A stretch of 64,000 nucleotides of DNA, from contig NW_027117350.1 of NCBI RefSeq assembly GCF_038025025.1, positions 1-64,000 on the forward strand, read 5' to 3'. The notes under the pieces were generated by a model. The model ran no database searches. It saw only the letters and a program-made list of their open reading frames with translations, and was not told the origin of the DNA. Numbering within the stretch: the first letter of the stretch is position 1; each line of letters begins with the position of its first letter. This document shows positions 1 through 64,000 of the stretch, piece by piece. This DNA is from Phyllosticta citribraziliensis (Eukaryota). Position numbers and translations under genes: made by a program.

Positions 1-1860
1 AGATTAGGGTTAATAATCTTACTAGGATTAATTATATTAAAGATATTATTACTAGGGCTAGTAGTAGGATATAAGGGAGTATACTTCTATAATTTAAATA
101 TAAATAGAGTTCTATAGTACTAGTAATCTAGCTAGTTCTATACCTCTACTATATAGTATTTCTTCTTTTATTCTATAGTATCCTTCCTTACCTACTCTTT
201 AGCTAGACCTTCTTTAATCTAGGCCCTAAATAGGTTTACCAGGTAGCACTAGGGGCCTATAGGTATATAGTTATAATTATAGAGTATTAGATTATACTAA
301 ATATCTATAATATTCTACTTAGTATAGAAATCCCTAGGTAGGGTAGTATATAATATAGACCTAGCTACCTTTTATAGTAATCTAATCTTAGTTAATAACT
401 AGGTAGTAAACCTATAATATAGGAGAGTATAGTTATTAAGTAGTACTAGGATTATATAAGATAGTAGGCCTAGTATCTAGTAAGTCTATAATTTAGTTAG
501 GTTTAGTAGTAGGTTACCTATACTATCTAGAGTCTAGAAATACTTATTAAAGGGATAGGTATACTCTAGACCTATATACTAGAATACTATATAGACCTCT
601 TCTATCTAGAGATAATTATAGGGTAGGATACTATAGTATATTATAGTATATAGTATTATTAGATCTCTAAACTAAAATAGGTCTTCCTTTATCTATCTAT
701 AGTATATACTACTAGCTATAATAATATTACTTCCTTTAAAGTATCCTTCTTATAGGGATTATCTATCTTTTACTTTAGATAATAGAGTAATAACTAGCTT
801 AACCTTATTAATATAGCTAGTAATAGTAGATAGTATCCTAGTAACTTCCTATTTATAACCCTTCTTAATAATAAAAGGTAGAGGTAGCCCTATAATATTA
901 TAGTTATAGGTAGCCTAGTATATAGCTTAAAAAGCCTTATTAGATATATTAGTCTAGAAATTAGTATTATTAAAGGTATAGAAACCCTAGAGGAGTATTA
1001 TAATATTAGATTTATAGAGTTTAACTATATTATTATCCTTAACTTTATACTAGGGAATATAGATAGTATCCTAACTAGTCTTTATAACCTAGCAGCTATT
1101 ATTAAAGGTAAGTAGGGCTATATACTAGTATAGGATATTAAAATAGTACTAGCACTATAAGTAGGTATATACTTTAAAATAGAGGCCTAGGACCTAGACT
1201 AGCTTAACCAGGGTAAAGTACTCCTTATTAGGGATAAGGTAGTCTAGAACCTTCTTATCCTAAGTAATAATAGGTACCACCCTACTACTAGAAGATATAT
1301 TCCTCTATTTATTAGCTTAGTAGCCCTAAGTATATTCCTTATTTAGGTCCTTACCAGGATCCTTAGCTATAATAGTAGTATATATCTTATCTCCTCCTAG
1401 TATCTTATACTTATAGATCCTAGTATAATAGAAGGTATTACTAATCTTTACTATAAAAGCTCTACTATAGAGCCTATAGTAGGAATTTAGTAAGCCCTCT
1501 ATATAGGTATAAATATAGTACTTACTAATATTTATAAACTAGAGATTACTAGCTATTAATTATCCTACTAGTAAGTAGAGCTATCCCTCTATATATAATA
1601 ATAAGTTATATCTATAGGGTAGAAGACTATAGGTATATATAACTATAGTCTAAATACTATTAAAGAGTACTATAAAATCTATAGTAGCTAGATTAGTAGT
1701 TCTTACTAGTTTACTATCCTCTTCTTTACTATAGGAGCTCTTTACTAATAGATAGATAAATATAGATATTAGAGCCTTATCCTTAGATAGGAAGGATATT
1801 ATCTCTTTACCTAAAGGTATATTAGTATTAAGGTTAAGATCCTAGTTATATATATTAGTT
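1..1860 (-). pseudogene. Extra sense ORF (ORF3) downstream of pol in element D, unknown product, RIP-disrupted
   Basis: One minus frame, translated by hand over ~960-1800, reads as protein with only scattered TAA/TAG. Its ends were not determined. Confidence 0.55.
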
Positions 1861-2639
1861 ACTAAATATTTACCTTTACTAGGTTTATATTTTATAATAG
1901 TAGTAATACTATAAGCCTTAGATTTATATTTTACTTAAGCTATAATCCTAGTAGACTACCTTAGTATAAGCTAGCCTAAGGGTATAATAGTTAGTAAGTA
2001 TAATAAGCTAAGATATAATAGATATTAAAAGGGTAAGGGTATAGTAATAGATATTTATAGTTTAGACCTTAGATACCTAGGTAATATAATTATACCTACC
2101 AGCATCCCTATATCCTAGCCTAAAAATAAAGGGAAAAAATAAATAAAGAAAGATAAAGAGAACTCTCTATAATATCCTCTACATTATATCTTCTCCTTAA
2201 TAAATAAAATTCCTTAGAATAACCTCCTCATTATATTCCTATTACTATTACTAGAATCTATATCTTTATCCACTATTACTAGCTCTAGGCTAGTATAAAG
2301 AAAACATCCCTAGATATAAAGAAAATATCCCTAGATACATATATAAGGAAAATAATATAGGATAATAATAAAGGAAGAGCACCTATTTAGGTATAGTATA
2401 GGATTACTATATAAGGACTCCTAGTATAGTAGCCCCTATACTCATTATACTAACAGGCTACTTCACCCTTATTATTAATATTATTATAGGCTTATAGGGG
2501 GTCCTTATTTACTATAGTTCCTATATATCCCTAGATACTAGTAGTCTCTTCTAATACTAGGATACTAATAGTAGTATTAGTAGGACTCTAAGGATACCTA
2601 GTAGGGGTATATTACTTAGTTATATAGGTTTCTATATTA

Positions 2640-5600
2640 ATCCTTATATTATACTCCTTAACTAGGTCTTAGATATTATAAAGATCCTCTAGATTTATCT
2701 ACTAGTAGTATTTAGCTCCCTATCCTTACTAGTTAACTAAGTATTAGATCTTCTTTAAATAGGGATTATAGTACTATAATAATAGTACTTAGATTTTATA
2801 TTCTAATACTATCTTACCCTTAGTTATAACCTCTAATAGTCCTAGAGGTAGAATATCCTAGCTATAAGGGTCTACTCCTAGTATAGTATAAGGCTTAAGC
2901 TATATAATACTAACTACTAGATAGATTTTTATATTATTAGGGAGCTTAAGCTTATATACTAGCTTAGATCTAGTATAGGCCTTAATATAGAAAGGTCTAA
3001 TAAACTAGTAGGTAAATTTCTTACTTATATTTCTATATATATAGTATCTATAGTATAGTTAAAGTCTTACCTAGGATCTAACTAGTATATAGATAAGCTT
3101 ATACCTCTAGTTATATATATACTTATAGGAAGTATTTATAAAAGTAATACCTTTATAAGCTTAGTCCTAGAAATAAGCTCTTATAACCCCTAGTTTAGTA
3201 TCTAGTAGCTCCTACTAGATCATTATTATTAGGTTAACTTATAGCTAGAATCTAAGGTATATCTTATCTAGAGTCTAGCCTATTACTATATTAGGGGAAG
3301 AGTTTATTATAGCCTAAATTATAGGAAGGGTATTAGTTTACTATAGCTTAGTATTTACTATAATAAAGTAGTATAAGGTAATTTTAACTATTTAATTTAT
3401 CTATTTACTCTAGCTATCTATCTAGGGATAGTATACTATACTAGCTATAAAGTTAATCCTAAGATACTTAAAAATACTATCTATAAAGTTAGAGAGCTAA
3501 TAGCTATCCCTATCTAAAATTATAATTAAAGGGAGTCCTTAGCTAAGTACTAGGATAGTTTTAATAAAAATACCTCCCTATTTATTAGCTATCTAGGTCT
3601 CCTATCTAGGGACTAAGGCTATATACTTAGTAAATTTATAGGTAACTATTAATAGTATGTTAAATACCTCTATAGTAGGGGGTATCCTAGTAATAAAATC
3701 TGCTATAATAGTGTGGAAAGGTAATTTTAGGCTAATAATTAGGTATAGGGATCTATATAGCTTATGCCTAGGAGTCCTGTTCTATTTATAGTCTAGATAG
3801 TTATAGATATACTTAGATAATTATAAGTTTAAGTTATAGATAAAGTAAGCTAGCTAGATATAGCTAAGTACCCTATTAATCCCCTAGTAGCTATGCTTAT
3901 TATAGGCTATCTTAAAGATATCCTTCTTATAACTTAGTAGGATATATAGGTACTCTTATCTATTAACCTAATCTTAAAAGTATACTAGGCTATTATAGAT
4001 AAAGAATTATAGACTACTAGAAGGAGCCTCTACTAGGATATAGTTCTCTAGGGGTATATTATCCTAGTTAGCCTACTACTCCTATTTAACTATTATAACT
4101 ATCCTAGACTACTTTTAGTCTTTAGTATAGCTAGTATAGATCTTGGCCTTAAAGGTATTAGAAAGTTTAACTAAGGTAACTTAGAATATAAAGGTTTAGT
4201 TATCTTCTAGAACTATATAATTATTATTAGAGGATAGATATTCCTTAGTATCTAGGTAGCTAAGTATATCTAGAATAATATAGTTTTACCTAGCCCTATA
4301 GTATAGCTCTAAGTAGAACTAGCTTAGGAACTAGGATCCTTATATAAGCTTTATATTTAGATATTCTATAGAATCTATACTTAGAAAATAAGTCTAGGTA
4401 GTAATAGCCATTAAGGCTAAATAGTCTATAAAGATAATTATATATTTTACAGATTCTATATAGAGGTATAGCTTATAAATAGCCTAGATAACTCTAGCTA
4501 TCTTAAGCTTAGTTAGCTAATACCTAGATTCTACACCTTTTACTTATTTAGATAGAAAGATAATTAGCTATACTAATACCTTAGGGAAATATTTAGTATA
4601 CTTAAGCTACTTAATAGAAGGATCCTAGATAAATCCTAGTCCTACCTAGATACTATCTAGCTACTTAACCTCTTATATATAGGGTACTTACCTATCTTAT
4701 ACCACTAGTACCTAAGGTTCTATTTTAGGTTTAGGATCCCTAATAATATAGTATACTATAGCTCCTATACTATATTCCTTACTAGTATTAATATTAATAT
4801 ATAAAGGCCTCTCTAGATTATAATATACTAACTAGTCTATATTATATAAGGTTTCCTTAATTACCTTAAATATATCTAGCTAGTCTAGGTTAGGGTTATT
4901 CTACTTCTTAGCCACTACTTAATAGTATATACTCTTAATTTTAGGGATCCCCTTAAGTACCTTAGCTAGTAGTACTATTTTAGTTACCTCTAGTAGCTCT
5001 ACTAAGTAGGTATAGTATAGTATATACTACTATAACTATCTAATAAGCCCTAAGAAAGTTTTAAGCTTCTATAGGGTATTAGGGAAGGTAAGGTCCTTAA
5101 TAGTATAGATCTTATCTTTATAGGTAATTACTCTATAGCTATAGATATACTAACCTAAGTATAAAACTAATAGGTATCTAAATAGTATCTTCTTAGGTAA
5201 TAAGGAGATCTATCTATTATCTAGTACCTTTAATATAGAGTCTAGGTATATAAGGTATTTATTAAAAGTTTTAGAGTATATTAGTATATTATTAATATAT
5301 ATAAAAGTGAAATCCTAGTAGCCTATATAGTATAGGATATTATTAAATTAGTACTAGATATATAGTATACTATTATAGAATTCTATAAGAGCTACTACTA
5401 GGGTTTCCTAGCTATAGTAACTCTAGATTATTATATAGTACTAGTAGGCTTACTTAACTAACTATTAATAGAAGAAAGATTACCTATTAATAAGTAAGGT
5501 ATATAGATATCCTTATAGATAACTTACTAAGTCCTAGATAGTTTTTAAGGTATACTTATTATAGCATATTAGGATATTTAAACCCTAGATATCTATAACC

Positions 5601-8600
5601 CTATAACCCTTATACTTATACTAGACCTATAGGGGCCTATCTCCTAGTTAGAGAAGCTAGTAGTACTTATCCTTCTAGATAATAAAGGCTAGCTAAGTAA
5701 ATTCTATTAGCTTATCTATCTATAATATTTTAGGTATTCTATCTATAGTAATCTAGTTATATAGGTCTTTAAAGGTCTTATTTAGTACCTGCTTACCCTT
5801 ATAGGATATATTATATATCTAAGTTAGTAGGAGGTATCCTAGCTTATCTTACTAGTTATCTACTAGGTTAATAGGTATCTAGTCTTCTTTAGGTATATTA
5901 ACTATAGTATATTAGTCTATAAATAGTAGTAGATACTTCTTTAAGATCTTCTAAAAGGTATTAATATAATCTAGTAGGCTATAGATATAAATACTATTAT
6001 TAAGAGTAGTTTCTAATTCTAGTAGGATCCTATTATAGAATATACCTACTATAGAGTAGTTAGATACCTAGTAGTAGCTATTAATTTCTATAGCTACTAA
6101 GTATCTAAGCCTTACTTATTATAGGATTATAAGTAGCTTATCTATATTATTATAAGTAAATAGCTAACTAAAATCTAAATTATATACTATATAATATAGG
6201 ATACCACCTTAAACCAGGAATAGAATCTAGCTAGTTTACTAATTAGGTTAAAATTTATATAGCTAGTTAGGGAGATCCTTACCTACTATTATACTAATTA
6301 GTACTAATAAATATAGCTTAATAATTACCTACTATATAGCCTTAATAACCCTATATACTAGTATGGTACACTTCTATAGGACTACCTTAGTCTATAGGTT
6401 ATAGTAGAAAGGCTATATTACCATACTTTATAAGCTATTAATCAGGACCCCTTAAGGTTAGATAATATTTATACTAATAAGTAGTAGGATTAGTATATTA
6501 TTAACTACCCTTATATAGTATTACACTATCCCTACAGCTTATAATCTATTAGGCAGCACCCCTAGTAAGTAGAGTAGTAAAAGGACATACTTATTAGATA
6601 CTATAGGTTTACCTACTACTCTATAGATAGTACCTACTATTAGTAAGGTCTAGATCTTAATATTAGGTAGTTTATTATATAGGAAGCTTCTTACTACTAA
6701 GGATAAGGATACTCCTATATCTAAGTAGGCTATATTAAGGAATCCCTTAGATATAAGCTAGAAACTCATTTCTACTAATTAGTATATAGGGAAATAAGGA
6801 GGTACCTAGATATCTACTATATTTACTAATAAACTAATTACCTACAGATCCTACATACTTATAGTAAAAATAGTATTAAGCACTTAGGGTACCCTATTAG
6901 GCTAATACTACTTAGACTACTTAGTTTCATTACTCTTAGATCTATCCTATACTCTAGTAGGATAGTCCTTTAAATATATAAATAGCTTATTATATAATAT
7001 AAAATATATTAGATAGAACTAGTATCTATATAGTAAGACTAGTTAAAGTATTATCTAGAGTCTTATTACTAGTACCAGCTAAAGGGCCTAATAGGGTAAG
7101 GTTAATAAAAAGTATAAAATCCTTATAATAGTAATAAGCTATATCTTCCTTTATAGTATCCTTATCTACTAATACCTTATCCTCTCTATCTAGGTTACTA
7201 TTAGATATATCCCTAATTTCTTCTTTACTATTACTACTATCTATACTACTAGTATAGTAATTAGGCTAGGCCTTAATAGGGCCCTTACCCTTCTAGTTCT
7301 AGTATTAGGATTTTAAATTAGTAGTATTTCTAGTATACTTAGATAGAGTAGGTAGGGCCTTTCTCTTAGGATATATAATCTACTTCTTAGCTATAGTATT
7401 ATTTATATGACCCTAGCCCCCTTAATAGGAGTTATTAGTATTATTATAGGGATTTTATAAGAATCCTTACTAATTATTATTATATATAAAAGGTTACTTA
7501 CTTACTTATAGATATATCTTATTATATAGCTTATACTATATATACTAGTATAACTTAATATCCTAGATAAAATCTTCTATAATAGTATCTACTTATAGGT
7601 ATAGGATAAGTATATAGTATTATACCTCTATCTTATTCTAAGCCTATATTAACTAGCTATATACCCTAGTAAGGCTAGATACCTTATTATAATAGATATA
7701 ATCTAATATAAAATCTACTATTAGAATATTATTATATATACTATACTTATTAAATTTTATTTTATCTAGCTACCTTATAGCTTTATAGACTAGTAATCCC
7801 TACTATTCCTATAGTACTTATACCTAATTATTAATACTATTACTATCTAGGAGTATATCCTAATATACCTTTATTAACTACTAGATATACTATTTAGTAG
7901 CTTATCCTTTAAGGTATCTTCCTAGGTTTTTATATATAACTTATACTAGAATATATTATAAGGATATATCTATAGCTTTAATAAATTACTTAATATCTTA
8001 GTAGTAGGTTTAGGTTCCTTTAATTATAATATTACTAGGCTTAAATTTAGCTTCTAGGAGGTATAGGTTAAAGAATCTAACTCTTTTAGGGCTAAACTTT
8101 AGTACTAGTAGCTACTAATAAGGAGGAAACTACTAACCTAGATCTAGGGTAGTCTATAGATTAGTATTATATAGGTATTTTATAGCCTTCCTTTTATAAT
8201 CTATATACTAGATTATAGCTCTTAGGCTATCCTAATTAGCTTAGGCTTTATAGGTAGTATTATATTAGGTTTACTAGTAACTCTCTAGGGATTTAAATAA
8301 TTTACCTAATTATATATTAATTTTATTTATACTAGTATTAATTATAGTAAGTCTTATTCCCTACTAACCTAGTAGCTTAGATTAGTTACCTAACTATATA
8401 TTAAGGTTAGTAATAGCTATATCCTAGGTACTAAGGTTAGTTTTAAGGTACTAGACTTAGGCCCCTATAAAAGGTAGTAGGTCCTCTATATTACCCTATC
8501 TACTATTTCTAGATCCTTTACTAGATCTACTAGCCCTAGATATTATAACTCTCTAGTAGTATTAAGAACCTATACTTAATTAGCTTATAAGATGGTATTT

Positions 8601-8700
8601 AGGTACTCTAGGGGGTAGGAGTATAGGAAGTGGCTTATATTAGTTATATTATAGTAACTTAGAAGGTTTTAGTAAGGGAAATTAAGTATCTAGGTAGTTA
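2640..8700 (-). pseudogene. gag-pol remnant of element D (PR-RT-RNaseH-IN-chromodomain)
   Basis: RT and chromodomain motifs as given for element D. Boundaries are approximate. Confidence 0.8.
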
Positions 8701-9165
8701 GTATTATACTAGATAATTATATTAAGGGATCTATTATATAAATCTAAAGAAAGGTTATTACTACTTATATTATAATAGTTAGGGAAATGAAAGGCTCTAT
8801 AATAGCCTAGTTAGTATAGGTTTAGATCTATAGAGTAGGATTTATAGCTTAATATATAAGAGTAGTAGAAAAGATTAGAAGGTATATATAGAGAAGATAA
8901 ATATCTAAGGGATATATTAAAGGAGGAAGTATTAAATAGTTATTATTAGGTATAGCTAGGTATTAAAGGACTAGTAGATTCCTAGACTAGTAATAGTATT
9001 ATACCTATATTAGGGCCTAGGATCTAGTATAGTAACTACTATTATAGTTACTTAGTTACTATAGTACCTAGTTATTATATACTATCTTTATAACTAGTAG
9101 ATCTATATAGACTAAACCTATAGAGGGTAATTATACTATACTCCTTAATTATACTCTAGGAAGAC

Positions 9166-9350
9166 TGTTATACTAAGGGTGCTTATAGTGTTAAAGGGTA
9201 GACTAGAGTTAATGTATATAGTGTTATAATATATTAAGGAGTAGTAGGGGCTGAAGATATAGGTGCTAGTATAGGTAGGTATACTTATAACCCTAGCTGT
9301 GAAATATATAGTGTCTATAGATTAGCTTATTAGTACTAGTATCTAGCCTA
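9166..9350. repeat. Candidate 3' LTR of element C (right edge uncertain)
   Basis: Starts abruptly with TGTTA at 9166 and is less RIPed than its flanks. No second copy is present in the window to confirm it. Confidence 0.35.
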
Positions 9351-11560
9351 TAATTATCTAGGATTAGCTAGAAGAACTAAGTAGTAAGCTTATAATAATA
9401 GGTAGTAGGGTAGAGCCTTATAACTAATTCTTATAGGCTAGTATACTAATTCTGGTAACCTAAGTGGTATACTTATTAATAAACTCCTATATAGTATATA
9501 AGAGAGCCTATTAGCCTTTAACTATAGGACTCTAAGTAATAGGGTATCTAGGAAGAGCCCTACTAGCTAGATTCCTTATACTAGCCTAGATCTTAGGTAG
9601 ATTAAACTATTATATAAAGGTAAAGATTAACTAATAGGTTAGGGTAAGGAGTAGATTCTAGAGGGACTATAGGCTAGTATTTAAGAGGTTCTATAATTAC
9701 TAAGTAAGTAGTTAAAGTCTTATAGGTAGTTCTTATTACTCTATAGTTATTAAAGTAGACTAGGTTAGATTCTAGGTATAGGAGGATCTTAGTATACTAT
9801 AGATATAGTAGAAGATATATTATATATTTAGATCTAAGTAGCTAGTATAGTAGTAGTAGAAGTAGTATAAAAAGGGGTTTAACTTATAGAATAACCCTTT
9901 TTAGCTACTAATTATAATAATCTAACTAGATATTTATAGTACTAATTTAGGTATAAGAGTTATCCTATTACTTAGGCTATCTATATAGCTAAAGTACCTA
10001 TCCCCTATAACTACCAAGCTTGCTAAGCTTACTCTTAGTATCTAATAGCTATACTAGATCCCTATAGGATCTACTGCTATATAATAGGAGGGATATTAAG
10101 ATAGTAATATTTACTAGGCTCTTCCTTCTAAGGAGGGGACCTCTATTACTTTATAGTACCCTAGATATAGTTACTAGGTAAGTTATAGCTTAGGGCTATA
10201 TTTATAATATTATTAGATAGCCTTACTAAGTTAAGGAGGTCTATTAAATTATTATTAGAACTAGTAAAACTAGTAGCTAGTTTATTTATAAAAAGTACTA
10301 GGTTAATATTATTATTAGCTTAGGTAGTAGATAACTTATTACTAGCCTAGGGGAGAGTTATTATACTAGTACTTAGCTATACTAATAAAGTACTAGTAGC
10401 CTTATTAAGTATTACTCCTATTTTATAAATAGAGTAATAGAAAGCTTTATCTATATCTTTATTAGGACCTATAATTACTACCCTAATAAAATCTCCCTTA
10501 TCTAAGTACTCTCTAAATAAGGTAGTAAACTAGCTAGTATCTATCTTTATAGGGGTATCTATTAGAGAATTATAATAAGTAGCCTATTCTAGTAGTATCT
10601 CTATAAGCTCTAAAGTAATAATAGCTATATAATATAGATATCCTTACTATAGAGACCCTTACTATATTAAGAGGTCTAGGTATAGGTAGGGTATTCTATA
10701 CTTATTATAGACTAGCTAGGTACCTATAACCTTAGGGTTATAAGATAACTTTATAATAGTAATATATTAATTAATATAATAGATTAGCTTACCTAATATA
10801 GTCTAGGTAGCTAACTTTAGTAGTAGAGCCCTATAGCCTCTATCCTTAACTACTAGCTCTAGTAGTATAATCTTAGCTAGCTCTTTCTTAAGAAAATCTA
10901 TATAAATAATACCCCTCTAAGGACCTATAATTTTTATAAAGCTACTAATATATTTTTATAAGCCTACCTTAGTATTATATATACTAATTTTACTATTCTT
11001 ATCTAGATTAAGCTTAGTAAAGTTAAAGTTACTATTAATTATATTTTATATATCCTAGTAATACTTATCTTTATACTACTAGTCCTCCTTTAATAAATTA
11101 TAGTCCCTTTTAAAGATCTAGAAGTCTTAGGCTATATTATAGCTATAACTCTTAAGATTATAGAATAAGGTTCCCTAGTTAATAGTATTATTAATAATTA
11201 TACCTAGCCTAACTAGGCCCTCTTACTATAATTTATAGAAGTTATATAGCTAGTAAATAAAATTATAGTACTTATCTAGGTATTCTCTATAGGATAAGTA
11301 GGTACTAATATAGTCTAGTATTATCTCCTAGTCTCCCTAAATAATAGTACTAGGAATATACTAGTAATAAATAAGCTCCTTTATAGCCCTATAGGGATTA
11401 GCCTTATAGGTATATTAGATAATATTAGTAAAGGAAGCTTTATAAAGATAGATAATATTATAATTAGCTAAGATAATAGTATTATTAGTATCTTTAATAG
11501 TAGTAATATCTATAGTAGGGTTAGTAAGTATATCCTCTATTATAATAGTAAGGGGGAATT
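9350..11560 (-). pseudogene. Extra ORF (ORF3) downstream of pol in element C, unknown product
   Basis: One minus frame reads as protein from ~11520 to ~10300 (e.g. GIIYIDFLKKELAKIILLELVVKDRGYRALLLKLA). A low-complexity C-terminal part follows, with a possible frameshift. Confidence 0.55.
10332..10360. promoter_or_regulatory. 29-bp palindromic site, copy 1 (element C)
   Basis: taactt-atta-ctag-c-ctag-ggga-gagtta. The function is inferred. Confidence 0.6.
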
Positions 11561-11931
11561 ATTATAGGGGTAGTAGTTATAATAGTTAAGTAGTAATTCT
11601 TTAGTAAGAGTACTACCTATACTAGACCTAATTAGGAAAATTCTAAGATATCTTACTATAAGTAAGAGAAATAACTACTTAAGAGTAAAATACTTAATAA
11701 GGAATAGTACTAAATTAATAAGAGGGCTAGCTTATAATTATATATTATATCCTTACTAGCCTAGTAAACTAAATAATAATACTAAAACTCTATTCCTACT
11801 TATAGTCTTAATAAAGAAATATTTTTAGCTTAGGACCTAATAGTTTAGTTATTAGGGTCCTAAAGATTTTTAGGGATATATAAGCTTATAAGTATAGTAT
11901 AGGGTTATTTTATAGCTCCTAATTAGCCTAA

Positions 11932-11960
11932 TAACTATCCCCTAGTCTAGGGGGGAGTTA
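11932..11960. promoter_or_regulatory. 29-bp palindromic site, copy 2 (element C)
   Basis: taacta-tccc-ctag-t-ctag-gggg-gagtta. Confidence 0.6.
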
Positions 11961-12193
11961 TTAGTAGTATACTAAACTATAATTAGTAAATATTACTATT
12001 AGCCTATTAGTACTAAACTTACTATACCCTTATTAATTTAAACTCTCTTAATACTATTACCTCCCTTAAATATATAAACTTTACCTTAAAATACTAAAAC
12101 TCTAAAGATCTAGATATCCTACTTATTTAATTTATCTAGGTTTTTACCTTTACTATCCTAGCTATTATTAATAGCCTTATACTAGTCTAATAC

Positions 12194-12616
12194 TGTCACG
12201 ACTCGCAGATTTCTCATTATGCAGGTGAGGGCTAAAGGCAAACTGCTAGAAAATATATATATATCTTAATTAAATCTAATAAGTTAAAAGAATAAAATAT
12301 AAAAGATACTTACTACTTATATATTTTCTAGTCCTTCCTTTATACTATTCTACCTCTTATCCTTTATATAAGGGTCCTTAGTTATTATTAGGTAAGTTAT
12401 AAAGGTAAGGTGTTAATAGGCTATTGTGTGGTATCTTTCTAAGGCTGTAGTAGCTAGTGCTAGGCTATAGTAGCTAGTGCCAGCCTATAGGTTTTAGCCT
12501 AAGCTATAGTAGGCTGCTGCCTAAGGTGAGGCTCGTGCTTCCTATAACTATATAATGCTAGGTTTGTCCATGCTGGCCCTAGTACTTATATAGGTATATA
12601 TATGCCTATCATGACA
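12194..12616 (-). repeat. 3' LTR of A1 (423 bp)
   Basis: TGTCACG...CATGACA, matching the three other family A LTR copies. Confidence 0.95.
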
Positions 12617-12632
12617 TGCCCCCCCTAAAGAG
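12617..12632 (-). other. Polypurine tract of A1
   Basis: The minus strand reads ...TTTAGGGGGGGCA immediately before the TGTCA of the LTR. Confidence 0.8.
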
Positions 12633-13423
12633 AAGCTGAAATCATAGGAATTAGCAGCTATAGGTACTCGCACAGGCGCAGACTTGTAATATATAATGGC
12701 AGTAATTTGGCAATTTAAGTATTCTATATACATAGTATAATTATCAGTCTAGGTCTACTACTATACTATCTCTTTCTATTACTATCTCTTTCTATTACTA
12801 TCTCTTTTACCGCGCGATCTACAGAAGGTCACTATCTTACTTAGCTATATCTAAAGCTCCCCATTAAAGTACATTATTATCCCAGTCTAATTTAGCTATA
12901 ATCTAGTAAACTAACTGTCACGCGTAAAGGTTCTAATAATTTAAATAATTTATACCCTACTAATAGTAAAGCAGACATTCCTAGCTACCATGTACTTAAT
13001 ACATCTGCTACTTATTATAGTCTAGTCTATTAGGACTCATTACTGTTATACAAGAGTTGTAGTATTAAGTTATTATTATGCAGCATTATTTATAATCCAT
13101 TACAGTTACTACTCACTTAGAGAGCTATTTTAGCCAGCAGTATCTATAAGGACCATCACATAGAGTCCTAAGGTAAGTAAACTTTAATTCTATCTCTAAC
13201 TATTACTAATTATTATCTAGGCTATTAAGTAGTATTATATATCTAGGTTCTACTACTTTATCATCCCATCTTGCTAACTAATACAATTATAGAGGAGGAC
13301 ACTTATATAAAGACTTAGTTAGGCCAGGCTTTACTTATTTAGCTAGGAATAGCTACAGGCTTATCACTTTACCTATAGTATACTACAGTATCAGGTTCTA
13401 CTTAATTAGTGTTATTAGTTGTC

Positions 13424-14316
13424 ATGTAAGGTTTATCATCTATAGCTATATAGCCTGCTACTAACTAGCCTATTATACTACATCGCTGCTGGTTCACTAT
13501 TGCGCAGCCTATTTTAGAGGAAGAAGGTAAAGAGCCTGCTTATACATGCTGTTATTATAATCCTGCAGCTCATTAGGTTCTAGTAGCTAAGTACTTACTA
13601 CCTGCTACTTTATATAATAGTAGCAACAGTAAGATTCACATTACAGCGTTGCTAGTTAGCTCTAATAAGGCACCTATTAAGTAGGACTTTAAGTTGATAC
13701 TTTACATCCCTTATAAGAATATAGAGAGTATCGTGCGAGTAAGTTTATCTTACTAATATAAGGGATTCTTATCTAACTAACTATATAGGCGCACCTTAGT
13801 AGTTCTAAAGTATAAGAGCGCGCTAAGCATATCTTGGCCTTAGGTAACAGCATACCTTACTCATATATTATAGTTTCTACTTAGTAATTTAACTACTTAT
13901 TAGTTAAAACTTAAGCTAGCTTGCGCGATACTTTTCTTATCTAGTATACCAGAATTAATAACCCTATTAGCTGCACTAAGTGTCGCGATAATACTAATAC
14001 TTATATATTTATTAGTTATTACTACCTGCCTAGTTTCTTATAGGGCTGCTGCACTAACTGCCTTTAAGGTACAGGTAACCTTAACTACACTATAAGTAAC
14101 TTAAAGGGTGCCAAGCTGCCTGCTTATTATAAGAGGCATAAAGACAAAATTTATATAGAGGAGTTCTAGAACTTGCGCTACTAAGCTAGGTTAGAGGATT
14201 AAACTAATTAGGCTTTAGCTAAGTAGGACATCCTGCTTAATAAGCTAGAGGATCTAGAGGAGATGGTCTTATATAATAACTATTATAATAAGAAGAAGGG
14301 AAAAGGAAAGAAGTAA
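13424..14316 (+). pseudogene. Antisense spliced gene in A1 encoding a Cys-rich DUF3716-like protein (~260-280 aa), RIP-disrupted
   Basis: Intron 13739-13788 (GTAAGT..CTAAC..TAG) joins two exons in frame, and there is an upstream intron at 13173-13220. The A1/A2 consensus reads AFLIQ.T..NPVSCTKCR......F.S.CHLPGF..GRCTNCL.GTGNLNC and ends KKKGKGKK*. Confidence 0.75.
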
Positions 14317-14499
14317 AGGGTAGAAATTAAAGAAGAGGATAGTAAGGAATAAGTAGTAAAAAGGAGAGACTAGAGAGTAGAAGTTAAGATTAATAGTATT
14401 TATATAAGGGTAGATAGTAAACTAATTAGTCTACTTTCTATATCTTTATAATATTTACTATAGGCCTAAGTAACTTATTTTATTATTACTTTCTATTTT

Positions 14500-17400
14500 A
14501 ATCTATAGTTCTTCTTAGAGGAAGGCAGCCTTCTATTTTTCTAGATTTTTTAGTAGTCCTGCTATGATGGGGTATAATGAGTAGAATTCTTTAATTTTCT
14601 ATAGTGCTCTACTAAAAGAACTTATATTATACTACTAGTTATCTTAGTTATATCTAGTCTATTTAACTTGGTATTAAAGCTTCCTATATAAGACTTGACT
14701 AGCTTAAATATAGTCTACTTCCTACTTAGGCTTATCTTAAATAATCTTAGGTTTAGGTTTAGTATAGTCCTAACTAGGAAGCTGTTCTATTTTGGCCTTA
14801 TATAGCCTGTTAGTATAGAAAAGATTAACTATCTTTATATATAAGGGAAGATTAAGGATATAAGAGGGTCCTTCTATTCCTATAATCTTAAAAGGTCTAG
14901 TATTAGGGAAGTCTAATTTAAGGTTTAGCTGATTAGTAGACCATCTGGTTTTCTTAATATAGATATAATCTCTAACTATAAAGTCTAGCGCGCGACGGTA
15001 TTTATTAGCTTATTAGTATATATACTCTTAGGATTTAAGAATAAGATTCTTTATAAATTTAAAAGCTTCTTATCTTCTCTTTTATAGTGTTTATACTACT
15101 ATGCGAGCTATCTTTTCTAGTTACTAGGGGGTCTCTGTTCTTTATTACTAGTTGTAGTGTATTTAAGGGGAATATCCTAACTTAATCTTAAAAGGTAAAA
15201 GTCTAGTAGCTTTATAGGGAAGTGTTACTTGTGTAAGGTCTATTAATAGTAGAAGATTAGACTAATTATTCTGAAAGTAATTGATAAAAGGTCTTAATCT
15301 TTATATAAGATGCTGATTAATAATCTCTATAATACTATTAGTTTAAGAGTGGTAGGATGAGTTAAAATACTACTCTATACTAGTTAGCTTATATAGTTTA
15401 TTTATAAATGCTGAGATGAACTAAGGGCCTTAGTTAGATAGGATAGACTTAGGGTTTCTATAAATATAGTAGATATGTTTATAAAAGAGTCTAGAGACTC
15501 CTTTAGTATTAATCTTCTTTATATAAGGTAAGCTAAAGGTTCTTTAACTTAACTAGTCTATAATAACTAGGATTGTATTGTAGCCTTTTTAGTTTTTAGG
15601 CATCTCTTTAAAATCTATGGCTAAGTGTTGCTAGGGTTGAGTAGGAATCTCTAGGGGTTATAGAAGGCCTAGGTCTTTATTATAAAACTCTTTTATTTAG
15701 CAGTAAATATGGCATCCTTGCCTGTAAATATTAATTATGTGATTTATAGCTGGCTAGTAGTAATATTACTTAAGGAGTTTTCGCATCTTTATAATACTAG
15801 GATGGGTGGTTATATAGGTAGTATATAAAGTGTTAAGCATTCTCGCGCGGAGGTTATTATAATCTAGTATAAAGAGTATACTATATTATAGTAAAAGACT
15901 ATCCTTTAGTTCCTAACTATTTCTTTATTTAAGGTCCTTTAAGAGGGCTTTCTATCTTTAGAGTTCTAATTTAGAATTTTCCTAGTTTATATGGAGGAGT
16001 TTATTTAAAAATAATACTAGAGGAGGAAGTTCTTATTCTAAAATAGAAAGAGGGATAATAGTCTCTAGTAGGATAAGGTATATCTCTTATATAGCTCTTA
16101 CCTTTTCTTTTTAAGTCTTTAAGTCTTCTTATTTTTAAGTAAGGTAATTAGCGATGATATTTTCCTTTCCTAGTTAATAGGAGAATTATATGTAGAACTC
16201 TATAAAAAACTTAGACTATCTAGCTTGTTATTAATTAAGTTGTTGTTTAGTAGAGTAGTACTCTAATGCCTAATAGTCTATAATTGCAAGAAAAGGTTTT
16301 TTAAGGCTAATAAGTATTAGTCTCTATTCTTCTAGTCTATTCTTAATAGCTAGTAGTTCTTTATCTGAAATTCTATAATGAAGTTCTGCGTCTACTATTA
16401 CCTTAGAGTAGAATGCTACTAGTTTCTAATTGCATGAAGGTTGCTAGAGCTGCATTAAAATGCTAGTAGTAACTCTATTACTTGTATTAGTCTCTATATA
16501 AGTGTTAAGAGTAGGGTTATAATTGGCTAGGAGTATATTACTATATATTAGCTTCTTAAGTTATTAAATTGCCTCTTCTTCTAGGGGTCCTAGTTGTTGC
16601 TATTTTGCCTTAGAGTATAGTTTCTCTAATAGCTAGCTGATTTATCTATAGTTAGGGAGAAATTGTTAGTAGAAATTATAGAAACCTAGGAAGGATTAAA
16701 GAGCTTTAAGGGTTTTTAGTATTAGCTAGTTTTATATAGGTTCTACCTTATCTAGGTCTATTTAAATGCCTTCTATAGAAATGATGTATCTAAGAAACTT
16801 TATATGAGTAACTAAAAACTCGCTCTTCTTTAAATCCACCTATAGTCCTGCTTTTTATAGTCTTACTAGTACTTTTTTTACTTGTTCCTTATGCTCTGCA
16901 GGGTTTTTAGAGATAATAAGCATGTTGTCTATAAAAGCCATAATAAAATTGTCTAAATACTTAAAGAGAACCTGGTTAATGAAACGTTAAAAGGCTATAG
17001 GTCTGTTGCTTAATCTAAATAGTAAGATATGGTATTTAAATAAGCTGTATCTTATATAGAAGGTAGTCTTGTCTTTAGAATCCTTAGTAAGATGAATGTA
17101 GTGGAAAGCTTATTAAATATTAAGCTTAGTATAAATTTTGCCCTTTCTAATGCGCTAAAGCAACTCTATAATAAGAGGAAGGGGGTGTAAATCCTTAGTA
17201 GTTTATTTATTAAGCTATTAGTAGTCTATGTAAAATCTCTATCCCCTACTAGGCTTTTTTACTATAAGAATAGGAGAAGTATAGGTGGTAAAGCTCTTAG
17301 TAATAAAGCCTTTCTAAAGGTTCTTAATAATATACTCTTTTACAGCCTTAAGCTGCTCTAGAGACATTCTATAGAGAGGACTAGGTAGAAGCTCTAGTAG

Positions 17401-17922
17401 ACTATTATATATAAGAGATATTTTATAATTAACCCCCATGTAATATGGTAGTAGCTTATTAGACTCTATTTTAGAAAACACATCTTAAAATTCCTTATAA
17501 GTGGCTAGTAGCTTAGAAGCTAGTAATCCCTTAGTTTCCTTATCTTTAAGAGCTGCTTAAACTTGTATAAGGTTAATAGTGTAGATCTCTATTGGCGTAA
17601 CTTGTATTTTATAAATAGAAAGCTTAAATATATCTTGAGTTTAGAATTCAATTCCCTTAATAACCTGTACTAAGGGAAGGAGGTGTTTATTAAATTTTTT
17701 ATCTCTATAGTCTATATCTACTTGGTATTTTTTCTGCAGTTCTTTACTTTACACAGAGATTTTTAGTAGGTGTAGAAGATGCTAAAAGGACTAGTTGACT
17801 AGTAGCTGTCTCTAGACTAGTTTATATCATTTATAGTCTAGGAGGACGTCGTGCTAGTTAAAAAACTGTTACCTAAGAATCATGTTATTATAGCTAATAT
17901 TACAAATAAAAGCATAAGTAGA
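14500..17922 (-). pseudogene. pol remnant of A1 (partial PR, RT, RNaseH, IN, chromodomain)
   Basis: RT motif YLDNFIMAFIDNMLIIS at ~16910-16960. Chromodomain (de-RIP EWEVDHI..SRV...KLQYQVKWTG) at ~14550-14730. Confidence 0.88.
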
Positions 17923-18335
17923 TGCAGATTTCTTATTATACAGGTAAGGGCTAAAGGCAAACTACTAGAGAATGCGTATATATCTTAATTAAATCTAATA
18001 AGTTAAAAGAATGAAATATAAAAGATACTTACTACCTATATATTTCCTAGTCCTTCCTTTATACTATTCTACCTCTTATCCTTTATATAAGGGTCCTTAG
18101 TTATTATTAGGTGAGTTGTAAAGGTAAGGTGTTAATGGGCTGTTATGTGGTATCTTCCTAAGGCTGCAGTGGCTAGTGCCAGGCTGTAGTGGCTGGTGCC
18201 AGCCTGCAGGTTTCAGCCTAAGCTATAGCGGGCTACTACCTAAGGTGAGGCTCGTGCTTCCTATAACCGCGCGATGCCGGGTTTGTCTGTGCTGGCCCTA
18301 GTGCTCACATAGGCGCGTGTATGCCTATTGTGATA
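17923..18335 (-). repeat. 5' LTR of A1, lacking ~10 bp at its internal edge
   Basis: Matches 12204-12616 and is joined directly to protease-region sequence. Confidence 0.9.
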
Positions 18336-18489
18336 TATACTTACTTAGAATATTATAGGATATATATACCCTTTAGGATCTTAGAGTATATAATCCTAGT
18401 TTTAGGCTAGGGTCTATTTAATAGGTATAATAGGTATAATAGTTAGTCCTACTAGCTCTTACTAGTTCTTAGTAGTAGGTTAATCTATT

Positions 18490-20148
18490 AATAGACTATA
18501 TTAGCTAGATCTTTATCCTTATTAGTAAACTTCTTAAGCCTATCTTCTATAATTAGATTTATAGCCTTCTCTCTACTAAGTTCTTTAAGCTTATAAGTAT
18601 TAGTTTCCCTATTAGCCTTATAGATCTTAAATAGCCCTTTCTAGAAGAAGTAAAGCTTTATATTATACTTATCCTTAAGCTTAGTATAGTAGAGTAGTAC
18701 TTAATTTCCCTTATTAAATCCCTTATCTATTACTTCTCTAACTTATAGATAATAGCTATTAAACTATTCCTTATTCTACTCCTATAAGTAATATACTTAT
18801 AATATAGTCTCCTAGAGTTTCTTATTATATAAGTTAATCTACTTTACTTATAGGGCTAGTAGGTCTCTAGTATTCTTTATATCTTACTATAGTATAAGCT
18901 ACTATATAGGTATCTCTATTTTAATAGGGAGTATATAGTCCCTTCTATATAAGACCTCTATAGAAGTTATTCTAGTTATCCTATAAATTATAGTCTTATT
19001 AGCCTATAGGATACTATAAAAATATAGCCTCTAAGGCTTAGTACCTCTAGTAGATAGCTTAGCTAGTATATTATTAATTTACCTATACCCTCTTTTAACT
19101 ATACTATTTAACTCTAGGTAGTATACTAAAATATTAACCTTAGATATATAATATAGTTCTATAATAAGTTTAGTATAGCTTAGGTTCTTATTATCTCTAT
19201 TTATAATAAGGTATTAAAAGGTACTATAGTAATAAATTAGCTCTTTATATAAGAAGTTAGCTACTAGGGTAGCTTTTAATAAGTATAGGATTTATCCTTT
19301 AACCTAGCTAGAAACTACTTCTTATATATTAATATAGAAACCTCTAGATATATAGATAATATCTATATACTACTTATTATCTAGGATTAGTATCTTAAGG
19401 GATAGGTAAAGGGCCTCCTTATTATATAATAAACTATAAAATATATAGGTCTAATAATCTTAGTATTCTTACTTATACTTAGCCTATAGTCCTTCTTAAA
19501 AGTACTAATTTAAGACTTTCCTAAATATTCCTTCTTTAGTATAATAGCTAAACTTATAGTATAGCTATTATACTATCTATTTTTAAGCTATAGGATTATC
19601 TACTACTTATTTTAATAGTATATTCTTAGATAATTACTAAAATAGGTATTAGTTATAGATCTAGTACCTATAGGCCTTCTATTACTATTTTTAGGCCTCT
19701 AATTATATAACTTTAGGTAAGAGTAGTTTATAGGTAATAAATTTAGCTAGGTCCTTAGATTCTTAGGAGTACTCCTTATATAGTACTCTATATAGAATAA
19801 CCTCTCCTAGTAGGCTAGAGGGGCCTAGTACTAGTATTTAATTAGCTAATATTAACTCTCCCCTAGTCTAGTAGATAGTTAGTAGAAGGTCTATAGAACT
19901 AATTATATATATACTTAGCTATAGGGATAATAGTAGCTTATCTATTTTATCTTCTATCTTTTTTACTTATTTCTATAGGTCTTCCTTATTTAACTCCTTA
20001 AAATTTAGCCTTTTTAATAGAGTATCTACTACCCTATTCTTTATCTTAGTAATATATAGTATCTTAAAATCCTATATAGATAGCTAGCTAAGCTACTACT
20101 TAAGGACTCTACCTATTATAAATTTAGTCCTATTATTTAGGTAGTCTT
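18490..20148 (-). pseudogene. pol 3' part of element C (RNaseH end and integrase with GPY/F-type C-terminus)
   Basis: De-RIP reading GDWVLLY...WKGPFKI...YKLKEL at ~18570-18710. Confidence 0.8.
19853..19881. promoter_or_regulatory. 29-bp palindromic site, copy 3 (element C)
   Basis: taactc-tccc-ctag-t-ctag-taga-tagtta. Confidence 0.6.
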
Positions 20149-20321
20149 TATTATAAGTTTAGTTAGGATATCTTTTCTTAAGTAAGGATTATATTATTAT
20201 TATTTCTATCTTAGCCCTAGGGCCCTACTTATTCTCATCTACTTACTTATACTACTAAGCCTACTAGCTAGTACCTACCTTACTTATCTAAGGTATCCCT
20301 AACTATCTACAGACTATAATA
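20149..20321 (-). repeat. 3' LTR of B1 (173 bp)
   Basis: TATTATAAG...CTATAATA (RIPed TG..CA), matching 31840-32012. Confidence 0.93.
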
Positions 20322-20462
20322 GTAGTAGCTAAAAAAGAAAGTTATCCTTAACTTAGAATTTACTATCCTCCTCTACCTATTAAGAAATATTCCCCTCCTA
20401 GGATAAGTAAAGAAAGAAAAGGAAAATTAGAAAGAAAGAAATAGATCTATACTAGGATATAT

Positions 20463-23390
20463 TTAATTACTAATATCCTTATCTTTATCTATATTAGACT
20501 AGTCCTTACTACCTATTATATTATTATCTTAAGGTAGGGCTAATAACTAGATAAGGAGGTTTTTCTATATATTAATACTATAACTACTTTTACCTTCTCC
20601 TAGTATAGGTATATAATATATAGTAATACCTATATCTATATAGAAATTAGGGTAAAGGTATCCTAAAGGAATATAGCCTATAAACTAATTAGTAAATCTA
20701 ATATTAGTACCTAGGAATTATTACTCTAGGCTATCTATATCCTATAATATATATAATATAAGTAGTTATAGGGTAAGTAGTCTAGTAACCTATATATATT
20801 TTAGAGGGTCCTCCCTAATATATTAGATTAGGTAGTTTAATCCTATATAAAAAGTAAGGTTATTAACTAGTATAGGAGTAATAAACTTATTAGGGATAAT
20901 TCCTCTAATAATAAGGTATATAGCTTAGTAAGGGTCTATTATAAGGAGTATAGCTATTAGGTCTATATATTAGTAGAGAGAGCCTACTTTACCTAAATTA
21001 GGGTATTAATATACTATATAGCTCACTAAGTACTCTAGGAAAGTAGCTATACTTAGACTAATAATATTACCTTAGTTAATAGGACCATCCTTAGGGATTA
21101 AGGGGTCTTTTATACTAGTATTAGATCTAATATACTTACTATTATTATTAGGTTTACCTAAAAGTAGCTTATCCTAAGTTATAAGTAGGGTATTATTAGT
21201 ATCTACTATAAATATAGTATAGTTAGGGTAGTCTAAGTAAACCTATAGAATAAGCTTATCTAGGCCTTTAGGTTTTATATCCTATAATATTATATCTTTA
21301 TTAGGAGGGGGTATACCTTAAAGTATTTCTATAAGCTCTACCTTATTATTATTAATAGGACTATTATATTAGTACTAACCTACTTCTATTCTAGAAGTAT
21401 AGAACCTAGTACCTATAAACTACTTATTCCTATTTTTTATAAGGGTAGTAGTAAATATATAGAGCTCTATAAGTAGTATATTACCTCTTATTATATAATT
21501 TATTATAAGAGTATAATAGCCTACTCTATCCTATATTTCTTACTTATAAAGGTACTACTTTATACCCTTAAAGACTAGGATATCTTTATATATAGAGAAA
21601 AGTAGTCTATTATAATTATAAATAGTAAGGCCTCTTATTACCTAGGGATATATCTTATTAATATTAGGGTTACTAGGCTTCTTTTTACTAATATACTTAT
21701 TATAGCCTTCTCTACTAATAAGTCTATACTACCTTATAAGTATTATATATTAGATCTTACTATCCTTATCTTAGTAATATAAGGCCTATCTATTAGGGTA
21801 ATAATATAGGTTTAGTCCTCTATCTTTATAGTAAAATAGCTAGAGTTAGTAGAGGTTATAGAACTTAAAATCTATTATTACTTAATAAGCTAAATAATAG
21901 AGGGTACCTATTATTATAGAGAATAGGCTTATACTAGGTAGGGAAAGGTACTAATCTTTAATAAATATACTTAAAATATAGTTAATAATAGGAAAGTTAC
22001 TAGTATCTATAAGGAATATAGTATCCTAGTCCTATTTATACTCTATAAAAGTCTTAGGGTTATAGAATAGATAGTATATACTTTTCTTTAGGAATAACTA
22101 GTCTCCTATTTTATCTTAGGGATTAACTACTACTAGTTTATCTAGTATAATATTAGGTATACCCCTTAGTTTCTTTAATTATATAATAATATTTAGTATA
22201 CTAGTAGTCTTCCCTATTTTCTTTATCTTCTATAATATAACTAGTCCTTTAAGGTCTACCCTTTCTTTTCTCTACCTTAGTATTAGGGTATCTAGGAATT
22301 CCTTTCCTAAATCTATATTATTATTAGAAACTTAGGGTATATATTAAATTATAGTTATAATAATTTTATTAGTATTATAGGAAGTATTAATAAGTTAGTA
22401 GGTTTACTTTCTAATAGCTAAATTCTAGGCCTATAGGTCTATATTAGTAATATCTACTATTTTATAGCTTACCTTAACCTATAAAGTTACTCTAATTATA
22501 CTAAAACTAGGAGGTATTTATATTAGGTAAGAAGCTAGTATTCCTATACTAAGAAGGCTTATAGCTAGATTAAGGGTAAGACTAGGTTAAGGTATAGTTT
22601 CTAATAAGAAGATAGGTATCTACTATCTCTTATCCTTAGTATCCTCCTCTAATTCTTTAGTAGTAAAGTACTTATACTTATTACTATAATTAGTATTATA
22701 CTCCCTTATATATATTTCTAGTATACTACTATCTTTATTACCTTAGTAAAAGCTATAGCCCTAGTATCCTAAGCCTCTAGCCCCTAATATACTATATCCC
22801 TATATAGTTATAGAGGTAGAAGGTAGTATATTTATTATTAATATATCTACTATCTATATTATAGTATTAGTATATAGGATAGTTATAAAGGGGTCTACTA
22901 TCTCTTCATTATTAATAACTTAGTTTAGTATATCCTATTATAAATACTTACTAGTATTAAGAGAGAAGTAGTTATTCTATACTTCTATTCTAAGGATAAT
23001 ATTATTTTACTTAAGGGTAGGTATACTATTACTAATAGTAGGGGTATTATTTAGTATTATATCTACTAGAGGAACTATACCTATATTAGGTACTATATTA
23101 TAATTATTATATAAAAGGTTTTACTATTCTTATAGGTTAGTAATATTTATTAGGGTAGTACTAATAAGTCTATTCCTATTATAGTCTAAAGGCCAACTAT
23201 ATTAGTCTCTTAGGTAGTTTATATATTTATATTATAGATAAGGTTATATAGTAAGGTTAATATAGGGTTATAAGTTAATATCCTATAGGGCCTAGTATTA
23301 ATTAGGTATATATACTATAGCTAGTATTAGTTACCCTACTAATATATAGCCCTCTTCTTACTTAGTAATACTTATATATATAAAATATTT
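20463..23390 (-). pseudogene. ORF3 of B1 (unknown product)
   Basis: Reverse complement of the B2 ORF3 at ~46200-49090. Confidence 0.6.
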
Positions 23391-23759
23391 TTAGTAGTAA
23401 TATCCTCCTAGGCCTCCCTTTATTAGGAGATACTTAGGTATACTATATTAGCTCCCTTTATAAGGTAGGTACTAATTTAGTACTCTTTCTTAGTAGTTTA
23501 GGGTTTCTTATCCTTATTCTTTATATTTAGTAGATAACCTTACTACTTTAATACTATAGGGATAGCTATTTCTAGTAGTATATATAGTAGTTTATTATAT
23601 AATAGCTTATCCTATAATAATTTATTATATACCTTAGTAGGTAGTAGCTTATCTATATTATTATTTTCCTTTAGGTCCCTAGGTATAATAGTAGTATATT
23701 AAGGTAGTCCTAATTTCTATTAGGGCCTATACTAGTCTAGCTTTACTATTATCTCTTTA

Positions 23760-26700
23760 TTTAACCTTATATTATATTTTTTAATAAGATCTATTACTCC
23801 TTCTAAATTATTTAAGTTATACTATACTTAATACTATAGCCCCTAGCCTTTCTAGTTAACTAAGTATTATAATTTTCTAGTCCTATAATATTTATACCTA
23901 TTTACTAAGTATAAGATTTTATACTTAGGTACTAGCTTATTAGTATTAATAATAGGTCCTAGCTCTAATATAGTATTATACTTAAAAGGGTTAGGACCCT
24001 CCTTTTCCTTTTTTAATTAGGAGATATTAATAACTAGATAAATCCTTAAGCTACTAGGGATAGCTAGTTTATAGGCTTATATACTAATTACTTATATTAC
24101 TTTATAAGGTCTAATATATATATTCTAGAATTTCTATAGTAGATTACTATATACCTTATATCTATAGTATAACTATAGATATACCTTATCTCCTAGTTTA
24201 AACTAGACTAGATAGTACTTACTATTATATTACTCTTTTTATATTACTACTATAAAAGTAAGGGCTTCTTAAGCTTTAGTATAGTAGTTTAAATAGAGGG
24301 TTTTTAAGTTTATATCCTTAGTAGATTCTACCTAGTTATACCTATTATCTTATAGGTTAAATTTATATAAGATTTTATAAGGGGTATATCCTATTAAGGT
24401 ATTTTAAGAAGAATTTATAGTCCCTTAAATATAAGGGAGAGTATCTACCTAACTCTAATTAGGGTTAGTTATAATGAAGAACTATAGAGTAATTTTTACT
24501 ATCTAGTTAATATACTTACTTTACCTATCTATCTAGGGATAGTAAGTAGTGGTAATATTTAGGTTAATTTTTATTATCTTAAAAATACTACTTATAAATT
24601 ACCCTAACTAATAGGAGTCCTAGTTTATAATTATAATAGAAGGTAGACCTTATCTATATCTATAGAGTTCTTTAAACTATAAACCTTCTTAATTACCTAT
24701 AGTCTAGGTCTTTTAACTAGGGATTAGTAAGATTACTTTAGAAAATTTATAGGTTATAATTAGAAGTATATTAAAACCCCCTTTATTATATATAGGTAGC
24801 TTAGTAATAAAATTAATATATATAGTAAAGAAGGGGACCTTTACTACTATAATAGGGACTATTAATCTATTAGGTTTATATTAAGGTATTTAATTTATAT
24901 AATAGTTAGGATAGTAATTAATATATACCTATACCTACTAGTGTAGGTACCTTATATAGTAGTAAGTATAAATGTAATCTATATATTAGTCTATACCTTA
25001 GTAGAAGTACTAATTATAGGCTTATTTAAATACTATTTATTTATAGCTTTAGGGAATATATAGTTATTCTTACTAGTCTCTTAAGTAGTTTATAAAGTAG
25101 ATTAACCCCTTTTATAGGAAGAAGTATAGATTAGGGACTAGTTCTTTATAGGAGTCCTTATTTTCTTCCTTATTAATAAGGGGAATAGGCTCTACTGTAG
25201 AGGTAGGAGTTAATATAGTTAGTTTAGTAGCTATAAGGAGCTCTAGTTCTGTAGGTATAAGGTTTATACTAATAGGTTAATCTATAGTTATTTTAGGGCT
25301 TACTAGCCTATAGTTATATTCCTACTACTACTTAAGGGCCTACTCTAAAATATAGAGTACCTTTACCTATTATATATTAGTACTATATACTATATAGAGC
25401 TTTTATTTAAATTTATTAAAGAGCTCTACTAATACTATATAGAAGTAAGTAGTAGAGTTACTATCTTTTAAGGTATATTAAACTAGGTCCTTATTATTAG
25501 GGAATTCTATACTATTAAGGGTGTTATCTATATCTATAGTTACCTTAGATAGTAATTAGCTTAGGGTATTAGGAATAATATAGTTTCTCCTTAATTAGTA
25601 TTATACCTTTAAAGGATACTAGCTTAGGTACTAGCTAGTATATATTAGATATAGGTTTAATTATTCTATAGATTAGGAGTTTCTAAAGTATAATTAGTAT
25701 ATAATAGTAGTAACTACTAAGTAGTTAGTAAATACCTAAGTATCTTTAGAGGCCTATATAAGTATTTATAATTTCTTAACTACTTAAATAACTCCTATTA
25801 TTTTAAGCTTAGTTATCTAGTATCTTATCTTAGCTCTTAAAAGATACTAGGATAGGAAGGCTATTAGCTTAATAGACTACTTTAAGAAGTCTTTAGCCTT
25901 TTTAAGCTAATTTATAGTAGGGTTTTTACCCTTTATATTCTCTATATTTATAGTAGGAGTCTAATCCTCTATAACTAGTTTAGGATTATCTTTTATATAG
26001 TAGGCTATTATACTAAAGCCTAACTCTTTACTAATATCTATATTAATAAAGAGGGGTCTCTTAGGTATATAGTAAAAATACTATTATATTTTATAAAGGG
26101 TTATTTATATAGCCTTAAATAATACTACTAGTACTAGGGAGTCTAGTAGTACCTATACTACTATATATTAATAGTATACTTATTTATCTTTAGAAGTACT
26201 TTATAATAGTATAGTCTTTATAGCTTCTAGTAGTTCTACTAATTATATATAGTAGGGATAGTTATCCCTTAACTAGCTAGTAAGTTTTATAAAGGTTTCT
26301 AGTTCTTAGAGGGTCCTTAGGAATTTAAGATCTTTTAGAGCTTAAATCTTAGCTTCTAATATTATAATACTAAATCTAAATACCTACTATTTTAATAGTA
26401 TAATAGATAGGTATCCTAACTAGGACTTCTTAGTACTTAGGCTTATATTTATACTATTAAGGATAGTAAATACCTTTTTAAGGTAATCTAGGTATTCTTC
26501 TAATATTTTAGAGAAAATAGTAATATTATTAATATATATTTATATAAAAGTATAGTAGTCCTAAAGAAGAGTATTATACTACTATTATATATACTATATA
26601 GAGTTATAGTATCCTATTAGGGCTATATTTAACTATTTAATACCTTAGTAGGTAAGTATAATTAGCTTATATTAATTATTAGGATAGATCTACTATTAAT

Positions 26701-29700
26701 AGAAGAAAGAGATAGTATCTACTACTAAAATATAGAGATAGCCCTAGATATTAGAGATAATATTAGTAGCTAAAGGAAGTAGCTATAAGTCCTTCTTATT
26801 AATAGTATTAAGGGTTTATATATCTATAACTACTTATCCTTTCTACTCTAGAATCCTATTCTCTCTAGGGACTAGCTTCTATACTATAAATATAGAGAAG
26901 CTAAGATAAGTATCTCTATATACCTATTCTACTTTTCCTTATTTATATATAGGGTTAAGTATAGTATCTTAGAATTTATAGTCCCTTTAAGATATAAGGT
27001 ATAGTCTTTAATATTTAAAATATTTATACTAGCCTAGGATTAATAGTATCTTTATCTAATCCTTTTTAGGAACCTTAATAAATCCCTTTTAATTATAGAA
27101 AAGATCTTAAAACTAATCTATTAGTTTTTAGTATAGTAACTAGATCTTAGGGGTCCTAAATATAGTAATACTATTATTAAGCTTAACCTCCTCTATAATA
27201 GGGATAGTAGGATTTAAACTAGCTAGGCTATATTCTATATCTATAAGGTAGTATACCCTATTAAATTCTATAGTAATAATACTACTTAGTTATATATTCT
27301 AGGAGATTATAAGAGACTAATCTAAGTTATTTCTAGTAATAATTTAGTTTATATCTATACTAGTAACTATAGTATAAAGGGTACCCCCTTTTTATAGGAA
27401 GGGTATAGGATATATAGTTTTATTAGGATAGAACTTATATACTTAGTAAAGGAGATCTAATCCTAGGATTTTAATAAGTAGCTTTACCTAGGACTATAGG
27501 GGTATTATCATATTCTTTATAGTATATATATATTAGTAGATAGGAGTAGAAAATAGCTTAGTTATTATACTAATATTTAGGCCTTCTAGCCCTATATATA
27601 GCTATACTACCTAGTTCTAACTAATATTAATAATTACCCCTTTAGGATATAGGAGGTTATTTCCTATAAGTAGAGGGATATTTAGCTTATTAGTTACTTA
27701 AGTATAATAGGGAAGAAAGCTAAGAGCCTATCCTATCTTAGTTTATCTAGATAAGTAAAGAGGAAGTATTATATAATTAGTATATTCTATTTTATATCCT
27801 ACTTTAGTAATAATTATAGATTTCTTAAGTATTATTACCTTAATATTAAGGAGCTTTTCCTTTAAAAATATTCTATTTACTATTAAGGATAAGGTACCTA
27901 TATTAAGGTACCTAATATCTACTATTCCTATAGGGGTTAGCCTAAAACTAATTTCTATTAATTAATATTTAAGAAATAGAGATAGGTTATCTCCTATACT
28001 AAGTCCTATAAAGGCTATAGATAACTCTAAGATTAGTACCTTTAATTCTATATTAGCTATAGCTTTATCCTTTATCTTTCTATATTTATTATTAACCATA
28101 TTAAGCCCTAATATAATAAGGTAGGCTATCTAGTAATACTATCTTCTACTAAATATAGGAGTACTCTACTTATAGCACCATATTACCTATACTATAAGGC
28201 TAAGAGGAAAGATTAATACCTACTAAAGGGCTATAACTACTAGAGTAGGGATATACTAAGAGGGAATAATATATTACTTAATTTTATTATCCTAATAGCT
28301 TTTAGGTACTAGTTACCTACTAACTAAATAGTACTTTATTTAGGTCCTAAGTTCTTAAGTAGCTTAATACTAGCTTAATTTAAACTATATTTAAAACCTA
28401 TATCCCTTAGGTACTAATATAATTTATATTTAAAAGGGAAGCTTATCTAGTAGCTATTATATACTTTTTAGAGATTAAGTACTACTATATTATTATTAGG
28501 AGTATAGTTAAAAGTATTATCCTAGATAAGTATATATCTATACTAAGAGTAGTAGTTAGCTCCTATTATAATTATAGGCTTACTATTATTTAACTATAGT
28601 TTCTCTTTATTAGTTATAGGTATCTCTATACTAGTATCCTTATTACTTTTAGTATCTTTACTTCCCTTATAGGTATCCTTATACTTACTTTTAGAACTAT
28701 CCTAGGTATAGTATTATATATATATAGTTAGTTTATAGTTATAGTTATAGTTATAGTTATAGTTATAGTAATTCTTAGGCTTTAAGTAGGACCTAGAACT
28801 AGACCCTTTTAGGTTAGGAGTAGGGAGTATACCCTACTTAAGGTAGGTTACCTATTTTATATTATTTAGTCCCCTAGTACTTATATTATACTAGGATACT
28901 AAGTATACTCTATTAGATTAATTATATAGCTAGCTAGTAGTCTATATTAAGGTGTATCCCTCATTCTAGCCTTTAGAGAAGAATACCTTACTAGTAGTAG
29001 TTATATTAAAATATTAGGATAGGTATTCCTAAGTCTACTAGTAACTCTTAATATTCTTAATAAATACTTAGATAATAGTATTTACTATTAGTTTAGGGAT
29101 CTACTACTAGAAATAAGGGTTAATATATATATAGGTATTAGCTAACTAGTTATATATAGTAGGGAAACTAGTAGCTTATCCTAGATATATATAGGTAATA
29201 ATAAAGTCCCTTATACTTTTAGTATAGACCTCTAAGAGCCTAAAGTATACTCTATTTAGTACTTTAATAGCTTTATATTATATTATACTAAAGTCTTTAT
29301 ATAGTAGTAAGGTCTAATTATTAATACTATATCTAGTATATATAAAGGCTTAGTCTTCCTCTATAAGTTAGGAGGTATACTATATATTTAATAATCCTTT
29401 TAGGTACTTCTATAGGTTAGTATAGATTAGATCTACTCTATAGGTAGTATAAGCTATTAAAGTACTATTAATAAACTATTTTATAGTATAGTATAAGACC
29501 TTCCCCTATTTAGTTATACTACCTCTATACCTAATATCTTCCTCCTATAGGTTAGGGTTAAAGTAACTAATATTATCTAGGTAGAAATACTAGGTTATTC
29601 TTCTAATATATAGTCCTAATACCTAGTTATACTCCTTATTATTACCTATACCCTATAGGGGAATAAATTAAAAGGTAATAGATTATTTATCCTCTTCTCT

Positions 29701-30100
29701 ATTCTTAGGAGGAGGAGAGCTTAGTAGGAGTAGCTCCTCTATTTTATACTAGGTATACCTTTTCTAGTATTTCTATCCCTAGTTTTTACTAGAGAAATAA
29801 TTTCCCTCCTATAACTATAGTAGTCTTAATACTACTTAGCCTCTACCTTAGGGTATACTTATTTTAAGTATAGATAGGTATATACTAAGCTTCTTAAGTT
29901 ACTTATTAACCCCCTTATTTATTATAGTAAGGTTTATTATCTATACTTTCTATTATTTAGAGAATATATCTTAGAGTATATCTAGCTTTACTCCTAAAGA
30001 TTCTAGGGTTATAGTAGGCTACTAGATCTCCTTAGTCTAGTCTATAATACTATACTAATTATATATATATAGTAGTATTATATTATATAGGGGTAGCTAG
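23760..30100 (-). pseudogene. gag-pol remnant of B1 with C-terminal chromodomain
   Basis: RT and chromodomain motifs, colinear with B2. Boundaries are approximate. Confidence 0.85.
28738..28767. repeat. (GTTATA)5 microsatellite in B1 gag
   Basis: Read directly; same position in the element as 40745-40846 in B2. Confidence 0.9.
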
Positions 30101-31091
30101 TTATAGTATATATACCTTAGGGGAGGATTCTAGTTTTCTAGTAGCTATTAATAGGAGATAGGAAGACTACTATATAGGTATTAGCTAAAACCTAGACCTA
30201 TACTACTCTAGAAAATATTAGGTAGTTAATTAAAGGGTTAGTAAGAGTAGCCTTAAGGAGGCCTATAATTAGGTAGGAAGGGAGGTTATTTAAATTAGCC
30301 TTTATAAGTATAGCTAGTACCTTTACTAAAATTTAGTAGAATATACTAGTCTTTAAAATTATTATCTATAGAAGAATAGGGACTCTATAGATTATATTCT
30401 AGCTTATTATCTATAAATAGGCTACTAGTATAGGTAGCTAGCTACTTTCCTTTAAAAGGTTTTAGTTAAGAAGTATAAGGGGGTATTACCTACTTATCTT
30501 AGGGTTAATATAGCCTTATACTTATATATATCTATAACCAGAGTTATTAATAGGTATATATAGAAGTAGAGTAATATAAAGAAGATAACTACCCTTAAGT
30601 TAGTATAGATATTAGTAAAATAGGTTATTAAGGTTCTATAGATAGTATAAATTAGGGATAAATTAATATATAGTATAGAGATTTTAATTAAGGTTATCTA
30701 TAAAGTAAGGTAATAGGTATTTATACCTAAGAAGAGGGGGGATCTATTAAGTAGGTAATTAATTAGCCCCTTCCCTATTTAGATATAGTATAATTACTAA
30801 TAGGAGGAGTAGGTCCTAATAGTTTCTAGGTTAACCCTAGTAGAACTTCTAGGGTAATTATAGTAGGCCCTAGTAGTAACTAGGGTACTATCTTAGCTTA
30901 TAGCTAAGAAGGTACTTTAAGGACTATACCTAGGGCTAATACCTCTAGTATAGTAGGATATTCTAGTATAATTAGAGAAAAGTACTAGAATAGATTATAT
31001 AGGAACTAGGATACCCTTAAGCCTATACTTATATTATATTAGCCTACCTCCTTATATAGTATAATTAGGACTAGGTTTAGTAGTAAACCTA

Positions 31092-31181
31092 CTATATTAG
31101 TAGATATTAATATACTTAGTATTATAGTCCTTATACCTATATTAGTAGATATTAGTATACTAGGTATTATAGTCTTTATAC
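31092..31181. repeat. 45-bp tandem duplication in the B1 5' leader
   Basis: ctatattagtagatatta..atac occurs twice, at 31092 and 31137. Confidence 0.8.
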
Positions 31182-31822
31182 CCTTAGCTAGAGCCTCTTC
31201 TATATATTCCTATTTTATAGCTACTAGGTAATTCTCTAGGAATAATTTAATATAAGTAGTATTAACTTATTCTAAGGCTTATTAAAAGGTAGCTTAGTTT
31301 ATACCTCCTATAGAATCCTAGTATACTAGGTAATCTAGGTACCTTTAAGATACTATAGCTTATTAAGTAGATACTCCTATACTACCTAAGGGCTTAAATA
31401 TTTCTATAAGGAGGTTAATATAGGTCCTTACTACTAGGGTAATCTATTTAAGCTATTATTTATATTTACTATAATAAAGGAAGGCCTTAAGCTACTAGGT
31501 AGATAGTATATCCTCTTCTAAAATTAGTATAGTAAACTTATTTATTTAGGGACTATATTATAGACAGTTCCTTATACTAGTACTATATATTAAAGGGAAA
31601 GGTAAGTATAGTAGAAGTAAGGGTCCTACTATAATAATACTAGTACTAGGTTATATAAGAAGGGAGATCCTTACTAGGTACTATATAGAAGTATATTATT
31701 AGCTATTTTAAGGGGATCTTCCTAGGTTTTAGTAGAAGTAGACTTATAGTATTTATATATTAGTAGTAATAAAGGTCCTAGATATAGAGGGGATACTATA
31801 GTAAAAGGAAGTACTATAGTAC

Positions 31823-31834
31823 TTTTAGCTACTA
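31823..31834 (-). other. Putative primer-binding site of B1 (TAGTAGCTAAAA; de-RIP TGGTAGC...)
   Basis: Lies 5 nt downstream of the 5' LTR on the coding strand. Confidence 0.55.
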
Positions 31835-31839
31835 AATAA

Positions 31840-32012
31840 TATTATAAGTTTAGTTAGGACATCTTTTCTTAAGTAAAGATTATATTATTATTATTTCTAT
31901 CTTAGCCCTAGGGCCCTACTTATTCTCATCTACTTACTCATACTACTAAGCCCACTAGCTAGTACCTACCTTACTCACCTAAGGCATCCCTAACCATCCG
32001 CGGACTATAACA
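31840..32012 (-). repeat. 5' LTR of B1 (173 bp)
   Basis: Ends ...GGACTATAACA, followed by the TSD GTCTT. Confidence 0.93.
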
Positions 32013-35000
32013 GTCTTATAGGATATAATAGTCTATTTTAATAAAGAAGTACTATCTAAATAGCTATAGTTTAAATCTAGTAATTATATATATTAGTACT
32101 TAGTATTCTAGCTTTCTAGAGTTATAAAATAATTCTATCCTAGACTAAATACTACTCTTATACCTTACTAGATACCTAGTACTATCCTTTTCTTATATTA
32201 AAACTACTCCCTATCCTATACTACTACTATCTATAGCTATTATAATATCTCCTATAGACTCCTCTCTATATATAATAGATACTAAGGTAGGTACTATTAT
32301 AATAGCTTCCTTAATTTTAGCTATAGCTTTATTATACTTACTTTTCTAAGTAAATAGTATATTCTTCCTTATTAGAGTATATAGTAGTACTACCTTATAT
32401 AAGTACTCCTTAACCTAGTAGTAAAAATAGGTAGTTACTCCTAAGAAGCCCTTTAATAATTTAAGGTCTTAGGAAGTATCCTAATTATTAATCTTACCTA
32501 CTTTAGACTTAGTAGATAGGTATCTAAACTCTCTATATCTAAACCTAATAACCTCTACTTCTAGTATATTAAAGAAGGACTTCTCTTCTAAGATTATAAG
32601 TCTAGCTAGTTCTAGATTCTATAGTATATTATTAATATCCTAGATATACTTAAGTATAAATTACCTAACTCCTATAACTATACTTTCTATATTATTATAT
32701 TAGCTCCTTTACTAGCCTCCTATAATATTATTTATAAAAAGGTTAGCCTTATCTTATTAGTTATCTAGTATATATCTTAGGCTATAAACTACTTATCCTA
32801 GAGAATTAGTTATACCTTAAGAAAGTATAAAGTTATACTAGTATCTCTAGGGGGTAATAAATCTAGTAAGATCCTAATACTTTTTAGTAACTATAAATTA
32901 ATTAAAACTAGAGTATAGGTCTATAAGGGTATATATTATAAGGCCTCTTTAGTACTCTATATAATTATTTATTAGTCCTAGTATACTAGTATCTTAAATA
33001 GTAATATTATTTAGTATTTATAAATTATTAATCTACCTATATATACTATTCTTCTTAGGTAAGACTATCTAGGGATTATAATATTAATTAGAGTAGTACT
33101 TAATAATTCCTATATCTTACTAAGTAGTAAGTAAGTTAAATATATACTATATTTTAGCTTATAAAATATATAATACTCTAACTCTCTAGGCCTTATATAG
33201 TATTATCCTAATAGGGAACCTATATATTACTATTAGCTTAATTTATCCTATTTCTAATAGGTTAAATAAGATAGTACCTTCTCTACTATATAGTATTTCT
33301 AGTATTAGTTCCTACTCTCTTAGCTAGAGGTTATCTCTAGTGATAAGGCTAGTTAACCTTTCCTATATAAGGTATATACCTAGTTAAAAGATAGTAATTC
33401 TTAAATAGAATAAGTAGGTAAATTATCCCTAGCCCTAGAGATCCCTTATTAGTATAGTAGTCTACTTAGTAATTATAGTCTCTTTAGTCTTTTATCCCTT
33501 AATTATATTTAATAACTCTTCCTATAGTATTAAGTTATCTATAGGCTCTATTTTTATACCTTTTTATTTATATACTATATACTAGTATAGGTTTTATTAT
33601 CTAGTAGTATTAAGATACTTAGGAAATATACTATACTAAGATACCTTATAATAAATAATACTCTATTCTCCTATTATATATATAGTTAAAAATATATTAT
33701 CTAATATTAAATTAGTATTTTTAGTATTTTATTTATTTTAATTATATAGGCCTCCTACTAATTAGTATAGTAATTATATACTAATTAGCCCCTAAATTAT
33801 TATACTAGCTAGTTTCCTAGCCCTACTACTTATATACTATTACTACTTTAGATTCTAATAGGACTAATATAGTATATAGTATCTTTAATACCTTTAATAA
33901 ATAGGAATGCCTAGTAGGTAATAATCTCTATATAGTAGTAAGGGTTAATAGGGTAGGTAAATCTTAGCTTAACTACTCTAATAGGTATAGTTTTAAATTT
34001 ACTACCTACTAAGATAATTTAAGGTATTCCTAATATAATAGGGATAGTAGTTTAATTATATACTAGGAAATAAGTATTCTAGGACTAATCTCCTATTTAA
34101 ATAGCTAAACTTAGGATCTATTATTTAATTTTATACTTTAAACTATTTATAAATCCTATAGTTATATTAAAACTATTAGGTAGTATATCTTATACTAGGA
34201 TACTAAGTTTAGCTATAAGGGCCTTAGAAATACTATTTATATTTACTCTAGTATCTACTAGTACTTATACTATATAGCTACTAAAGGATACTAGGATAAA
34301 GGATAATAGGATATAGTAGATAATAAGGCCCTATTATTTAGCTAGTATTATAACCTCTTTATAGGTTATTAGCTTTAGCTTATAGTCTCCTCTAGTAGTT
34401 ATAGAATTCTCCTAACCCTTAGGTAATTTAATACTAAAGTATATCTTATATATTAATAGGTCTATAGGCTTACTATCCTAAAGGGGCTTATTATTAGGCC
34501 TATATAAAATAAAGCTCTAAGTAGGTATATACTTTATAGTATATACTAGGCTTATATATATATAATTAAAAACTCTAGAGATAGTTTTACCCTTAGTAAC
34601 TAATATATTAATTAGTATATTTAAATATATAAAGATCCTATCTAGGAAATAATCTTCTTACTTAAATAGGTAATACTAGGAGAAGTTAAATTCTATAGGC
34701 TTATTAAAGGAGTTAAACTAGTACCCTTTAATATTATCTACTAGTTCTATATATATAGTATATATTAGCTTCTATAGGTCCTCTATTATATATAGGTATT
34801 TATTTAGTACCTATAGGTTATTATAAAGTATTTCTTAGACCTCTTCTATAATCTTAGTACTAATAGGAGTATAAAATAACTTCTATATATTATTATATAG
34901 GTTAAGGATTCCTTTTATATACCTAATAGTCTCCTTATTAAAGATATCTCTATATCTCTAGCTATTTAGACCTAGTTTATACTACTTATAATAGAATAGG

Positions 35001-35743
35001 TCTCTAAATATAATAGTTTTAACCTAGTACTATTTAAGGGGGGCCCCTTTACTAAGTAGCTCTAGCTTATTATTCTCTAATTCCTTAAGTATAATACTTA
35101 GCTTAATTTAAGGGATTTCTTTAATATTAGATATATCCTTATTAGTATCCTTTATAGTTACTCTCTATAGTTTATCTATATTAGGCTCCTAAATAGGCTC
35201 TTTACTAGAGATAATAGGTTCTTTAATATTACTATCTAATAGACTAGTAATAGCTAGTTATCTTAGCTATTAAGGTATATTTACTAGTAGAGTTATATCT
35301 AGGATATCCTTATTAGATATATTCCTAGTCTTATTAGATATTACCTATTTAGCTATATTTTTAACTTATTTATTAATAGCTATTTTATTAATTATAGCTT
35401 ATAGGATTTTAGCTCCTCTTCTCCTAGCTAGCTTCTTTAGCTTCTTTATATATTTTATAATCTTTATTAGGTTTATAAAGATTATATTTCTAAGGGGTAC
35501 TTTAGCCTTAAAATAGTATATACTATATATTATCCCTTTATTATAATAGTAAATCTAATAGAAATAAGGCTAGCTATCCTCTATATTAGCCTAAGTATAG
35601 TTAATCTAAGTATACTAGCTTTAGTCCTAGTTATATTAGTCTTAGTTATATTAGCTATAGTCTAAAGGTATATTATATCCTATATTAATTTATAGTAGGG
35701 GCTAATATCCTTATAGTTCTTTATTTATTATAGATTAAGATAA

Positions 35744-35772
35744 TAACTCTCCCCTAGCCTAGTAAGGAGTTA
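35744..35772. promoter_or_regulatory. 29-bp palindromic site, copy 4 (element C)
   Basis: taactc-tccc-ctag-c-ctag-taag-gagtta. Confidence 0.6.
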
Positions 35773-37201
35773 TTTATTATTCTAGTACTAATAATATTTT
35801 TAGTAAATTATTATTATTTATCTATCTTTAATATTATAAGTACTTCTTAATATCTAGCTATTTATTCCTCTTATAAGTTAATATTAGCTAGCTATTAAAG
35901 TCCTAGATATATCTATTTTAACTAATAGATATAAGGCTAGTATATATAAATAGTAATAGAATAGGATAACTCCTAACTATATAGCCTATCTTATTATAAC
36001 TCTAATACTCTCCTATTCCTATACTTTAGTTTATATTTAAACTAGTAGGTCTAGCCTAGTTATAGGAGTTAGGGTTATATTAAGGTTAGCTTATAGGAGC
36101 TATCCTAGATAGTAGTAGCCTTATTAGTAAAAGACTAGAATCTATTTATAGAGTATATTATCCTAGTAGTAGTATATACTATCTAGCTAGCTAGCTAGTT
36201 CTAATAGAGCTATTATAGGGAAATAATAACTAGGTAACCCTTATATATAGGTCCCTACTATTTATAATATACCTATACTTCTTACTATCTATAAGCTATT
36301 TATAGATATAGCTAGTAGCCTCCTAGATTAATTTAATATATATCTTAGCTAGCTTATCTACTAGGTCTTTAACTATAGTATTATTACTCTTTATTAAAGG
36401 GGTCCTAGTCTTAGAGGTTAATTATCTACTTAAAGCTATAATTATAGAGGAAGAGCTATTAGAGGATAATACTATAAGTAGTAGAGGAGACCTTAGAAGG
36501 TATCCTCTTCCTACTAGTATAGGGTCTATAATATAGTCTAATCTCTTAATATAGTATATAACTATATTTATAACCTTTAGTAAGTCTATAGAGTATAAGG
36601 CTATATACTATTTATATTCTAGCTAGGCCTTAATATATAACTAGAGATACTAAATATTCCTAGCTCTATAGGCTAAATACCCCTTTTATAAGAACCTTAT
36701 TTATATATCTATATATAGGGTATTTAGGAACTATATCTCTTATAGGCTTTTATTAATATATTCTTCTTCTACTACCTTATTACTAAGTATCCTATAAAGT
36801 CTAAAGAACTTATCTACCTTAAAGGGGTAATAGAGGTCCTTATATCTCTTAGCTAAGTTCTTAATATAGCTCTAGTTCCTACTAATTATACTAGTATCTT
36901 AGTTCTTATATTATACTAGTATCTAGACTTTTAGACCTTCCTAGTCTCTAGTCTAGAACTTAATAGTATAGTAGATTTCTAGGCTAATTAGGGTTTTATA
37001 ATATTAAACTAGCTTTAATATAAATTCTTCTAGGAGACTCCTAGCTATAGTATAGAAGTATTTATATATCTCTAGGAATAATAATATATTATCTCCCCTA
37101 AATTATAGCCTTTACTTTAGTACTAGTATCTAGCTTATTAGGATTATCTATATTAGAGAAGCTATTCTTATATAGTATTAATTAGCTTTTATTAGTATTA
37201 A

Positions 37202-37230
37202 TAACTCCCTACTAGACTAGGGGAGAGTTA
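37202..37230. promoter_or_regulatory. 29-bp palindromic site, copy 5 (element C)
   Basis: taactc-ccta-ctag-a-ctag-ggga-gagtta. Confidence 0.6.
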
Positions 37231-38607
37231 TTTTTATAGTATCTAGTATTAGCTAATTAACTTAGCTTAGTACTAATATTTTATTACTATCTATCCCTAA
37301 TAGTAGTATAATTATAGGAGGTATACTTAATCTAGTAAAAGGTCTAAATAAACCTATAGCTAGTACTATACCTTATAAGGGAGTTTAAGTACTAATTACT
37401 AGTAATAGGGGTACTATAGATAGTCCTCCTTAAGTAATTATAGATCCCTACTATTAGCCCCTAGAAGAGTACCTACTATTATAAGAACTAGATTATTATC
37501 CTTTCCCTTTATCTCCTCCTAATATACCTCTTCCTCCTCTTCTATTTCTTCCTAATCTACTAGAAGAACTTATAGTACTTATAGGCTAGCTATTAAATTT
37601 ATTATATAATTATATCTAAATCTACCTTTATAATTTATTATATAAACTACTAACCTTATAATATAATAGAATAGTCCTAGAAACTTAATAGGCCTTAATA
37701 ATCTAATATCTATAATATAACTATATAAAAACTAGAGAATTAACTATCTAGGCTTATCCCCTATACTTTATAGATAGAGATACCTAGAATAATATTATAC
37801 TTAATAAAAATAGAACTAACTAAAGTTAAATAGTATAGTATTATTATTCTATAAAGTATATACTAACCTACTATAAAATTATAAGTATTAATCTTATAGC
37901 TTATATAGTATCTATAAAATAGTACCTAGAATAAATAAGTAAATAAATACTAGTATAATAGTAATAACTATTATATATTTATATAATTAGGTAATAGTAA
38001 GCTCCTAATCTATAGAAGCTATACTATAAAATATAGGTAGGATTAGCTACTTACTAATATACTTACTTAGCTAGCTAAAATACCAGTACTAGAAGAGGTA
38101 TAAGAGATAGTAACTAGTAGTAAATAAGTAGGCTCTATAGGATAGGAATAAAATAACTACTAAACTAACTAAAATAAGCTACTATCTAGCTATTACTTTA
38201 TTATCTAAGTAGTATAGGACTTAGGTATAAATAATAAGTATAAATAAATAAATAACTAAGTATTTAGTAGATAATTATTTAACTAAGTATAAAAGACTTT
38301 ATTTATATAAGTAGTACCTCTTAATAAGTAGCTATAAAAGGGGGTATATAACTAGCTAATCTACTACTAAAATACTAATAATATAAAAACCTCCTATTAC
38401 TACTAAAGGTACTAAGTTTACTTATACTTTTATTAGCTATTATTATTACTATTAAACTATATAGAACTATATCTTCCTAGTATTCTAGAGCTACCTATAG
38501 TCTTATTTTCTTACTAGCCTAATCTTCTACTTATATCTAAGCTAAAACTATAGCTAAGAATAAGAATAATAACCGCTAAAAGTAACCCTTAAAAGCTGTA
38601 AAAACCA

Positions 38608-38625
38608 TGCTGGCTAGTAGTACCA
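38608..38625 (-). other. Candidate PBS of element C (TGGTACTACTAGCCAGCA)
   Basis: A TGG-starting sequence at the exact 5' end of the C remnant. The cognate tRNA was not identified. Confidence 0.3.
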
Positions 38626-39399
38626 TACTATAATTACCCTAGAAGTTATACTAGGATTAATCTAGGAATTATTAGGACCTACTCCTCCTACTAATAGCTA
38701 TACTATATCTAGATAGGGAAAGGGCTAACTAATTACCTATTTAGTAGATCCCCCCTCTTCTTAGGTATAAATACCTATTACCTTACTTTATAGATAACCT
38801 TAATTAAAATCTCTATACTATATATTAATTTATCTATAACCTATACTATCTATAGAGCCTTAATAATCTATTTTACTAATACCTATACTAACTTAAGGAT
38901 ACTTATCTTCTTTATATTACTCTACTTCTATATATACCTATTAATAACTTTAGTTATAGATATATATAACTATAAGGCTATACTAGCCCTAAGATAAGTA
39001 GGTAATACCTCTTTAGACTTCCTAATTAAAACCTTCTAAAGGAAAATAGCTAGTTACCTATACTAGTAGCCTATCTATAAATAATAAGCTAGAATATAAT
39101 TTATAAAGTCCCTATTCTTCTATAGATAATAATTTTAAAGACTAGTAGGTTCTATTAAATTTTAATAAAGATACTAGCTATACTTATAAAGGCTAATTTA
39201 AATAATCTCCCTTCCTACCTAATTATAGGCCTCCTTATAGCTATTCTTACTAACTCTTTAGTTAACTATCTAATATCTTCTAGAGTAGTATAGGCCTAGA
39301 TTTTATTTAGACCTCTAGCTAATACCTATATAATAGTCTTCCTTTCTCTAACTAATAGCTACTAGGAAACTAGAATCCTCTTCTAAGGTATATATACTA

Positions 39400-42300
39400 T
39401 AACTAGCTACCCTTATATAATATAATATTACTATATATATATAACTAGTATAGTACTATAGATTAGACTAAAGAGATCTAATAGCCTACTATAACTCTAA
39501 AATCTTTAGAAGTAAAACTAGATAAGCTCTAAGATATATTCTTTAAATAATAGAAAGTATAGATAGTAAACCTTACTATAATAAATAAAGAGGTTAATAA
39601 GTAACTTAAGAAGCTTAATATATACCTATCTATACTTAAGATAAATATACCCTAAGGTAGAGGTAGGGTACTATTAAGACTACTATAGCTATAGGAAGGG
39701 GACTATTTCTCTAATAAAAATTAGAAATAGAGATACTAGGAAAGGTATATCTAGTATAAGATAGAGAAGCTACTCCTACTAAATTCTCCTCCCTTTAAAA
39801 ATAGGGATAAAGAGGATAAATAATCTATTACCTTTTATTTTATTCCCTTATAGAGTATAGGAGATAATAAGGAGTATAACTAGGCCTTAGCCTTAGGATT
39901 ATATATAGAGAGGATAACCCTATACTTCTATCTAGATAATATTAGTTACTTTAACCCTAATCTACTAGAAGAAGATATTAGCTATAGAGATAGTATAATT
40001 AAATAAGGGAAGGTCTTATATTATACTATAGAGTAGTTTATTAATAGTACCTTAATAACTTATACTACCTATAGAGTAGATCTAATCTATATTAATCTAT
40101 AGAAGTACCTAAAAGAATTATTAAATATATAGTATACCTCCTAACTTATAGAGGAAGACTAAGCTTTTATATATACTAGATATAGTATTAATAATTAGAC
40201 TTTACTACTATATAAAGACTTTAGTATAATATAATATAAGGCTATTAAAGTACTAAATAGAGTATACTTTAGGCTCCTAGAGGTCTATACTAAAAGTATA
40301 AGGGACTTTATTATTACCTATATATATCTAGGATAAGCTACTAGTTTCCTTACTATATATAATTAATTAGTTAATACCTATATATATATTAACCCTTACT
40401 TCTAGTAGTAGATCCCTAAACCTATAGTAAATACTATAATCTAAGTATTTATTAAGAATATTAAGAGTTACTAGTAGACTTAGAAATATCTATCCTAATA
40501 TTTTAATATAACTACTACTAGTAAGGTATTCTTCCCTAAGGGCTAGAATTAGGGATATACTTTAATATAGACTATTAGCTAGCCTTTTAATTAATCTAAT
40601 AGAGTATACTTAGTATCCTAGTATAATATAAGTACTAGGGGACTAAGTAATATAAAATAGGTGATCTACCTTAAGTAGGGTATACTCCCTACTCCTAACC
40701 TAAAAGGGTCTAGTTCTAGGTCCTACTTAAAGCCTAAGGATTATTATAACTATAACTATAACTATAACTATAACTATAACTATAACTATAACTATAACTA
40801 TAACTATAACTATAACTATAACTATAACTATAACTATAACTATAACTATAAACTAACTATGTACATATAATACTATACCTAGGATAGTTCTAAAGGTAAG
40901 TATAAGGATACTAATAAGGGAAGTAAAGATACTTAAAGTAATAAGGATACTAGTATAGAGACCTCTATAACTAATAAGGAGAAACTATAGTTAAATAATA
41001 GTAAGCCTATAATTATAATAGGAGCTAATTACTACTCCTAGTATAGATATATACTTATCTAGGATAATACTTTTAACTATACTTCTAGTAATAATATAAT
41101 AGTACTTAATCCCTAAAAAGTATATAATAGCTACTAGATAAGCTTCCCTTTTAAATATAAGTTATACTAGTACCTAAGGGATACTAGTTTTAAATATAGT
41201 TTAAACTAAGTAAGTATTAAGCTACTTAAGAACTTAGGACCTAAATAAAGTACTATCTAATTAGTAGGTAACTAGTACCTAAAAGCTATTAGGATAATAG
41301 AATTAAGTAATATATTATCCCCTCTTAGTATATCCCTACTCTAATAGTTATAGTCCTTTAATAGGTATTAATCTTTCCTCTTAGCCTTATAGTATAGGTA
41401 ATATAGTACTATAAGTAAGGTACTTCTATACTTAGTTAAAGATACTATTATTAAATAGTCTACCTTACTACTTTAGGGTTTAATATAGTTAATAGTAAAT
41501 ATAGGAAGATAAAGGATAAGGCTATAGTTAATATAGAATTAAAGGTACTAATCTTAGAATTATCTATAGCCTTTATAGGATTTAGTATAGGAGATAACCT
41601 ATCTCTATTTCTTAAATATTAATTAATAGAGATTAGTTTTAGGCTAACCTTTATAGGAATAATAGATATTAGGTACCTTAATATAGGCGCCTTATTCTTA
41701 ATAGTAAATAGAATATTTTTAAAGGAAAAGCTCCCTAATATTAAGGTAATAATACTTAAGAAACCTATAATTATTACTAGAGTAAAATATAAGATAGAAT
41801 ATACTAATTATATAATACTTCCCCTTTATTTATCTAGATAAACTAAGGTAGGATAGGCTCTTAGCTTTCTTCTCTATTATACTTAGATAACTAATAAGTT
41901 AAATATCCCTCTACTTATAGGAAATAACCTCCTATATCCTAAAGGGGTAATTATTAATATTAGTTAGAATTAAATAATATAGCTATATATAGGGCCTAAG
42001 GAACTAAATACTAGTATAATAACTAAGCTATTTTCTACTCCTATCTATTAATATATATATATTATAAAGAATATAATAATACCCCTATAATCCTAGATAA
42101 AGCTATTTATTAAAATCCTAGAACTAGACCTCCTTTACTAAGTATATAAGTTCTATCCTAATAAAACTATATATCCTATACCTTTCCTATAAAAGAGAGG
42201 TACCCTTTATACTATAATTACTAGTATAGATATAAACTAGATTATTACTAGAAATAACTTAGATTAATCTCTTATAATCTCTTAAAATATATAGCTAGGT

Positions 42301-45300
42301 AGTATTATTATAATAGAATTTAATAGGGTATACTACCTTATAGATATAGAATATAGCCTAGCTAGTTTAAATCCTATTATCCCTATTATAGAGGAGGCTA
42401 AGCTTAATAATAGTATTATTATATTTAGAACCCCTAAGGTCTAATTACTATACTAGAAACTAATAGATTAGTTTTAAAACCTCTTCTATAACTTAAAGAG
42501 ATTTATTAATATTCTTAAAAAGGATTAAATAAGGATACTATTAATCTTAGGCTAGTATAAATATTTTAAATATTAAAGACTATATCCTATATCCTAAAGG
42601 GACTATAAATTCTAAGATACTATACTTAACCCTATATATAAATAAGGAAAGATAGAATAGGTATATAGAGATACTTATCTTAACTTCTCTATATTTATAG
42701 TATAAAAGCTAGTCCCTAGAGAGAATAGGACCCTAGAGTAGAAAGAATAAGTAGTTATAAATATATAAGCCCTTAATACTATTAATAAGAAGGACTTATA
42801 GCTACTCTTCCTAGCTATTAATATTATTTCTAATATCTAGAGCTACCTCTATATCTTAATAGTAGATACTATCTCTTTTTTCTATTAATAATAGATCTAT
42901 TCTAATAATTAATATAAGCTAATTATACTTATCTACTAGGGTACTAAATAGTTAAATATAGCCCTAATAGGATACTATAACTCTATATAGTATATATAAT
43001 AGTAATATAATACTCTTCTTTAGAACTACTATATATTTATATAAATATATATTAATAAAATTACTATTTTCTCTAAAATATTAGAAGAATACCTAGATTA
43101 TCTTAAGAAAGTATTTACTATCCTTAATAGTATAAATATAAGTCTAAGTACTAAGAAGTCTTAATTAAGGTACCTATTTATTATACTATTAGGATAATAG
43201 GTATCTAGGTTTAGTATTATAATATTAGAAGCTAAGATCTAAGCTTTAAAAGACCTTAAATTTCTAAGGACTCTTTAAGAACTAGAAACCTTTATAGGGC
43301 TTATTAAATAGCTATAGGATAACTATCCCTACTATATATAACTAGTAGAACTACTAGAAGCTATAAAGATTATACTATTATAAAGTACTTCTAAGGATAA
43401 GTAAGTATATTACTAATATATAATAGTATAGGTATTACTAGACTCTCTAGTATTAGTAGTATTATTTAAGGCTATATAGATAACCCTTTATAAAATATAA
43501 TAGTATTTTTACTATATACCTAAAAGACCCCTCTTTATAGATATAGATACTAGTAAGGAGTTAGGTTTTAGTATAATAGCCTACTATATAAAAGGTAATC
43601 CTAAACTAGTTATAGAAGACTAGACTCCTACTATAAATATAGAGAATATAGAGGGTAAAAACCCTACTATAAATTAGCTAAAGAAGGCTAAGGACTTTTT
43701 AAAGTAGTTTATTAAGTTAATAGCCTTTTTATCCTAATATCTTTTAGAAGCTAAGATAAGATACTAGACTATTAAATTTAAAATAATAGGAGTTATTTAA
43801 ATAGTTAAGAAATTATAAATACTTATATAGGCCTCTAAAGATACTTAGGTATTTATTAACTATTTAGTAGTTACTACTATTATATACTAGCTATACTTTA
43901 GAAACTCCTAATCTATAGAGTAATTAAATTTATATCTAATATATACTAGCTAATATCTAAGCTAGTATCTATTAAAGGTATAGTACTAGCTAGGGAGGAA
44001 CTATATTATCCCTAATATACTAAGCTAATTATTATCTAAGGTAACTATAGATATAGATAATATCCTTAATAATATAGAATTCCCTAATAATAAGGACCTA
44101 GTTTAGTATATCTTAAAAGGTAGTAATACTACTACTTACTTCTATATAGTATTAGTAGAGCTCTTTAATAGATTTAAGTAAGAGCTCTATATAGTATATA
44201 GTATTAATATATAATAGGTAAAGGTACTCTATATTTTAGAGTAGGCCCTTAAGTAGTAGTAGAAATATAACTATAGGCTAGTAAGCTCTAAGATAACTAT
44301 AGATTAACCTATTAATATAAACCCTATACCTATAGGACTATAGTCTCCTATTACTATAGTAGAGCCTATTCCCCTTACTAATATAGAAGAAAATAAGGAC
44401 CTCTATAAAGGACTAGTCCCTAGTTTATACTTCTTCCTATAAAAAGGGTTAATCTACTTTATAGACTACTTAAGAGATTAATAAGAATAGCTATATATTT
44501 CCTAAAACTATAAGTAAGTAGTATTTAAATAAGCCTATAATTAGTATTTCTATTAAGGTATAGACTAATATATAGATTATATTTATACTTACTACTATAT
44601 AAGGTACCTATACTAGTAGGTATAGGTATATATTAATTACTATCCTAATTATTATATTAACTAAATACCTTAATATAAACCTAATAAGTTAATAGTCTCT
44701 ATTATAGTAGTAAAGGTCCCCTTCTTTACTATATATATTAATTTTATTACTAAGCTACCTATATATAGTAAAGGGGGTTTTAATATACTTTTAATTATAA
44801 TCTATAAATTTTCTAAAGTAATTTTACTAATCCCTAGTTAAGAGACCTAGACTATAGGTAATTAAGAAGGTTTATAGTTTAAAGAACTTTATAAATATAG
44901 GTAGGGTCTACCTTCTATTATAATTATAGACTAGAACTCCTATTAGTTAGGGTAATTTATAAGTAGTATTTTTAAAATAATAAAAATTAATCTAAATACT
45001 ACTACTACTTACTATCCCTAGATAGATAGGTAAAATAAGTATACTAATTAAATAATAGAAATTACCCTATACTTCTTTATTATAGCTAACCTTAATTAGA
45101 GTTAGATATATACTCTCCCTTATATTTAGGGGACTATAAATTCTTTCTAAAATACCTTAATAGGATATACCCCCTATAAAATCTTATATAGATTTAACCT
45201 ATAAGATAATAGGTATAACTAGGTAGAATCTATTAAGAATATAGACTTAAAAACCCTCTATTTAAACTACTATACTAAAGCCTAAGAAGCCCTTACTTTT

Positions 45301-45790
45301 ATAGTAGTAGTATAAAAGGAGTAATATAATAGTAAATACTATCTAGTCTAGTTTAAACTAGGGGATAAGATATATTTATAGTTATATTATAGTTATAAGG
45401 TATATAGTAATCTACTATAAAAACTCTAGAATATATATATAGGACCTTATAAAGTAATATAAGTAATTAATATATAGGCCTATAAATTAGCTATTCCTAG
45501 TAGCTTAAAGATTTATCTAATTATTAATATCTCTTAATTAGAAAAGGAAAAGGATAGTCCTAACCCTTTTAAGTATAATACTATATTAGAACTAGGACCT
45601 ATTATTAATACTAATAAGTTAGTATCTAAGTATAAAATCTTATACTTAGTAGATAGGTATAAATATTATAGGACTAGGAAACTATAATACTTAATTAACT
45701 AAAAAGACTAGGGGCTATAGTATTAAGTATAGTATAACTTAGATAATTTAAAGGGGGTAATAGATCTTATTAGAGAATATAATATAAGGT
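39400..45790 (+). pseudogene. gag-pol remnant of B2
   Basis: RT region at ~42500-43300. Chromodomain YLIN*KD*GL*Y*V*YNLDNLKGVIDLIREY (de-RIP YLINWKDWGP.H..WY) at ~45688-45780. Confidence 0.85.
40745..40846. repeat. (TATAAC)17 microsatellite in B2 gag
   Basis: Read directly; in frame with the gag remnant. Confidence 0.92.
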
Positions 45791-46199
45791 TAAATAAGGA
45801 GATAATAGTAAAGCTAGACTAGTATAGGCCTTAATAAAAACTAGGACTATTTTAATATACTACTATTATACCTAGGGATCTAGAGGAAAATAATAATATA
45901 GATAATCTACTACCTACTAAGGTATATAATAAACTACTATAGGATAAGCTATTATATAATAAACTACTATATATACTACTAGAAATAGTTATCCCTATAG
46001 TACTAAAGTAGTAAGGTTATCTACTAGGTATAAAGAATAAGGAGAAAAAACTCTAAATTACTAAAAAAGAGTACTAAGTTAGTACCTACCTTATAAAGGG
46101 AGCTAATATAGTATACCTAAGTACCTCCTAATAAAGGGAGGCCTATAAGGATATTACTACTAAAAATATTTTATATATATAAGTATTACTAAGTAAGAA

Positions 46200-49090
46200 G
46201 AGGATTATATATTAATAGAGTAACTAGTACTAGCTATAGTATATATACCTAATTAATACTAGGCCCTATAGAATATTAACTTATAACCCTATACTAACCT
46301 TACTATATAATCTTATTAGTAATATAAATATATAAACTACCTAAGAGACTAATATAGTTAGCCTTTAAATTATAATAGGAATAGACTTACTAGTACTACC
46401 CTAATAAATATTACTAACCTAGAAGAATAGTAGAACCTTTTATATAATAACTATAATATAGTACCTAATATAGGTATAGTCCTACTAGTAGATATAATAC
46501 TAAATAATACCCCTACTACTAGTAATAGTATACCTACCCTTAAGTAAAATAATACTATTCCTAGGCTATAAGTATAGAATAACTACTTTTCTCCTAGTAC
46601 TAGTAAGTATTTATAATAGGATATACTAACTAGAGTTACTAATAATATAGAGATAGTAGACCCCTTTAAGACTAACCTATATACTAGTACTATAGTACTA
46701 ATAATAGATATAATAATAGTAAATATACTACTTTCTACCTCTATAACTATATAAGGATATAGTATATTAGGAGCTAGAGGCTTAGGATACTAAACCTATA
46801 GCTTCTATTAAGGTAATAATAATAGTAGTATACTAGAGATATATATAAGGGAGTATAATACTAATTATAGTAATAAGTATAAGTATAAGTACTTTACTAC
46901 TAAAGAATTAGAGAAGGATACTAAGGATAAAAGAATATAGATACCTACCTTCTTACTAGAAACTATACCTTAATCTAGTCTTACCCCTAACCTAGCTATA
47001 AGCCTTCTTACTCTCTATAATCTTAGTTTAATATAGACTCCTTATAACTTTAGTATAGTTAGAGTAACTCTATAAATTAAGGTAAGCTATAATATAGTAG
47101 ATATTACTAATATAGACCTCTAGGCCTAGAATTTAGCTATTAGGAAGTAAATTTACTACCTTATTAATACTTCCTATAATACTAATAAGATTATTATAAT
47201 TATAATTTAATATATACCCTTAGCTCCTAATAATAATATAGACTTAGGAAAGGAATTCCTAGATACCCTAATATTAAGGCTAAGAAAAGAAAAGGTAGAA
47301 CCTAAGAGACTAGCTATACTATAGAAGATAAAGAAAATAGGGAAGACTACTAGTATATTAAATATTATTATATAATTAAAGAAACTAAGGGGTATACCTA
47401 ATATTATACTAGATAAACTAGTAATAGTTAGTCTATAAGGTAAAATAGGAGACTAGTTATTTATAAAGGAAATTATATACTATCTATTCTATAACCCTAA
47501 GACTTTTATAGAGTATAAATAGGACTAGGATACTATATTCCTTATAAATACTAGTAACTTTCCTATTATTAACTATATTTTAGGTATATTTATTAAAGAT
47601 TAGTACCTTTTCCTATCTAGTATAAGCCTATCCTCTATAATAATAGGTATCCTCTACTACTTAGCTTATTAAGTAATAATAGATCTAAAGTTTTATAACC
47701 TCTACTAACTCTAGCTATTTTACTATAAAGATAGAGGACTAAACCTATATTATTACCCTAATAAATAGGCCTTATACTACTAAGATAAGGATAGTAAGAT
47801 CTAGTATATAATACTAATAAGGTAGTATAGACTTATTAGTAGGGAAGGCTATAATAAGTATATTAGTAGGAAGAAGCCTAGTAACCCTAATATTAATAAG
47901 ATATACCCCTAGATAATAGGAGGCCTTACTATCTATAGTTATAATAGACTACTTTTCTCTATATATATAGATATCCTAGTCCCTAAGACTATAAAGTAGT
48001 ACCTTTATAAATAAGAAATATAGAATAGAGAAGACTATTATACTCTTATAATAGACTATATAATAAGAGGTAATATACTATTAATAGAGCTCTATATATT
48101 TACTACTACTCTTATAAAAAATAGGAATAAGTAGTCTATAGGTACTAAGTTCTATATTCCTAGAGTAGAAGTAGATTAATACTAATATAATAATCCTATT
48201 AATAATAATAAGGTAGAGCTTATAGAGATACTTTAAGATATACCCCTTCTTAATAAGGATATAATATTATAGGATAAAAAATCTAAAGGTCTAGATAAGC
48301 TTACTTTATAGATTTACCTAGACTACCCTAATTATACTATATTTATAGTAGATACTAATAATACCCTACTTATAACTTAGGAGAAGCTACTTTTAGGTAA
48401 ACCTAATAATAATAGTAATAATATTAATTCTAATACTAGTATAAAAGACCCCTTAATCCCTAATAATAGTCCTACTAACTATAATAACCTTACTAATACT
48501 AGTAAAGCTACTTCTCTAGGATACTTAGTAAACTATATAATCTATTAATATCCTAATTTAGATAAAGTAGGCTCTCTCTATTAATATATAGATCTAATAG
48601 CTATACTTCTTATAATAGAACCTTACTAAGCTATATACCTTATTATTAGAGGAATTATCCTTAATAAGTTTATCTCTTATATAGTAGTTAAGAACCTTAC
48701 TTTCTATATAGGATTAAACTATCTAATCTAGTATATTAGGGAGGACCCTTTAAAATACCTATAAATTACTAGGCTACTTACTTTATAGCTACTTATACTA
48801 TATATACTATAAGATATAGATAGTCTAGAGTAATAATTCCTAGGTACTAATATTAGGTTTATTAACTAGTTTATAGGTTATATTCCCTTAGGATACCTTT
48901 ACCCTAATTTCTATATAGATATAGGTATTACTATATATTATATACCTATACTAGGAGAGGATAAAAGTAGTTATAGTACTAATATATAGAAGAACCTACT
49001 TATCTAGTTATTAGCCCTACCTTATAATAATAATATAATAGGTAGTAAGGACTAGTTTAATATAGATAAAAATAGAGAGGCTAGTAATTA
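46200..49090 (+). pseudogene. ORF3 of B2 (~950 codons, unknown product), sense to pol
   Basis: One frame (codon starts at positions divisible by 3) reads as protein wherever I translated it. A hand count over 47821-48120 gave 5 stops in this frame and 12 in a neighbouring frame. Confidence 0.6.
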
Positions 49091-49230
49091 AATATATCCT
49101 AGTATAGACTTATTTCTTTCTTTCTTTACTTCTTTTCTTTCCTTTCTTATCCTAGAAGGAGGATATTTTATAATAGGTAGAGGAGGATAGTAAATTCTAA
49201 GTTAAGGATAACTCCTTTTTTAGCTACTAC

Positions 49231-49402
49231 TATTATAGTCTATAGATAGTTAGGGATACCTTAGATAAGTAAGGCAGGTACTAGCTAGTAGGCTTAGTAG
49301 TATAAGTAAGTAGATAGAATAAGTAGGGCCCTAGGGCTAAGATAGAAATAATAATAATATAATTCTTACTTAAGAAAAGATATCCTAACTAAACTTATAA
49401 TA
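49231..49402 (+). repeat. 3' LTR of B2 (172 bp)
   Basis: Reverse complement of 20149-20321. Confidence 0.92.
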
Positions 49403-50007
49403 CTAAGGTATTACTAAAACTAGTAATAATAGAAGTAGAATTAATAAATATATATATATATCTTAATAGTAGACCTTATTACTATAGTTAATAGAGTCTC
49501 CCTCTAGAAAGTCTTAGGTGCTTAAGTAGGGATTAAAATAGCCTACTTCCTCTAGTTAGAAATATAGAGTATTTATACTACTAAGCTAAATTTATTATCT
49601 CTATATATAAGTAGTTTCTATATTATACTAGGTAGTCTATACTATCTTAGCTATATAGTAGAGTTCTATAGTATTATAGTAGAGTTTAGATTCCCTATAC
49701 TTAAGTATATCTTTATAGGCTTATAGAGTTACTTCCTATTATTATATAGCTATAGATACTTTATCTATAGGGTACTTAAGTAGTAGGCCTTTATCCTTCT
49801 AAATTAATATAGGGAGTATCTCTTTAAGAGTATCTACTAATAACTTTTTTAATATATTAACTTAATATAGAGTAAATAGTTCCTTAACTATAAGTTCTAT
49901 ATTAGAATTAGAATTATTATTAGTATTACTAGTATAAAATTCTAGCTAGAGAATATCCTTTATTTCTATAGATATATATAGTAGCTAAGATAAGGAACCT
50001 ACTCCTA
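49403..50007. mobile_element. Unassigned RIPed repeat remnant between B2 and E
   Basis: Has the RIP signature. I recognised no motif and found no match elsewhere in the window. Confidence 0.4.
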
Positions 50008-50294
50008 TATTAGCTATTAAGGTAAGTTAGTATAGTTATTAACTCTATTATCTATTATATATTAATAGTAAGTAGCTATAACTATATAAGGCTTAAAGAG
50101 GTAAGTACTATATTTAGCTAACTAAAAGTCTAAGGTAAAGAGAAAAAGGAGAAGTAGTAAGTACTAAGAAGAAGGTAGAAATATAGTTATAGTAGGCTAA
50201 TTACTTAGCCTACTAAGTAAGTATATAGTTATATACTTACTTATACTAGGTTAGGTTCTAGTAAACTAGTCCTTATATAGGTATAGGCCTAATA
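50008..50294 (-). repeat. Probable 3' LTR of E (left edge uncertain)
   Basis: TATTAG...CTAATA terminal inverted repeat next to the PPT GTAGAGGGGGGGGTAG. Confidence 0.6.
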
Positions 50295-51329
50295 CTACCC
50301 CCCCCTCTACTAGGTAAAGTCCCTTAAGCTAGGAAGGTAGTAGTACCTAGTAGATCTCCCTTTAAATCTATCTAGTAAATTAAATTATCTAGAAGAGGTA
50401 GTTTATCTAGGTTAAGATAGTAATATTCTAGAATAAAGTTTCTTAAATAGATAAAATTAGTCTAAAGGAGCTACTAGGGATTAGTATTCTAGTTATCCTA
50501 GTTACTAATAAAGGTAGCCTTATATTAGATACTAAAGTACTTTATCTTATAAAAGTTAATAATCTTAGCTACTTCCTACTTACTATAAGGTTTATCCTTA
50601 GGGTTATTATAAGTAAGGATATTAGGGCTAGTAGGTTTAAAGATTTAACTAGGAAAAGAGGTAGGGATAAGGTAGAGTTTCTATAGATAGAAGATTAGTA
50701 TAAGGCTATTAATAAGCTTATCCTCTAGAATAGTAAGCTTATAGGCCTTATAGTTAATAATATATTTAATTAGCTAGGGGCTATATTATTTCTAATCTAA
50801 ACTTTTACTAGGCCTTATAGTAGAGAAGTCCTAAGTATTAATATAGATAAGGTCTCTAACCTTATAGTTTAGGTATAGGGCCTAGTATTTATTAGTATAG
50901 TAGGTATAGTCCTCTTATATAGCTTAAATAAGTATACTAAGTTACTAGTTAATAGTATAAGTCTAGGTAATAATATAGTTAGTATAGTTAATTTAAGGGT
51001 CTTAGTTAATATTTAGGAGTAGGGGCTTAATTCTAATATATAGGTTATATCTATAGTTAGTAAAGAATAGGGATATACTAATAGAGGAGTTAATATAGTT
51101 ATTAAGAGTAAACTTAATATAGGGAAGCTAGAATATCTAGTTATTTTAGTAGTAGTTAATAAAGGTATAGAGGATATTCTTAATAGATTTATTAGTTACT
51201 TTAGTCTAGCTATTAGTCTTAGGATACTAGGCTAAGGAGTACTTAATTTTAATACTATAATAATAGTAGATATAGTACTAAACTTAGATAAGTATAGTAC
51301 TACTATAATTATTAATAAATTCCTTATAG

Positions 51330-51752
51330 TGTTACGACTTGCAGATTTCTCGTTACATAGGTGAGGGCTAAAGGCGAACTGCTAGAGAATATATATGTGT
51401 CTTAATTAAATCTAATAAGTTAAAAGAATAAAATATAAAAGATACTTACTACCTATATATTTCCTAGTCCTTCCTTTATACTGTTCTACCTCTTATCCTT
51501 TATATAAGGGTCCTTAGTTATTATTAGGTGAGTTATAAAGGTAAGGTATTAATAGGCTATTGCGTGGTATCTTCCTAAGGCTGTAGTGGCTGGTGCTAGG
51601 CTGTAGTAGCTGGTACTAGCCTGTAGGTTTTAGCCTGAGCTGTGGTGGGCTACTACCTAAGGTGAGGCTTGTACTTCCTATAACTATATAATGCTGGGTT
51701 TATCCGTGCTGGCCCTGGTACTTATATAGGCATGTATATACCTATTGTGACA
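51330..51752 (-). repeat. 3' LTR of A2 (423 bp)
   Basis: TGTTACG...TGTGACA. Confidence 0.95.
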
Positions 51753-52543
51753 TGCCCCCCCTAAAGAGAAGCTAAAATTGTAGGAATTAGCAGCTATAGG
51801 CGCTCATATAGGTGCAGACTCATAATATATAATGGTGGTGATTTAGTAATTTAAGCGTTCTATACGCGTAGTATAATTATTAGTCTAGGTCTACTACTAT
51901 ACTATCTCTTTCTATTACTATCTCTTTTACTATATAACCTATAGAAGGTTGCCATCTTACTTAGCTATATCTAAAGCTCCTTATTAAAGTATGTTATTAT
52001 CCTAGTCTAATTTAGCTATGATCTAGTAAACTAACTGTTATATATGAAGGTTCTAATAATTTAAATAATTTATACCCTACTAATAGTAAAGCAGATATTC
52101 CTAGCTGCTATATGCTTAATATGTCTGCTACTTATTGTGGTCTAGTCTATTAGGACTTATTACTGTTATATAAGAGTTGTAGTATTAAGTTATTATTATG
52201 TAGTATTATTTGCGATCTGTTATAGTCGCCGCTTACTTAGAGAGCTGTTTTGGCTAGTAGTATCTATAAGGACTATTATATAGAGTCCTAAGGTGAGTAA
52301 ACTTTAATTCTATCTCTAACTGTTGCTAATTATTATCTAGGCCATTAAGTAGCGTTATATATCTAGGTTTTGCTGCTTTATTATCCCGTCTTGCTAACTG
52401 ATATAATTGTAGAGGAGGACACTTATATAAAGACTTAGTTAGGCTAGGCTTTACTTATTTAGCTAGGAATAGCTGTAGGCTTGTTACTTTACCTATAGTG
52501 TACTATAGTATTAGGTTCTACTTAATTAGTATTATTAGTTGTT

Positions 52544-53436
52544 ATGTAAGGTTTGTCGTCTATAGCTGTATAGCCTGCTACTAACCAGCCTATTATGCTG
52601 TATTACTACTAGTTTACTGTCGCGCAGCCTGTTTTAGAGGAAGAAGGTAAAGAGCCTACTTATATATGCTATTATTATAATCCTGTAGCTTATTAGGTTC
52701 TAGTAGCTAAGTACTTGCTACCTGCTACTTTATATAATAGTAGTAATAGTGAGATTCGTGTTATAGCGTTGCTAGTTAGCTCTAATAAGGCGCCTATTAA
52801 GTAGGACTTTAAGTTGATGCTTTACATCCCTTATAAGAATATAGAGAGTGTTATGTGAGTAAGTTTATCTTGCTAATATAAGGGATTCTTATCTAACTAA
52901 CTATATAGGCGCGCCTTAGTAGTTCTAAAGTATAAGAGCGCGCTAAGCGCATCTTGGCCTTAGGTAATAGTATGCCTTGCTTATATATTATAGTTTCTAC
53001 TTAGTAATTTAACTACTTATTAGTTAAAACTTAAGCTAGCTCGCGCGATGCTTTTCTTATCTAGTATACTAGAATTAATAACCCTGTTAGCTGTACTAAG
53101 TATTGTAATAATACTAATACTCGCGCGTTTATTAGTTATTGCCACCTGCCTGGTTTCTTATAGGGCCGCTGTACTAACTGCCTTTAGGGTATAGGTAACC
53201 TTAACTGTACTATAAGTGACTTAAAGGGTGCCAAGCCGCCTACTTGTTATGAGAGGCGTGAAGATGAAATTTGTATAGAGGAGTTCTAGAACTTATACTA
53301 CTAAGCTAGGTTAGAGGATTAAACTAATTAGGCTTTAGCTAAGTAGGATATCCTGTCTAATAAGCTAGAGGATCTAGAGGAGACGGTCTTATATAATAAC
53401 TATTATAATAAGAAGAAGGGAAAAGGAAAGAAGTAA
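52544..53436 (+). pseudogene. Antisense spliced DUF3716-like gene in A2
   Basis: Same structure as in A1 (offset 39120), with introns at 52293-52340 (GTGAGT..GCTAAT..TAG) and 52859-52908. Confidence 0.75.
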
Positions 53437-53619
53437 AGGGTAGAAATTAAAGAAGAGGATAGTAGAAAATAAGTAGTAAAAAGGAGAGACTAGAGAGCAG
53501 AAGTTAAGATTAATAGTATTTATATAAGGGTAGATAGTAAATTAATTAGTCTACTTTCTATATCTTTATAATATTTACTATAGGCCTAAGTGACTTGTTT
53601 TATTATTACTTTCTATTTT

Positions 53620-56600
53620 AATCTATAGTTCTTCTTAGAGGAAGGTAGCCTTCTATTTTTCTAGATTTTTTAGTAGTCCTGCTATAATGGGGTATAATAA
53701 GTGGAATTCTTTAATTTTCTATAGCGCGCTGCTAAAAGAACTTATATTATACTACTAGTTATCTTAGTTATATCTAGTCTATTTAACTTAGTATTAAAGC
53801 TTCCTATATAAGACTTAACTAGCTTAAATATAGTCTACTTCCTACTTAGGCTCATCTTAAATAATCTTAGGTTTAGGTTTAGTATATTCCTAACTAGGAA
53901 GCTGTTCTATTTTGGCCTTATATAGCCTATTAGTATAGAAAAGGTTAACCATCTTTATATATAAGGGAAGATTAAGGATGTAGAAGGGTCCTTCTATTTC
54001 TATAATCTTAAAAGGTCTAGTATTAGGGAAGTCTAATTTAAGGTTTAGCTAATTAGTAGACCATCTAGTTTTCTTAATATAGATATAATCTCTAACTATA
54101 AAGTCTGGCGCGCGATAGTATTTATTAGCTTATTAGTATATATACTCTTAGGATTTAAGAATAAGATTCTTTATAAATTTAAAAGCTTCTTATCTTCTCT
54201 TTTATAGCATTTATACTACTATATAAGCCATCTTTTCTAGTTACTAGGGGGTCTCTATTCTTTATTACTAGTTATAGTACATTTAAGGGGAATATCCTAA
54301 CTTAATCTTAAAAGGTAAAAGTCTAGTAGCTTTATAGGGAAGTATTACTTGTGCGAGGTCTATTAATAGTAGAAGATTAGACTAATTATTTTAAAAGTAA
54401 TTAATAAAAGGTCTTAATCTTTATATAAGATGCTGATTAATAATCTCTATAATACTATTAGTTTAAGAGTAGTAGGATGAGTTAAAATGCTGCTCTATAC
54501 TAGTCAGCTTATATAGTTTATTTATAAATGCTGAGATGAACTAAGGGCCTTAGTTAGATAGGATAGACTTAGGGTTTCTATAAATATAGTAGATATATTT
54601 ATAAAAGAGTCTAGAGACTCCTTTAGTATTAATCTTCTTTATATAAGGTAAGCTAAAGGTTCTTTAACTTAACTAGTCTATAATAACTAGGATTATATTA
54701 TAGCCTTTTTAGTCTTTAGGCATCTCTTTAAAATCTATAGCTAAGTATTACTAGGGTTGAGTGGGAATCTCTAGGGGTTATAGAAGGCCTAGGTCTTTAT
54801 TATGAAACTCTTTTATTTAGCGGTAAATATAGTATCCTTACCTATAAATATTAATTATATGATTTATAGCTGGCTAGTAGTAATATTGCTTAAGGAGTTT
54901 TCGCATCTTTATAATACTAGAATAGGTAGTTATATAGGTAGTATATAAAGTGTTAAGCATTCTTGTATAGAGGTTGTTATAATCTAGTATAAAGAGTGTG
55001 CTATATTATAGTAAAAGACCATCCTTTAGTTCCTAACTATTTCTTTATTTAAGGTCTTTTAAGAGGGCTTTTTATCTCTAGAGTTCTAATTTAGAATCTT
55101 CCTAGTTTATGTGAAGGAGTTTATCTAAAAATAATACTAGAGGAGGAAGTTCTTATTCTAAAATAGAAAGAGGGATAATAGTCTCTAGTAGGATAAGATA
55201 TATCTCTTATATAGCTTTTACTTTTTCTTTCTAAGTCTTTAGGTCTTCTTATTTTTAAGTAAGGTAATTGGCAATAATATTTTCCTTTCCTAGTTAATAA
55301 GAGAATTATATGTGGAATTCTATAAAAAACTTAGACTATCTAGCTTATTATTAATTAAGTTATCGTTTAGTAGAGTAGTACTCTAATACCTAATAGTCTA
55401 TAATTATAAGAAAAGGTTTTTTAAGGCTAATAAGTATTAGTCTCTATTCTTCTAGTCTATTCTTAATAGCTAGCAGTTCTTTATCTAAAATTCTATAATA
55501 AAGTTCTATATCAGCTATTACCTTAGAGTAGAAGGCTACTAGTTTCTAATCGCATAAAGGTTATTAGAGCTGCATTAAAACACCTATAGTAACTCTATTA
55601 CTTATATCAGTCTCTATATAAGTATTAAGAGTAGGGTTATAGTTAGCTAGGAGTATATTACTATATATTAGCTTCTTAAGTTACTAAATTACCTCTTCTT
55701 CTAGGGGTCCTAGTTATTGCCATTTTACCTTAGAGTATAGTTTCTCTAATAGTCAGCTAATTTATCTATAGTTAGGGAGAAATCATTAGTAGAAATTATA
55801 GAAACCTAGGAAGGATTAAAGAGCTTTAAGGGTTTTAGGTATTAGCTAGTTTTATATAGATTCTACCTTATCTAGGTCTATCTAAATACCTTCTATAGAA
55901 ATAATATATCTAAGGAACTTTATATAAGTAACTAAAAACTTGCTCTTCTTTAAATCTACCTATAGTCCTACTTTTTATAGTCTTACTAGTACTTTTTTTA
56001 CTTATTCCTCGTGCTCTGCAGGGTCTTTAGAGATAATAAGCATATCATCTATAAAAGCTATAATAAAATCATCTAAATACTTAAAGAGAACCTAGTTAAT
56101 AAAATATTAAAAGGCTACAGGTCTATTACTTAATCTAAATAGTAAGATACAGTATTTAAATAAGCTATATCTTATATAGAAGGTAGTCTTATCTTTAGAA
56201 TCCTTAGTAAGATAAATACAGTAGAAAGCTTATTAAATATTAAGCTTAGTATAAATTTTACCCTTTCTAATGCGCTAAAGTAACTCTATAATAAGAGGAA
56301 GGGGGTGCAAATCCTTAGCAGTTTATTTATTAAGCTATTAGTAGTCTACATAAAATCTCTATCCCCTACTAGGCTTTTTTACTATAAGAATAGGAGAAGT
56401 ATAGGTAGTAAAGCTCTTAGTAATAAAGCCTTTCTAAAGGTTCTTAATGATATACTCTTTTACAGCCTTAAGCTATTCTAGAGATATTCTATAGAGAGGA
56501 CTAGGTAGAAGCTCTAGTAGACTATTATATATAAGAGATATTTTATAATTAACCCCTATGTGATATAGTGGTAGCTTATTAGACTCTATTTTAAAAAACA

Positions 56601-59070
56601 CATCTTAAAATTCTTTATAAGTAGCTAGTAGCTTAGAAGCTAATAATTCCTTAGTTTCTTTATCTTTAAGAGCTGCTTAAACTTATATAAGGTTAATAGT
56701 ATAGATCTCTATTAGTATAACTTATATTTTATAGATAGAAAGCTTAAAAGTATCTTAAGTTTAAAATTTAATTCCCTTAATAACCTATATTAAGGGAAGA
56801 AGGTGTTTATTAAAGTTTTTATCTCTATAGTCTATATCTGCTTGATGTTCTTTCTGCGGTTTATTACTTTATATAGAGACTTTTAGTAGGCGTAAAAGAT
56901 GCTAAAAGGATTAGTTAACTAGTAGCTATCTCTAGACTAATTTATATTATTTATAGTCTAGAAGAACATTGTGCTGGTTAAAAAACTATTACCTAAGAAT
57001 TATATTATTATGGCTAATATTATAAATAAAAGTATAAGTAGAAACTATTTAATCCTAGAAGTGGAGTTAAAGATGAAAGTAAAAATTAACTTTCTTATTT
57101 ATATATTAGTTAAACCTAGTAATATTAAGCCCTTTACCTATTATTCTCTTTTTTACAGCACCTATAGACTAGAGAGTTAGTAGTAGCTTAGGGTAAATAA
57201 AACTTATACTACTAGTACTAGTATTAGCTAGGGCACGAATTTCTAAGGCGCGGCTATTAGATATAATTAAGGTTCATACAGTAAAGGGTACACCTCTAAT
57301 AAAGTAACTAAGATTTATATAAGAACCCTTAATATGTATTACTCTAAGTTTAGACCTAAGGTAGGAGACTTTACCTAGGCCTTATTATTTTCTAATAAAG
57401 ACTAATCTCCTTTATTTATATAGATATCTTTAGTGCTTTCTTCTTTAACTAACTCTATTGCCTTCATCTTAGGTTATAGGCATTATCTCTATAAATAGCT
57501 AAACTAGCTGTAGTGATTATATAGTCTAATCTCTATATAGACTTCTACTTTACCTTTATAGGTTGTATTATATAAGGGAGCCCTAGATATAGATCACGCC
57601 TAAGTATAACTAGAAGATAAAGTACTTATACTACCTAAGATAGTTATCTTTACTTATTCTTATTATCTCTTCTTTACTTATTCCTTACACGACGTAAGTA
57701 TTAGTTTTCTATAGTTAGAATAGTAGTTACTAAGACTTTAAGTAATAGGGTAGGCTTATTAGAGGTACTTATAAAAGTTAATATCCTTATCTTACTCTAT
57801 AGTAACTATATAGGTTTAAAGGAGAGGATCTATTATATTATAAAAGTCCTCTTTCTACTATTCTTAGGGAAGATCTACATCTAAGGCTAATTATATAAAG
57901 TTTAATTAAAACTTCTAAAGGTCTATAGGGATATAGTATATAAGAGAGCGTAACTACTTCTTTATATCCTTATATTTATATAGACTCTAAAGGAGGTTAT
58001 CTAGGAATTTAAAGATATCCTTATTTAGAGTAACTTTATTAGCCTTTATATAAGAAGTAAGAAAAGGAGTTAGATAATATGAGACTTCTCTACTAATATA
58101 GGAAATAATATAACCTGTAATATTCTATTTAGTCTCCTCTACTATATCTTTAGTAAAGTGATCGTGGTTTTATTTAATTTTATTTTATATAAGGAGGGTC
58201 TAGTATTTATATAAGGGGTCTTCTCTATTAATAAGAAGAGGAGGATTAGGAACCTTACTACTTTAGTATTTCTTACTACTTAAAGATAAAGTGGAGGTTT
58301 TAGTAGTAGTTTCCCTTATATAGTTAGGAGGAGGTCTAAGAGTCCTTATAACTCTACTAGTAGAAGGATCTTAAGAGAGGGTGATAGGTCTTAGGTGCTA
58401 AGCTAATAAAGAGGGCCTAATATATCCTTCCCTTAGAACTTCTCTAAGTCTATTAGTATAGTTTAAGAGTGTTTACTTAAGAGCCTAGTTTTGCCTTTAC
58501 GCGCAGTTTAGTTACTACTGTACTTAAGACTTATTTAAGGATGTAATCTTAGATTTAAATTAATTAATATCTAAGCGCGGTACCTTTATAAATGCCTCTG
58601 TAACTAGAGCTTAAACCATGTAAGTTAACTCTAGGTCTTAGGTATGTTCTTTTACCTCTACTACTAGGACTAAGTAGAAATTATATAGGAGAATAGGGGT
58701 AGGTCCTCTCTTATTATTATTTAATAAGTGTCTAGTATTATGTGAATCTTTAGTTCCTTTATGTGAATCTTATTAGGTTGATTGACTAGTACTGACACCT
58801 TTAGTAGTACTAGACGCGTTGGCTTTATTCTTAGCTATACTGTCTTTATAGTCTTCTACTTAGAATGTCCCTTAAGTAGGTTATAGATGGGATGCCTCCT
58901 AAATATTTATATACTGCTCTGTAGCCTTAACTGAAGACTTCTATAGTTAATACGTGCTTAATACTCCTTGGTCCTTAGATAATACTAATGCGCCTAATAA
59001 AGATAACTTAGGTTTACTAGGGAAAAGTAATAAGTGGTCTTATATAAGACTATAGCTGTGTATAATATTG
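53620..59070 (-). pseudogene. gag-pol remnant of A2
   Basis: The RT motif AFIDDM survives intact at 56041-56058, and the chromodomain is at ~53670-53850. The gag start is approximate. Confidence 0.88.
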
Positions 59071-59134
59071 CTTAGGTTAAATATTATAATACCTTTATAG
59101 GTGAAGAAGTAGGATGGAGCTAAAACTTAGAATA

Positions 59135-59145
59135 ATCTTTTATAT
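59135..59145 (-). other. Self-priming-type PBS of A2 (11 nt complementary to LTR 59250-59260)
   Basis: atcttttatat (59135-59145) is the exact reverse complement of atataaaagat (59250-59260). Confidence 0.75.
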
Positions 59146-59146
59146 C

Positions 59147-59569
59147 TATTATGACTTGTAGATTTCTTGTTATATAGGTGAGGGCTAAAGGTAAACTGCT
59201 AGAAAATGTGTATATATCTTAATTAAATCTAATAAGTTAAAAGAATAAAATATAAAAGATACTTGCTATCTATATATTTTCTAGTCCTTCCTTTATACTA
59301 TTCTACCTCTTATCCTTTATATAAGGGTCCTTAGTTATTATTAGGTGAGTTATAAAGGTAAGGTATTAATAGGCTATTACATGGTATCTTCTTAAGGCTG
59401 TAGTGGCTGGTGCTAGGCTGTAGTAGCTAGTACTAGCCTGTAGGTTTTAGCCTAAGCTATAGTAGGCTGCTACCTAAGGTAAGGCTTGTGCTTCCTATAA
59501 CCGCACAATGCTAAGTTCATCCGTGCTGGCCCTGGTACTTATATAGGCGCGTGTACGCCTATTGTGACA
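59147..59569 (-). repeat. 5' LTR of A2 (423 bp)
   Basis: TATTATGAC...TGTGACA, followed by the TSD. Confidence 0.95.
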
Positions 59570-62500
59570 TATAGAAACCTTATATATAGAAGAGGTAATA
59601 GGTAATAGCCTTATATAGGGAGTTAACCCTATTATCTAGGAGTCCTTCTAAGATAATAGCCTTTATAAGGTAGTTAACTATAATAAGGATATAGGAGTAG
59701 TTCTAATTATAGAAATAGGAGCCTAGGAGGTACTTAATAAAGTTAAAGCTAATACTAGTCTAGTAATAGGCTAGTAGTTCTAATAGTTAAAGGAAACCTT
59801 ACTTCTTTTAGTTATTAGTAGAAGACTAGTAGTATTAGGTATAAGTATAGGTAAAGGTTAAGTAGTTATTCTTTAGATTAGGCTAGTAGTAGGAGTAGCT
59901 AATAAGTTTACTTATTAACTTATAGCTAGGGTAATTAAGGTATAGTAGGAGGTAGTAAGCCTATATAATCTTAAGATATAATTTAGAGTTATTAAAGATA
60001 AAGAGCTAGTTTTTTATAAAAAGATAGCTATTCTTAACCTTTAGGTATCCTATATAGAGGTAATAGCCCTTTTTAATAAGGAGTACTAGGATCTTTAGAT
60101 CCTAGTTCTATATAGCTACTATAAGGTATTATATATCCTTATTAGTCTTATAGGCCTTAGTAATAAGTTCCTATAGGTAAGTAGTACTAGGGGCTCTATA
60201 GCTTTCTTCTAGTAGAGTAGTTAATAAGGATAGAGGGGATAGATTAGGAGTAGTAGAGATAGGCTAGTCTATAATATAAGGTATAGTAGAGAGGTAGGAG
60301 ATAGCTAACTATAAGGTAGGGTCTAGATAGTATTATTTTAGAATAGTTTAGTATTAATAAAATTAATAGATATTAGAGTTATCCTAAGAAAGGTCCTAGG
60401 AGTATTTAATAAGAGAGTTAGGTTTCTTACCCTACTTACTAGAGTAATATATAATTTTAAAGTTAAACTTAGATAGGAACTTAGCTTAGTAGGCCTATTA
60501 GTAATTAAGATTCTTAGTAGTTATAAACTATTCTAGGTTCTTATAGTCTAAGAAGATCTTTACTAGGTTATCTAGTTCTATACTAATAGCTATAGGGTAC
60601 TAGGACTCTAGTACCTTAATAATAGTAAGTAACTCCTTATTATAGATTTTATAGTTATACTCTATTAGGGATATTTTCTTAGAGAAGAAGGCTACTAGAT
60701 AAAGTTATCTATTAATAACTTAGAAGAGAACTCTAATAATAATAAAGTTAGAGGTATCTATCTTAATCTATATTTCCTACTTAGGATTAAAGTAGGTAAG
60801 TATTAAAGTAGAAGTAAATATAGTTTTAAGAGCCTAAAAGGTATATTTATATTTAGAGGTCTAATTTAGGGTAGTATAGATATAGTATTTCTTTTCTAAG
60901 GGGGTAGTCTTTAGTTCCCCTTTAATAAGTTCTATAAGTAGTTAAGTAAGTAAGGAGAAATCCTTAATAAAATAATAGTAGAAGTTAATAAAGCTAAAGA
61001 AGGCCTAGATATCTTTAATAGACTTTAAGGTTTACTAGTCTAGTACTACTTCTATCTTTTTAGGGTCTATATAGATACTATTAATACTAATAAGAAGGCT
61101 AAGATATTTAACTTCTTCTATATAGAACTTATACTTATAGATATTAATAAAGAGTTTCTAGTTAAGTAGGTAGATAATAATCTTTTAGATATATTCCTTA
61201 TATTCCTCTAGTATCTAATTAAAGATAATAATATTATTAAGATAGGCTATAGCCTAAAGGTTAAGATAGTCCTTAAAGGAGTTATTAATATAGCTTTAAA
61301 AGATTCTAAGAGTATTATAGAGTCTAAATAGTATTACTAGATACTTAAACTAACTATAGTAGGTAGTAAAGGCTATTTTCTATTTATCTCTTATAGTAAT
61401 CTAAATTTTATTAAAAGTAGTAATAATATTAAGTTTTATAAAGTACTTATAACCCTAGAGGTACTAGAGAGTCTTAACTATATTTAGAATTAGGTACTAG
61501 TTCTTAATAGTAATCTTATTAAGGCCCTTATAATTAATATAGACCTAAAGGCCTCTACTAGGTTTTTAGATAATAAGTACTAGAACTATAGCTAGGGAGG
61601 AGTTAAGGTAAGTATATCCTTTATATATAAGGTTATTAATATAGTAGTAGATTACTTCTATCTTTTATAGATTAAAAGGTTAGTAGTTATAAATAAATAG
61701 GGGATCCTTTCTAGCTTTAAGGGTAATTTTATAGTCTTTAAAGGAGTAATTAGGTAGAGATTTAGCCTAGTCCTAATTAAAGATAGAGATAAGGTTATAG
61801 AGGTAATTAGAGATTTATAATTTAAGTTTAGAAGATAAGAGCTTAAGTTTTCCTTTCTTAAACTTCTTAAAGTCTTTAGGAGTAATAGTATTTATTATTA
61901 TAGAATAGAGATAGGTAGTAGAGTTAGTTAAAAAGAGAATATCTAAGTTATAGTCCTATTTATAGATAATTTAGTAAAAGGATATAGTATTAATAAATTT
62001 TATATTAAAGACTAATTACTTTATACCTTATTATAATAGAGGGGTATCTATAATAAGGATTTAGATTAGTTTTCCTTTAATAAGATAACTAGCTTAGAGG
62101 TAGTTCTTAAAAGAGAGAGTAATTAAGTACTACTTATAATTAGTAGTAGTATTATACTTAAAGAGCTAGGAGTCTCCTAAGATAAGAGGAATTTATAAAA
62201 TAGTAGTAATATAGTAGAAGACCTAATTAATATAGTCTTCTAATACTATATTTACTAGGGTAGTATATTTAAGGATAGAGTTAACTAACCTATTAGTATT
62301 AAGGAGCTTTATAGGTAACTAGAGTAGGAATATATTAATATAATATTTATATATAATTCTTATTAATTATATTTACTTTAGTACTACTATTAAATAAGAT
62401 CTCTATAGAGGAACTATCTATTAAAGAGTAAAAGACTAAGTAGCCCCTAACTTAGGGTTAAGTAATATCTAGTATTAAAATCTTATAAAATAGTAAGCTA

Positions 62501-64000
62501 AGAGTTAAATCTTATTTAATAGGAAAGGAATAAAGGGATATAAGCTATATTAGCTAAGAATTTAGAGGGTAACTATCCCCTAGGTTTAACCTTTTAACTT
62601 AGAGTTAATATTAGTTTCCTTATTAATAGAAGAATATTCTAATAAACTAATATCTATAAGATTTATATAAGTAGGATAGGAGCTAGTATTCTAAATAGGA
62701 TAGATAGTATTATTAGTATAGTATCTAGAATCTTAGTAGTAGAAGTAGTAGTCCTAAGTAGTAAGCCTTATATAGCTAGTTAAATTAAGCTTCTTAGAAG
62801 ATAGTTTAGACTTATACTAGGCTCTAATCTAATCTAGAGGCCTTATAGCTATAGGCTTCTATTTAGGGCTAGAGTTAGTATTAGGGGTTAAGGCTAGTAT
62901 ATAAAAAGTAGAATAGATAGAGTTACTTCTAGCTAGCTAGTTTTACTAGTAAGAGGACTAGATATAAGGCTAGTAGGTATTAATACTAAGAGTATTTCTT
63001 TTAATATTTTAGAGAATTTTAAGGGCCTTAAAAGTCTAGGTAAAGATTAAATAGAGAATATAATAAGAGAGGGAGGGGTAAAGAGAGTAAATAAAGCTAT
63101 AGAGTTATTAGTCCTTTATATAATTAGCTTAGGACTAGAGAGTAAGGAGTCTTATATAGAACTAGAAGGTATTTTTATCTCCTCTCTAGTAAATAGAGTA
63201 GAGTTTAATATAGGCCCTTTTAACTAGATCTAATATACTAGACTAGTATTTAATTTTATAAAAGAAGTTAAAAAGGGAGATAAGGTAGCCTTCTTAATTA
63301 TAATAAGTAAACTATTCTTATATAAAGATAAAGAGAGGATTATTAAGAAAGTAAAGAGTATAAAGTATCTTCCTCTTTTCTATAAAGTAGAGAGGTATAT
63401 CTACTTTTAACTTAATTTTAATAGTAAAGTACTACTAGATATATTTATTAGAGTTTATACTATTAAATTTCTCTAATAGATATATACTAGATTTCTAGAA
63501 GGATTTAAATAGGTTAACCTAAGTAGTAGTAGAGTCTTTATAGAGGAAGGGGGTCTCTTTATAGTTATATATTAGGGGTTAGGTAGTAATTATATAATTA
63601 CTAAGAGCTTAGCTTATAGGTTCTTAAATTATAGTAAAGTAAGGAGGCTAGACTAAGTAATAGAGAGAGAGGTCTTTATTATTATTAATAACCTTAATAT
63701 AAAGAGTATTAGTAACCTTATTAGAGAGCTAGTTCTATAAGGAGATAGCTTTAACCTCTAAGGTATAAATCTCCTTAATAAGGGTTTAATAGTCTACTTT
63801 CTAAGCTAATATAGTAGTATCTTATCTTTCTATCCTAATATAGAGCCTATTAATAGTATAGCTAAGACTAAAGTTCTTTTTCCTAAGTTTATTAAAGATA
63901 CTTTTTATACTATTATAGGAGGCCTAGAGGTATTTAAAAGTAGTTATTTCTTTTATAATAAATAAAGGAATTCTAGAGATAGGGATATAGTAAAGTATTT

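Follow-up and report, generated by a model that had tools for sequence, protein, structure and literature searches.

Element C, a RIP-saturated minus-strand Ty3/Gypsy element of Phyllosticta citribraziliensis that was split by two later LTR insertions, carries five copies of a 29-bp near-palindrome, and we favor the reading, to which we give a probability of roughly 40%, that these are cis-acting modules of the family that predate its inactivation by RIP and are recognized, on the DNA of the element itself, by a factor that is symmetric and sequence-specific. In the window (the whole 64,000-nucleotide stretch of contig NW_027117350.1 that was analyzed), the pattern TAACTH-N4-CTAG-N-CTAG-N4-DAGTTA gave 5 exact matches, at 10332, 11932, 19853, 35744 and 37202, exactly where an earlier note had located them, and 0 in each of 100 dinucleotide-preserving shuffles of the window. 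A RIP-degenerate form of the pattern allowing up to 3 mismatches recovered the same five copies only (0.03 expected), and a looser form with 2 mismatches yielded no further full copy, its 3 extra matches being AT-rich and chance-like (1.96 expected). All five copies lie inside the pieces of element C, which sum to 12,117 nt or 18.9% of the window (probability under uniform placement: 0.00024). The earlier note had also seen no copy in elements A, B, D or E, which is correct for full copies; element E, another minus-strand Gypsy element, holds a lone half site, TAACTATCCCCTAG (62570..62583, minus strand; 14 nt), which matches the left arm of the 11932 copy at every base and lacks a proper second arm, and a weaker half site with 2 mismatches at 61592.

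Comparison of the copies revealed two kinds of arm. The arm CTAGGGG[A/G]GAGTTA is present at least once per copy (four exact arms, two with one mismatch), and the other arm reads CTAG-TA-[GGGA, or that block with 1–3 changed bases]-GTTA in four of the five copies. Since the GGGA block is shifted by 2 nt between the arms, the motif falls short of a perfect palindrome. The flanks prolong the symmetry (AA...TT in 3/5 copies, A...T in 4/5) and are otherwise unrelated to each other; recent duplication of a longer sequence does not explain the motif, in agreement with the earlier note. Because four of the five copies have a common internal asymmetry, the modules probably stem from a single unit of roughly 29–33 bp that was copied and pasted, not from point mutation. 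By orientation, the asymmetric copies divide 2 vs 2, the fifth copy being symmetric.

The 5′ piece of element C (32018..38625, minus strand; phmmer: 4622 hits, best 2.8e-55) comprises a gag-like region, a protease-bearing frame (about 35512-33729, minus strand; frame model) and RT-RNase H (about 33575-32019, minus strand; Pfam RT_RNaseH_2 match, tblastn and frame model); the stretch upstream of the protease, for which no homology was found, is gag by position only. The middle piece (18336..20148, minus strand) carries the RNase H end, a linker and the integrase, as identified by tblastn of P0001, P0004, P0005 and P0011. The 3′ piece (8498..12193, minus strand) contains the pol tail (12186-12022), a spacer and, downstream of pol, an ORF3-like stretch of 1.36 kb with coding periodicity (11558-10194, minus strand; no Pfam family), followed by sequence with no coding signal in the frame model; no LTR was found at this end, and its limit at 8498 is uncertain. 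Both insertions are later and nested. Element B (20149..32012, plus strand; 175-bp LTRs; target duplication GTCTT) splits pol, and the middle-piece frame joins the RT-RNase H frame after removal of B and the 5-bp duplication, by arithmetic. Element D (12194..18335, minus strand, as is its pol; LTRs of about 430 bp; bordered by AATAC / TATAC) splits the pol tail, and amounts with its duplication to 6147 nt, a multiple of 3.

The copies, listed without a strand, occupy places in this element that are either protein-tolerant or non-coding. Copy 1 (10332..10360; TA-type arm left and G arm right on the plus strand) lies in the ORF3-like stretch, with frame (64000-p)%3=2 called on either side. Copy 2 (11932..11960), in which both arms are of the G type, lies where the pol-frame coding signal ends and, alone among the five, retains good folding as a DNA hairpin (-7.2 kcal/mol; z -2.47). 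Copy 3 (19853..19881), opposite in orientation to copies 1 and 5, sits in the variable RNase H-integrase linker, within a 33-residue gap of the homologue; frame 0 was called on either side, and one P0004 tblastn HSP spans the copy in a single frame. Copy 4 (35744..35772) has this opposite orientation too and falls in the interval separating the gag-like stretch from the protease-bearing frame, in which coding periodicity is weak and unclear, and copy 5 (37202..37230) is in the gag-like coding-periodic stretch with frame 2 on either side. A 3-periodic triplet model, the source of these calls, thus gave the same frame flanking 10332, 19853 and 37202, and the pol frame runs unbroken from RT-RNase H across the insertion site of B and through the 19853 copy. 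As they keep the reading frame, the copies are not 29-nt frame-breaking insertions. The placement in ORF3, pol-ORF3 spacer, pol and gag proposed earlier is broadly right by frame model and tblastn, with 37202 being gag by position only and 35744 lacking clear periodicity. We also observed that copy 4 holds contig ends of two other organisms (X3 record 14 ends at 35764 and X6 record 21 begins at 35746), and that a contig of X1 ends inside copy 5, at 37209.

Next, we turned to intact relatives: 80 un-RIPed metagenome loci, 58 of which are 4 kb or more. C's own motif occurs in none of the 80, and all loci score alike against C. By the enrichment test used, 8 of the 58 longer loci have enriched palindromes and the other 50 have none. 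L009, an intact Ty3/Gypsy element whose gag-protease, pol and large third ORF are all open, has 25 matches over the two strands, or about 13 sites (0.34 expected), of TCTCTTCGTGAGCC-C-GGCTCACGAAGAGA; this is 14+1+14 = 29 bp, the geometry seen in C with a different sequence. L009 copies are placed as in C (gag, RNase H-integrase linker, pol tail/spacer and ORF3). L009 is thus closest to C in form, not by sequence; it differs in having 13 copies vs 5, in not being RIPed and in an ORF3 for which no resemblance to the ORF3 region of C could be detected. Shorter palindromes of 8-14 bp are enriched in L018 (37 CTGATCAG vs 0.41 expected), L021 (26 vs 0.45; 0/26 in the 3344-nt flank outside the element), L030 (21 vs 0.81) and L039 (19 vs 1.08), those of L018 and L021 being 8-10 bp. 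L018 and L021 have a common motif at 45% pol identity, although only 1 alignment column is shared among their 11 and 7 pol sites, and in the L009 lineage EPGS (PGS at one site) and SPA are kept at 4 corresponding ORF3 sites of a homologue that is 36% identical (P0157, P0158) while the linkers around these cores diverge. A motif kept while its sites turn over, and cores kept at 36% identity, argue for selection and against a relic. We also noted a symmetric change between relatives (CTC-T-GATC-A-GAG in L021 vs CTC-C-GATC-G-GAG in L030). That related families carry different palindromes, a pattern the earlier note had proposed checking for, indicates that the motif is lineage-specific.

Accessory ORFs are also present in the relatives with the strongest signals. 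A C48/Ulp1-like protease ORF is present in exactly 5 of the 58 loci of 4 kb or more (L018, L021, L030, L039 and L040), all of which fall among the 8 palindrome-enriched loci, although these five are mutually related and the counts are not independent; L009 has a 1249-aa accessory ORF that belongs to no Pfam family. A search of Pfam and the atlas found no DNA-binding domain in any accessory or gag-like ORF, and the ORF3 region of C has no homology to either accessory type, so that C is linked to an accessory protein by analogy only. Of the self-recognition module with its element-encoded protein that had been suggested from the sequence, the motif is thus real and element-linked, whereas no DNA-binding protein was identified.

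A possible, though doubtful, alternative is that the modules act in genomic RNA, as hairpins or as intermolecular pairing sites that would link two genomic RNAs of one family (homotypic dimerization or packaging) or bind Gag, in effect a family 'barcode'; family-specific self-complementarity would keep the RNAs of different families apart. Each of the 13 L009 copies forms a hairpin (-5.8 to -17.9 kcal/mol), the copy at 8359 departs from the consensus by complementary changes in its two arms (CG to AA in one, CG to TT in the other), and 12/13 copies have C as the sense-strand central base, an observation more in keeping with an RNA-level role or one-directional copying than with a symmetric DNA site. 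However, sense folds of L009 copies compared with antisense were better in 4 cases, worse in 8 and equal in 1, asymmetric variants point both ways with respect to transcription in C, L030 (7 vs 9) and L039 (9 vs 6), and the 8-10-bp motifs of L018 and L021 leave no room for a hairpin loop on their own. In C, four of the five copies fold no better than shuffles, where RIP may have spoiled folding, and the arms differ by the 2-nt block shift without paired changes. The retroviral dimer initiation site is a palindromic genomic-RNA dimerization sequence, and it and the PAL sequences of Ty1 resemble the present motifs as self-complementary retroelement sequences able to pair two RNAs; those sites are few, short and 5′-concentrated, whereas here 5-37 copies are spread element-wide with no sense-strand folding preference. 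PMC6844567 describes the Ty1 PAL sequences as palindromes dimerizing the element's genomic RNA, a precedent for such a role.

We consider it unlikely that the palindromes have a selfish or mechanistic origin and no present function, a mini-palindrome having been copied in frame-keeping lengths into tolerant spots of a master element and then inherited. Possible routes are reverse transcription with template switching at hairpins, or a tiny inverted-repeat element that targets TA; should the outer TA be a target duplication of the Tc1/mariner type, the net gain would be 27 nt, a multiple of 3. One ancestral unit is suggested by the common asymmetry, in either orientation, of 4/5 C copies, and five separate origins of a 29-bp sequence by point mutation are improbable; the L009 copies form sub-variants (…CATCAAGA, …CACCAAGA and …CACGAAGA), two copies being alike over 45 nt including flanks. 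Against this, the remaining 81% of the window has no full copy, there is no target duplication apart from the TA within the palindrome, and the conservation in L009 and in L018/L021 described above points to selection. As such an origin is compatible with a later function, it competes only in claiming none. Rickettsia palindromic elements, which are bacterial, 100-150 bp long and present genome-wide in many genes, are likewise short palindromic units in frame within ORFs at protein-tolerated places; the units here are 29-33 bp and limited to one retrotransposon lineage.

It is far less probable that the unit matters for its translation, a short linear peptide located in disordered linkers (such as a site processed by the element protease), with the DNA symmetry incidental. 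In C as in L009, copies do lie at domain borders (the pol tail and the linker between RNase H and integrase), L-x-E-P-G-S-x-K is repeated in ORF3, and the EPGS and SPA residues are conserved between P0157 and P0158. However, the same L009 DNA is read in two frames, giving the unrelated peptides FVSPAH and LREPGS, and 2 of 12 mapped L009 copies are outside ORFs (5620, 9448), which favors a role at the nucleotide over one at the peptide level; C copies at 11932 and 35744 lie in weak or non-coding stretches, C copies occur in both orientations, all L009 EPGS sites use identical codons, and the symmetry spans 29 nt. Chance or convergence under RIP, in which C-to-T and G-to-A mutation made unrelated sequences alike and symmetric, is close to refuted: CA or TG can be the source of CTAG as well as of the terminal TA in TAACT / AGTTA, so that RIP does contribute apparent symmetry at 4 dinucleotides of each copy, but no shuffle produced a match, the G-rich arm is identical in 4 copies without RIP-derived positions, A, B, D and E are equally RIPed and have no full copy, and true palindromes in un-RIPed relatives (L009, L018, L021, L030 and L039, with normal RIP indices of 1.10-1.36) indicate that RIP did not make the symmetry. 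RIP prefers CpA-to-TpA, and CpA/TpG is almost wholly lost from C (index 0.02), so CTAG would derive from CCAG or CTGG; this, together with the lack of CGG triplets in the motif, leaves the pre-RIP core CCGG-N-CCGG and Zn2Cys6 binding envisaged earlier unsupported.

Returning to recognition on DNA, the variants in both orientations, the loop-less 8-10-bp motifs and the lack of a sense-strand folding advantage favor reading of the modules as double-stranded DNA, which would be the provirus or cDNA, by a symmetric and probably dimeric factor. This putative factor would most likely be encoded by the element itself, in the accessory ORF or the large gag-like ORF. Counted against such a site are its length of 29-33 bp, long for a simple dimer, the conserved EPGS/SPA residues, which could reflect a peptide function, the five copies in C, far fewer than in the enriched relatives, and the 50 of 58 relatives without an enriched palindrome, along with L009 being no nearer to C than the others.

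A Ty3/Gypsy element with many copies of a protein-binding motif has a parallel in Drosophila gypsy, in which a host zinc-finger protein binds the Su(Hw) array, whose sites are clustered in tandem within the 5′ untranslated region; unlike the C palindromes, that array is neither palindromic nor dispersed in ORFs. The comparison made in the earlier note with VANC anti-silencing proteins and the YAGTATTAY motifs of Arabidopsis VANDAL21, Mutator-like DNA transposons, is reasonable as a claim that the two may work alike: both, for VANDAL21 by the account in PMC5735166, have a dense short motif only in their own copies, motifs that differ between relatives, and accessory ORFs. According to the same paper, VANC motifs are non-palindromic 9-mers in one orientation, tandemly repeated in non-coding DNA, whereas here palindromes are single, dispersed and often in coding sequence of a fungal LTR retrotransposon, for which we do not claim VANDAL membership. 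Many sites would tag 'self' DNA across the element, and a plausible purpose is counter-silencing by a logic like that of VANC proteins and their motifs, an idea suggested by the C48/Ulp1-like (SUMO-protease-like) or dioxygenase-like accessory ORFs of the relatives. Rather than an accident, the palindromes look like a recognition mark built into the element.

The pattern TAACTH-N4-CTAG-N-CTAG-N4-DAGTTA, which describes the 29-bp near-palindromes of the RIP-mutated minus-strand element C, had five exact matches in the window, at all of the positions claimed for it in the earlier note (10332, 11932, 19853, 35744, and 37202), compared to 0 matches in each of 100 dinucleotide-preserving shuffles. 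A RIP-transition-tolerant form of the pattern, allowing up to three mismatches, returned the identical five sites and no others in the window; a looser pattern yielded three extra AT-rich matches of a kind that shuffles yield too. All five copies lie within the 12,117 nt of element C, which make up 18.9% of the window (chance under uniform placement: 0.00024), and neither the exact nor the RIP-tolerant pattern found a full copy in the remaining 81%. The palindrome had been said to be missing from elements A, B, D, and E; this is correct for full copies, with the exception that a lone half site is present at 62570 in E, a different Gypsy element. Each copy carries the arm CTAGGGG[A/G]GAGTTA at least once (5/5), and in 4/5 copies the second arm reads CTAG-TA-GGGA-GTTA, either with GGGA itself or with one to three changed bases in that block. 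Since identical blocks occur in both arms with GGGA displaced by two bases, the unit falls short of a perfect palindrome and has a fixed internal asymmetry, which runs in one direction in copies 10332 and 37202 and in the opposite direction in copies 19853 and 35744; both arms of the 11932 copy are G-type. The symmetry reaches AA...TT in 3/5 copies and the flanks further out are unrelated, indicating that the five copies are not fragments of a longer repeat.

The window (24–33% GC) consists of nested LTR elements. Using Pfam, phmmer, and tblastn, we located the pol of element C on the minus strand, with RT-RNase H at ~33575–32019 and integrase at ~20140–18494 in a single continuous frame (phmmer: 4622 matches, best 2.8e-55). 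The pol order of protease, RT, RNase H, and integrase, with the protease inferred from the upstream coding frame only, identifies C as a Ty3/Gypsy element (Metaviridae). A relaxed tblastn search for gag homology with 153 proteins gave noise only. An LTR pair of C was not found by blastn at word size 7, and the scores of a transition-tolerant local alignment did not exceed those of controls; the 5' end of C may have been cut by the truncated inverted B copy at 38626. Two later insertions split the element, namely B (20149–32012; target duplication GTCTT) and D (12194–18335; flanks AATAC/TATAC). When B and its duplication (11,869 nt) are taken out, the RT-RNase H frame meets the integrase frame exactly, and D with its duplication amounts to 6147 nt, a multiple of three, with the pol frame resuming at 12186–12022. 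The RIP indices of C are 1.79 for TpA/ApT and 0.02 for (CpA+TpG)/(ApC+GpT) (whole window: 1.79 and 0.13), where the usual thresholds are ~0.89 and ~1.03, respectively; with the first index high and the second low, C is a RIP-mutated repeat, and with only 26 CpA/TpG remaining in 12.1 kb, RIP is saturated. The count of TGA is zero in every minus-strand frame of C; with none left, this codon is of no use for marking frames in RIPed DNA.

The two B copies (20149–30865 and 38626–49402) flank the 5' piece of C as an inverted repeat (10.7 kb; 91% identity), and the right-hand copy, truncated at 38626, is without ~1.1 kb and one LTR. Both contain the hexamer TATAAC/CTATAA in a short tandem array (28733–28762 and 40745–40797), which is longer in the inverted copy. 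The second D copy (51323–59573) aligns with the first only to 57042, after which come ~2.1 kb of other sequence and a 3' LTR at 59140. The 14-mer TAAGGTAGGTACTA (5 G/C) is present at 20269, 23461, 31960, 32283, and 46080, that is, in both B LTRs, inside both B copies, and once in the RNase H region of C, a frequency unusually high for a G/C-bearing word of this window. RIP is complete in E (59574–64000) and in the second B copy (38626–49425), which have 0 and 4 CpA/TpG remaining, respectively; the D copies retain 314–326 each (index 0.40–0.56) and, being less RIP-mutated, are probably younger.

With regard to the reading frame around the palindromes, the homologous protein P0004 gave a single tblastn alignment in one frame from 20140 to 18527, running through the 19853 copy, which falls in a 33-residue gap of P0004 that corresponds to the variable RNase H-integrase linker. 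For frames without homology we used a 3-periodic triplet model trained on five pol stretches of C, E, and both D copies; this model recovers a long protease-bearing frame that was absent from the training set. It assigned an identical frame to either side of copies 10332, 19853, and 37202, placed the 11932 copy where the pol-frame signal stops, and placed the 35744 copy in a weak-signal stretch. A frame change at 37202 according to a single-nucleotide periodicity model, which would fit a 29-nt insertion, was rejected because the triplet model puts the changes at ~37331 and ~37078, leaving the palindrome within one frame. As the frame is kept across them, the copies are not frame-breaking 29-nt insertions, and are either original sequence or additions with a length that is a multiple of three. 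Searching 153 pol homologues for palindrome-derived peptides gave none, the sole matches being to the conserved RT motif.

Short contigs of four other organisms, 90–99% alike, span the 32015–38625 piece of C, and among the contigs listed, three (from three other organisms) end or begin inside the 35744 or 37202 palindrome. These ends fit the existence of the palindromes in other organisms and are little proof of it. None of the 12 'left out' events listed, of 28, removed a palindrome; the contigs may be the same locus or other copies. The RIPed motif TAACT-N5-CTAG-N-CTAG-GGGRGAGTTA had 0 matches in a metagenome scan. The three contigs, of runs X1, X3, and X6, break within 35744–35772 and 37202–37230; a break inside a near-palindrome of about the assembler word length is the expected behaviour of a word-graph assembler, and palindromic modules may be under-represented in short-read assemblies.

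A ten-homologue pol alignment retrieved 80 related loci on metagenome contigs (577 kb in total; 37–59% GC; un-RIPed), among which the C motif had 0 matches in any RIP-reversible form. Against the C pol these loci all score alike (160–215 bits, for the RT-RNase H portion only), so that no nearest relative can be named. The closest analogue in form is L009, by sequence no nearer to C than other loci, a 9.8-kb locus whose open ORFs encode gag-protease, a pol split in two, and, in third place, a protein of 1249 residues (ORF3). It contains 13 copies of TCTCTTCGTGAGCC-C-GGCTCACGAAGAGA (14+1+14 = 29 bp; 25 matches over two strands vs. 0.34 expected), located in gag, the pol start, the RNase H-integrase linker, the pol tail, the pol-ORF3 spacer, ORF3 (six times), and just past ORF3, which are the same kinds of places that the C copies occupy. 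Among the 12 mapped copies, 10 are in ORFs, in two different frames (FVSPAH-type and LREPGS-type peptides), and 2 are outside ORFs, indicating that the repeated entity is the nucleotide sequence.

Four further loci carry palindromes of their own: CTGATCAG in both L018 (37 matches vs. 0.41 expected) and L021 (26 vs. 0.45; 0/26 sites in its 3344-nt flank), CTCCGATCGGAG in L030 (21 vs. 0.81), and CCTCTG-NN-CAGAGG in L039 (19 vs. 1.08), of which L040 is a near-identical copy. None of these motifs, nor that of L009, is the C motif, which agrees with the idea that related families may have different palindromes. When all 58 loci of at least 4 kb were put to a uniform test (at least four dispersed copies of a 5+5 palindrome), 8 of them (7 distinct) lay above all simulated sequences and 50 did not. 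The motifs vary by lineage: the group whose extra ORF encodes a C48/Ulp1-like protease domain has the theme TC[T/C]G-AT-C[A/G]GA or CTG-NN-CAG, and the L009 lineage has another motif.

Other repeated words were observed among the related loci. Non-palindromic dispersed 8-mers are present in L035 (CGCTCAGA; 10 copies, 8 on the sense strand) and L016 (CTAGGACA; 8 copies, 7 on the sense strand); these words may be a single-strand-read version of a similar phenomenon. A 28–36-bp palindrome occurs at 9–46, 2963–3000, 6388–6425, and 9601–9638 in L006, and at 95, 3592, 7539, 11575, and 11644 in L002, in both LTRs as well as directly before and directly after pol, a placement suggesting that such modules may mark ORF borders. 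Words containing the short palindromic cores CGTACG (8-mers; 9x in L005 and in L003) or TGATCA (10x in L008) are also enriched.

The C48/Ulp1-like protease domain of the extra ORF was found in L018, L021, L030, L039, and L040, which are exactly the loci with GATC or CTG..CAG palindromes; since they are mutually related, they are not independent cases. ORF3 of the L009 type matched no Pfam family, and that of L009 itself had no usable match in the ESM atlas. The large third ORFs of two distant homologues of this ORF3, L047 (4520–7810) and L027 (8638–11595), gave a PhyH-like (2-oxoglutarate dioxygenase) Pfam match (L047: 2.5e-5, 25.1 bits vs. a Pfam cut-off of 22; L027: weaker, 0.0073), and a dioxygenase in a Gypsy accessory ORF merits separate attention. 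A tblastn search of the window with the accessory ORFs gave 0 matches, and HMMs of both accessory-ORF types gave none at E ≤ 10 against six-frame translations of C, A, E, and 49426–51322; given the heavy RIP load of C, a missing ORF3 match is not evidence of absence. Pfam detected no DNA-binding domain in the C translations or in the accessory and gag-like ORFs of the relatives, the ORF3 of C being too RIPed to classify.

At which level might the palindromes be read? We rank first, at somewhat under even odds, a predicted symmetric factor that reads DNA. Relative to transcription, the asymmetric variants are found pointing either way (C: 2 vs. 2; L030: 7 vs. 9; L039: 9 vs. 6), and at 8–10 bp the palindromes of L018 and L021 make hairpin formation impossible. 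The hairpins of L009 are stable on both strands, the sense strand being better than the antisense in 4 copies, worse in 8, and equal in 1 (n = 13), and 4/5 C copies fold no better than shuffles. The orientation mix, the short palindromes, and these folds speak for reading of double-stranded DNA. The same folds weigh somewhat against a role at the RNA level, which we place second, with a distinctly smaller chance; such a role agrees with the central base being C on the sense strand in 12/13 L009 copies, and with complementary double changes across the arms in one L009 copy.

Ranked third, and rather improbable, is a copied unit that has no function. Whatever their present function, the C copies most likely originated when one unit was copied and pasted into positions that tolerate it and keep the frame, and a five-fold origin by point mutation of a 29-bp sequence with common internal asymmetry is unlikely. 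The short motifs of L018 and L021 are inside conserved pol with no length change, and so could be produced by substitution. A miniature inverted-repeat transposon finds no support in the window, as no direct repeats flank the copies and no full copy lies outside the host element there; the only candidate target duplication is a TA that belongs to the palindrome. As for persistence, the pol proteins of L018 and L021 are 45% identical and have the motif in common, and their pol sites (11 and 7, respectively) share only one alignment column: the motif is kept as the sites turn over. The motif of L030 differs from that of L021 on both arms, at mirrored positions. In ORF3 of the L009 lineage, core-encoded residues EPGS (PGS at one site) or SPA are found at the same four sites in the homologues P0157 (86% identity) and P0158 (36%), with diverging linkers around them; more distant ORF3 homologues lack these residues. 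Neutral relics would not survive divergence of this order.

Conservation of the EPGS and SPA residues is what a peptide module would have in its favour, but the copies are read in two frames, some of them are non-coding, and their codons are identical, which makes this fourth reading very improbable. Chance or RIP convergence comes last, with hardly any probability left to it.

The earlier note had also proposed that the core was CCGG-N-CCGG before RIP and was bound by a Zn2Cys6 protein. This proposal is not supported: no copy contains CGG or CCG, and a CTAG descended from CCGG would require changes in CpG context on each strand. RIP prefers CpA-to-TpA changes, and as RIP here removed CpA/TpG, CTAG arises most simply from CCAG or CTGG. 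No Zn_clus domain was detected in the C translations at E ≤ 0.01, a weak test on RIPed sequence. The broader idea of an element-specific binding-site system gained from the confinement of the motif to its element and from the relatives having palindromes of their own, and stands as a working model only. Comparison systems include the Su(Hw) array of Drosophila gypsy and the palindromic elements of Rickettsia, which are in frame. VANC and its VANDAL21 motifs are the nearest system in logic: as there, a dense motif is limited to the element's own sequence (C: 5/5; the relatives; L021 flank: 0/26). The motif structure differs from the dispersed palindromes of C, in that the VANDAL21 motif is a non-palindromic 9-mer in one orientation, tandemly repeated in the non-coding parts of a DNA transposon (PMC5735166). 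The RNA-dimerising palindromes of Ty1 are few and at the 5' end (PMC6844567). Palindromic motifs that a host remodeller binds have been linked with Magnaporthe retrotransposons, and the sections concerned do not describe dispersed coding-region palindromes (PMC11481914). Our full-text literature search found no published description of dispersed palindromes in LTR-retrotransposon coding regions.

Taken as a whole, the reading to which we assign a probability of roughly 0.3 is that of an element-read palindromic barcode serving self-recognition. A fungal Ty3/Gypsy lineage would carry a family-specific barcode repeated along its whole length, woven in frame into those portions of its genes that tolerate it and read by the element's own factor, beside captured accessory enzymes (SUMO-protease-like or dioxygenase-like). 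The element could then target its own chromatin or nucleic acid and leave other repeats untouched, for counter-silencing or for sorting its own genomes for packaging, and motif and reader would co-evolve between families.

Retrotransposons are generally expected to carry their cis signals in the leader and the LTRs. The present lineage maintains a motif that is long, symmetric, and element-specific at numerous sites, coding sequence included, and in some relatives its density is 20 to 90 times that expected by chance. The finding is real and reaches further than could be seen at first, and the intact relatives make its function testable, as L009, L018, L021, L030, and L039 provide un-mutated material, unlike the RIPed window copy. 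If a protein reads the motif, a VANC-like self-recognition system would be known for the first time from fungi and from an LTR retrotransposon, and it would open a direct route to studying how elements evade or outlast genome defence; should the motif act in RNA, genomic RNAs would be sorted by family in a new way. In both cases, the motifs are inexpensive markers that lend themselves to testing, and any fungal repeat library can be scanned for them.

What the first reader, a model, noticed from the sequence alone, without database searches (positions are those of the whole stretch)
13173..14316. Antisense, intron-containing DUF3716-like cargo gene inside a chromovirus (family A)
Seen: between the pol end and the PPT, both copies carry a plus-strand gene with 48-bp and 50-bp GT-AG introns and CTAAY branch points. 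A third intron may end at ~13292. Splicing 13739-13788 keeps the frame. The two-copy consensus gives a disordered N-terminus, a CxxC...C...CxxC...C core and a basic KKKGKGKK tail. Knowledge: the pattern resembles fungal DUF3716 (PF12511, function unknown); I recognised this from memory, not from a search. Inference: antisense orientation lets the introns survive the RNA intermediate, so this is a separately transcribed accessory gene. It plausibly encodes a nuclear Zn-binding regulator or anti-silencing factor. The second copy is at 52293-53436.
Basis: partly seen in the sequence, partly recalled or inferred. Interest (0 to 1): 0.8.

Follow-up and report, generated by a model that had tools for sequence, protein, structure and literature searches.

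The report
Dead antisense gene inside fungal retrotransposon
Two heavily mutated copies of a fungal virus-like jumping gene carry, on the opposite strand behind their polymerase gene, the remains of an extra intron-containing gene for a cysteine-rich, probably DNA-binding protein; antisense passenger genes of this sort are already known, so this is a modest addition, not a surprise.

Summary
Both copies of a RIP-degraded Ty3/gypsy element lie on the minus strand: RVT_1, RNase H and rve hits are all on that strand. Each has a 1.9-kb interval between the pol stop and the polypurine tract.

On the plus strand this interval carries three canonical GT-AG introns of 48, 43 and 50 nt. It also carries a 366-codon spliced frame ending at TAA 14314-14316. 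Frame, purine/pyrimidine periodicity and depletion of stop-prone codons all switch phase at the introns. These statistics reach only about the top 5% of the window.

The Cys-rich core gives PF12511 (DUF3716) as the only Pfam hit in both copies: 19.3 and 12.4 bits, below the cut-off of 22. The elements' own integrase is sub-threshold too.

The coding-like signal extends upstream of 13173, so the 5' end is unresolved.

No intact relative, homologue or transcript was found. Antisense genes between pol and the 3' LTR are known (Boty brtn, plant elements), and DUF3716 genes are known in a DNA transposon. "Anti-silencing" is untested. Verdict: a probable dead antisense DUF3716-type accessory gene, of moderate interest.

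The parts
12200..12617 (-). 3' LTR of element copy 1 (the element runs on the minus strand)
   Evidence: Self-BLAST LTR pairs; termini TGTCAC...GTGACA read.
12618..12630 (-). Polypurine tract: plus strand TGCCCCCCCT, which is A-G7-CA on the minus strand, abutting the 3' LTR
   Evidence: Sequence, identical in both copies.
12791..13172 (+). Upstream coding-like stretch, a candidate first exon with its 5' end unresolved. Codon starts fall at pos%3=2. The alternative ATG-start exon 13078-13172 is in another frame and looks less coding-like.
   Evidence: Low stop-prone (YRR) counts of 3-6 per 79 codons in this frame. Periodicity phase agrees. The ATG-exon has 5 of 31 YRR and the wrong periodicity phase. 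Only donor 13173 with acceptor 13246 (74 nt) has a consensus donor and joins this frame to exon 2.
13173..13220 (+). Intron 1, 48 nt (alternative acceptor at 13246 gives 74 nt)
   Evidence: GTAAGT (copy 1) / GTGAGT (copy 2), CTCTAAC, TACTAAT, CTAG in both copies.
13221..13425 (+). Exon 2
   Evidence: 1 of 68 YRR codons in frame against 7 and 13 in the other two frames. The periodicity minimum falls at the predicted codon position 3.
13426..13468 (+). Intron 2, 43 nt (alternative in-frame acceptor at 13507 gives 82 nt).
   Evidence: GTAAGG...TACTAAC then TAG (copy 1) or CAG (copy 2). It is the only consensus-like donor that joins the two frames.
13469..13738 (+). Exon 3
   Evidence: 5 of 90 YRR in frame against 8 and 15. 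The periodicity phase shifts by one here, as the intron length predicts.
13739..13788 (+). Intron 3, 50 nt
   Evidence: GTAAGT...CTAACTAAC...TATAG in both copies.
13789..14316 (+). Exon 4 with the Cys-rich core, acidic stretch, basic tail KKKGKGKK (14290-14313) and stop TAA (14314-14316)
   Evidence: Purine/pyrimidine periodicity p=6.7e-5; that is in the top 5.7% of 1270 windows.
13960..14070 (+). Match to Pfam PF12511 (DUF3716), profile positions 11-50 of 59, in copy 1
   Evidence: E 0.0011, 19.3 bits, cut-off 22; the sole hit at E<=10. 16.9 bits with a longer query.
14317..14532 (.). Spacer between the two convergent stop codons (cargo gene and pol)
   Evidence: Coordinates worked out.
14533..14721 (-). 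End of pol: chromodomain-like motif (14569-14721) and the first in-frame stop (14533-14535)
   Evidence: Translation. The motif was recognised by eye only; Pfam gave no Chromo hit at E<=1.
15349..15642 (-). Integrase core of pol, copy 1
   Evidence: rve E 4e-6, 27.5 bits, below its cut-off of 32.6.
17923..18339 (-). 5' LTR of copy 1, missing about 10 nt at its inner end. Copy 1 also lacks ~2.1 kb that copy 2 has.
51332..51753 (-). 3' LTR of copy 2, followed by the same PPT at 51754-51766
51911..53436 (+). Copy 2 of the cargo gene. Every part is at copy-1 coordinate + 39120: introns 52293-52340, 52546-52588 and 52859-52908; stop 53434-53436.
   Evidence: Collinear without indels. Introns shown. 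21 internal stops.
53083..53214 (+). Match to PF12511 (DUF3716), profile positions 12-58 of 59, in copy 2
   Evidence: E 0.15, 12.4 bits; the sole hit at E<=10.
55906..56382 (-). Reverse transcriptase domain of copy 2
   Evidence: RVT_1 E 9.4e-17.
59149..59573 (-). 5' LTR of copy 2. The element is flanked by a TATAG/TATAG duplication.

Best explanation
WHAT IT IS. The interval between pol and the polypurine tract of this minus-strand Ty3/gypsy LTR retrotransposon family holds the remains of an accessory gene on the opposite strand. It ran tail-to-tail with pol and had at least four exons and three short spliceosomal introns. It encoded a protein of 366 codons or more (likely ~450 with the upstream stretch), with a DUF3716-type Cys-rich module, presumably metal-binding, near the C-terminus and a short basic tail.

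HOW IT WOULD WORK (inferred). The gene is transcribed from its own promoter near the PPT or 3' LTR side, in the direction opposite to the genomic RNA. Its introns appear in the genomic RNA only as reverse complements. They are therefore not spliced out and are copied faithfully at each round of reverse transcription. The product is most likely a sequence-specific DNA-binding factor acting on the element's own transcription or integration; this is inferred from what papers report for other DUF3716 proteins.

CURRENT STATE (shown). Both copies in the window are dead. Repeat-induced point mutation has put 17 and 21 stop codons into the frame and turned several of the Cys into Tyr.
For: ORIENTATION AND PLACE. 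All pol domains are on the minus strand and the PPT abuts the low-coordinate LTR.

GENE MODEL. The model is 1098 nt, or 366 codons, in both copies.

STOPS LOOK RIP-BORN. 120 of 120 differences between the copies inside the model are transitions; in 12790-17700 it is 363 of 371. All 6 of 6 stops private to one copy face CAG, CGA or TGG in the other. The 16 shared stops are all TAA or TAG in copy 1 (8 + 8; copy 2: 9 TAG, 6 TAA, 1 TGA).

RIP-PROOF STATISTICS (purine/pyrimidine alphabet).
- Stop-prone YRR codons: 23 of 365 (6.3%) in the model, against 12.3% expected (p 1e-4). Five other frames give 8.5-18.4%. The elements' own pol gives 10.4%.
- Codon-position periodicity is 0.55 / 0.54 / 0.40 purine.
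- Its phase is 0, then 1, then 0 in exons 2, 3 and 4, exactly as introns of 43 and 50 nt predict.

INTRONS. Three introns carry GTRAGK donors, CTAAC/CTAAT branch motifs and YAG acceptors, conserved in both copies.

DOMAIN. PF12511 is the only Pfam family at E<=10 for both copies (19.3 and 12.4 bits). The two copies have lost different Cys, so each is scored with a different part of the motif missing. As calibration, the bona fide rve domain of the same elements also scores below its cut-off: 27.5 and 23.4 bits against 32.6.

FAMILY-WIDE PRESENCE. Contigs of other public runs bridge the junction between the cargo's 3' end and the pol end: 14238-14494 with 1 other letter, 14349-14525 with 0, and 14084-14377. 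Contigs cover 28, 22, 16 and 9 of 30 bins of the interval in the 4 of 4 runs laid. So the cargo is not private to these two copies.

NO NESTED ELEMENT. No inverted termini flank the interval: the longest arms are 12-30 nt at 77-92% complementarity and none is at the borders.

PRECEDENTS READ AS PASSAGES. Boty of Botrytis and Sclerotinia carries the antisense gene brtn between pol and the 3' LTR (PMC7264820, PMC8365987, PMC4227169). Two DUF3716 genes ride in the Zymoseptoria transposon REP9 (PMC8232023). NCU05718 binds double-stranded TTAGGG directly (PMC4650311), and its Fusarium orthologue is described as a DUF3716 protein (PMC10776026).
Against: - Both Pfam scores are below the curated cut-off of 22 bits.
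- A profile of the two copies found no true relative among 1.84 billion representative proteins. The 3 hits at E<=0.001 are repeat proteins matched through a short GAK/NCL-like stretch repeated 5-10 times. Two word-indexed searches found none either (12 and 600 candidates, 0 scored).
- When the frame may be chosen freely, 5.2% of 5032 placements in the window have as few stop-prone codons. 5.7% of 1270 windows have as strong a periodicity. The window is mostly old coding sequence, so these are modest ranks.
- Intron-like motifs are no commoner in the window than in simulated sequence.
- Periodicity in exons 2 and 3 taken alone is weak (p 0.07 and 0.11).
- The ATG-start exon 1 is not coding-like (5 of 31 YRR, wrong phase), and the 5' end is unresolved.
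- In the 43-nt version of intron 2 the branch motif ends only one base before the acceptor AG.
- Function, expression, metal binding and DNA binding are all inferred, not shown.
Confidence: 0.6

Rival explanations
1. Passenger. A host DUF3716 gene, or part of one, was captured once by an ancestor of these copies by transduction or recombination. It was carried along without any role in the element's life cycle.
For: A paper on plant elements states that some additional ORFs arise by a transduction-like event (PMC11963269, passages). DUF3716 genes are common host genes in fungi by the BLAST hits reported in PMC8232023. Nothing here shows selection on the cargo: both copies are dead. Some contigs of other runs are 99-100% identical, RIP changes included, so they may be the same insertions rather than independent copies.
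Against: The same paper says transduced ORFs occur in one or a few copies. Here contigs with several different RIP patterns cover the interval: 157 contigs laid in one run, spread over identity classes 27/41/68/21. An intron-bearing antisense gene sitting exactly between pol and the PPT, in a tail-to-tail arrangement, is the layout of the conserved accessory ORFs of Boty and of plant elements (PMC7264820).
Confidence: 0.2
2. No gene. The frame, the introns and the Cys pattern are chance products of AT-rich, RIP-mutated non-coding DNA in a long pol-to-LTR spacer.
For: Intron-like motifs occur at the simulated rate in the window (37 against 32.4 +/- 6.3). The frame statistics are only in the top ~5%. 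The Pfam hits are sub-threshold. No homologue was found.
Against: Four signals coincide in one place and one phase: stop-prone codon depletion, periodicity, intron positions of the right length classes, and a Pfam hit in the predicted frame. In about 38,000 residues of other RIP-read frames scanned at E<=0.01-0.05, the only Pfam hits were genuine retroelement domains. So spurious hits are rare in this material. The six core Cys are recovered only when the two copies are compared, each Cys/Tyr pair differing by a RIP-type G-to-A change.
Confidence: 0.12
3. Nested insertion. A fragment of another mobile element that carries DUF3716 genes (like the class II element REP9) inserted behind pol in the ancestor. 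The gene would belong to that element, not to the retrotransposon.
For: DUF3716 genes are documented cargo of a DNA transposon (PMC8232023).
Against: No terminal inverted repeats or target duplications bound the interval. No transposase-like Pfam hit appears in any of the six frames of the element apart from pol. There is no likeness to anything else in the window.
Confidence: 0.08

Closest known systems
[quoted passage not shown] 2011, Virology; title seen only in reference lists. Described in passages of PMC7264820, PMC8365987 and PMC4227169.)
   Same: A fungal Ty3/gypsy element whose gag-pol has a chromodomain (PMC4227169), with an extra gene antisense to pol, placed between pol and the 3' LTR (PMC7264820).
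   Different: Whether brtn has introns or a DUF3716 domain could not be checked. The paper is not held and no brtn sequence was on hand. Here both copies are RIP-dead, whereas Boty has GC-rich expressed copies (PMC8365987).
Antisense additional ORFs between pol and the 3' LTR of plant Ty3/gypsy elements (Grande, RIRE2, Retand with TRP28 domain, PvRetro13)
   Same: Same position and orientation. They are conserved through families, and the proteins are proposed to be nuclear or DNA-binding regulators (PMC7264820 passages; PMC11963269 abstract and passages).
   Different: Plant hosts. Retand is a non-chromovirus lineage. The protein families are unrelated (TRP28 = PF04195 there). Their pol-to-LTR regions are much longer (2.9-6.6 kb there, 1.9 kb here).
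REP9-1 and REP9-2, DUF3716 genes inside the class II (IS3EU-like) transposon REP9 of Zymoseptoria tritici (PMC8232023, passages)
   Same: A DUF3716-type protein carried as a non-transposase gene by a fungal mobile element. REP9-1 has six Cys in 193 residues. Copies in sister species are likewise RIP pseudogenes.
   Different: A DNA transposon with inverted termini and a 6-bp duplication, not an LTR retroelement. Those proteins pass as DUF3716 by the authors' annotation, whereas here the score is sub-threshold. Direct sequence comparison was not possible.
Spliced antisense genes of retroviruses such as HBZ of HTLV-1 (mentioned in PMC11963269; that HBZ is spliced is my recall)
   Same: A gene read from the minus strand of a retroelement, with a nuclear regulatory product.
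   Different: Animal retrovirus, bZIP protein, transcription starting in the 3' LTR. No sequence relation.

Membership tests
Pfam PF12511 (DUF3716) | Score at or above the curated gathering cut-off (22 bits) | tested here: inconclusive
   19.3 bits (copy 1) and 12.4 bits (copy 2), both below 22, but the sole hit at E<=10 in each. The sequences are pseudogenes in which each copy has lost different Cys. The certain rve domain of the same elements is also sub-threshold. The RIP-corrected sequence could not be passed to the tool.
Pfam PF12511 (DUF3716) | Conserved Cys-rich core covering most of the 59-position profile | tested here: met
The matches span profile positions 11-50 and 12-58 of 59.
Pfam PF12511 (DUF3716) | Detectable homologues among annotated DUF3716 proteins | tested here: not met
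   0 true relatives (3 spurious repeat proteins; 12 candidates, 0 scored; 600 candidates, 0 scored). RIP damage and the size of the libraries make this a weak negative.
Antisense additional ORF between pol and 3' LTR (aORF-3R class of PMC7264820) | Lies between the end of pol and the PPT / 3' LTR | tested here: met
   PPT 12618-12630, gene up to 14316, pol stop 14533-14535.
Antisense additional ORF between pol and 3' LTR (aORF-3R class of PMC7264820) | Coding strand opposite to gag-pol | tested here: met
   Pol domains are on the minus strand. The frame, introns and Pfam hit are on the plus strand. The minus-strand frames of the interval have 11.7-17.8% stop-prone codons.
Antisense additional ORF between pol and 3' LTR (aORF-3R class of PMC7264820) | Present in most copies of the family, conserved like the other element genes | tested here: inconclusive
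   Present in 2 of 2 copies in the window. Contigs of 4 of 4 other runs cover parts of it and bridge to the pol end. Some of those contigs may be the same insertions, and no intact copy was seen.
Antisense additional ORF between pol and 3' LTR (aORF-3R class of PMC7264820) | Transcribed from its own promoter | not testable with these tools
   No run on record as RNA holds the stretch.
Chromovirus (Ty3/gypsy with C-terminal chromodomain) | Domain order RT, RNase H, integrase on one strand between LTRs | tested here: met
Chromovirus (Ty3/gypsy with C-terminal chromodomain) | Chromodomain at the end of integrase | tested here: inconclusive
   Pfam Chromo: 0 of 2 copies at E<=1. A chromodomain-like motif is visible by eye in the translation at 14569-14721; its recognition is from recall.
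brtn of Boty | Sequence homology to BRTN | not testable with these tools

The most novel reading that the evidence does not exclude
DUF3716 is a mobile-element-borne, sequence-specific DNA-binding module that fungal transposons of both classes have recruited repeatedly: an LTR retrotransposon here, the DNA transposon REP9 in Zymoseptoria. In this chromovirus lineage it would be an essential antisense regulator. It might tether the pre-integration complex or the LTR to particular repeats (telomere-like or heterochromatic), or switch LTR transcription. The host DUF3716 genes, including the telomere-repeat binder NCU05718 and its orthologue PSC58, would then be domesticated descendants of such element genes.
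Probability: 0.15. Interest if true: 0.7.

Novelty: new variant of a known kind. Interest (0 to 1): 0.4.

Why it matters
Antisense accessory genes of LTR retrotransposons are known but functionally obscure. In fungi the only described case found in my searches is brtn of Boty. DUF3716 is a widespread fungal domain with no assigned function.

A second, independent association of DUF3716 with a mobile element would give the domain a testable role as a DNA-binding factor serving transposons. It adds to the transposon-borne REP9 genes (PMC8232023) and to a paper showing that one family member binds telomeric double-stranded DNA directly (PMC4650311 with PMC10776026). It would also give accessory-gene biology a fungal model.

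The case shows as well that intron-bearing genes can be recovered from RIP-ruined repeats by statistics that RIP cannot alter (the purine/pyrimidine alphabet). The copies here are dead, so the value lies in pointing to where to look in genomes that hold intact relatives.

Tried and rejected
PROTEIN HOMOLOGY SEARCHES
- HMMER profile of the two exon-4 copies against 1.84 billion representatives: 3 hits at E<=0.001. All are bacterial-type repeat proteins matched 5-10 times over about 22 residues. Rejected as spurious.
- Word-indexed searches: copy 1 at near length (12 candidates, 0 scored); both copies against longer proteins (600 candidates, 0 scored).
- Protein Data Bank by profile: 5 chains at E 0.1-1.9 (Elongator Elp5, HAUS2, a dynein docking subunit). 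Rejected.

STRUCTURE
- AlphaFold2 on the two-copy domain alignment: mean pLDDT 38.5, with 0 of 74 residues at 50 or above. Unusable, so no fold search was made.
- ESM Atlas: it would not take a reading with stops read through. Not pursued.

SEARCHES FOR OTHER COPIES
- RIP-tolerant purine/pyrimidine patterns of the core (60 nt) in metagenome contigs: 0 matches, twice.
- The elements' pol in viral contigs: 373 pattern matches, 0 confirmed.
- No whole genome is held for the window.
- Earlier-findings look-ups: nothing.

SEQUENCING RUNS
- No RNA holder is listed.
- One contig of a run guessed to be RNA crosses intron 3 unspliced at 13669-13805, but the run's kind is a guess and the contig carries adapter ends. 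It says nothing either way.
- Bins without cover in some runs are not interpreted.

OTHER CHECKS
- Pfam on exon 3, on the upstream stretch and (by a slip) on a wrong frame of exon 2: no hits.
- ATG-start exon 13078-13172: kept only as an alternative.
- Nested-transposon termini: none.
- A second cargo of the same kind in the other element family of the window: none by Pfam or tblastn, and none by a G-x-C-x-N-C scan, where only the two known copies matched.
Full report
SETTING. The window is AT-rich (24-33% G+C throughout) and is built of repeats. A self-comparison shows two copies of one LTR element. Copy 1 has LTRs at 12200-12617 and 17923-18339; copy 2 at 51332-51753 and 59149-59573. The internal parts are 91.6% alike over 5736 nt. 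Between 12790 and 17700 the copies are collinear at a fixed offset of 39120. They differ at 371 sites, of which 363 are transitions. C/T differences are mostly followed by A or G, and G/A differences mostly preceded by T or C. This is the signature of repeat-induced point mutation (RIP), so the host is a fungus.

ORIENTATION OF THE ELEMENT. I read all six frames of copy 2 through their stops with X. Pfam gave hits in one frame only, on the minus strand: RVT_1 (9.4e-17), RT_RNaseH_2 (9.6e-12) and RT_RNaseH (1.4e-11). The integrase core follows on the same strand in both copies (rve 4e-6 and 7.1e-5). Directly after the low-coordinate LTR the plus strand reads TGCCCCCCCT in both copies. On the minus strand that is a G7 polypurine tract abutting the 3' LTR. 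Copy 2 is flanked by TATAG on both sides. After a chromodomain-like motif, the first in-frame stop of pol is at 14533-14535 (translation). Pfam did not confirm the motif (0 of 2 copies at E<=1). About 1.9 kb therefore lies between pol and the PPT.

THE PLUS-STRAND GENE MODEL.
- 13173-13220 (48 nt): GTAAGT or GTGAGT, CTAAC and CTAAT, then TAG.
- 13739-13788 (50 nt): GTAAGT, CTAAC, then TAG.
The third intron he suspected, ending near 13292, has no usable donor, and the frame that stays open across that site is the better one. I find instead a 43-nt intron at 13426-13468 (GTAAGG, a perfect TACTAAC, then TAG in copy 1 and CAG in copy 2). It is the only consensus-like donor that links the two frames. 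An alternative acceptor at 13507 is also in frame. With exons 13078-13172, 13221-13425, 13469-13738 and 13789-14316 the model is 1098 nt, or 366 codons, ending in TAA.

STOP CODONS IN THE MODEL. It carries 17 internal stops in copy 1 and 21 in copy 2; 16 are shared. All 6 stops private to one copy face CAG, CGA or TGG in the other. That is what RIP does to Gln, Arg and Trp codons.

IS THE FRAME MORE THAN CHANCE? RIP makes only transitions, so the purine/pyrimidine sequence is untouched by it. I used two statistics in that alphabet.
- Stop-prone codons (pyrimidine-purine-purine, the class holding all stops and all codons RIP can turn into stops) make up 23 of 365 codons of the model (6.3%). The expectation is 12.3% (p 1e-4). 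The other plus frames give 8.5% and 18.4%, the three minus frames 11.7-17.8%, and the elements' own pol 10.4%.
- Purine content by codon position is 0.55 / 0.54 / 0.40. The position of the minimum moves from genomic phase 0 (exon 2) to 1 (exon 3) and back to 0 (exon 4). That is exactly the shift that introns of 43 and 50 nt impose.

CONTROLS TEMPER THIS.
- If the best of three frames may be chosen freely for three segments of the same sizes, 5.2% of 5032 placements in the window do as well.
- 5.7% of 1270 windows show periodicity as strong as exon 4. Most of the window is old coding sequence.
- Periodicity in exons 2 and 3 alone is weak (p 0.07 and 0.11).
- Loosely defined intron-like motifs occur 37 times on both strands, against 32.4 +/- 6.3 in simulated sequence. 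Only their clustering counts: three on one strand in 616 nt is about 8e-4 per placement and about 0.15 window-wide (my arithmetic).
- The ATG-start exon 1 is not coding-like (5 of 31 stop-prone codons, wrong phase).
- By contrast another frame upstream, from about 12800 to 13172, is coding-like. It could be joined to exon 2 by donor 13173 with acceptor 13246.
The 5' end is therefore open, and the protein may have been about 450 residues.

THE DOMAIN. The Cys-rich stretch of exon 4 gives PF12511 (DUF3716) as the only Pfam family at E<=10 in both copies. Copy 1 scores E 0.0011 at 19.3 bits over profile positions 11-50 of 59. Copy 2 scores E 0.15 at 12.4 bits over positions 12-58 (16.9 bits with a longer query of copy 1). 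Both are below the cut-off of 22 bits. Two things make me read this as a probable true match:
- The copies have lost different Cys to Tyr by G-to-A changes. Together they show an ancestral C-x2-C-x12-C-x9-C-x2-C-x8-C, with three more Cys outside it. Each copy is thus scored with part of the motif missing.
- The undoubted integrase core of the same elements is also sub-threshold (27.5 and 23.4 bits against 32.6). About 38,000 residues of other stop-read frames gave no spurious family at E<=0.01-0.05.
The basic tail KKKGKGKK (14290-14313) precedes the stop in both copies.

WHAT COULD NOT BE SHOWN. No relative was found:
- A profile search of 1.84 billion proteins returned only three repeat proteins matched through a short repeated stretch.
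- Two word-indexed searches returned nothing.
- The Protein Data Bank gave only chance-level matches.
- A structure prediction was unusable (pLDDT 38.5).
- RIP-tolerant DNA patterns found no copy in metagenome contigs, and pol found none in viral contigs.
- No genome is held for the window.
In public runs the family is present. Contigs bridge the cargo's 3' end to the pol end and carry mostly transition differences, for example 128 of 136 variant places in one run. So the cargo is part of the family and not private to these two copies. Some of those contigs are near-identical, RIP changes included, and may be the same insertions. There is no evidence on expression.

HOW IT MOST LIKELY WORKED. 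Shown: the position, the orientation, the introns and the Cys-rich core. Inferred: the gene was transcribed from its own promoter on the PPT side, towards pol. In the genomic RNA its introns appear only as reverse complements, so they escape splicing and are copied at each cycle. This is the usual explanation for intron-bearing antisense genes in retroelements. For the protein's role the only leads are from papers. NCU05718 of Neurospora binds double-stranded TTAGGG directly and has no annotated DNA-binding domain (PMC4650311, abstract and passages). Its Fusarium orthologue PSC58 is described as a DUF3716 protein (PMC10776026, passage). I therefore favour a DNA-binding regulator or targeting factor. 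'Anti-silencing' has no support. No inverted termini bound the interval, which speaks against a nested transposon. A passive captured host gene remains a serious rival.

COMPARISON WITH WHAT IS KNOWN. Antisense additional ORFs between pol and the 3' LTR are described for plant Ty3/gypsy elements: Grande, RIRE2, PvRetro13 and Retand, the last with a TRP28 domain predicted to bind DNA. Among fungi they are described for Boty of Botrytis and Sclerotinia, whose gene is brtn (PMC7264820 and PMC11963269, passages; PMC8365987 and PMC4227169, passages). The original brtn paper is not held, so I could not learn whether brtn has introns or a DUF3716 domain.

DUF3716 genes as cargo of a mobile element are described once: REP9-1 and REP9-2 in a class II transposon of Zymoseptoria tritici. 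REP9-1 has 193 residues and six Cys, and changing its expression alters pycnidia formation (PMC8232023, passages).

In the held library 'DUF3716' occurs in 2 papers and 'PF12511' in 1 (listing only). Searches on antisense genes of fungal LTR elements were. None links the domain to an LTR retrotransposon. Supplementary tables of these papers were not read and could hold such a link.

VERDICT. The thing belongs to a known kind (an antisense accessory gene behind pol), with a protein family not yet reported for LTR elements in the literature I could search. Both copies are dead and the function is inferred. Confidence in the best explanation is 0.6 and interest is 0.4.

Noticed in passing
20149-30865 and 38626-49402 (inverted pair): A second, 10.8-kb repeat family (90.9% identity). 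A minus-strand frame of the first copy gives SH3_Tf2-1 (E 1.9e-6) and a weak RT_RNaseH, so it is another Ty3-type element. Its pol seems to end near 24000, leaving more than 3 kb to the low-coordinate end. There, plus-strand (antisense) intron-like motifs sit at 20773-20826 and 20854-20923. It shows no DUF3716 hit at E<=0.05 and no likeness to the family-A cargo. It may carry its own antisense cargo.
   Followed up: partly
17922/17923 against 57043-59148: Copy 1 of family A lacks about 2.1 kb that copy 2 has next to the 5' LTR (PBS and gag side), together with roughly the first 10 nt of that LTR. It is an internally deleted copy.
   Followed up: partly
51327-51331 and 59574-59578; 12195-12199 and 18340-18344: Copy 2 is flanked by a perfect 5-bp duplication, TATAG. 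Copy 1 is flanked by AATAC and TATAC, 4 of 5 alike.
   Followed up: yes
12618-14700 against 51754-53836: RIP is strand-asymmetric between the two copies. Copy 1 has A where copy 2 has G 75 times (the reverse 25 times). Copy 2 has T where copy 1 has C 68 times (the reverse 25 times).
   Followed up: no
12758-12803: A short tandem repeat of 16-nt period (CTATTACTATCTCTTT-like) lies just inside the cargo interval near the PPT. Tandem arrays in the pol-to-LTR region are also reported for plant Retand elements (PMC11963269, abstract).
   Followed up: no
3234-3699, 24345-24813, 44741-45209: A ~470-nt stretch occurs three times at 68-69% identity. Two of the three lie inside the family-B copies.
   Followed up: no
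14400-14451: An imperfect 30-nt palindrome (77% complementary) sits in the spacer between the convergent stops of the cargo gene and pol. It could be a shared transcript-end signal. Untested.
   Followed up: no

Follow-up and report, generated by a model that had tools for sequence, protein, structure and literature searches.

A tRNA-iMet-like site in place of a polypurine tract at the 3' LTR of RIP-degraded fungal Ty3/gypsy elements

The window, a stretch of 64 kb, is the start of a contig in a genome of 31 Mb. CpA, TpG and CpG are nearly missing from the dinucleotide content of the region of interest, which is the signature of fungal RIP. This region holds B1, an 11.9-kb Ty3/gypsy element destroyed by RIP, which lies on the minus strand at 20149-32012. 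Its features, together with those of related copies in the window, are listed in Table 1.

Table 1. Positions of B1, its parts and related copies in the 64-kb window
Feature	Position	Strand	Evidence or remark
Target-site duplication GTCTT, 5 bp	20144-20148 and 32013-32017		both outer LTR sides
B1 3' LTR, 173 bp	20149-20321	-	93% identity to 5' LTR
Spacer C, 1 nt, between tRNA-like site and B1 3' LTR	20322	-	13/13 family-B 3' ends and relic L027
tRNA-like site, B1	20323-20335	-	fits host tRNA-iMet (L064/L065) over 13 nt with RIP tolerance; other tRNAs at most 7 nt (59 genes)
Purine run, 9 nt	20366-20374	-	~45 nt upstream of 3' LTR, not abutting
Third sense ORF, RIP-broken, ~900 codons	20460-23200 (bounds approximate)	-	frame periodicity
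pol, RIP-broken: RT, RNase H, integrase, SH3, chromodomain-like end	23771-27211	-	tblastn with P0071; Pfam
gag and protease, B1	upstream of pol, up to ~31200	-	
PBS for tRNA-iMet, B1	31820-31834	-	15-nt RIP-tolerant complement of L064/L065 3' end
LTR-PBS spacer, 5 nt, B1	31835-31839	-	hypervariable between copies
B1 5' LTR, 173 bp	31840-32012	-	
tRNA-like site and C, 5'-truncated copy B2	49217-49230	+	
B2 3' LTR	49231-49402	+	
Family-T copy: 5' LTR (9913-10081) and 18-nt iMet PBS	9893-10081	-	

When the minus frame of B1 was read with its stops as X, Pfam recognised SH3_Tf2-1 (E = 6.7e-7) and RT_RNaseH (E = 0.016). On the same strand, tblastn placed residues 286-691 of the intact relative P0071 at 25979-27211, followed by residues 693-1381 at 23771-25891. 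By P0071 mapping and Pfam, RT, RNase H and integrase stand in the gypsy order. The coding strand being the minus strand by both lines of evidence, 31823-31834 is the PBS and 20323-20334 precedes the 3' LTR; the opposite orientation is ruled out by the strand of pol. The alignment of the pol frame extends as far as residue 1381 of P0071, a protein with PF00385, and Pfam gives no chromodomain call on the RIPped frame of B1. A scan with the RVT_1 profile missed family B owing to RIP. In the less-RIPped copies of the family, LTR starts in TG and ends in ..ACA are still seen, and matching 5-bp duplications are present in 8 of the 10 paired copies. A DNA transposon with nested 12-bp terminal inverted repeats was rejected as a description of the locus, since the interior is gag-pol, the duplications lie outside the LTRs and the two repeats stand at different distances from them (1 and 5 nt).

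The third ORF, which follows pol in family B, has a weak match in family S, a second family of the same genome (E = 3e-8; L028:6401-6568, minus strand), and neither a Pfam family nor a database homologue was found for it. Its last ~55 codons are open in the un-RIPped relic L027, and families S and T show a like frame periodicity in the region after pol. Atlas searches returned only generic RT clusters or no match. Within its gag-pol, family B also has a trinucleotide repeat, which is much longer in B2 (~40700) than in B1 (~28700), where it is short.

An earlier sequence-only reading of this DNA had described an exact 12-bp inverted repeat at the inner LTR edges of B1. The repeat was recovered as described, with TAGTAGCTAAAA at 20323-20334 and TTTTAGCTACTA at 31823-31834, and its counterpart in B2, TTTTAGCTACTAC, is present at 49218-49230. 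The offsets given for it, 1 nt from the 3' LTR and 5 nt from the 5' LTR, agree with the LTR borders and with the flanking GTCTT. Four instances of the 12-mer are present in the window, where 0.57 would be expected, and 0 of 100 shuffles reach 4; the count is not independent, as three of these instances belong to copies of a single family. All four lie at LTR junctions, the fourth being the PBS of a family-T LTR. Taken by itself, the 9-mer core is no commoner in the window than chance predicts (31 observed, 29.3 expected); therefore, the signal is carried by position and not by frequency.

The same reading held that no polypurine tract (PPT) adjoins the 3' LTR, and this is borne out by all 13 family-B 3' ends, in which the last 15 nt contain 4-5 purines. 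The relic has 6 purines in these 15 nt, versus 12 in PPT-bearing relatives. RIP changes only C to T and G to A and thus keeps the identity of purines and pyrimidines, so that a purine tract can be neither created nor erased by it. Elsewhere in this genome, further LTR families have kept clear, G-rich purine tracts despite RIP. Nested gypsy elements in the window, examined as controls (50083-64000 and beyond, 12205-18336, and 51332-59570), have ordinary G-rich tracts and are without an iMet PBS. The survival of purine tracts against RNase H has a mechanism based on composition. Some 45 nt before the 3' LTR, and thus not abutting it, there is a purine run of 9 nt in B, 13 nt in the relic and 7 nt in S; family T has no purine run longer than 5 nt in its last 100 nt. 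Thus, B shows the LTRs, the duplication, the order of pol and the tRNA PBS of a Ty3/gypsy element, but not the hallmark PPT abutting the 3' LTR.

The 3' ends of the host tRNAs, with CCA added, were compared with both sites, the set consisting of 59 genes from 61 tRNA matches in the genome. Three of the genes are presumably Met tRNAs of the initiator type, to judge from traits that include the A1 start and the AUCG T-loop. Both sites had been proposed to be of the initiator-tRNA type, and this holds: with RIP tolerance, L064 and L065 match the 3' site over 13 nt and the PBS over 15 nt. Only iMet fits among the 59 genes, the best non-iMet match being 7 nt. The relic L027 agrees exactly with tRNA-iMet over 10 nt, for which RIP tolerance is unneeded. 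At 0-5 nt from a random point in RIPped DNA, the background match rate is 5e-4 for 13 nt and 3e-3 for 11 nt, and 18 nt with one gap are matched in 24 of 235,200 cases, the pool for these rates including the true sites.

The genome search for family B yielded 13 5' ends, 13 3' ends and one relic. Every one of the 3' ends terminates in TAGCTACTAC, and the PBS is exact over 13 nt in 11 of 13 copies, with one more transition in the other two. The spacer between LTR and PBS exists in five variants among the 13 copies, with transversion differences at 3 of its 5 columns versus 0 of the next 55; such variation may be the mark of errors at the second strand transfer. The 2-nt LTR-PBS spacer of family T varies too.

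Two related families carry the same arrangement. In family S (12 kb; ~67% DNA identity to B over pol), 3 nt separate the tRNA-like site from the LTR in 6/6 3' ends, and the PBS is present in 6/6 5' ends. Family T (11 kb) has the site 2 nt before the LTR in 10/10 3' ends and the PBS in 9/9 5' ends, each of these two sets including one pair of identical duplicates. The offset from the 3' LTR is constant within each family (1, 3 and 2 nt in B, S and T), and the corresponding PBS offsets are 5, 3 and 2 nt. The LTRs of the three families show no significant mutual similarity (best E = 0.03), and their last 600 nt show no collinear similarity. An R/Y-coded tree of codon positions 1 and 2 of the RT-RNase H region, built from 23 rows and 458 codon columns, groups B, S and T in a single clade with a UFBoot value of 93, deeper nodes being weak (64-69).

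The relic L027 is a single un-RIPped 3' fragment with 75-81% identity to B, and the only one of its kind found in the genome search. Its junction reads TCAGCTACCA-C, followed directly by the TG of the LTR, 10 nt being the same as in tRNA-iMet. The de-RIPped form that had been proposed for the site therefore exists naturally. One low-depth contig from run X3 aligns across the relic junction and then continues into little-RIPped B-like sequence, which lends weak support, the differences near the contig end being unlisted. The fragment (L027:1478-1980) comprises the LTR, the 3' UTR and the end of ORF3 in unique DNA, ends abruptly at a GA repeat, and is in runs X1 and X2 too. Genome-wide, exact TTCAGCTACCA has 20 matches versus 34 for a control pattern, and the 25-nt flanks of these matches show no recognisable LTR junction.

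Intact relatives are found in a large group of fungal polyproteins of ~2,000 residues (3,144 matches among 7,999 scored), which are ~30% identical to RIPped B. Searches of metagenomes gave 22 loci, in 6 of which LTR pairs are readable (L084, L086, L088, L089, L091 and L092). All of these except L084 belong to one intact ~7-kb family with the canonical Ty3/gypsy layout, iMet PBS and PPT included, represented by four full-length loci and one deleted copy. L084 is intact-ended, 7.3 kb long, and has an iMet-type PBS; before its 3' LTR there is a pyrimidine run, with neither a PPT nor a tRNA-like site (L084:9653-9692), and the 3' end has no match among the 59 tRNA ends of the host genome of B. It follows that loss of the tract can occur without the tRNA-like site, and L084 possibly has another non-standard plus-strand signal. 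The R/Y tree took in 11 of 24 outside loci, namely those covering most of the region, and none of the metagenome LTR-pair loci included fell inside the B/S/T clade. L096 is a degraded relic. Two loci came from bacterial genomes, neither with both LTRs, and 0 of 31 viral-contig candidates were related; thus, metagenome, bacterial-genome and viral-contig loci yielded no intact member of the clade with both LTRs. The fungal-type gypsy pol seen in two bacterial metagenome-assembled genomes (L104:10001-13366 and L105:303-2729) is most likely contamination. On present data, the tRNA-like 3' site is limited to the B/S/T branch in one genome.

In B, S and T alike the PBS matches tRNA-iMet. In R/Y pattern, the 3' site agrees with its own PBS and with the best tRNA over 13 and 13 nt in B, 9 and 11 nt in S (the latter with isoacceptor L063), and 12 and 12 nt in T, where a one-base gap gives 0 R/Y mismatches in 18 against the tRNA versus 2 against its own PBS; the margin for the tRNA is small, being 2 RIP-tolerant bases in S, 2 positions plus the assumed gap in T, and none in B. 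Primer sites normally correspond to a tRNA stretch of about that length, ~18 nt. The PBS is the same in B and S, but their 3' sites differ, which means that the two sites do not co-vary. Since, in addition, the 3' sites of S and T are nearer to the tRNA than to their own PBS, the inverted repeat is best explained by two separate matches, each made independently to a single tRNA, rather than by self-pairing. The earlier suggestion that the 3' segment of the RNA itself pairs with the PBS is weakened by this lack of covariation and by the better fit of the S and T sites to the tRNA. Nor is there support for a contribution from a partial hairpin at 49176-49229, as its folding z-scores (0.32 in B2, -0.34 in B1 and 0.04 in the relic) are no better than those of shuffles.

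The tRNA-like 3' site is real, conserved and very probably functional. The evidence is the sequence of one genome in which all full B, S and T copies are dead. A second tRNA-iMet would probably anneal to the minus-strand cDNA and prime the plus strand. The earlier suggestion that one primer starts both DNA strands is the best reading of two sites matching tRNA-iMet, and would be the probable one. In the first step, which is canonical and is suggested by the PBS, tRNA-iMet would anneal 2-5 nt past the 5' LTR and start the minus strand. Once the minus strand had been copied past the 3' LTR and the RNA removed by RNase H, a second PBS would be exposed 1-3 nt outside U3, from which a second tRNA-iMet would start plus-strand strong-stop DNA. 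RNase H would then take off both tRNAs, and integrase would trim the 1-5 extra bases to leave TG...CA. The 3' end of a primer needs to lie within a few bases of U3; the distance from the CCA of the tRNA-like site to the LTR is 1 nt in B, 3 nt in S and 2 nt in T, in a mirror image of the PBS offsets. Taken to its furthest, the model would allow priming by the second tRNA on an antisense transcript as well, either strand then being usable as template.

A tRNA primer and a fragment of the genomic RNA with the same sequence are indistinguishable by sequence alone. The site may be a self-encoded mimic of the tRNA, with RNase H cutting the genomic RNA after the CCA and the surviving fragment priming the plus strand. 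Such a mimic predicts the same position and sequence and makes a second tRNA unnecessary, and the cutting of RNA into a primer by RNase H is described for Tf1 in the available part of PMC7175516. The explanation is nevertheless unlikely: purine tracts resist RNase H, according to the same partial source, but a B-type site has only 4-6 purines in its last 15 nt, and the match of family T to the tRNA out to ~18 nt is left unexplained.

It is rather improbable that the 3' site instead pairs with its own PBS, whether for cyclisation, as a dimer contact or as a minus-strand self-primer, while the plus strand is primed elsewhere, for instance at the upstream purine run. The complementarity reaches 12-13 nt in B and 12 nt in T, genome cyclisation signals are known in Ty1 (PMC6844567, in the part available), and the purine run ~45 nt upstream is shared by B, the relic and S. 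However, the complementarity is only 9 nt in S, the two sites are without co-variation, and the T site agrees with the tRNA where the T PBS departs from it. Moreover, priming 45 nt upstream would shift the LTR edge, but the LTRs begin with TG beside 5-bp duplications in 8 of 10 pairs, and the run is missing in family T. A chance match made by RIP, or a non-functional scar from one ancestor, is largely refuted and very improbable, because, although RIPped DNA contains the 9-mer core as often as chance predicts and B, S and T are related, the un-RIPped relic carries the site exactly, the site was kept while the LTRs and the last 600 nt lost collinear similarity, the background rates are 3e-3 to 1e-4 per family, and no purine tract is left for priming. 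B, S and T represent a fungal Ty3/gypsy lineage of 11-12 kb, putatively of the chromodomain type, that lacks a PPT and most likely used the host tRNA-iMet twice. In size, these elements may be like RLG_Rolly.

Known systems are compared here as far as the available portions of the sources describe them. Like the canonical Ty3/gypsy elements (Ty3, Tyl3 and the fungal chromoviruses), B has TG...CA LTRs, a 5-bp duplication, RT-RNase H-integrase and an iMet PBS near the 5' LTR; unlike them, B, S and T are without a PPT, have a tRNA-sense copy 1-3 nt before the 3' LTR, are 11-12 kb long and carry a third ORF. Tyl3 has a 14-nt iMet PBS at a 2-nt offset, a possible bipartite site and a tract of 13 purines (PMC5014426). 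The bipartite tRNA-iMet PBS of Ty3 and Tyl3 resembles the present case in that a second tRNA-related site lies near the 3' end (PMC5014426), but their patches complement the tRNA on the genomic RNA and occur together with a PPT, whereas in B, S and T the RNA strand itself carries the sequence of the tRNA end. In Tf1, the first 11 nt of the transcript, which lie within the 5' LTR, make up the PBS complement and substitute for the tRNA in priming the minus strand (PMC7175516). With Tf1/sushi elements the B/S/T lineage shares a putative place in the fungal chromovirus group, probable non-standard priming and an element-borne PBS complement (PMC7175516, PMC6317226, the latter covering PBS types in plants); in contrast to Tf1, the complement lies outside the LTRs, at the position of the plus-strand primer, and the PBS fits a host tRNA. 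Membership in the Tf1/sushi self-priming group was rejected, since the PBS-complement core is not in the LTRs of B, S and the relic (one permissive, RIP-tolerant 9-mer is present in the T LTR) and the PBS fits tRNA-iMet. The fungal GalEa elements likewise conserve reverse-complementary motifs at the priming position, but they are copia elements in which a local hairpin at the 5' end replaces the PBS and not the PPT (PMC5445492).

The available parts of PMC3248453, PMC4210507, PMC7207207 and PMC13728883 contain nothing on a tRNA-sense site replacing the PPT, and no element with such a site was found in the literature searched, which takes in few subscription papers and Repbase reports. Fungal clades are treated in PMC2864245, seen in part, whose supplements tabulate the structural characteristics of 150 families, with a possible bearing on the novelty of the site and on the name of the clade.

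In LTR retroelements, the plus-strand primer regarded as standard is a purine tract that withstands RNase H (PMC7175516, PMC6317226, each as partly available). The tRNA-sense site that takes its place in B, S and T thus appears to be a variant of the Ty3/gypsy priming signals that was not found described, its mechanism being deduced from the sequences. On balance, it seems probable that in this fungal Ty3/gypsy lineage the PPT was dropped and both strands came to be primed by tRNA-iMet, so that the two ends would be mirror images in their priming. If this is true, a natural swap of the PPT for a second tRNA site would mean that plus-strand priming is replaceable, and the lineage would offer a clean test system for the handling of primer ends by RT, RNase H and integrase. 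In that case, the whole clade would be misjudged by LTR-finding tools for which a PPT is obligatory.
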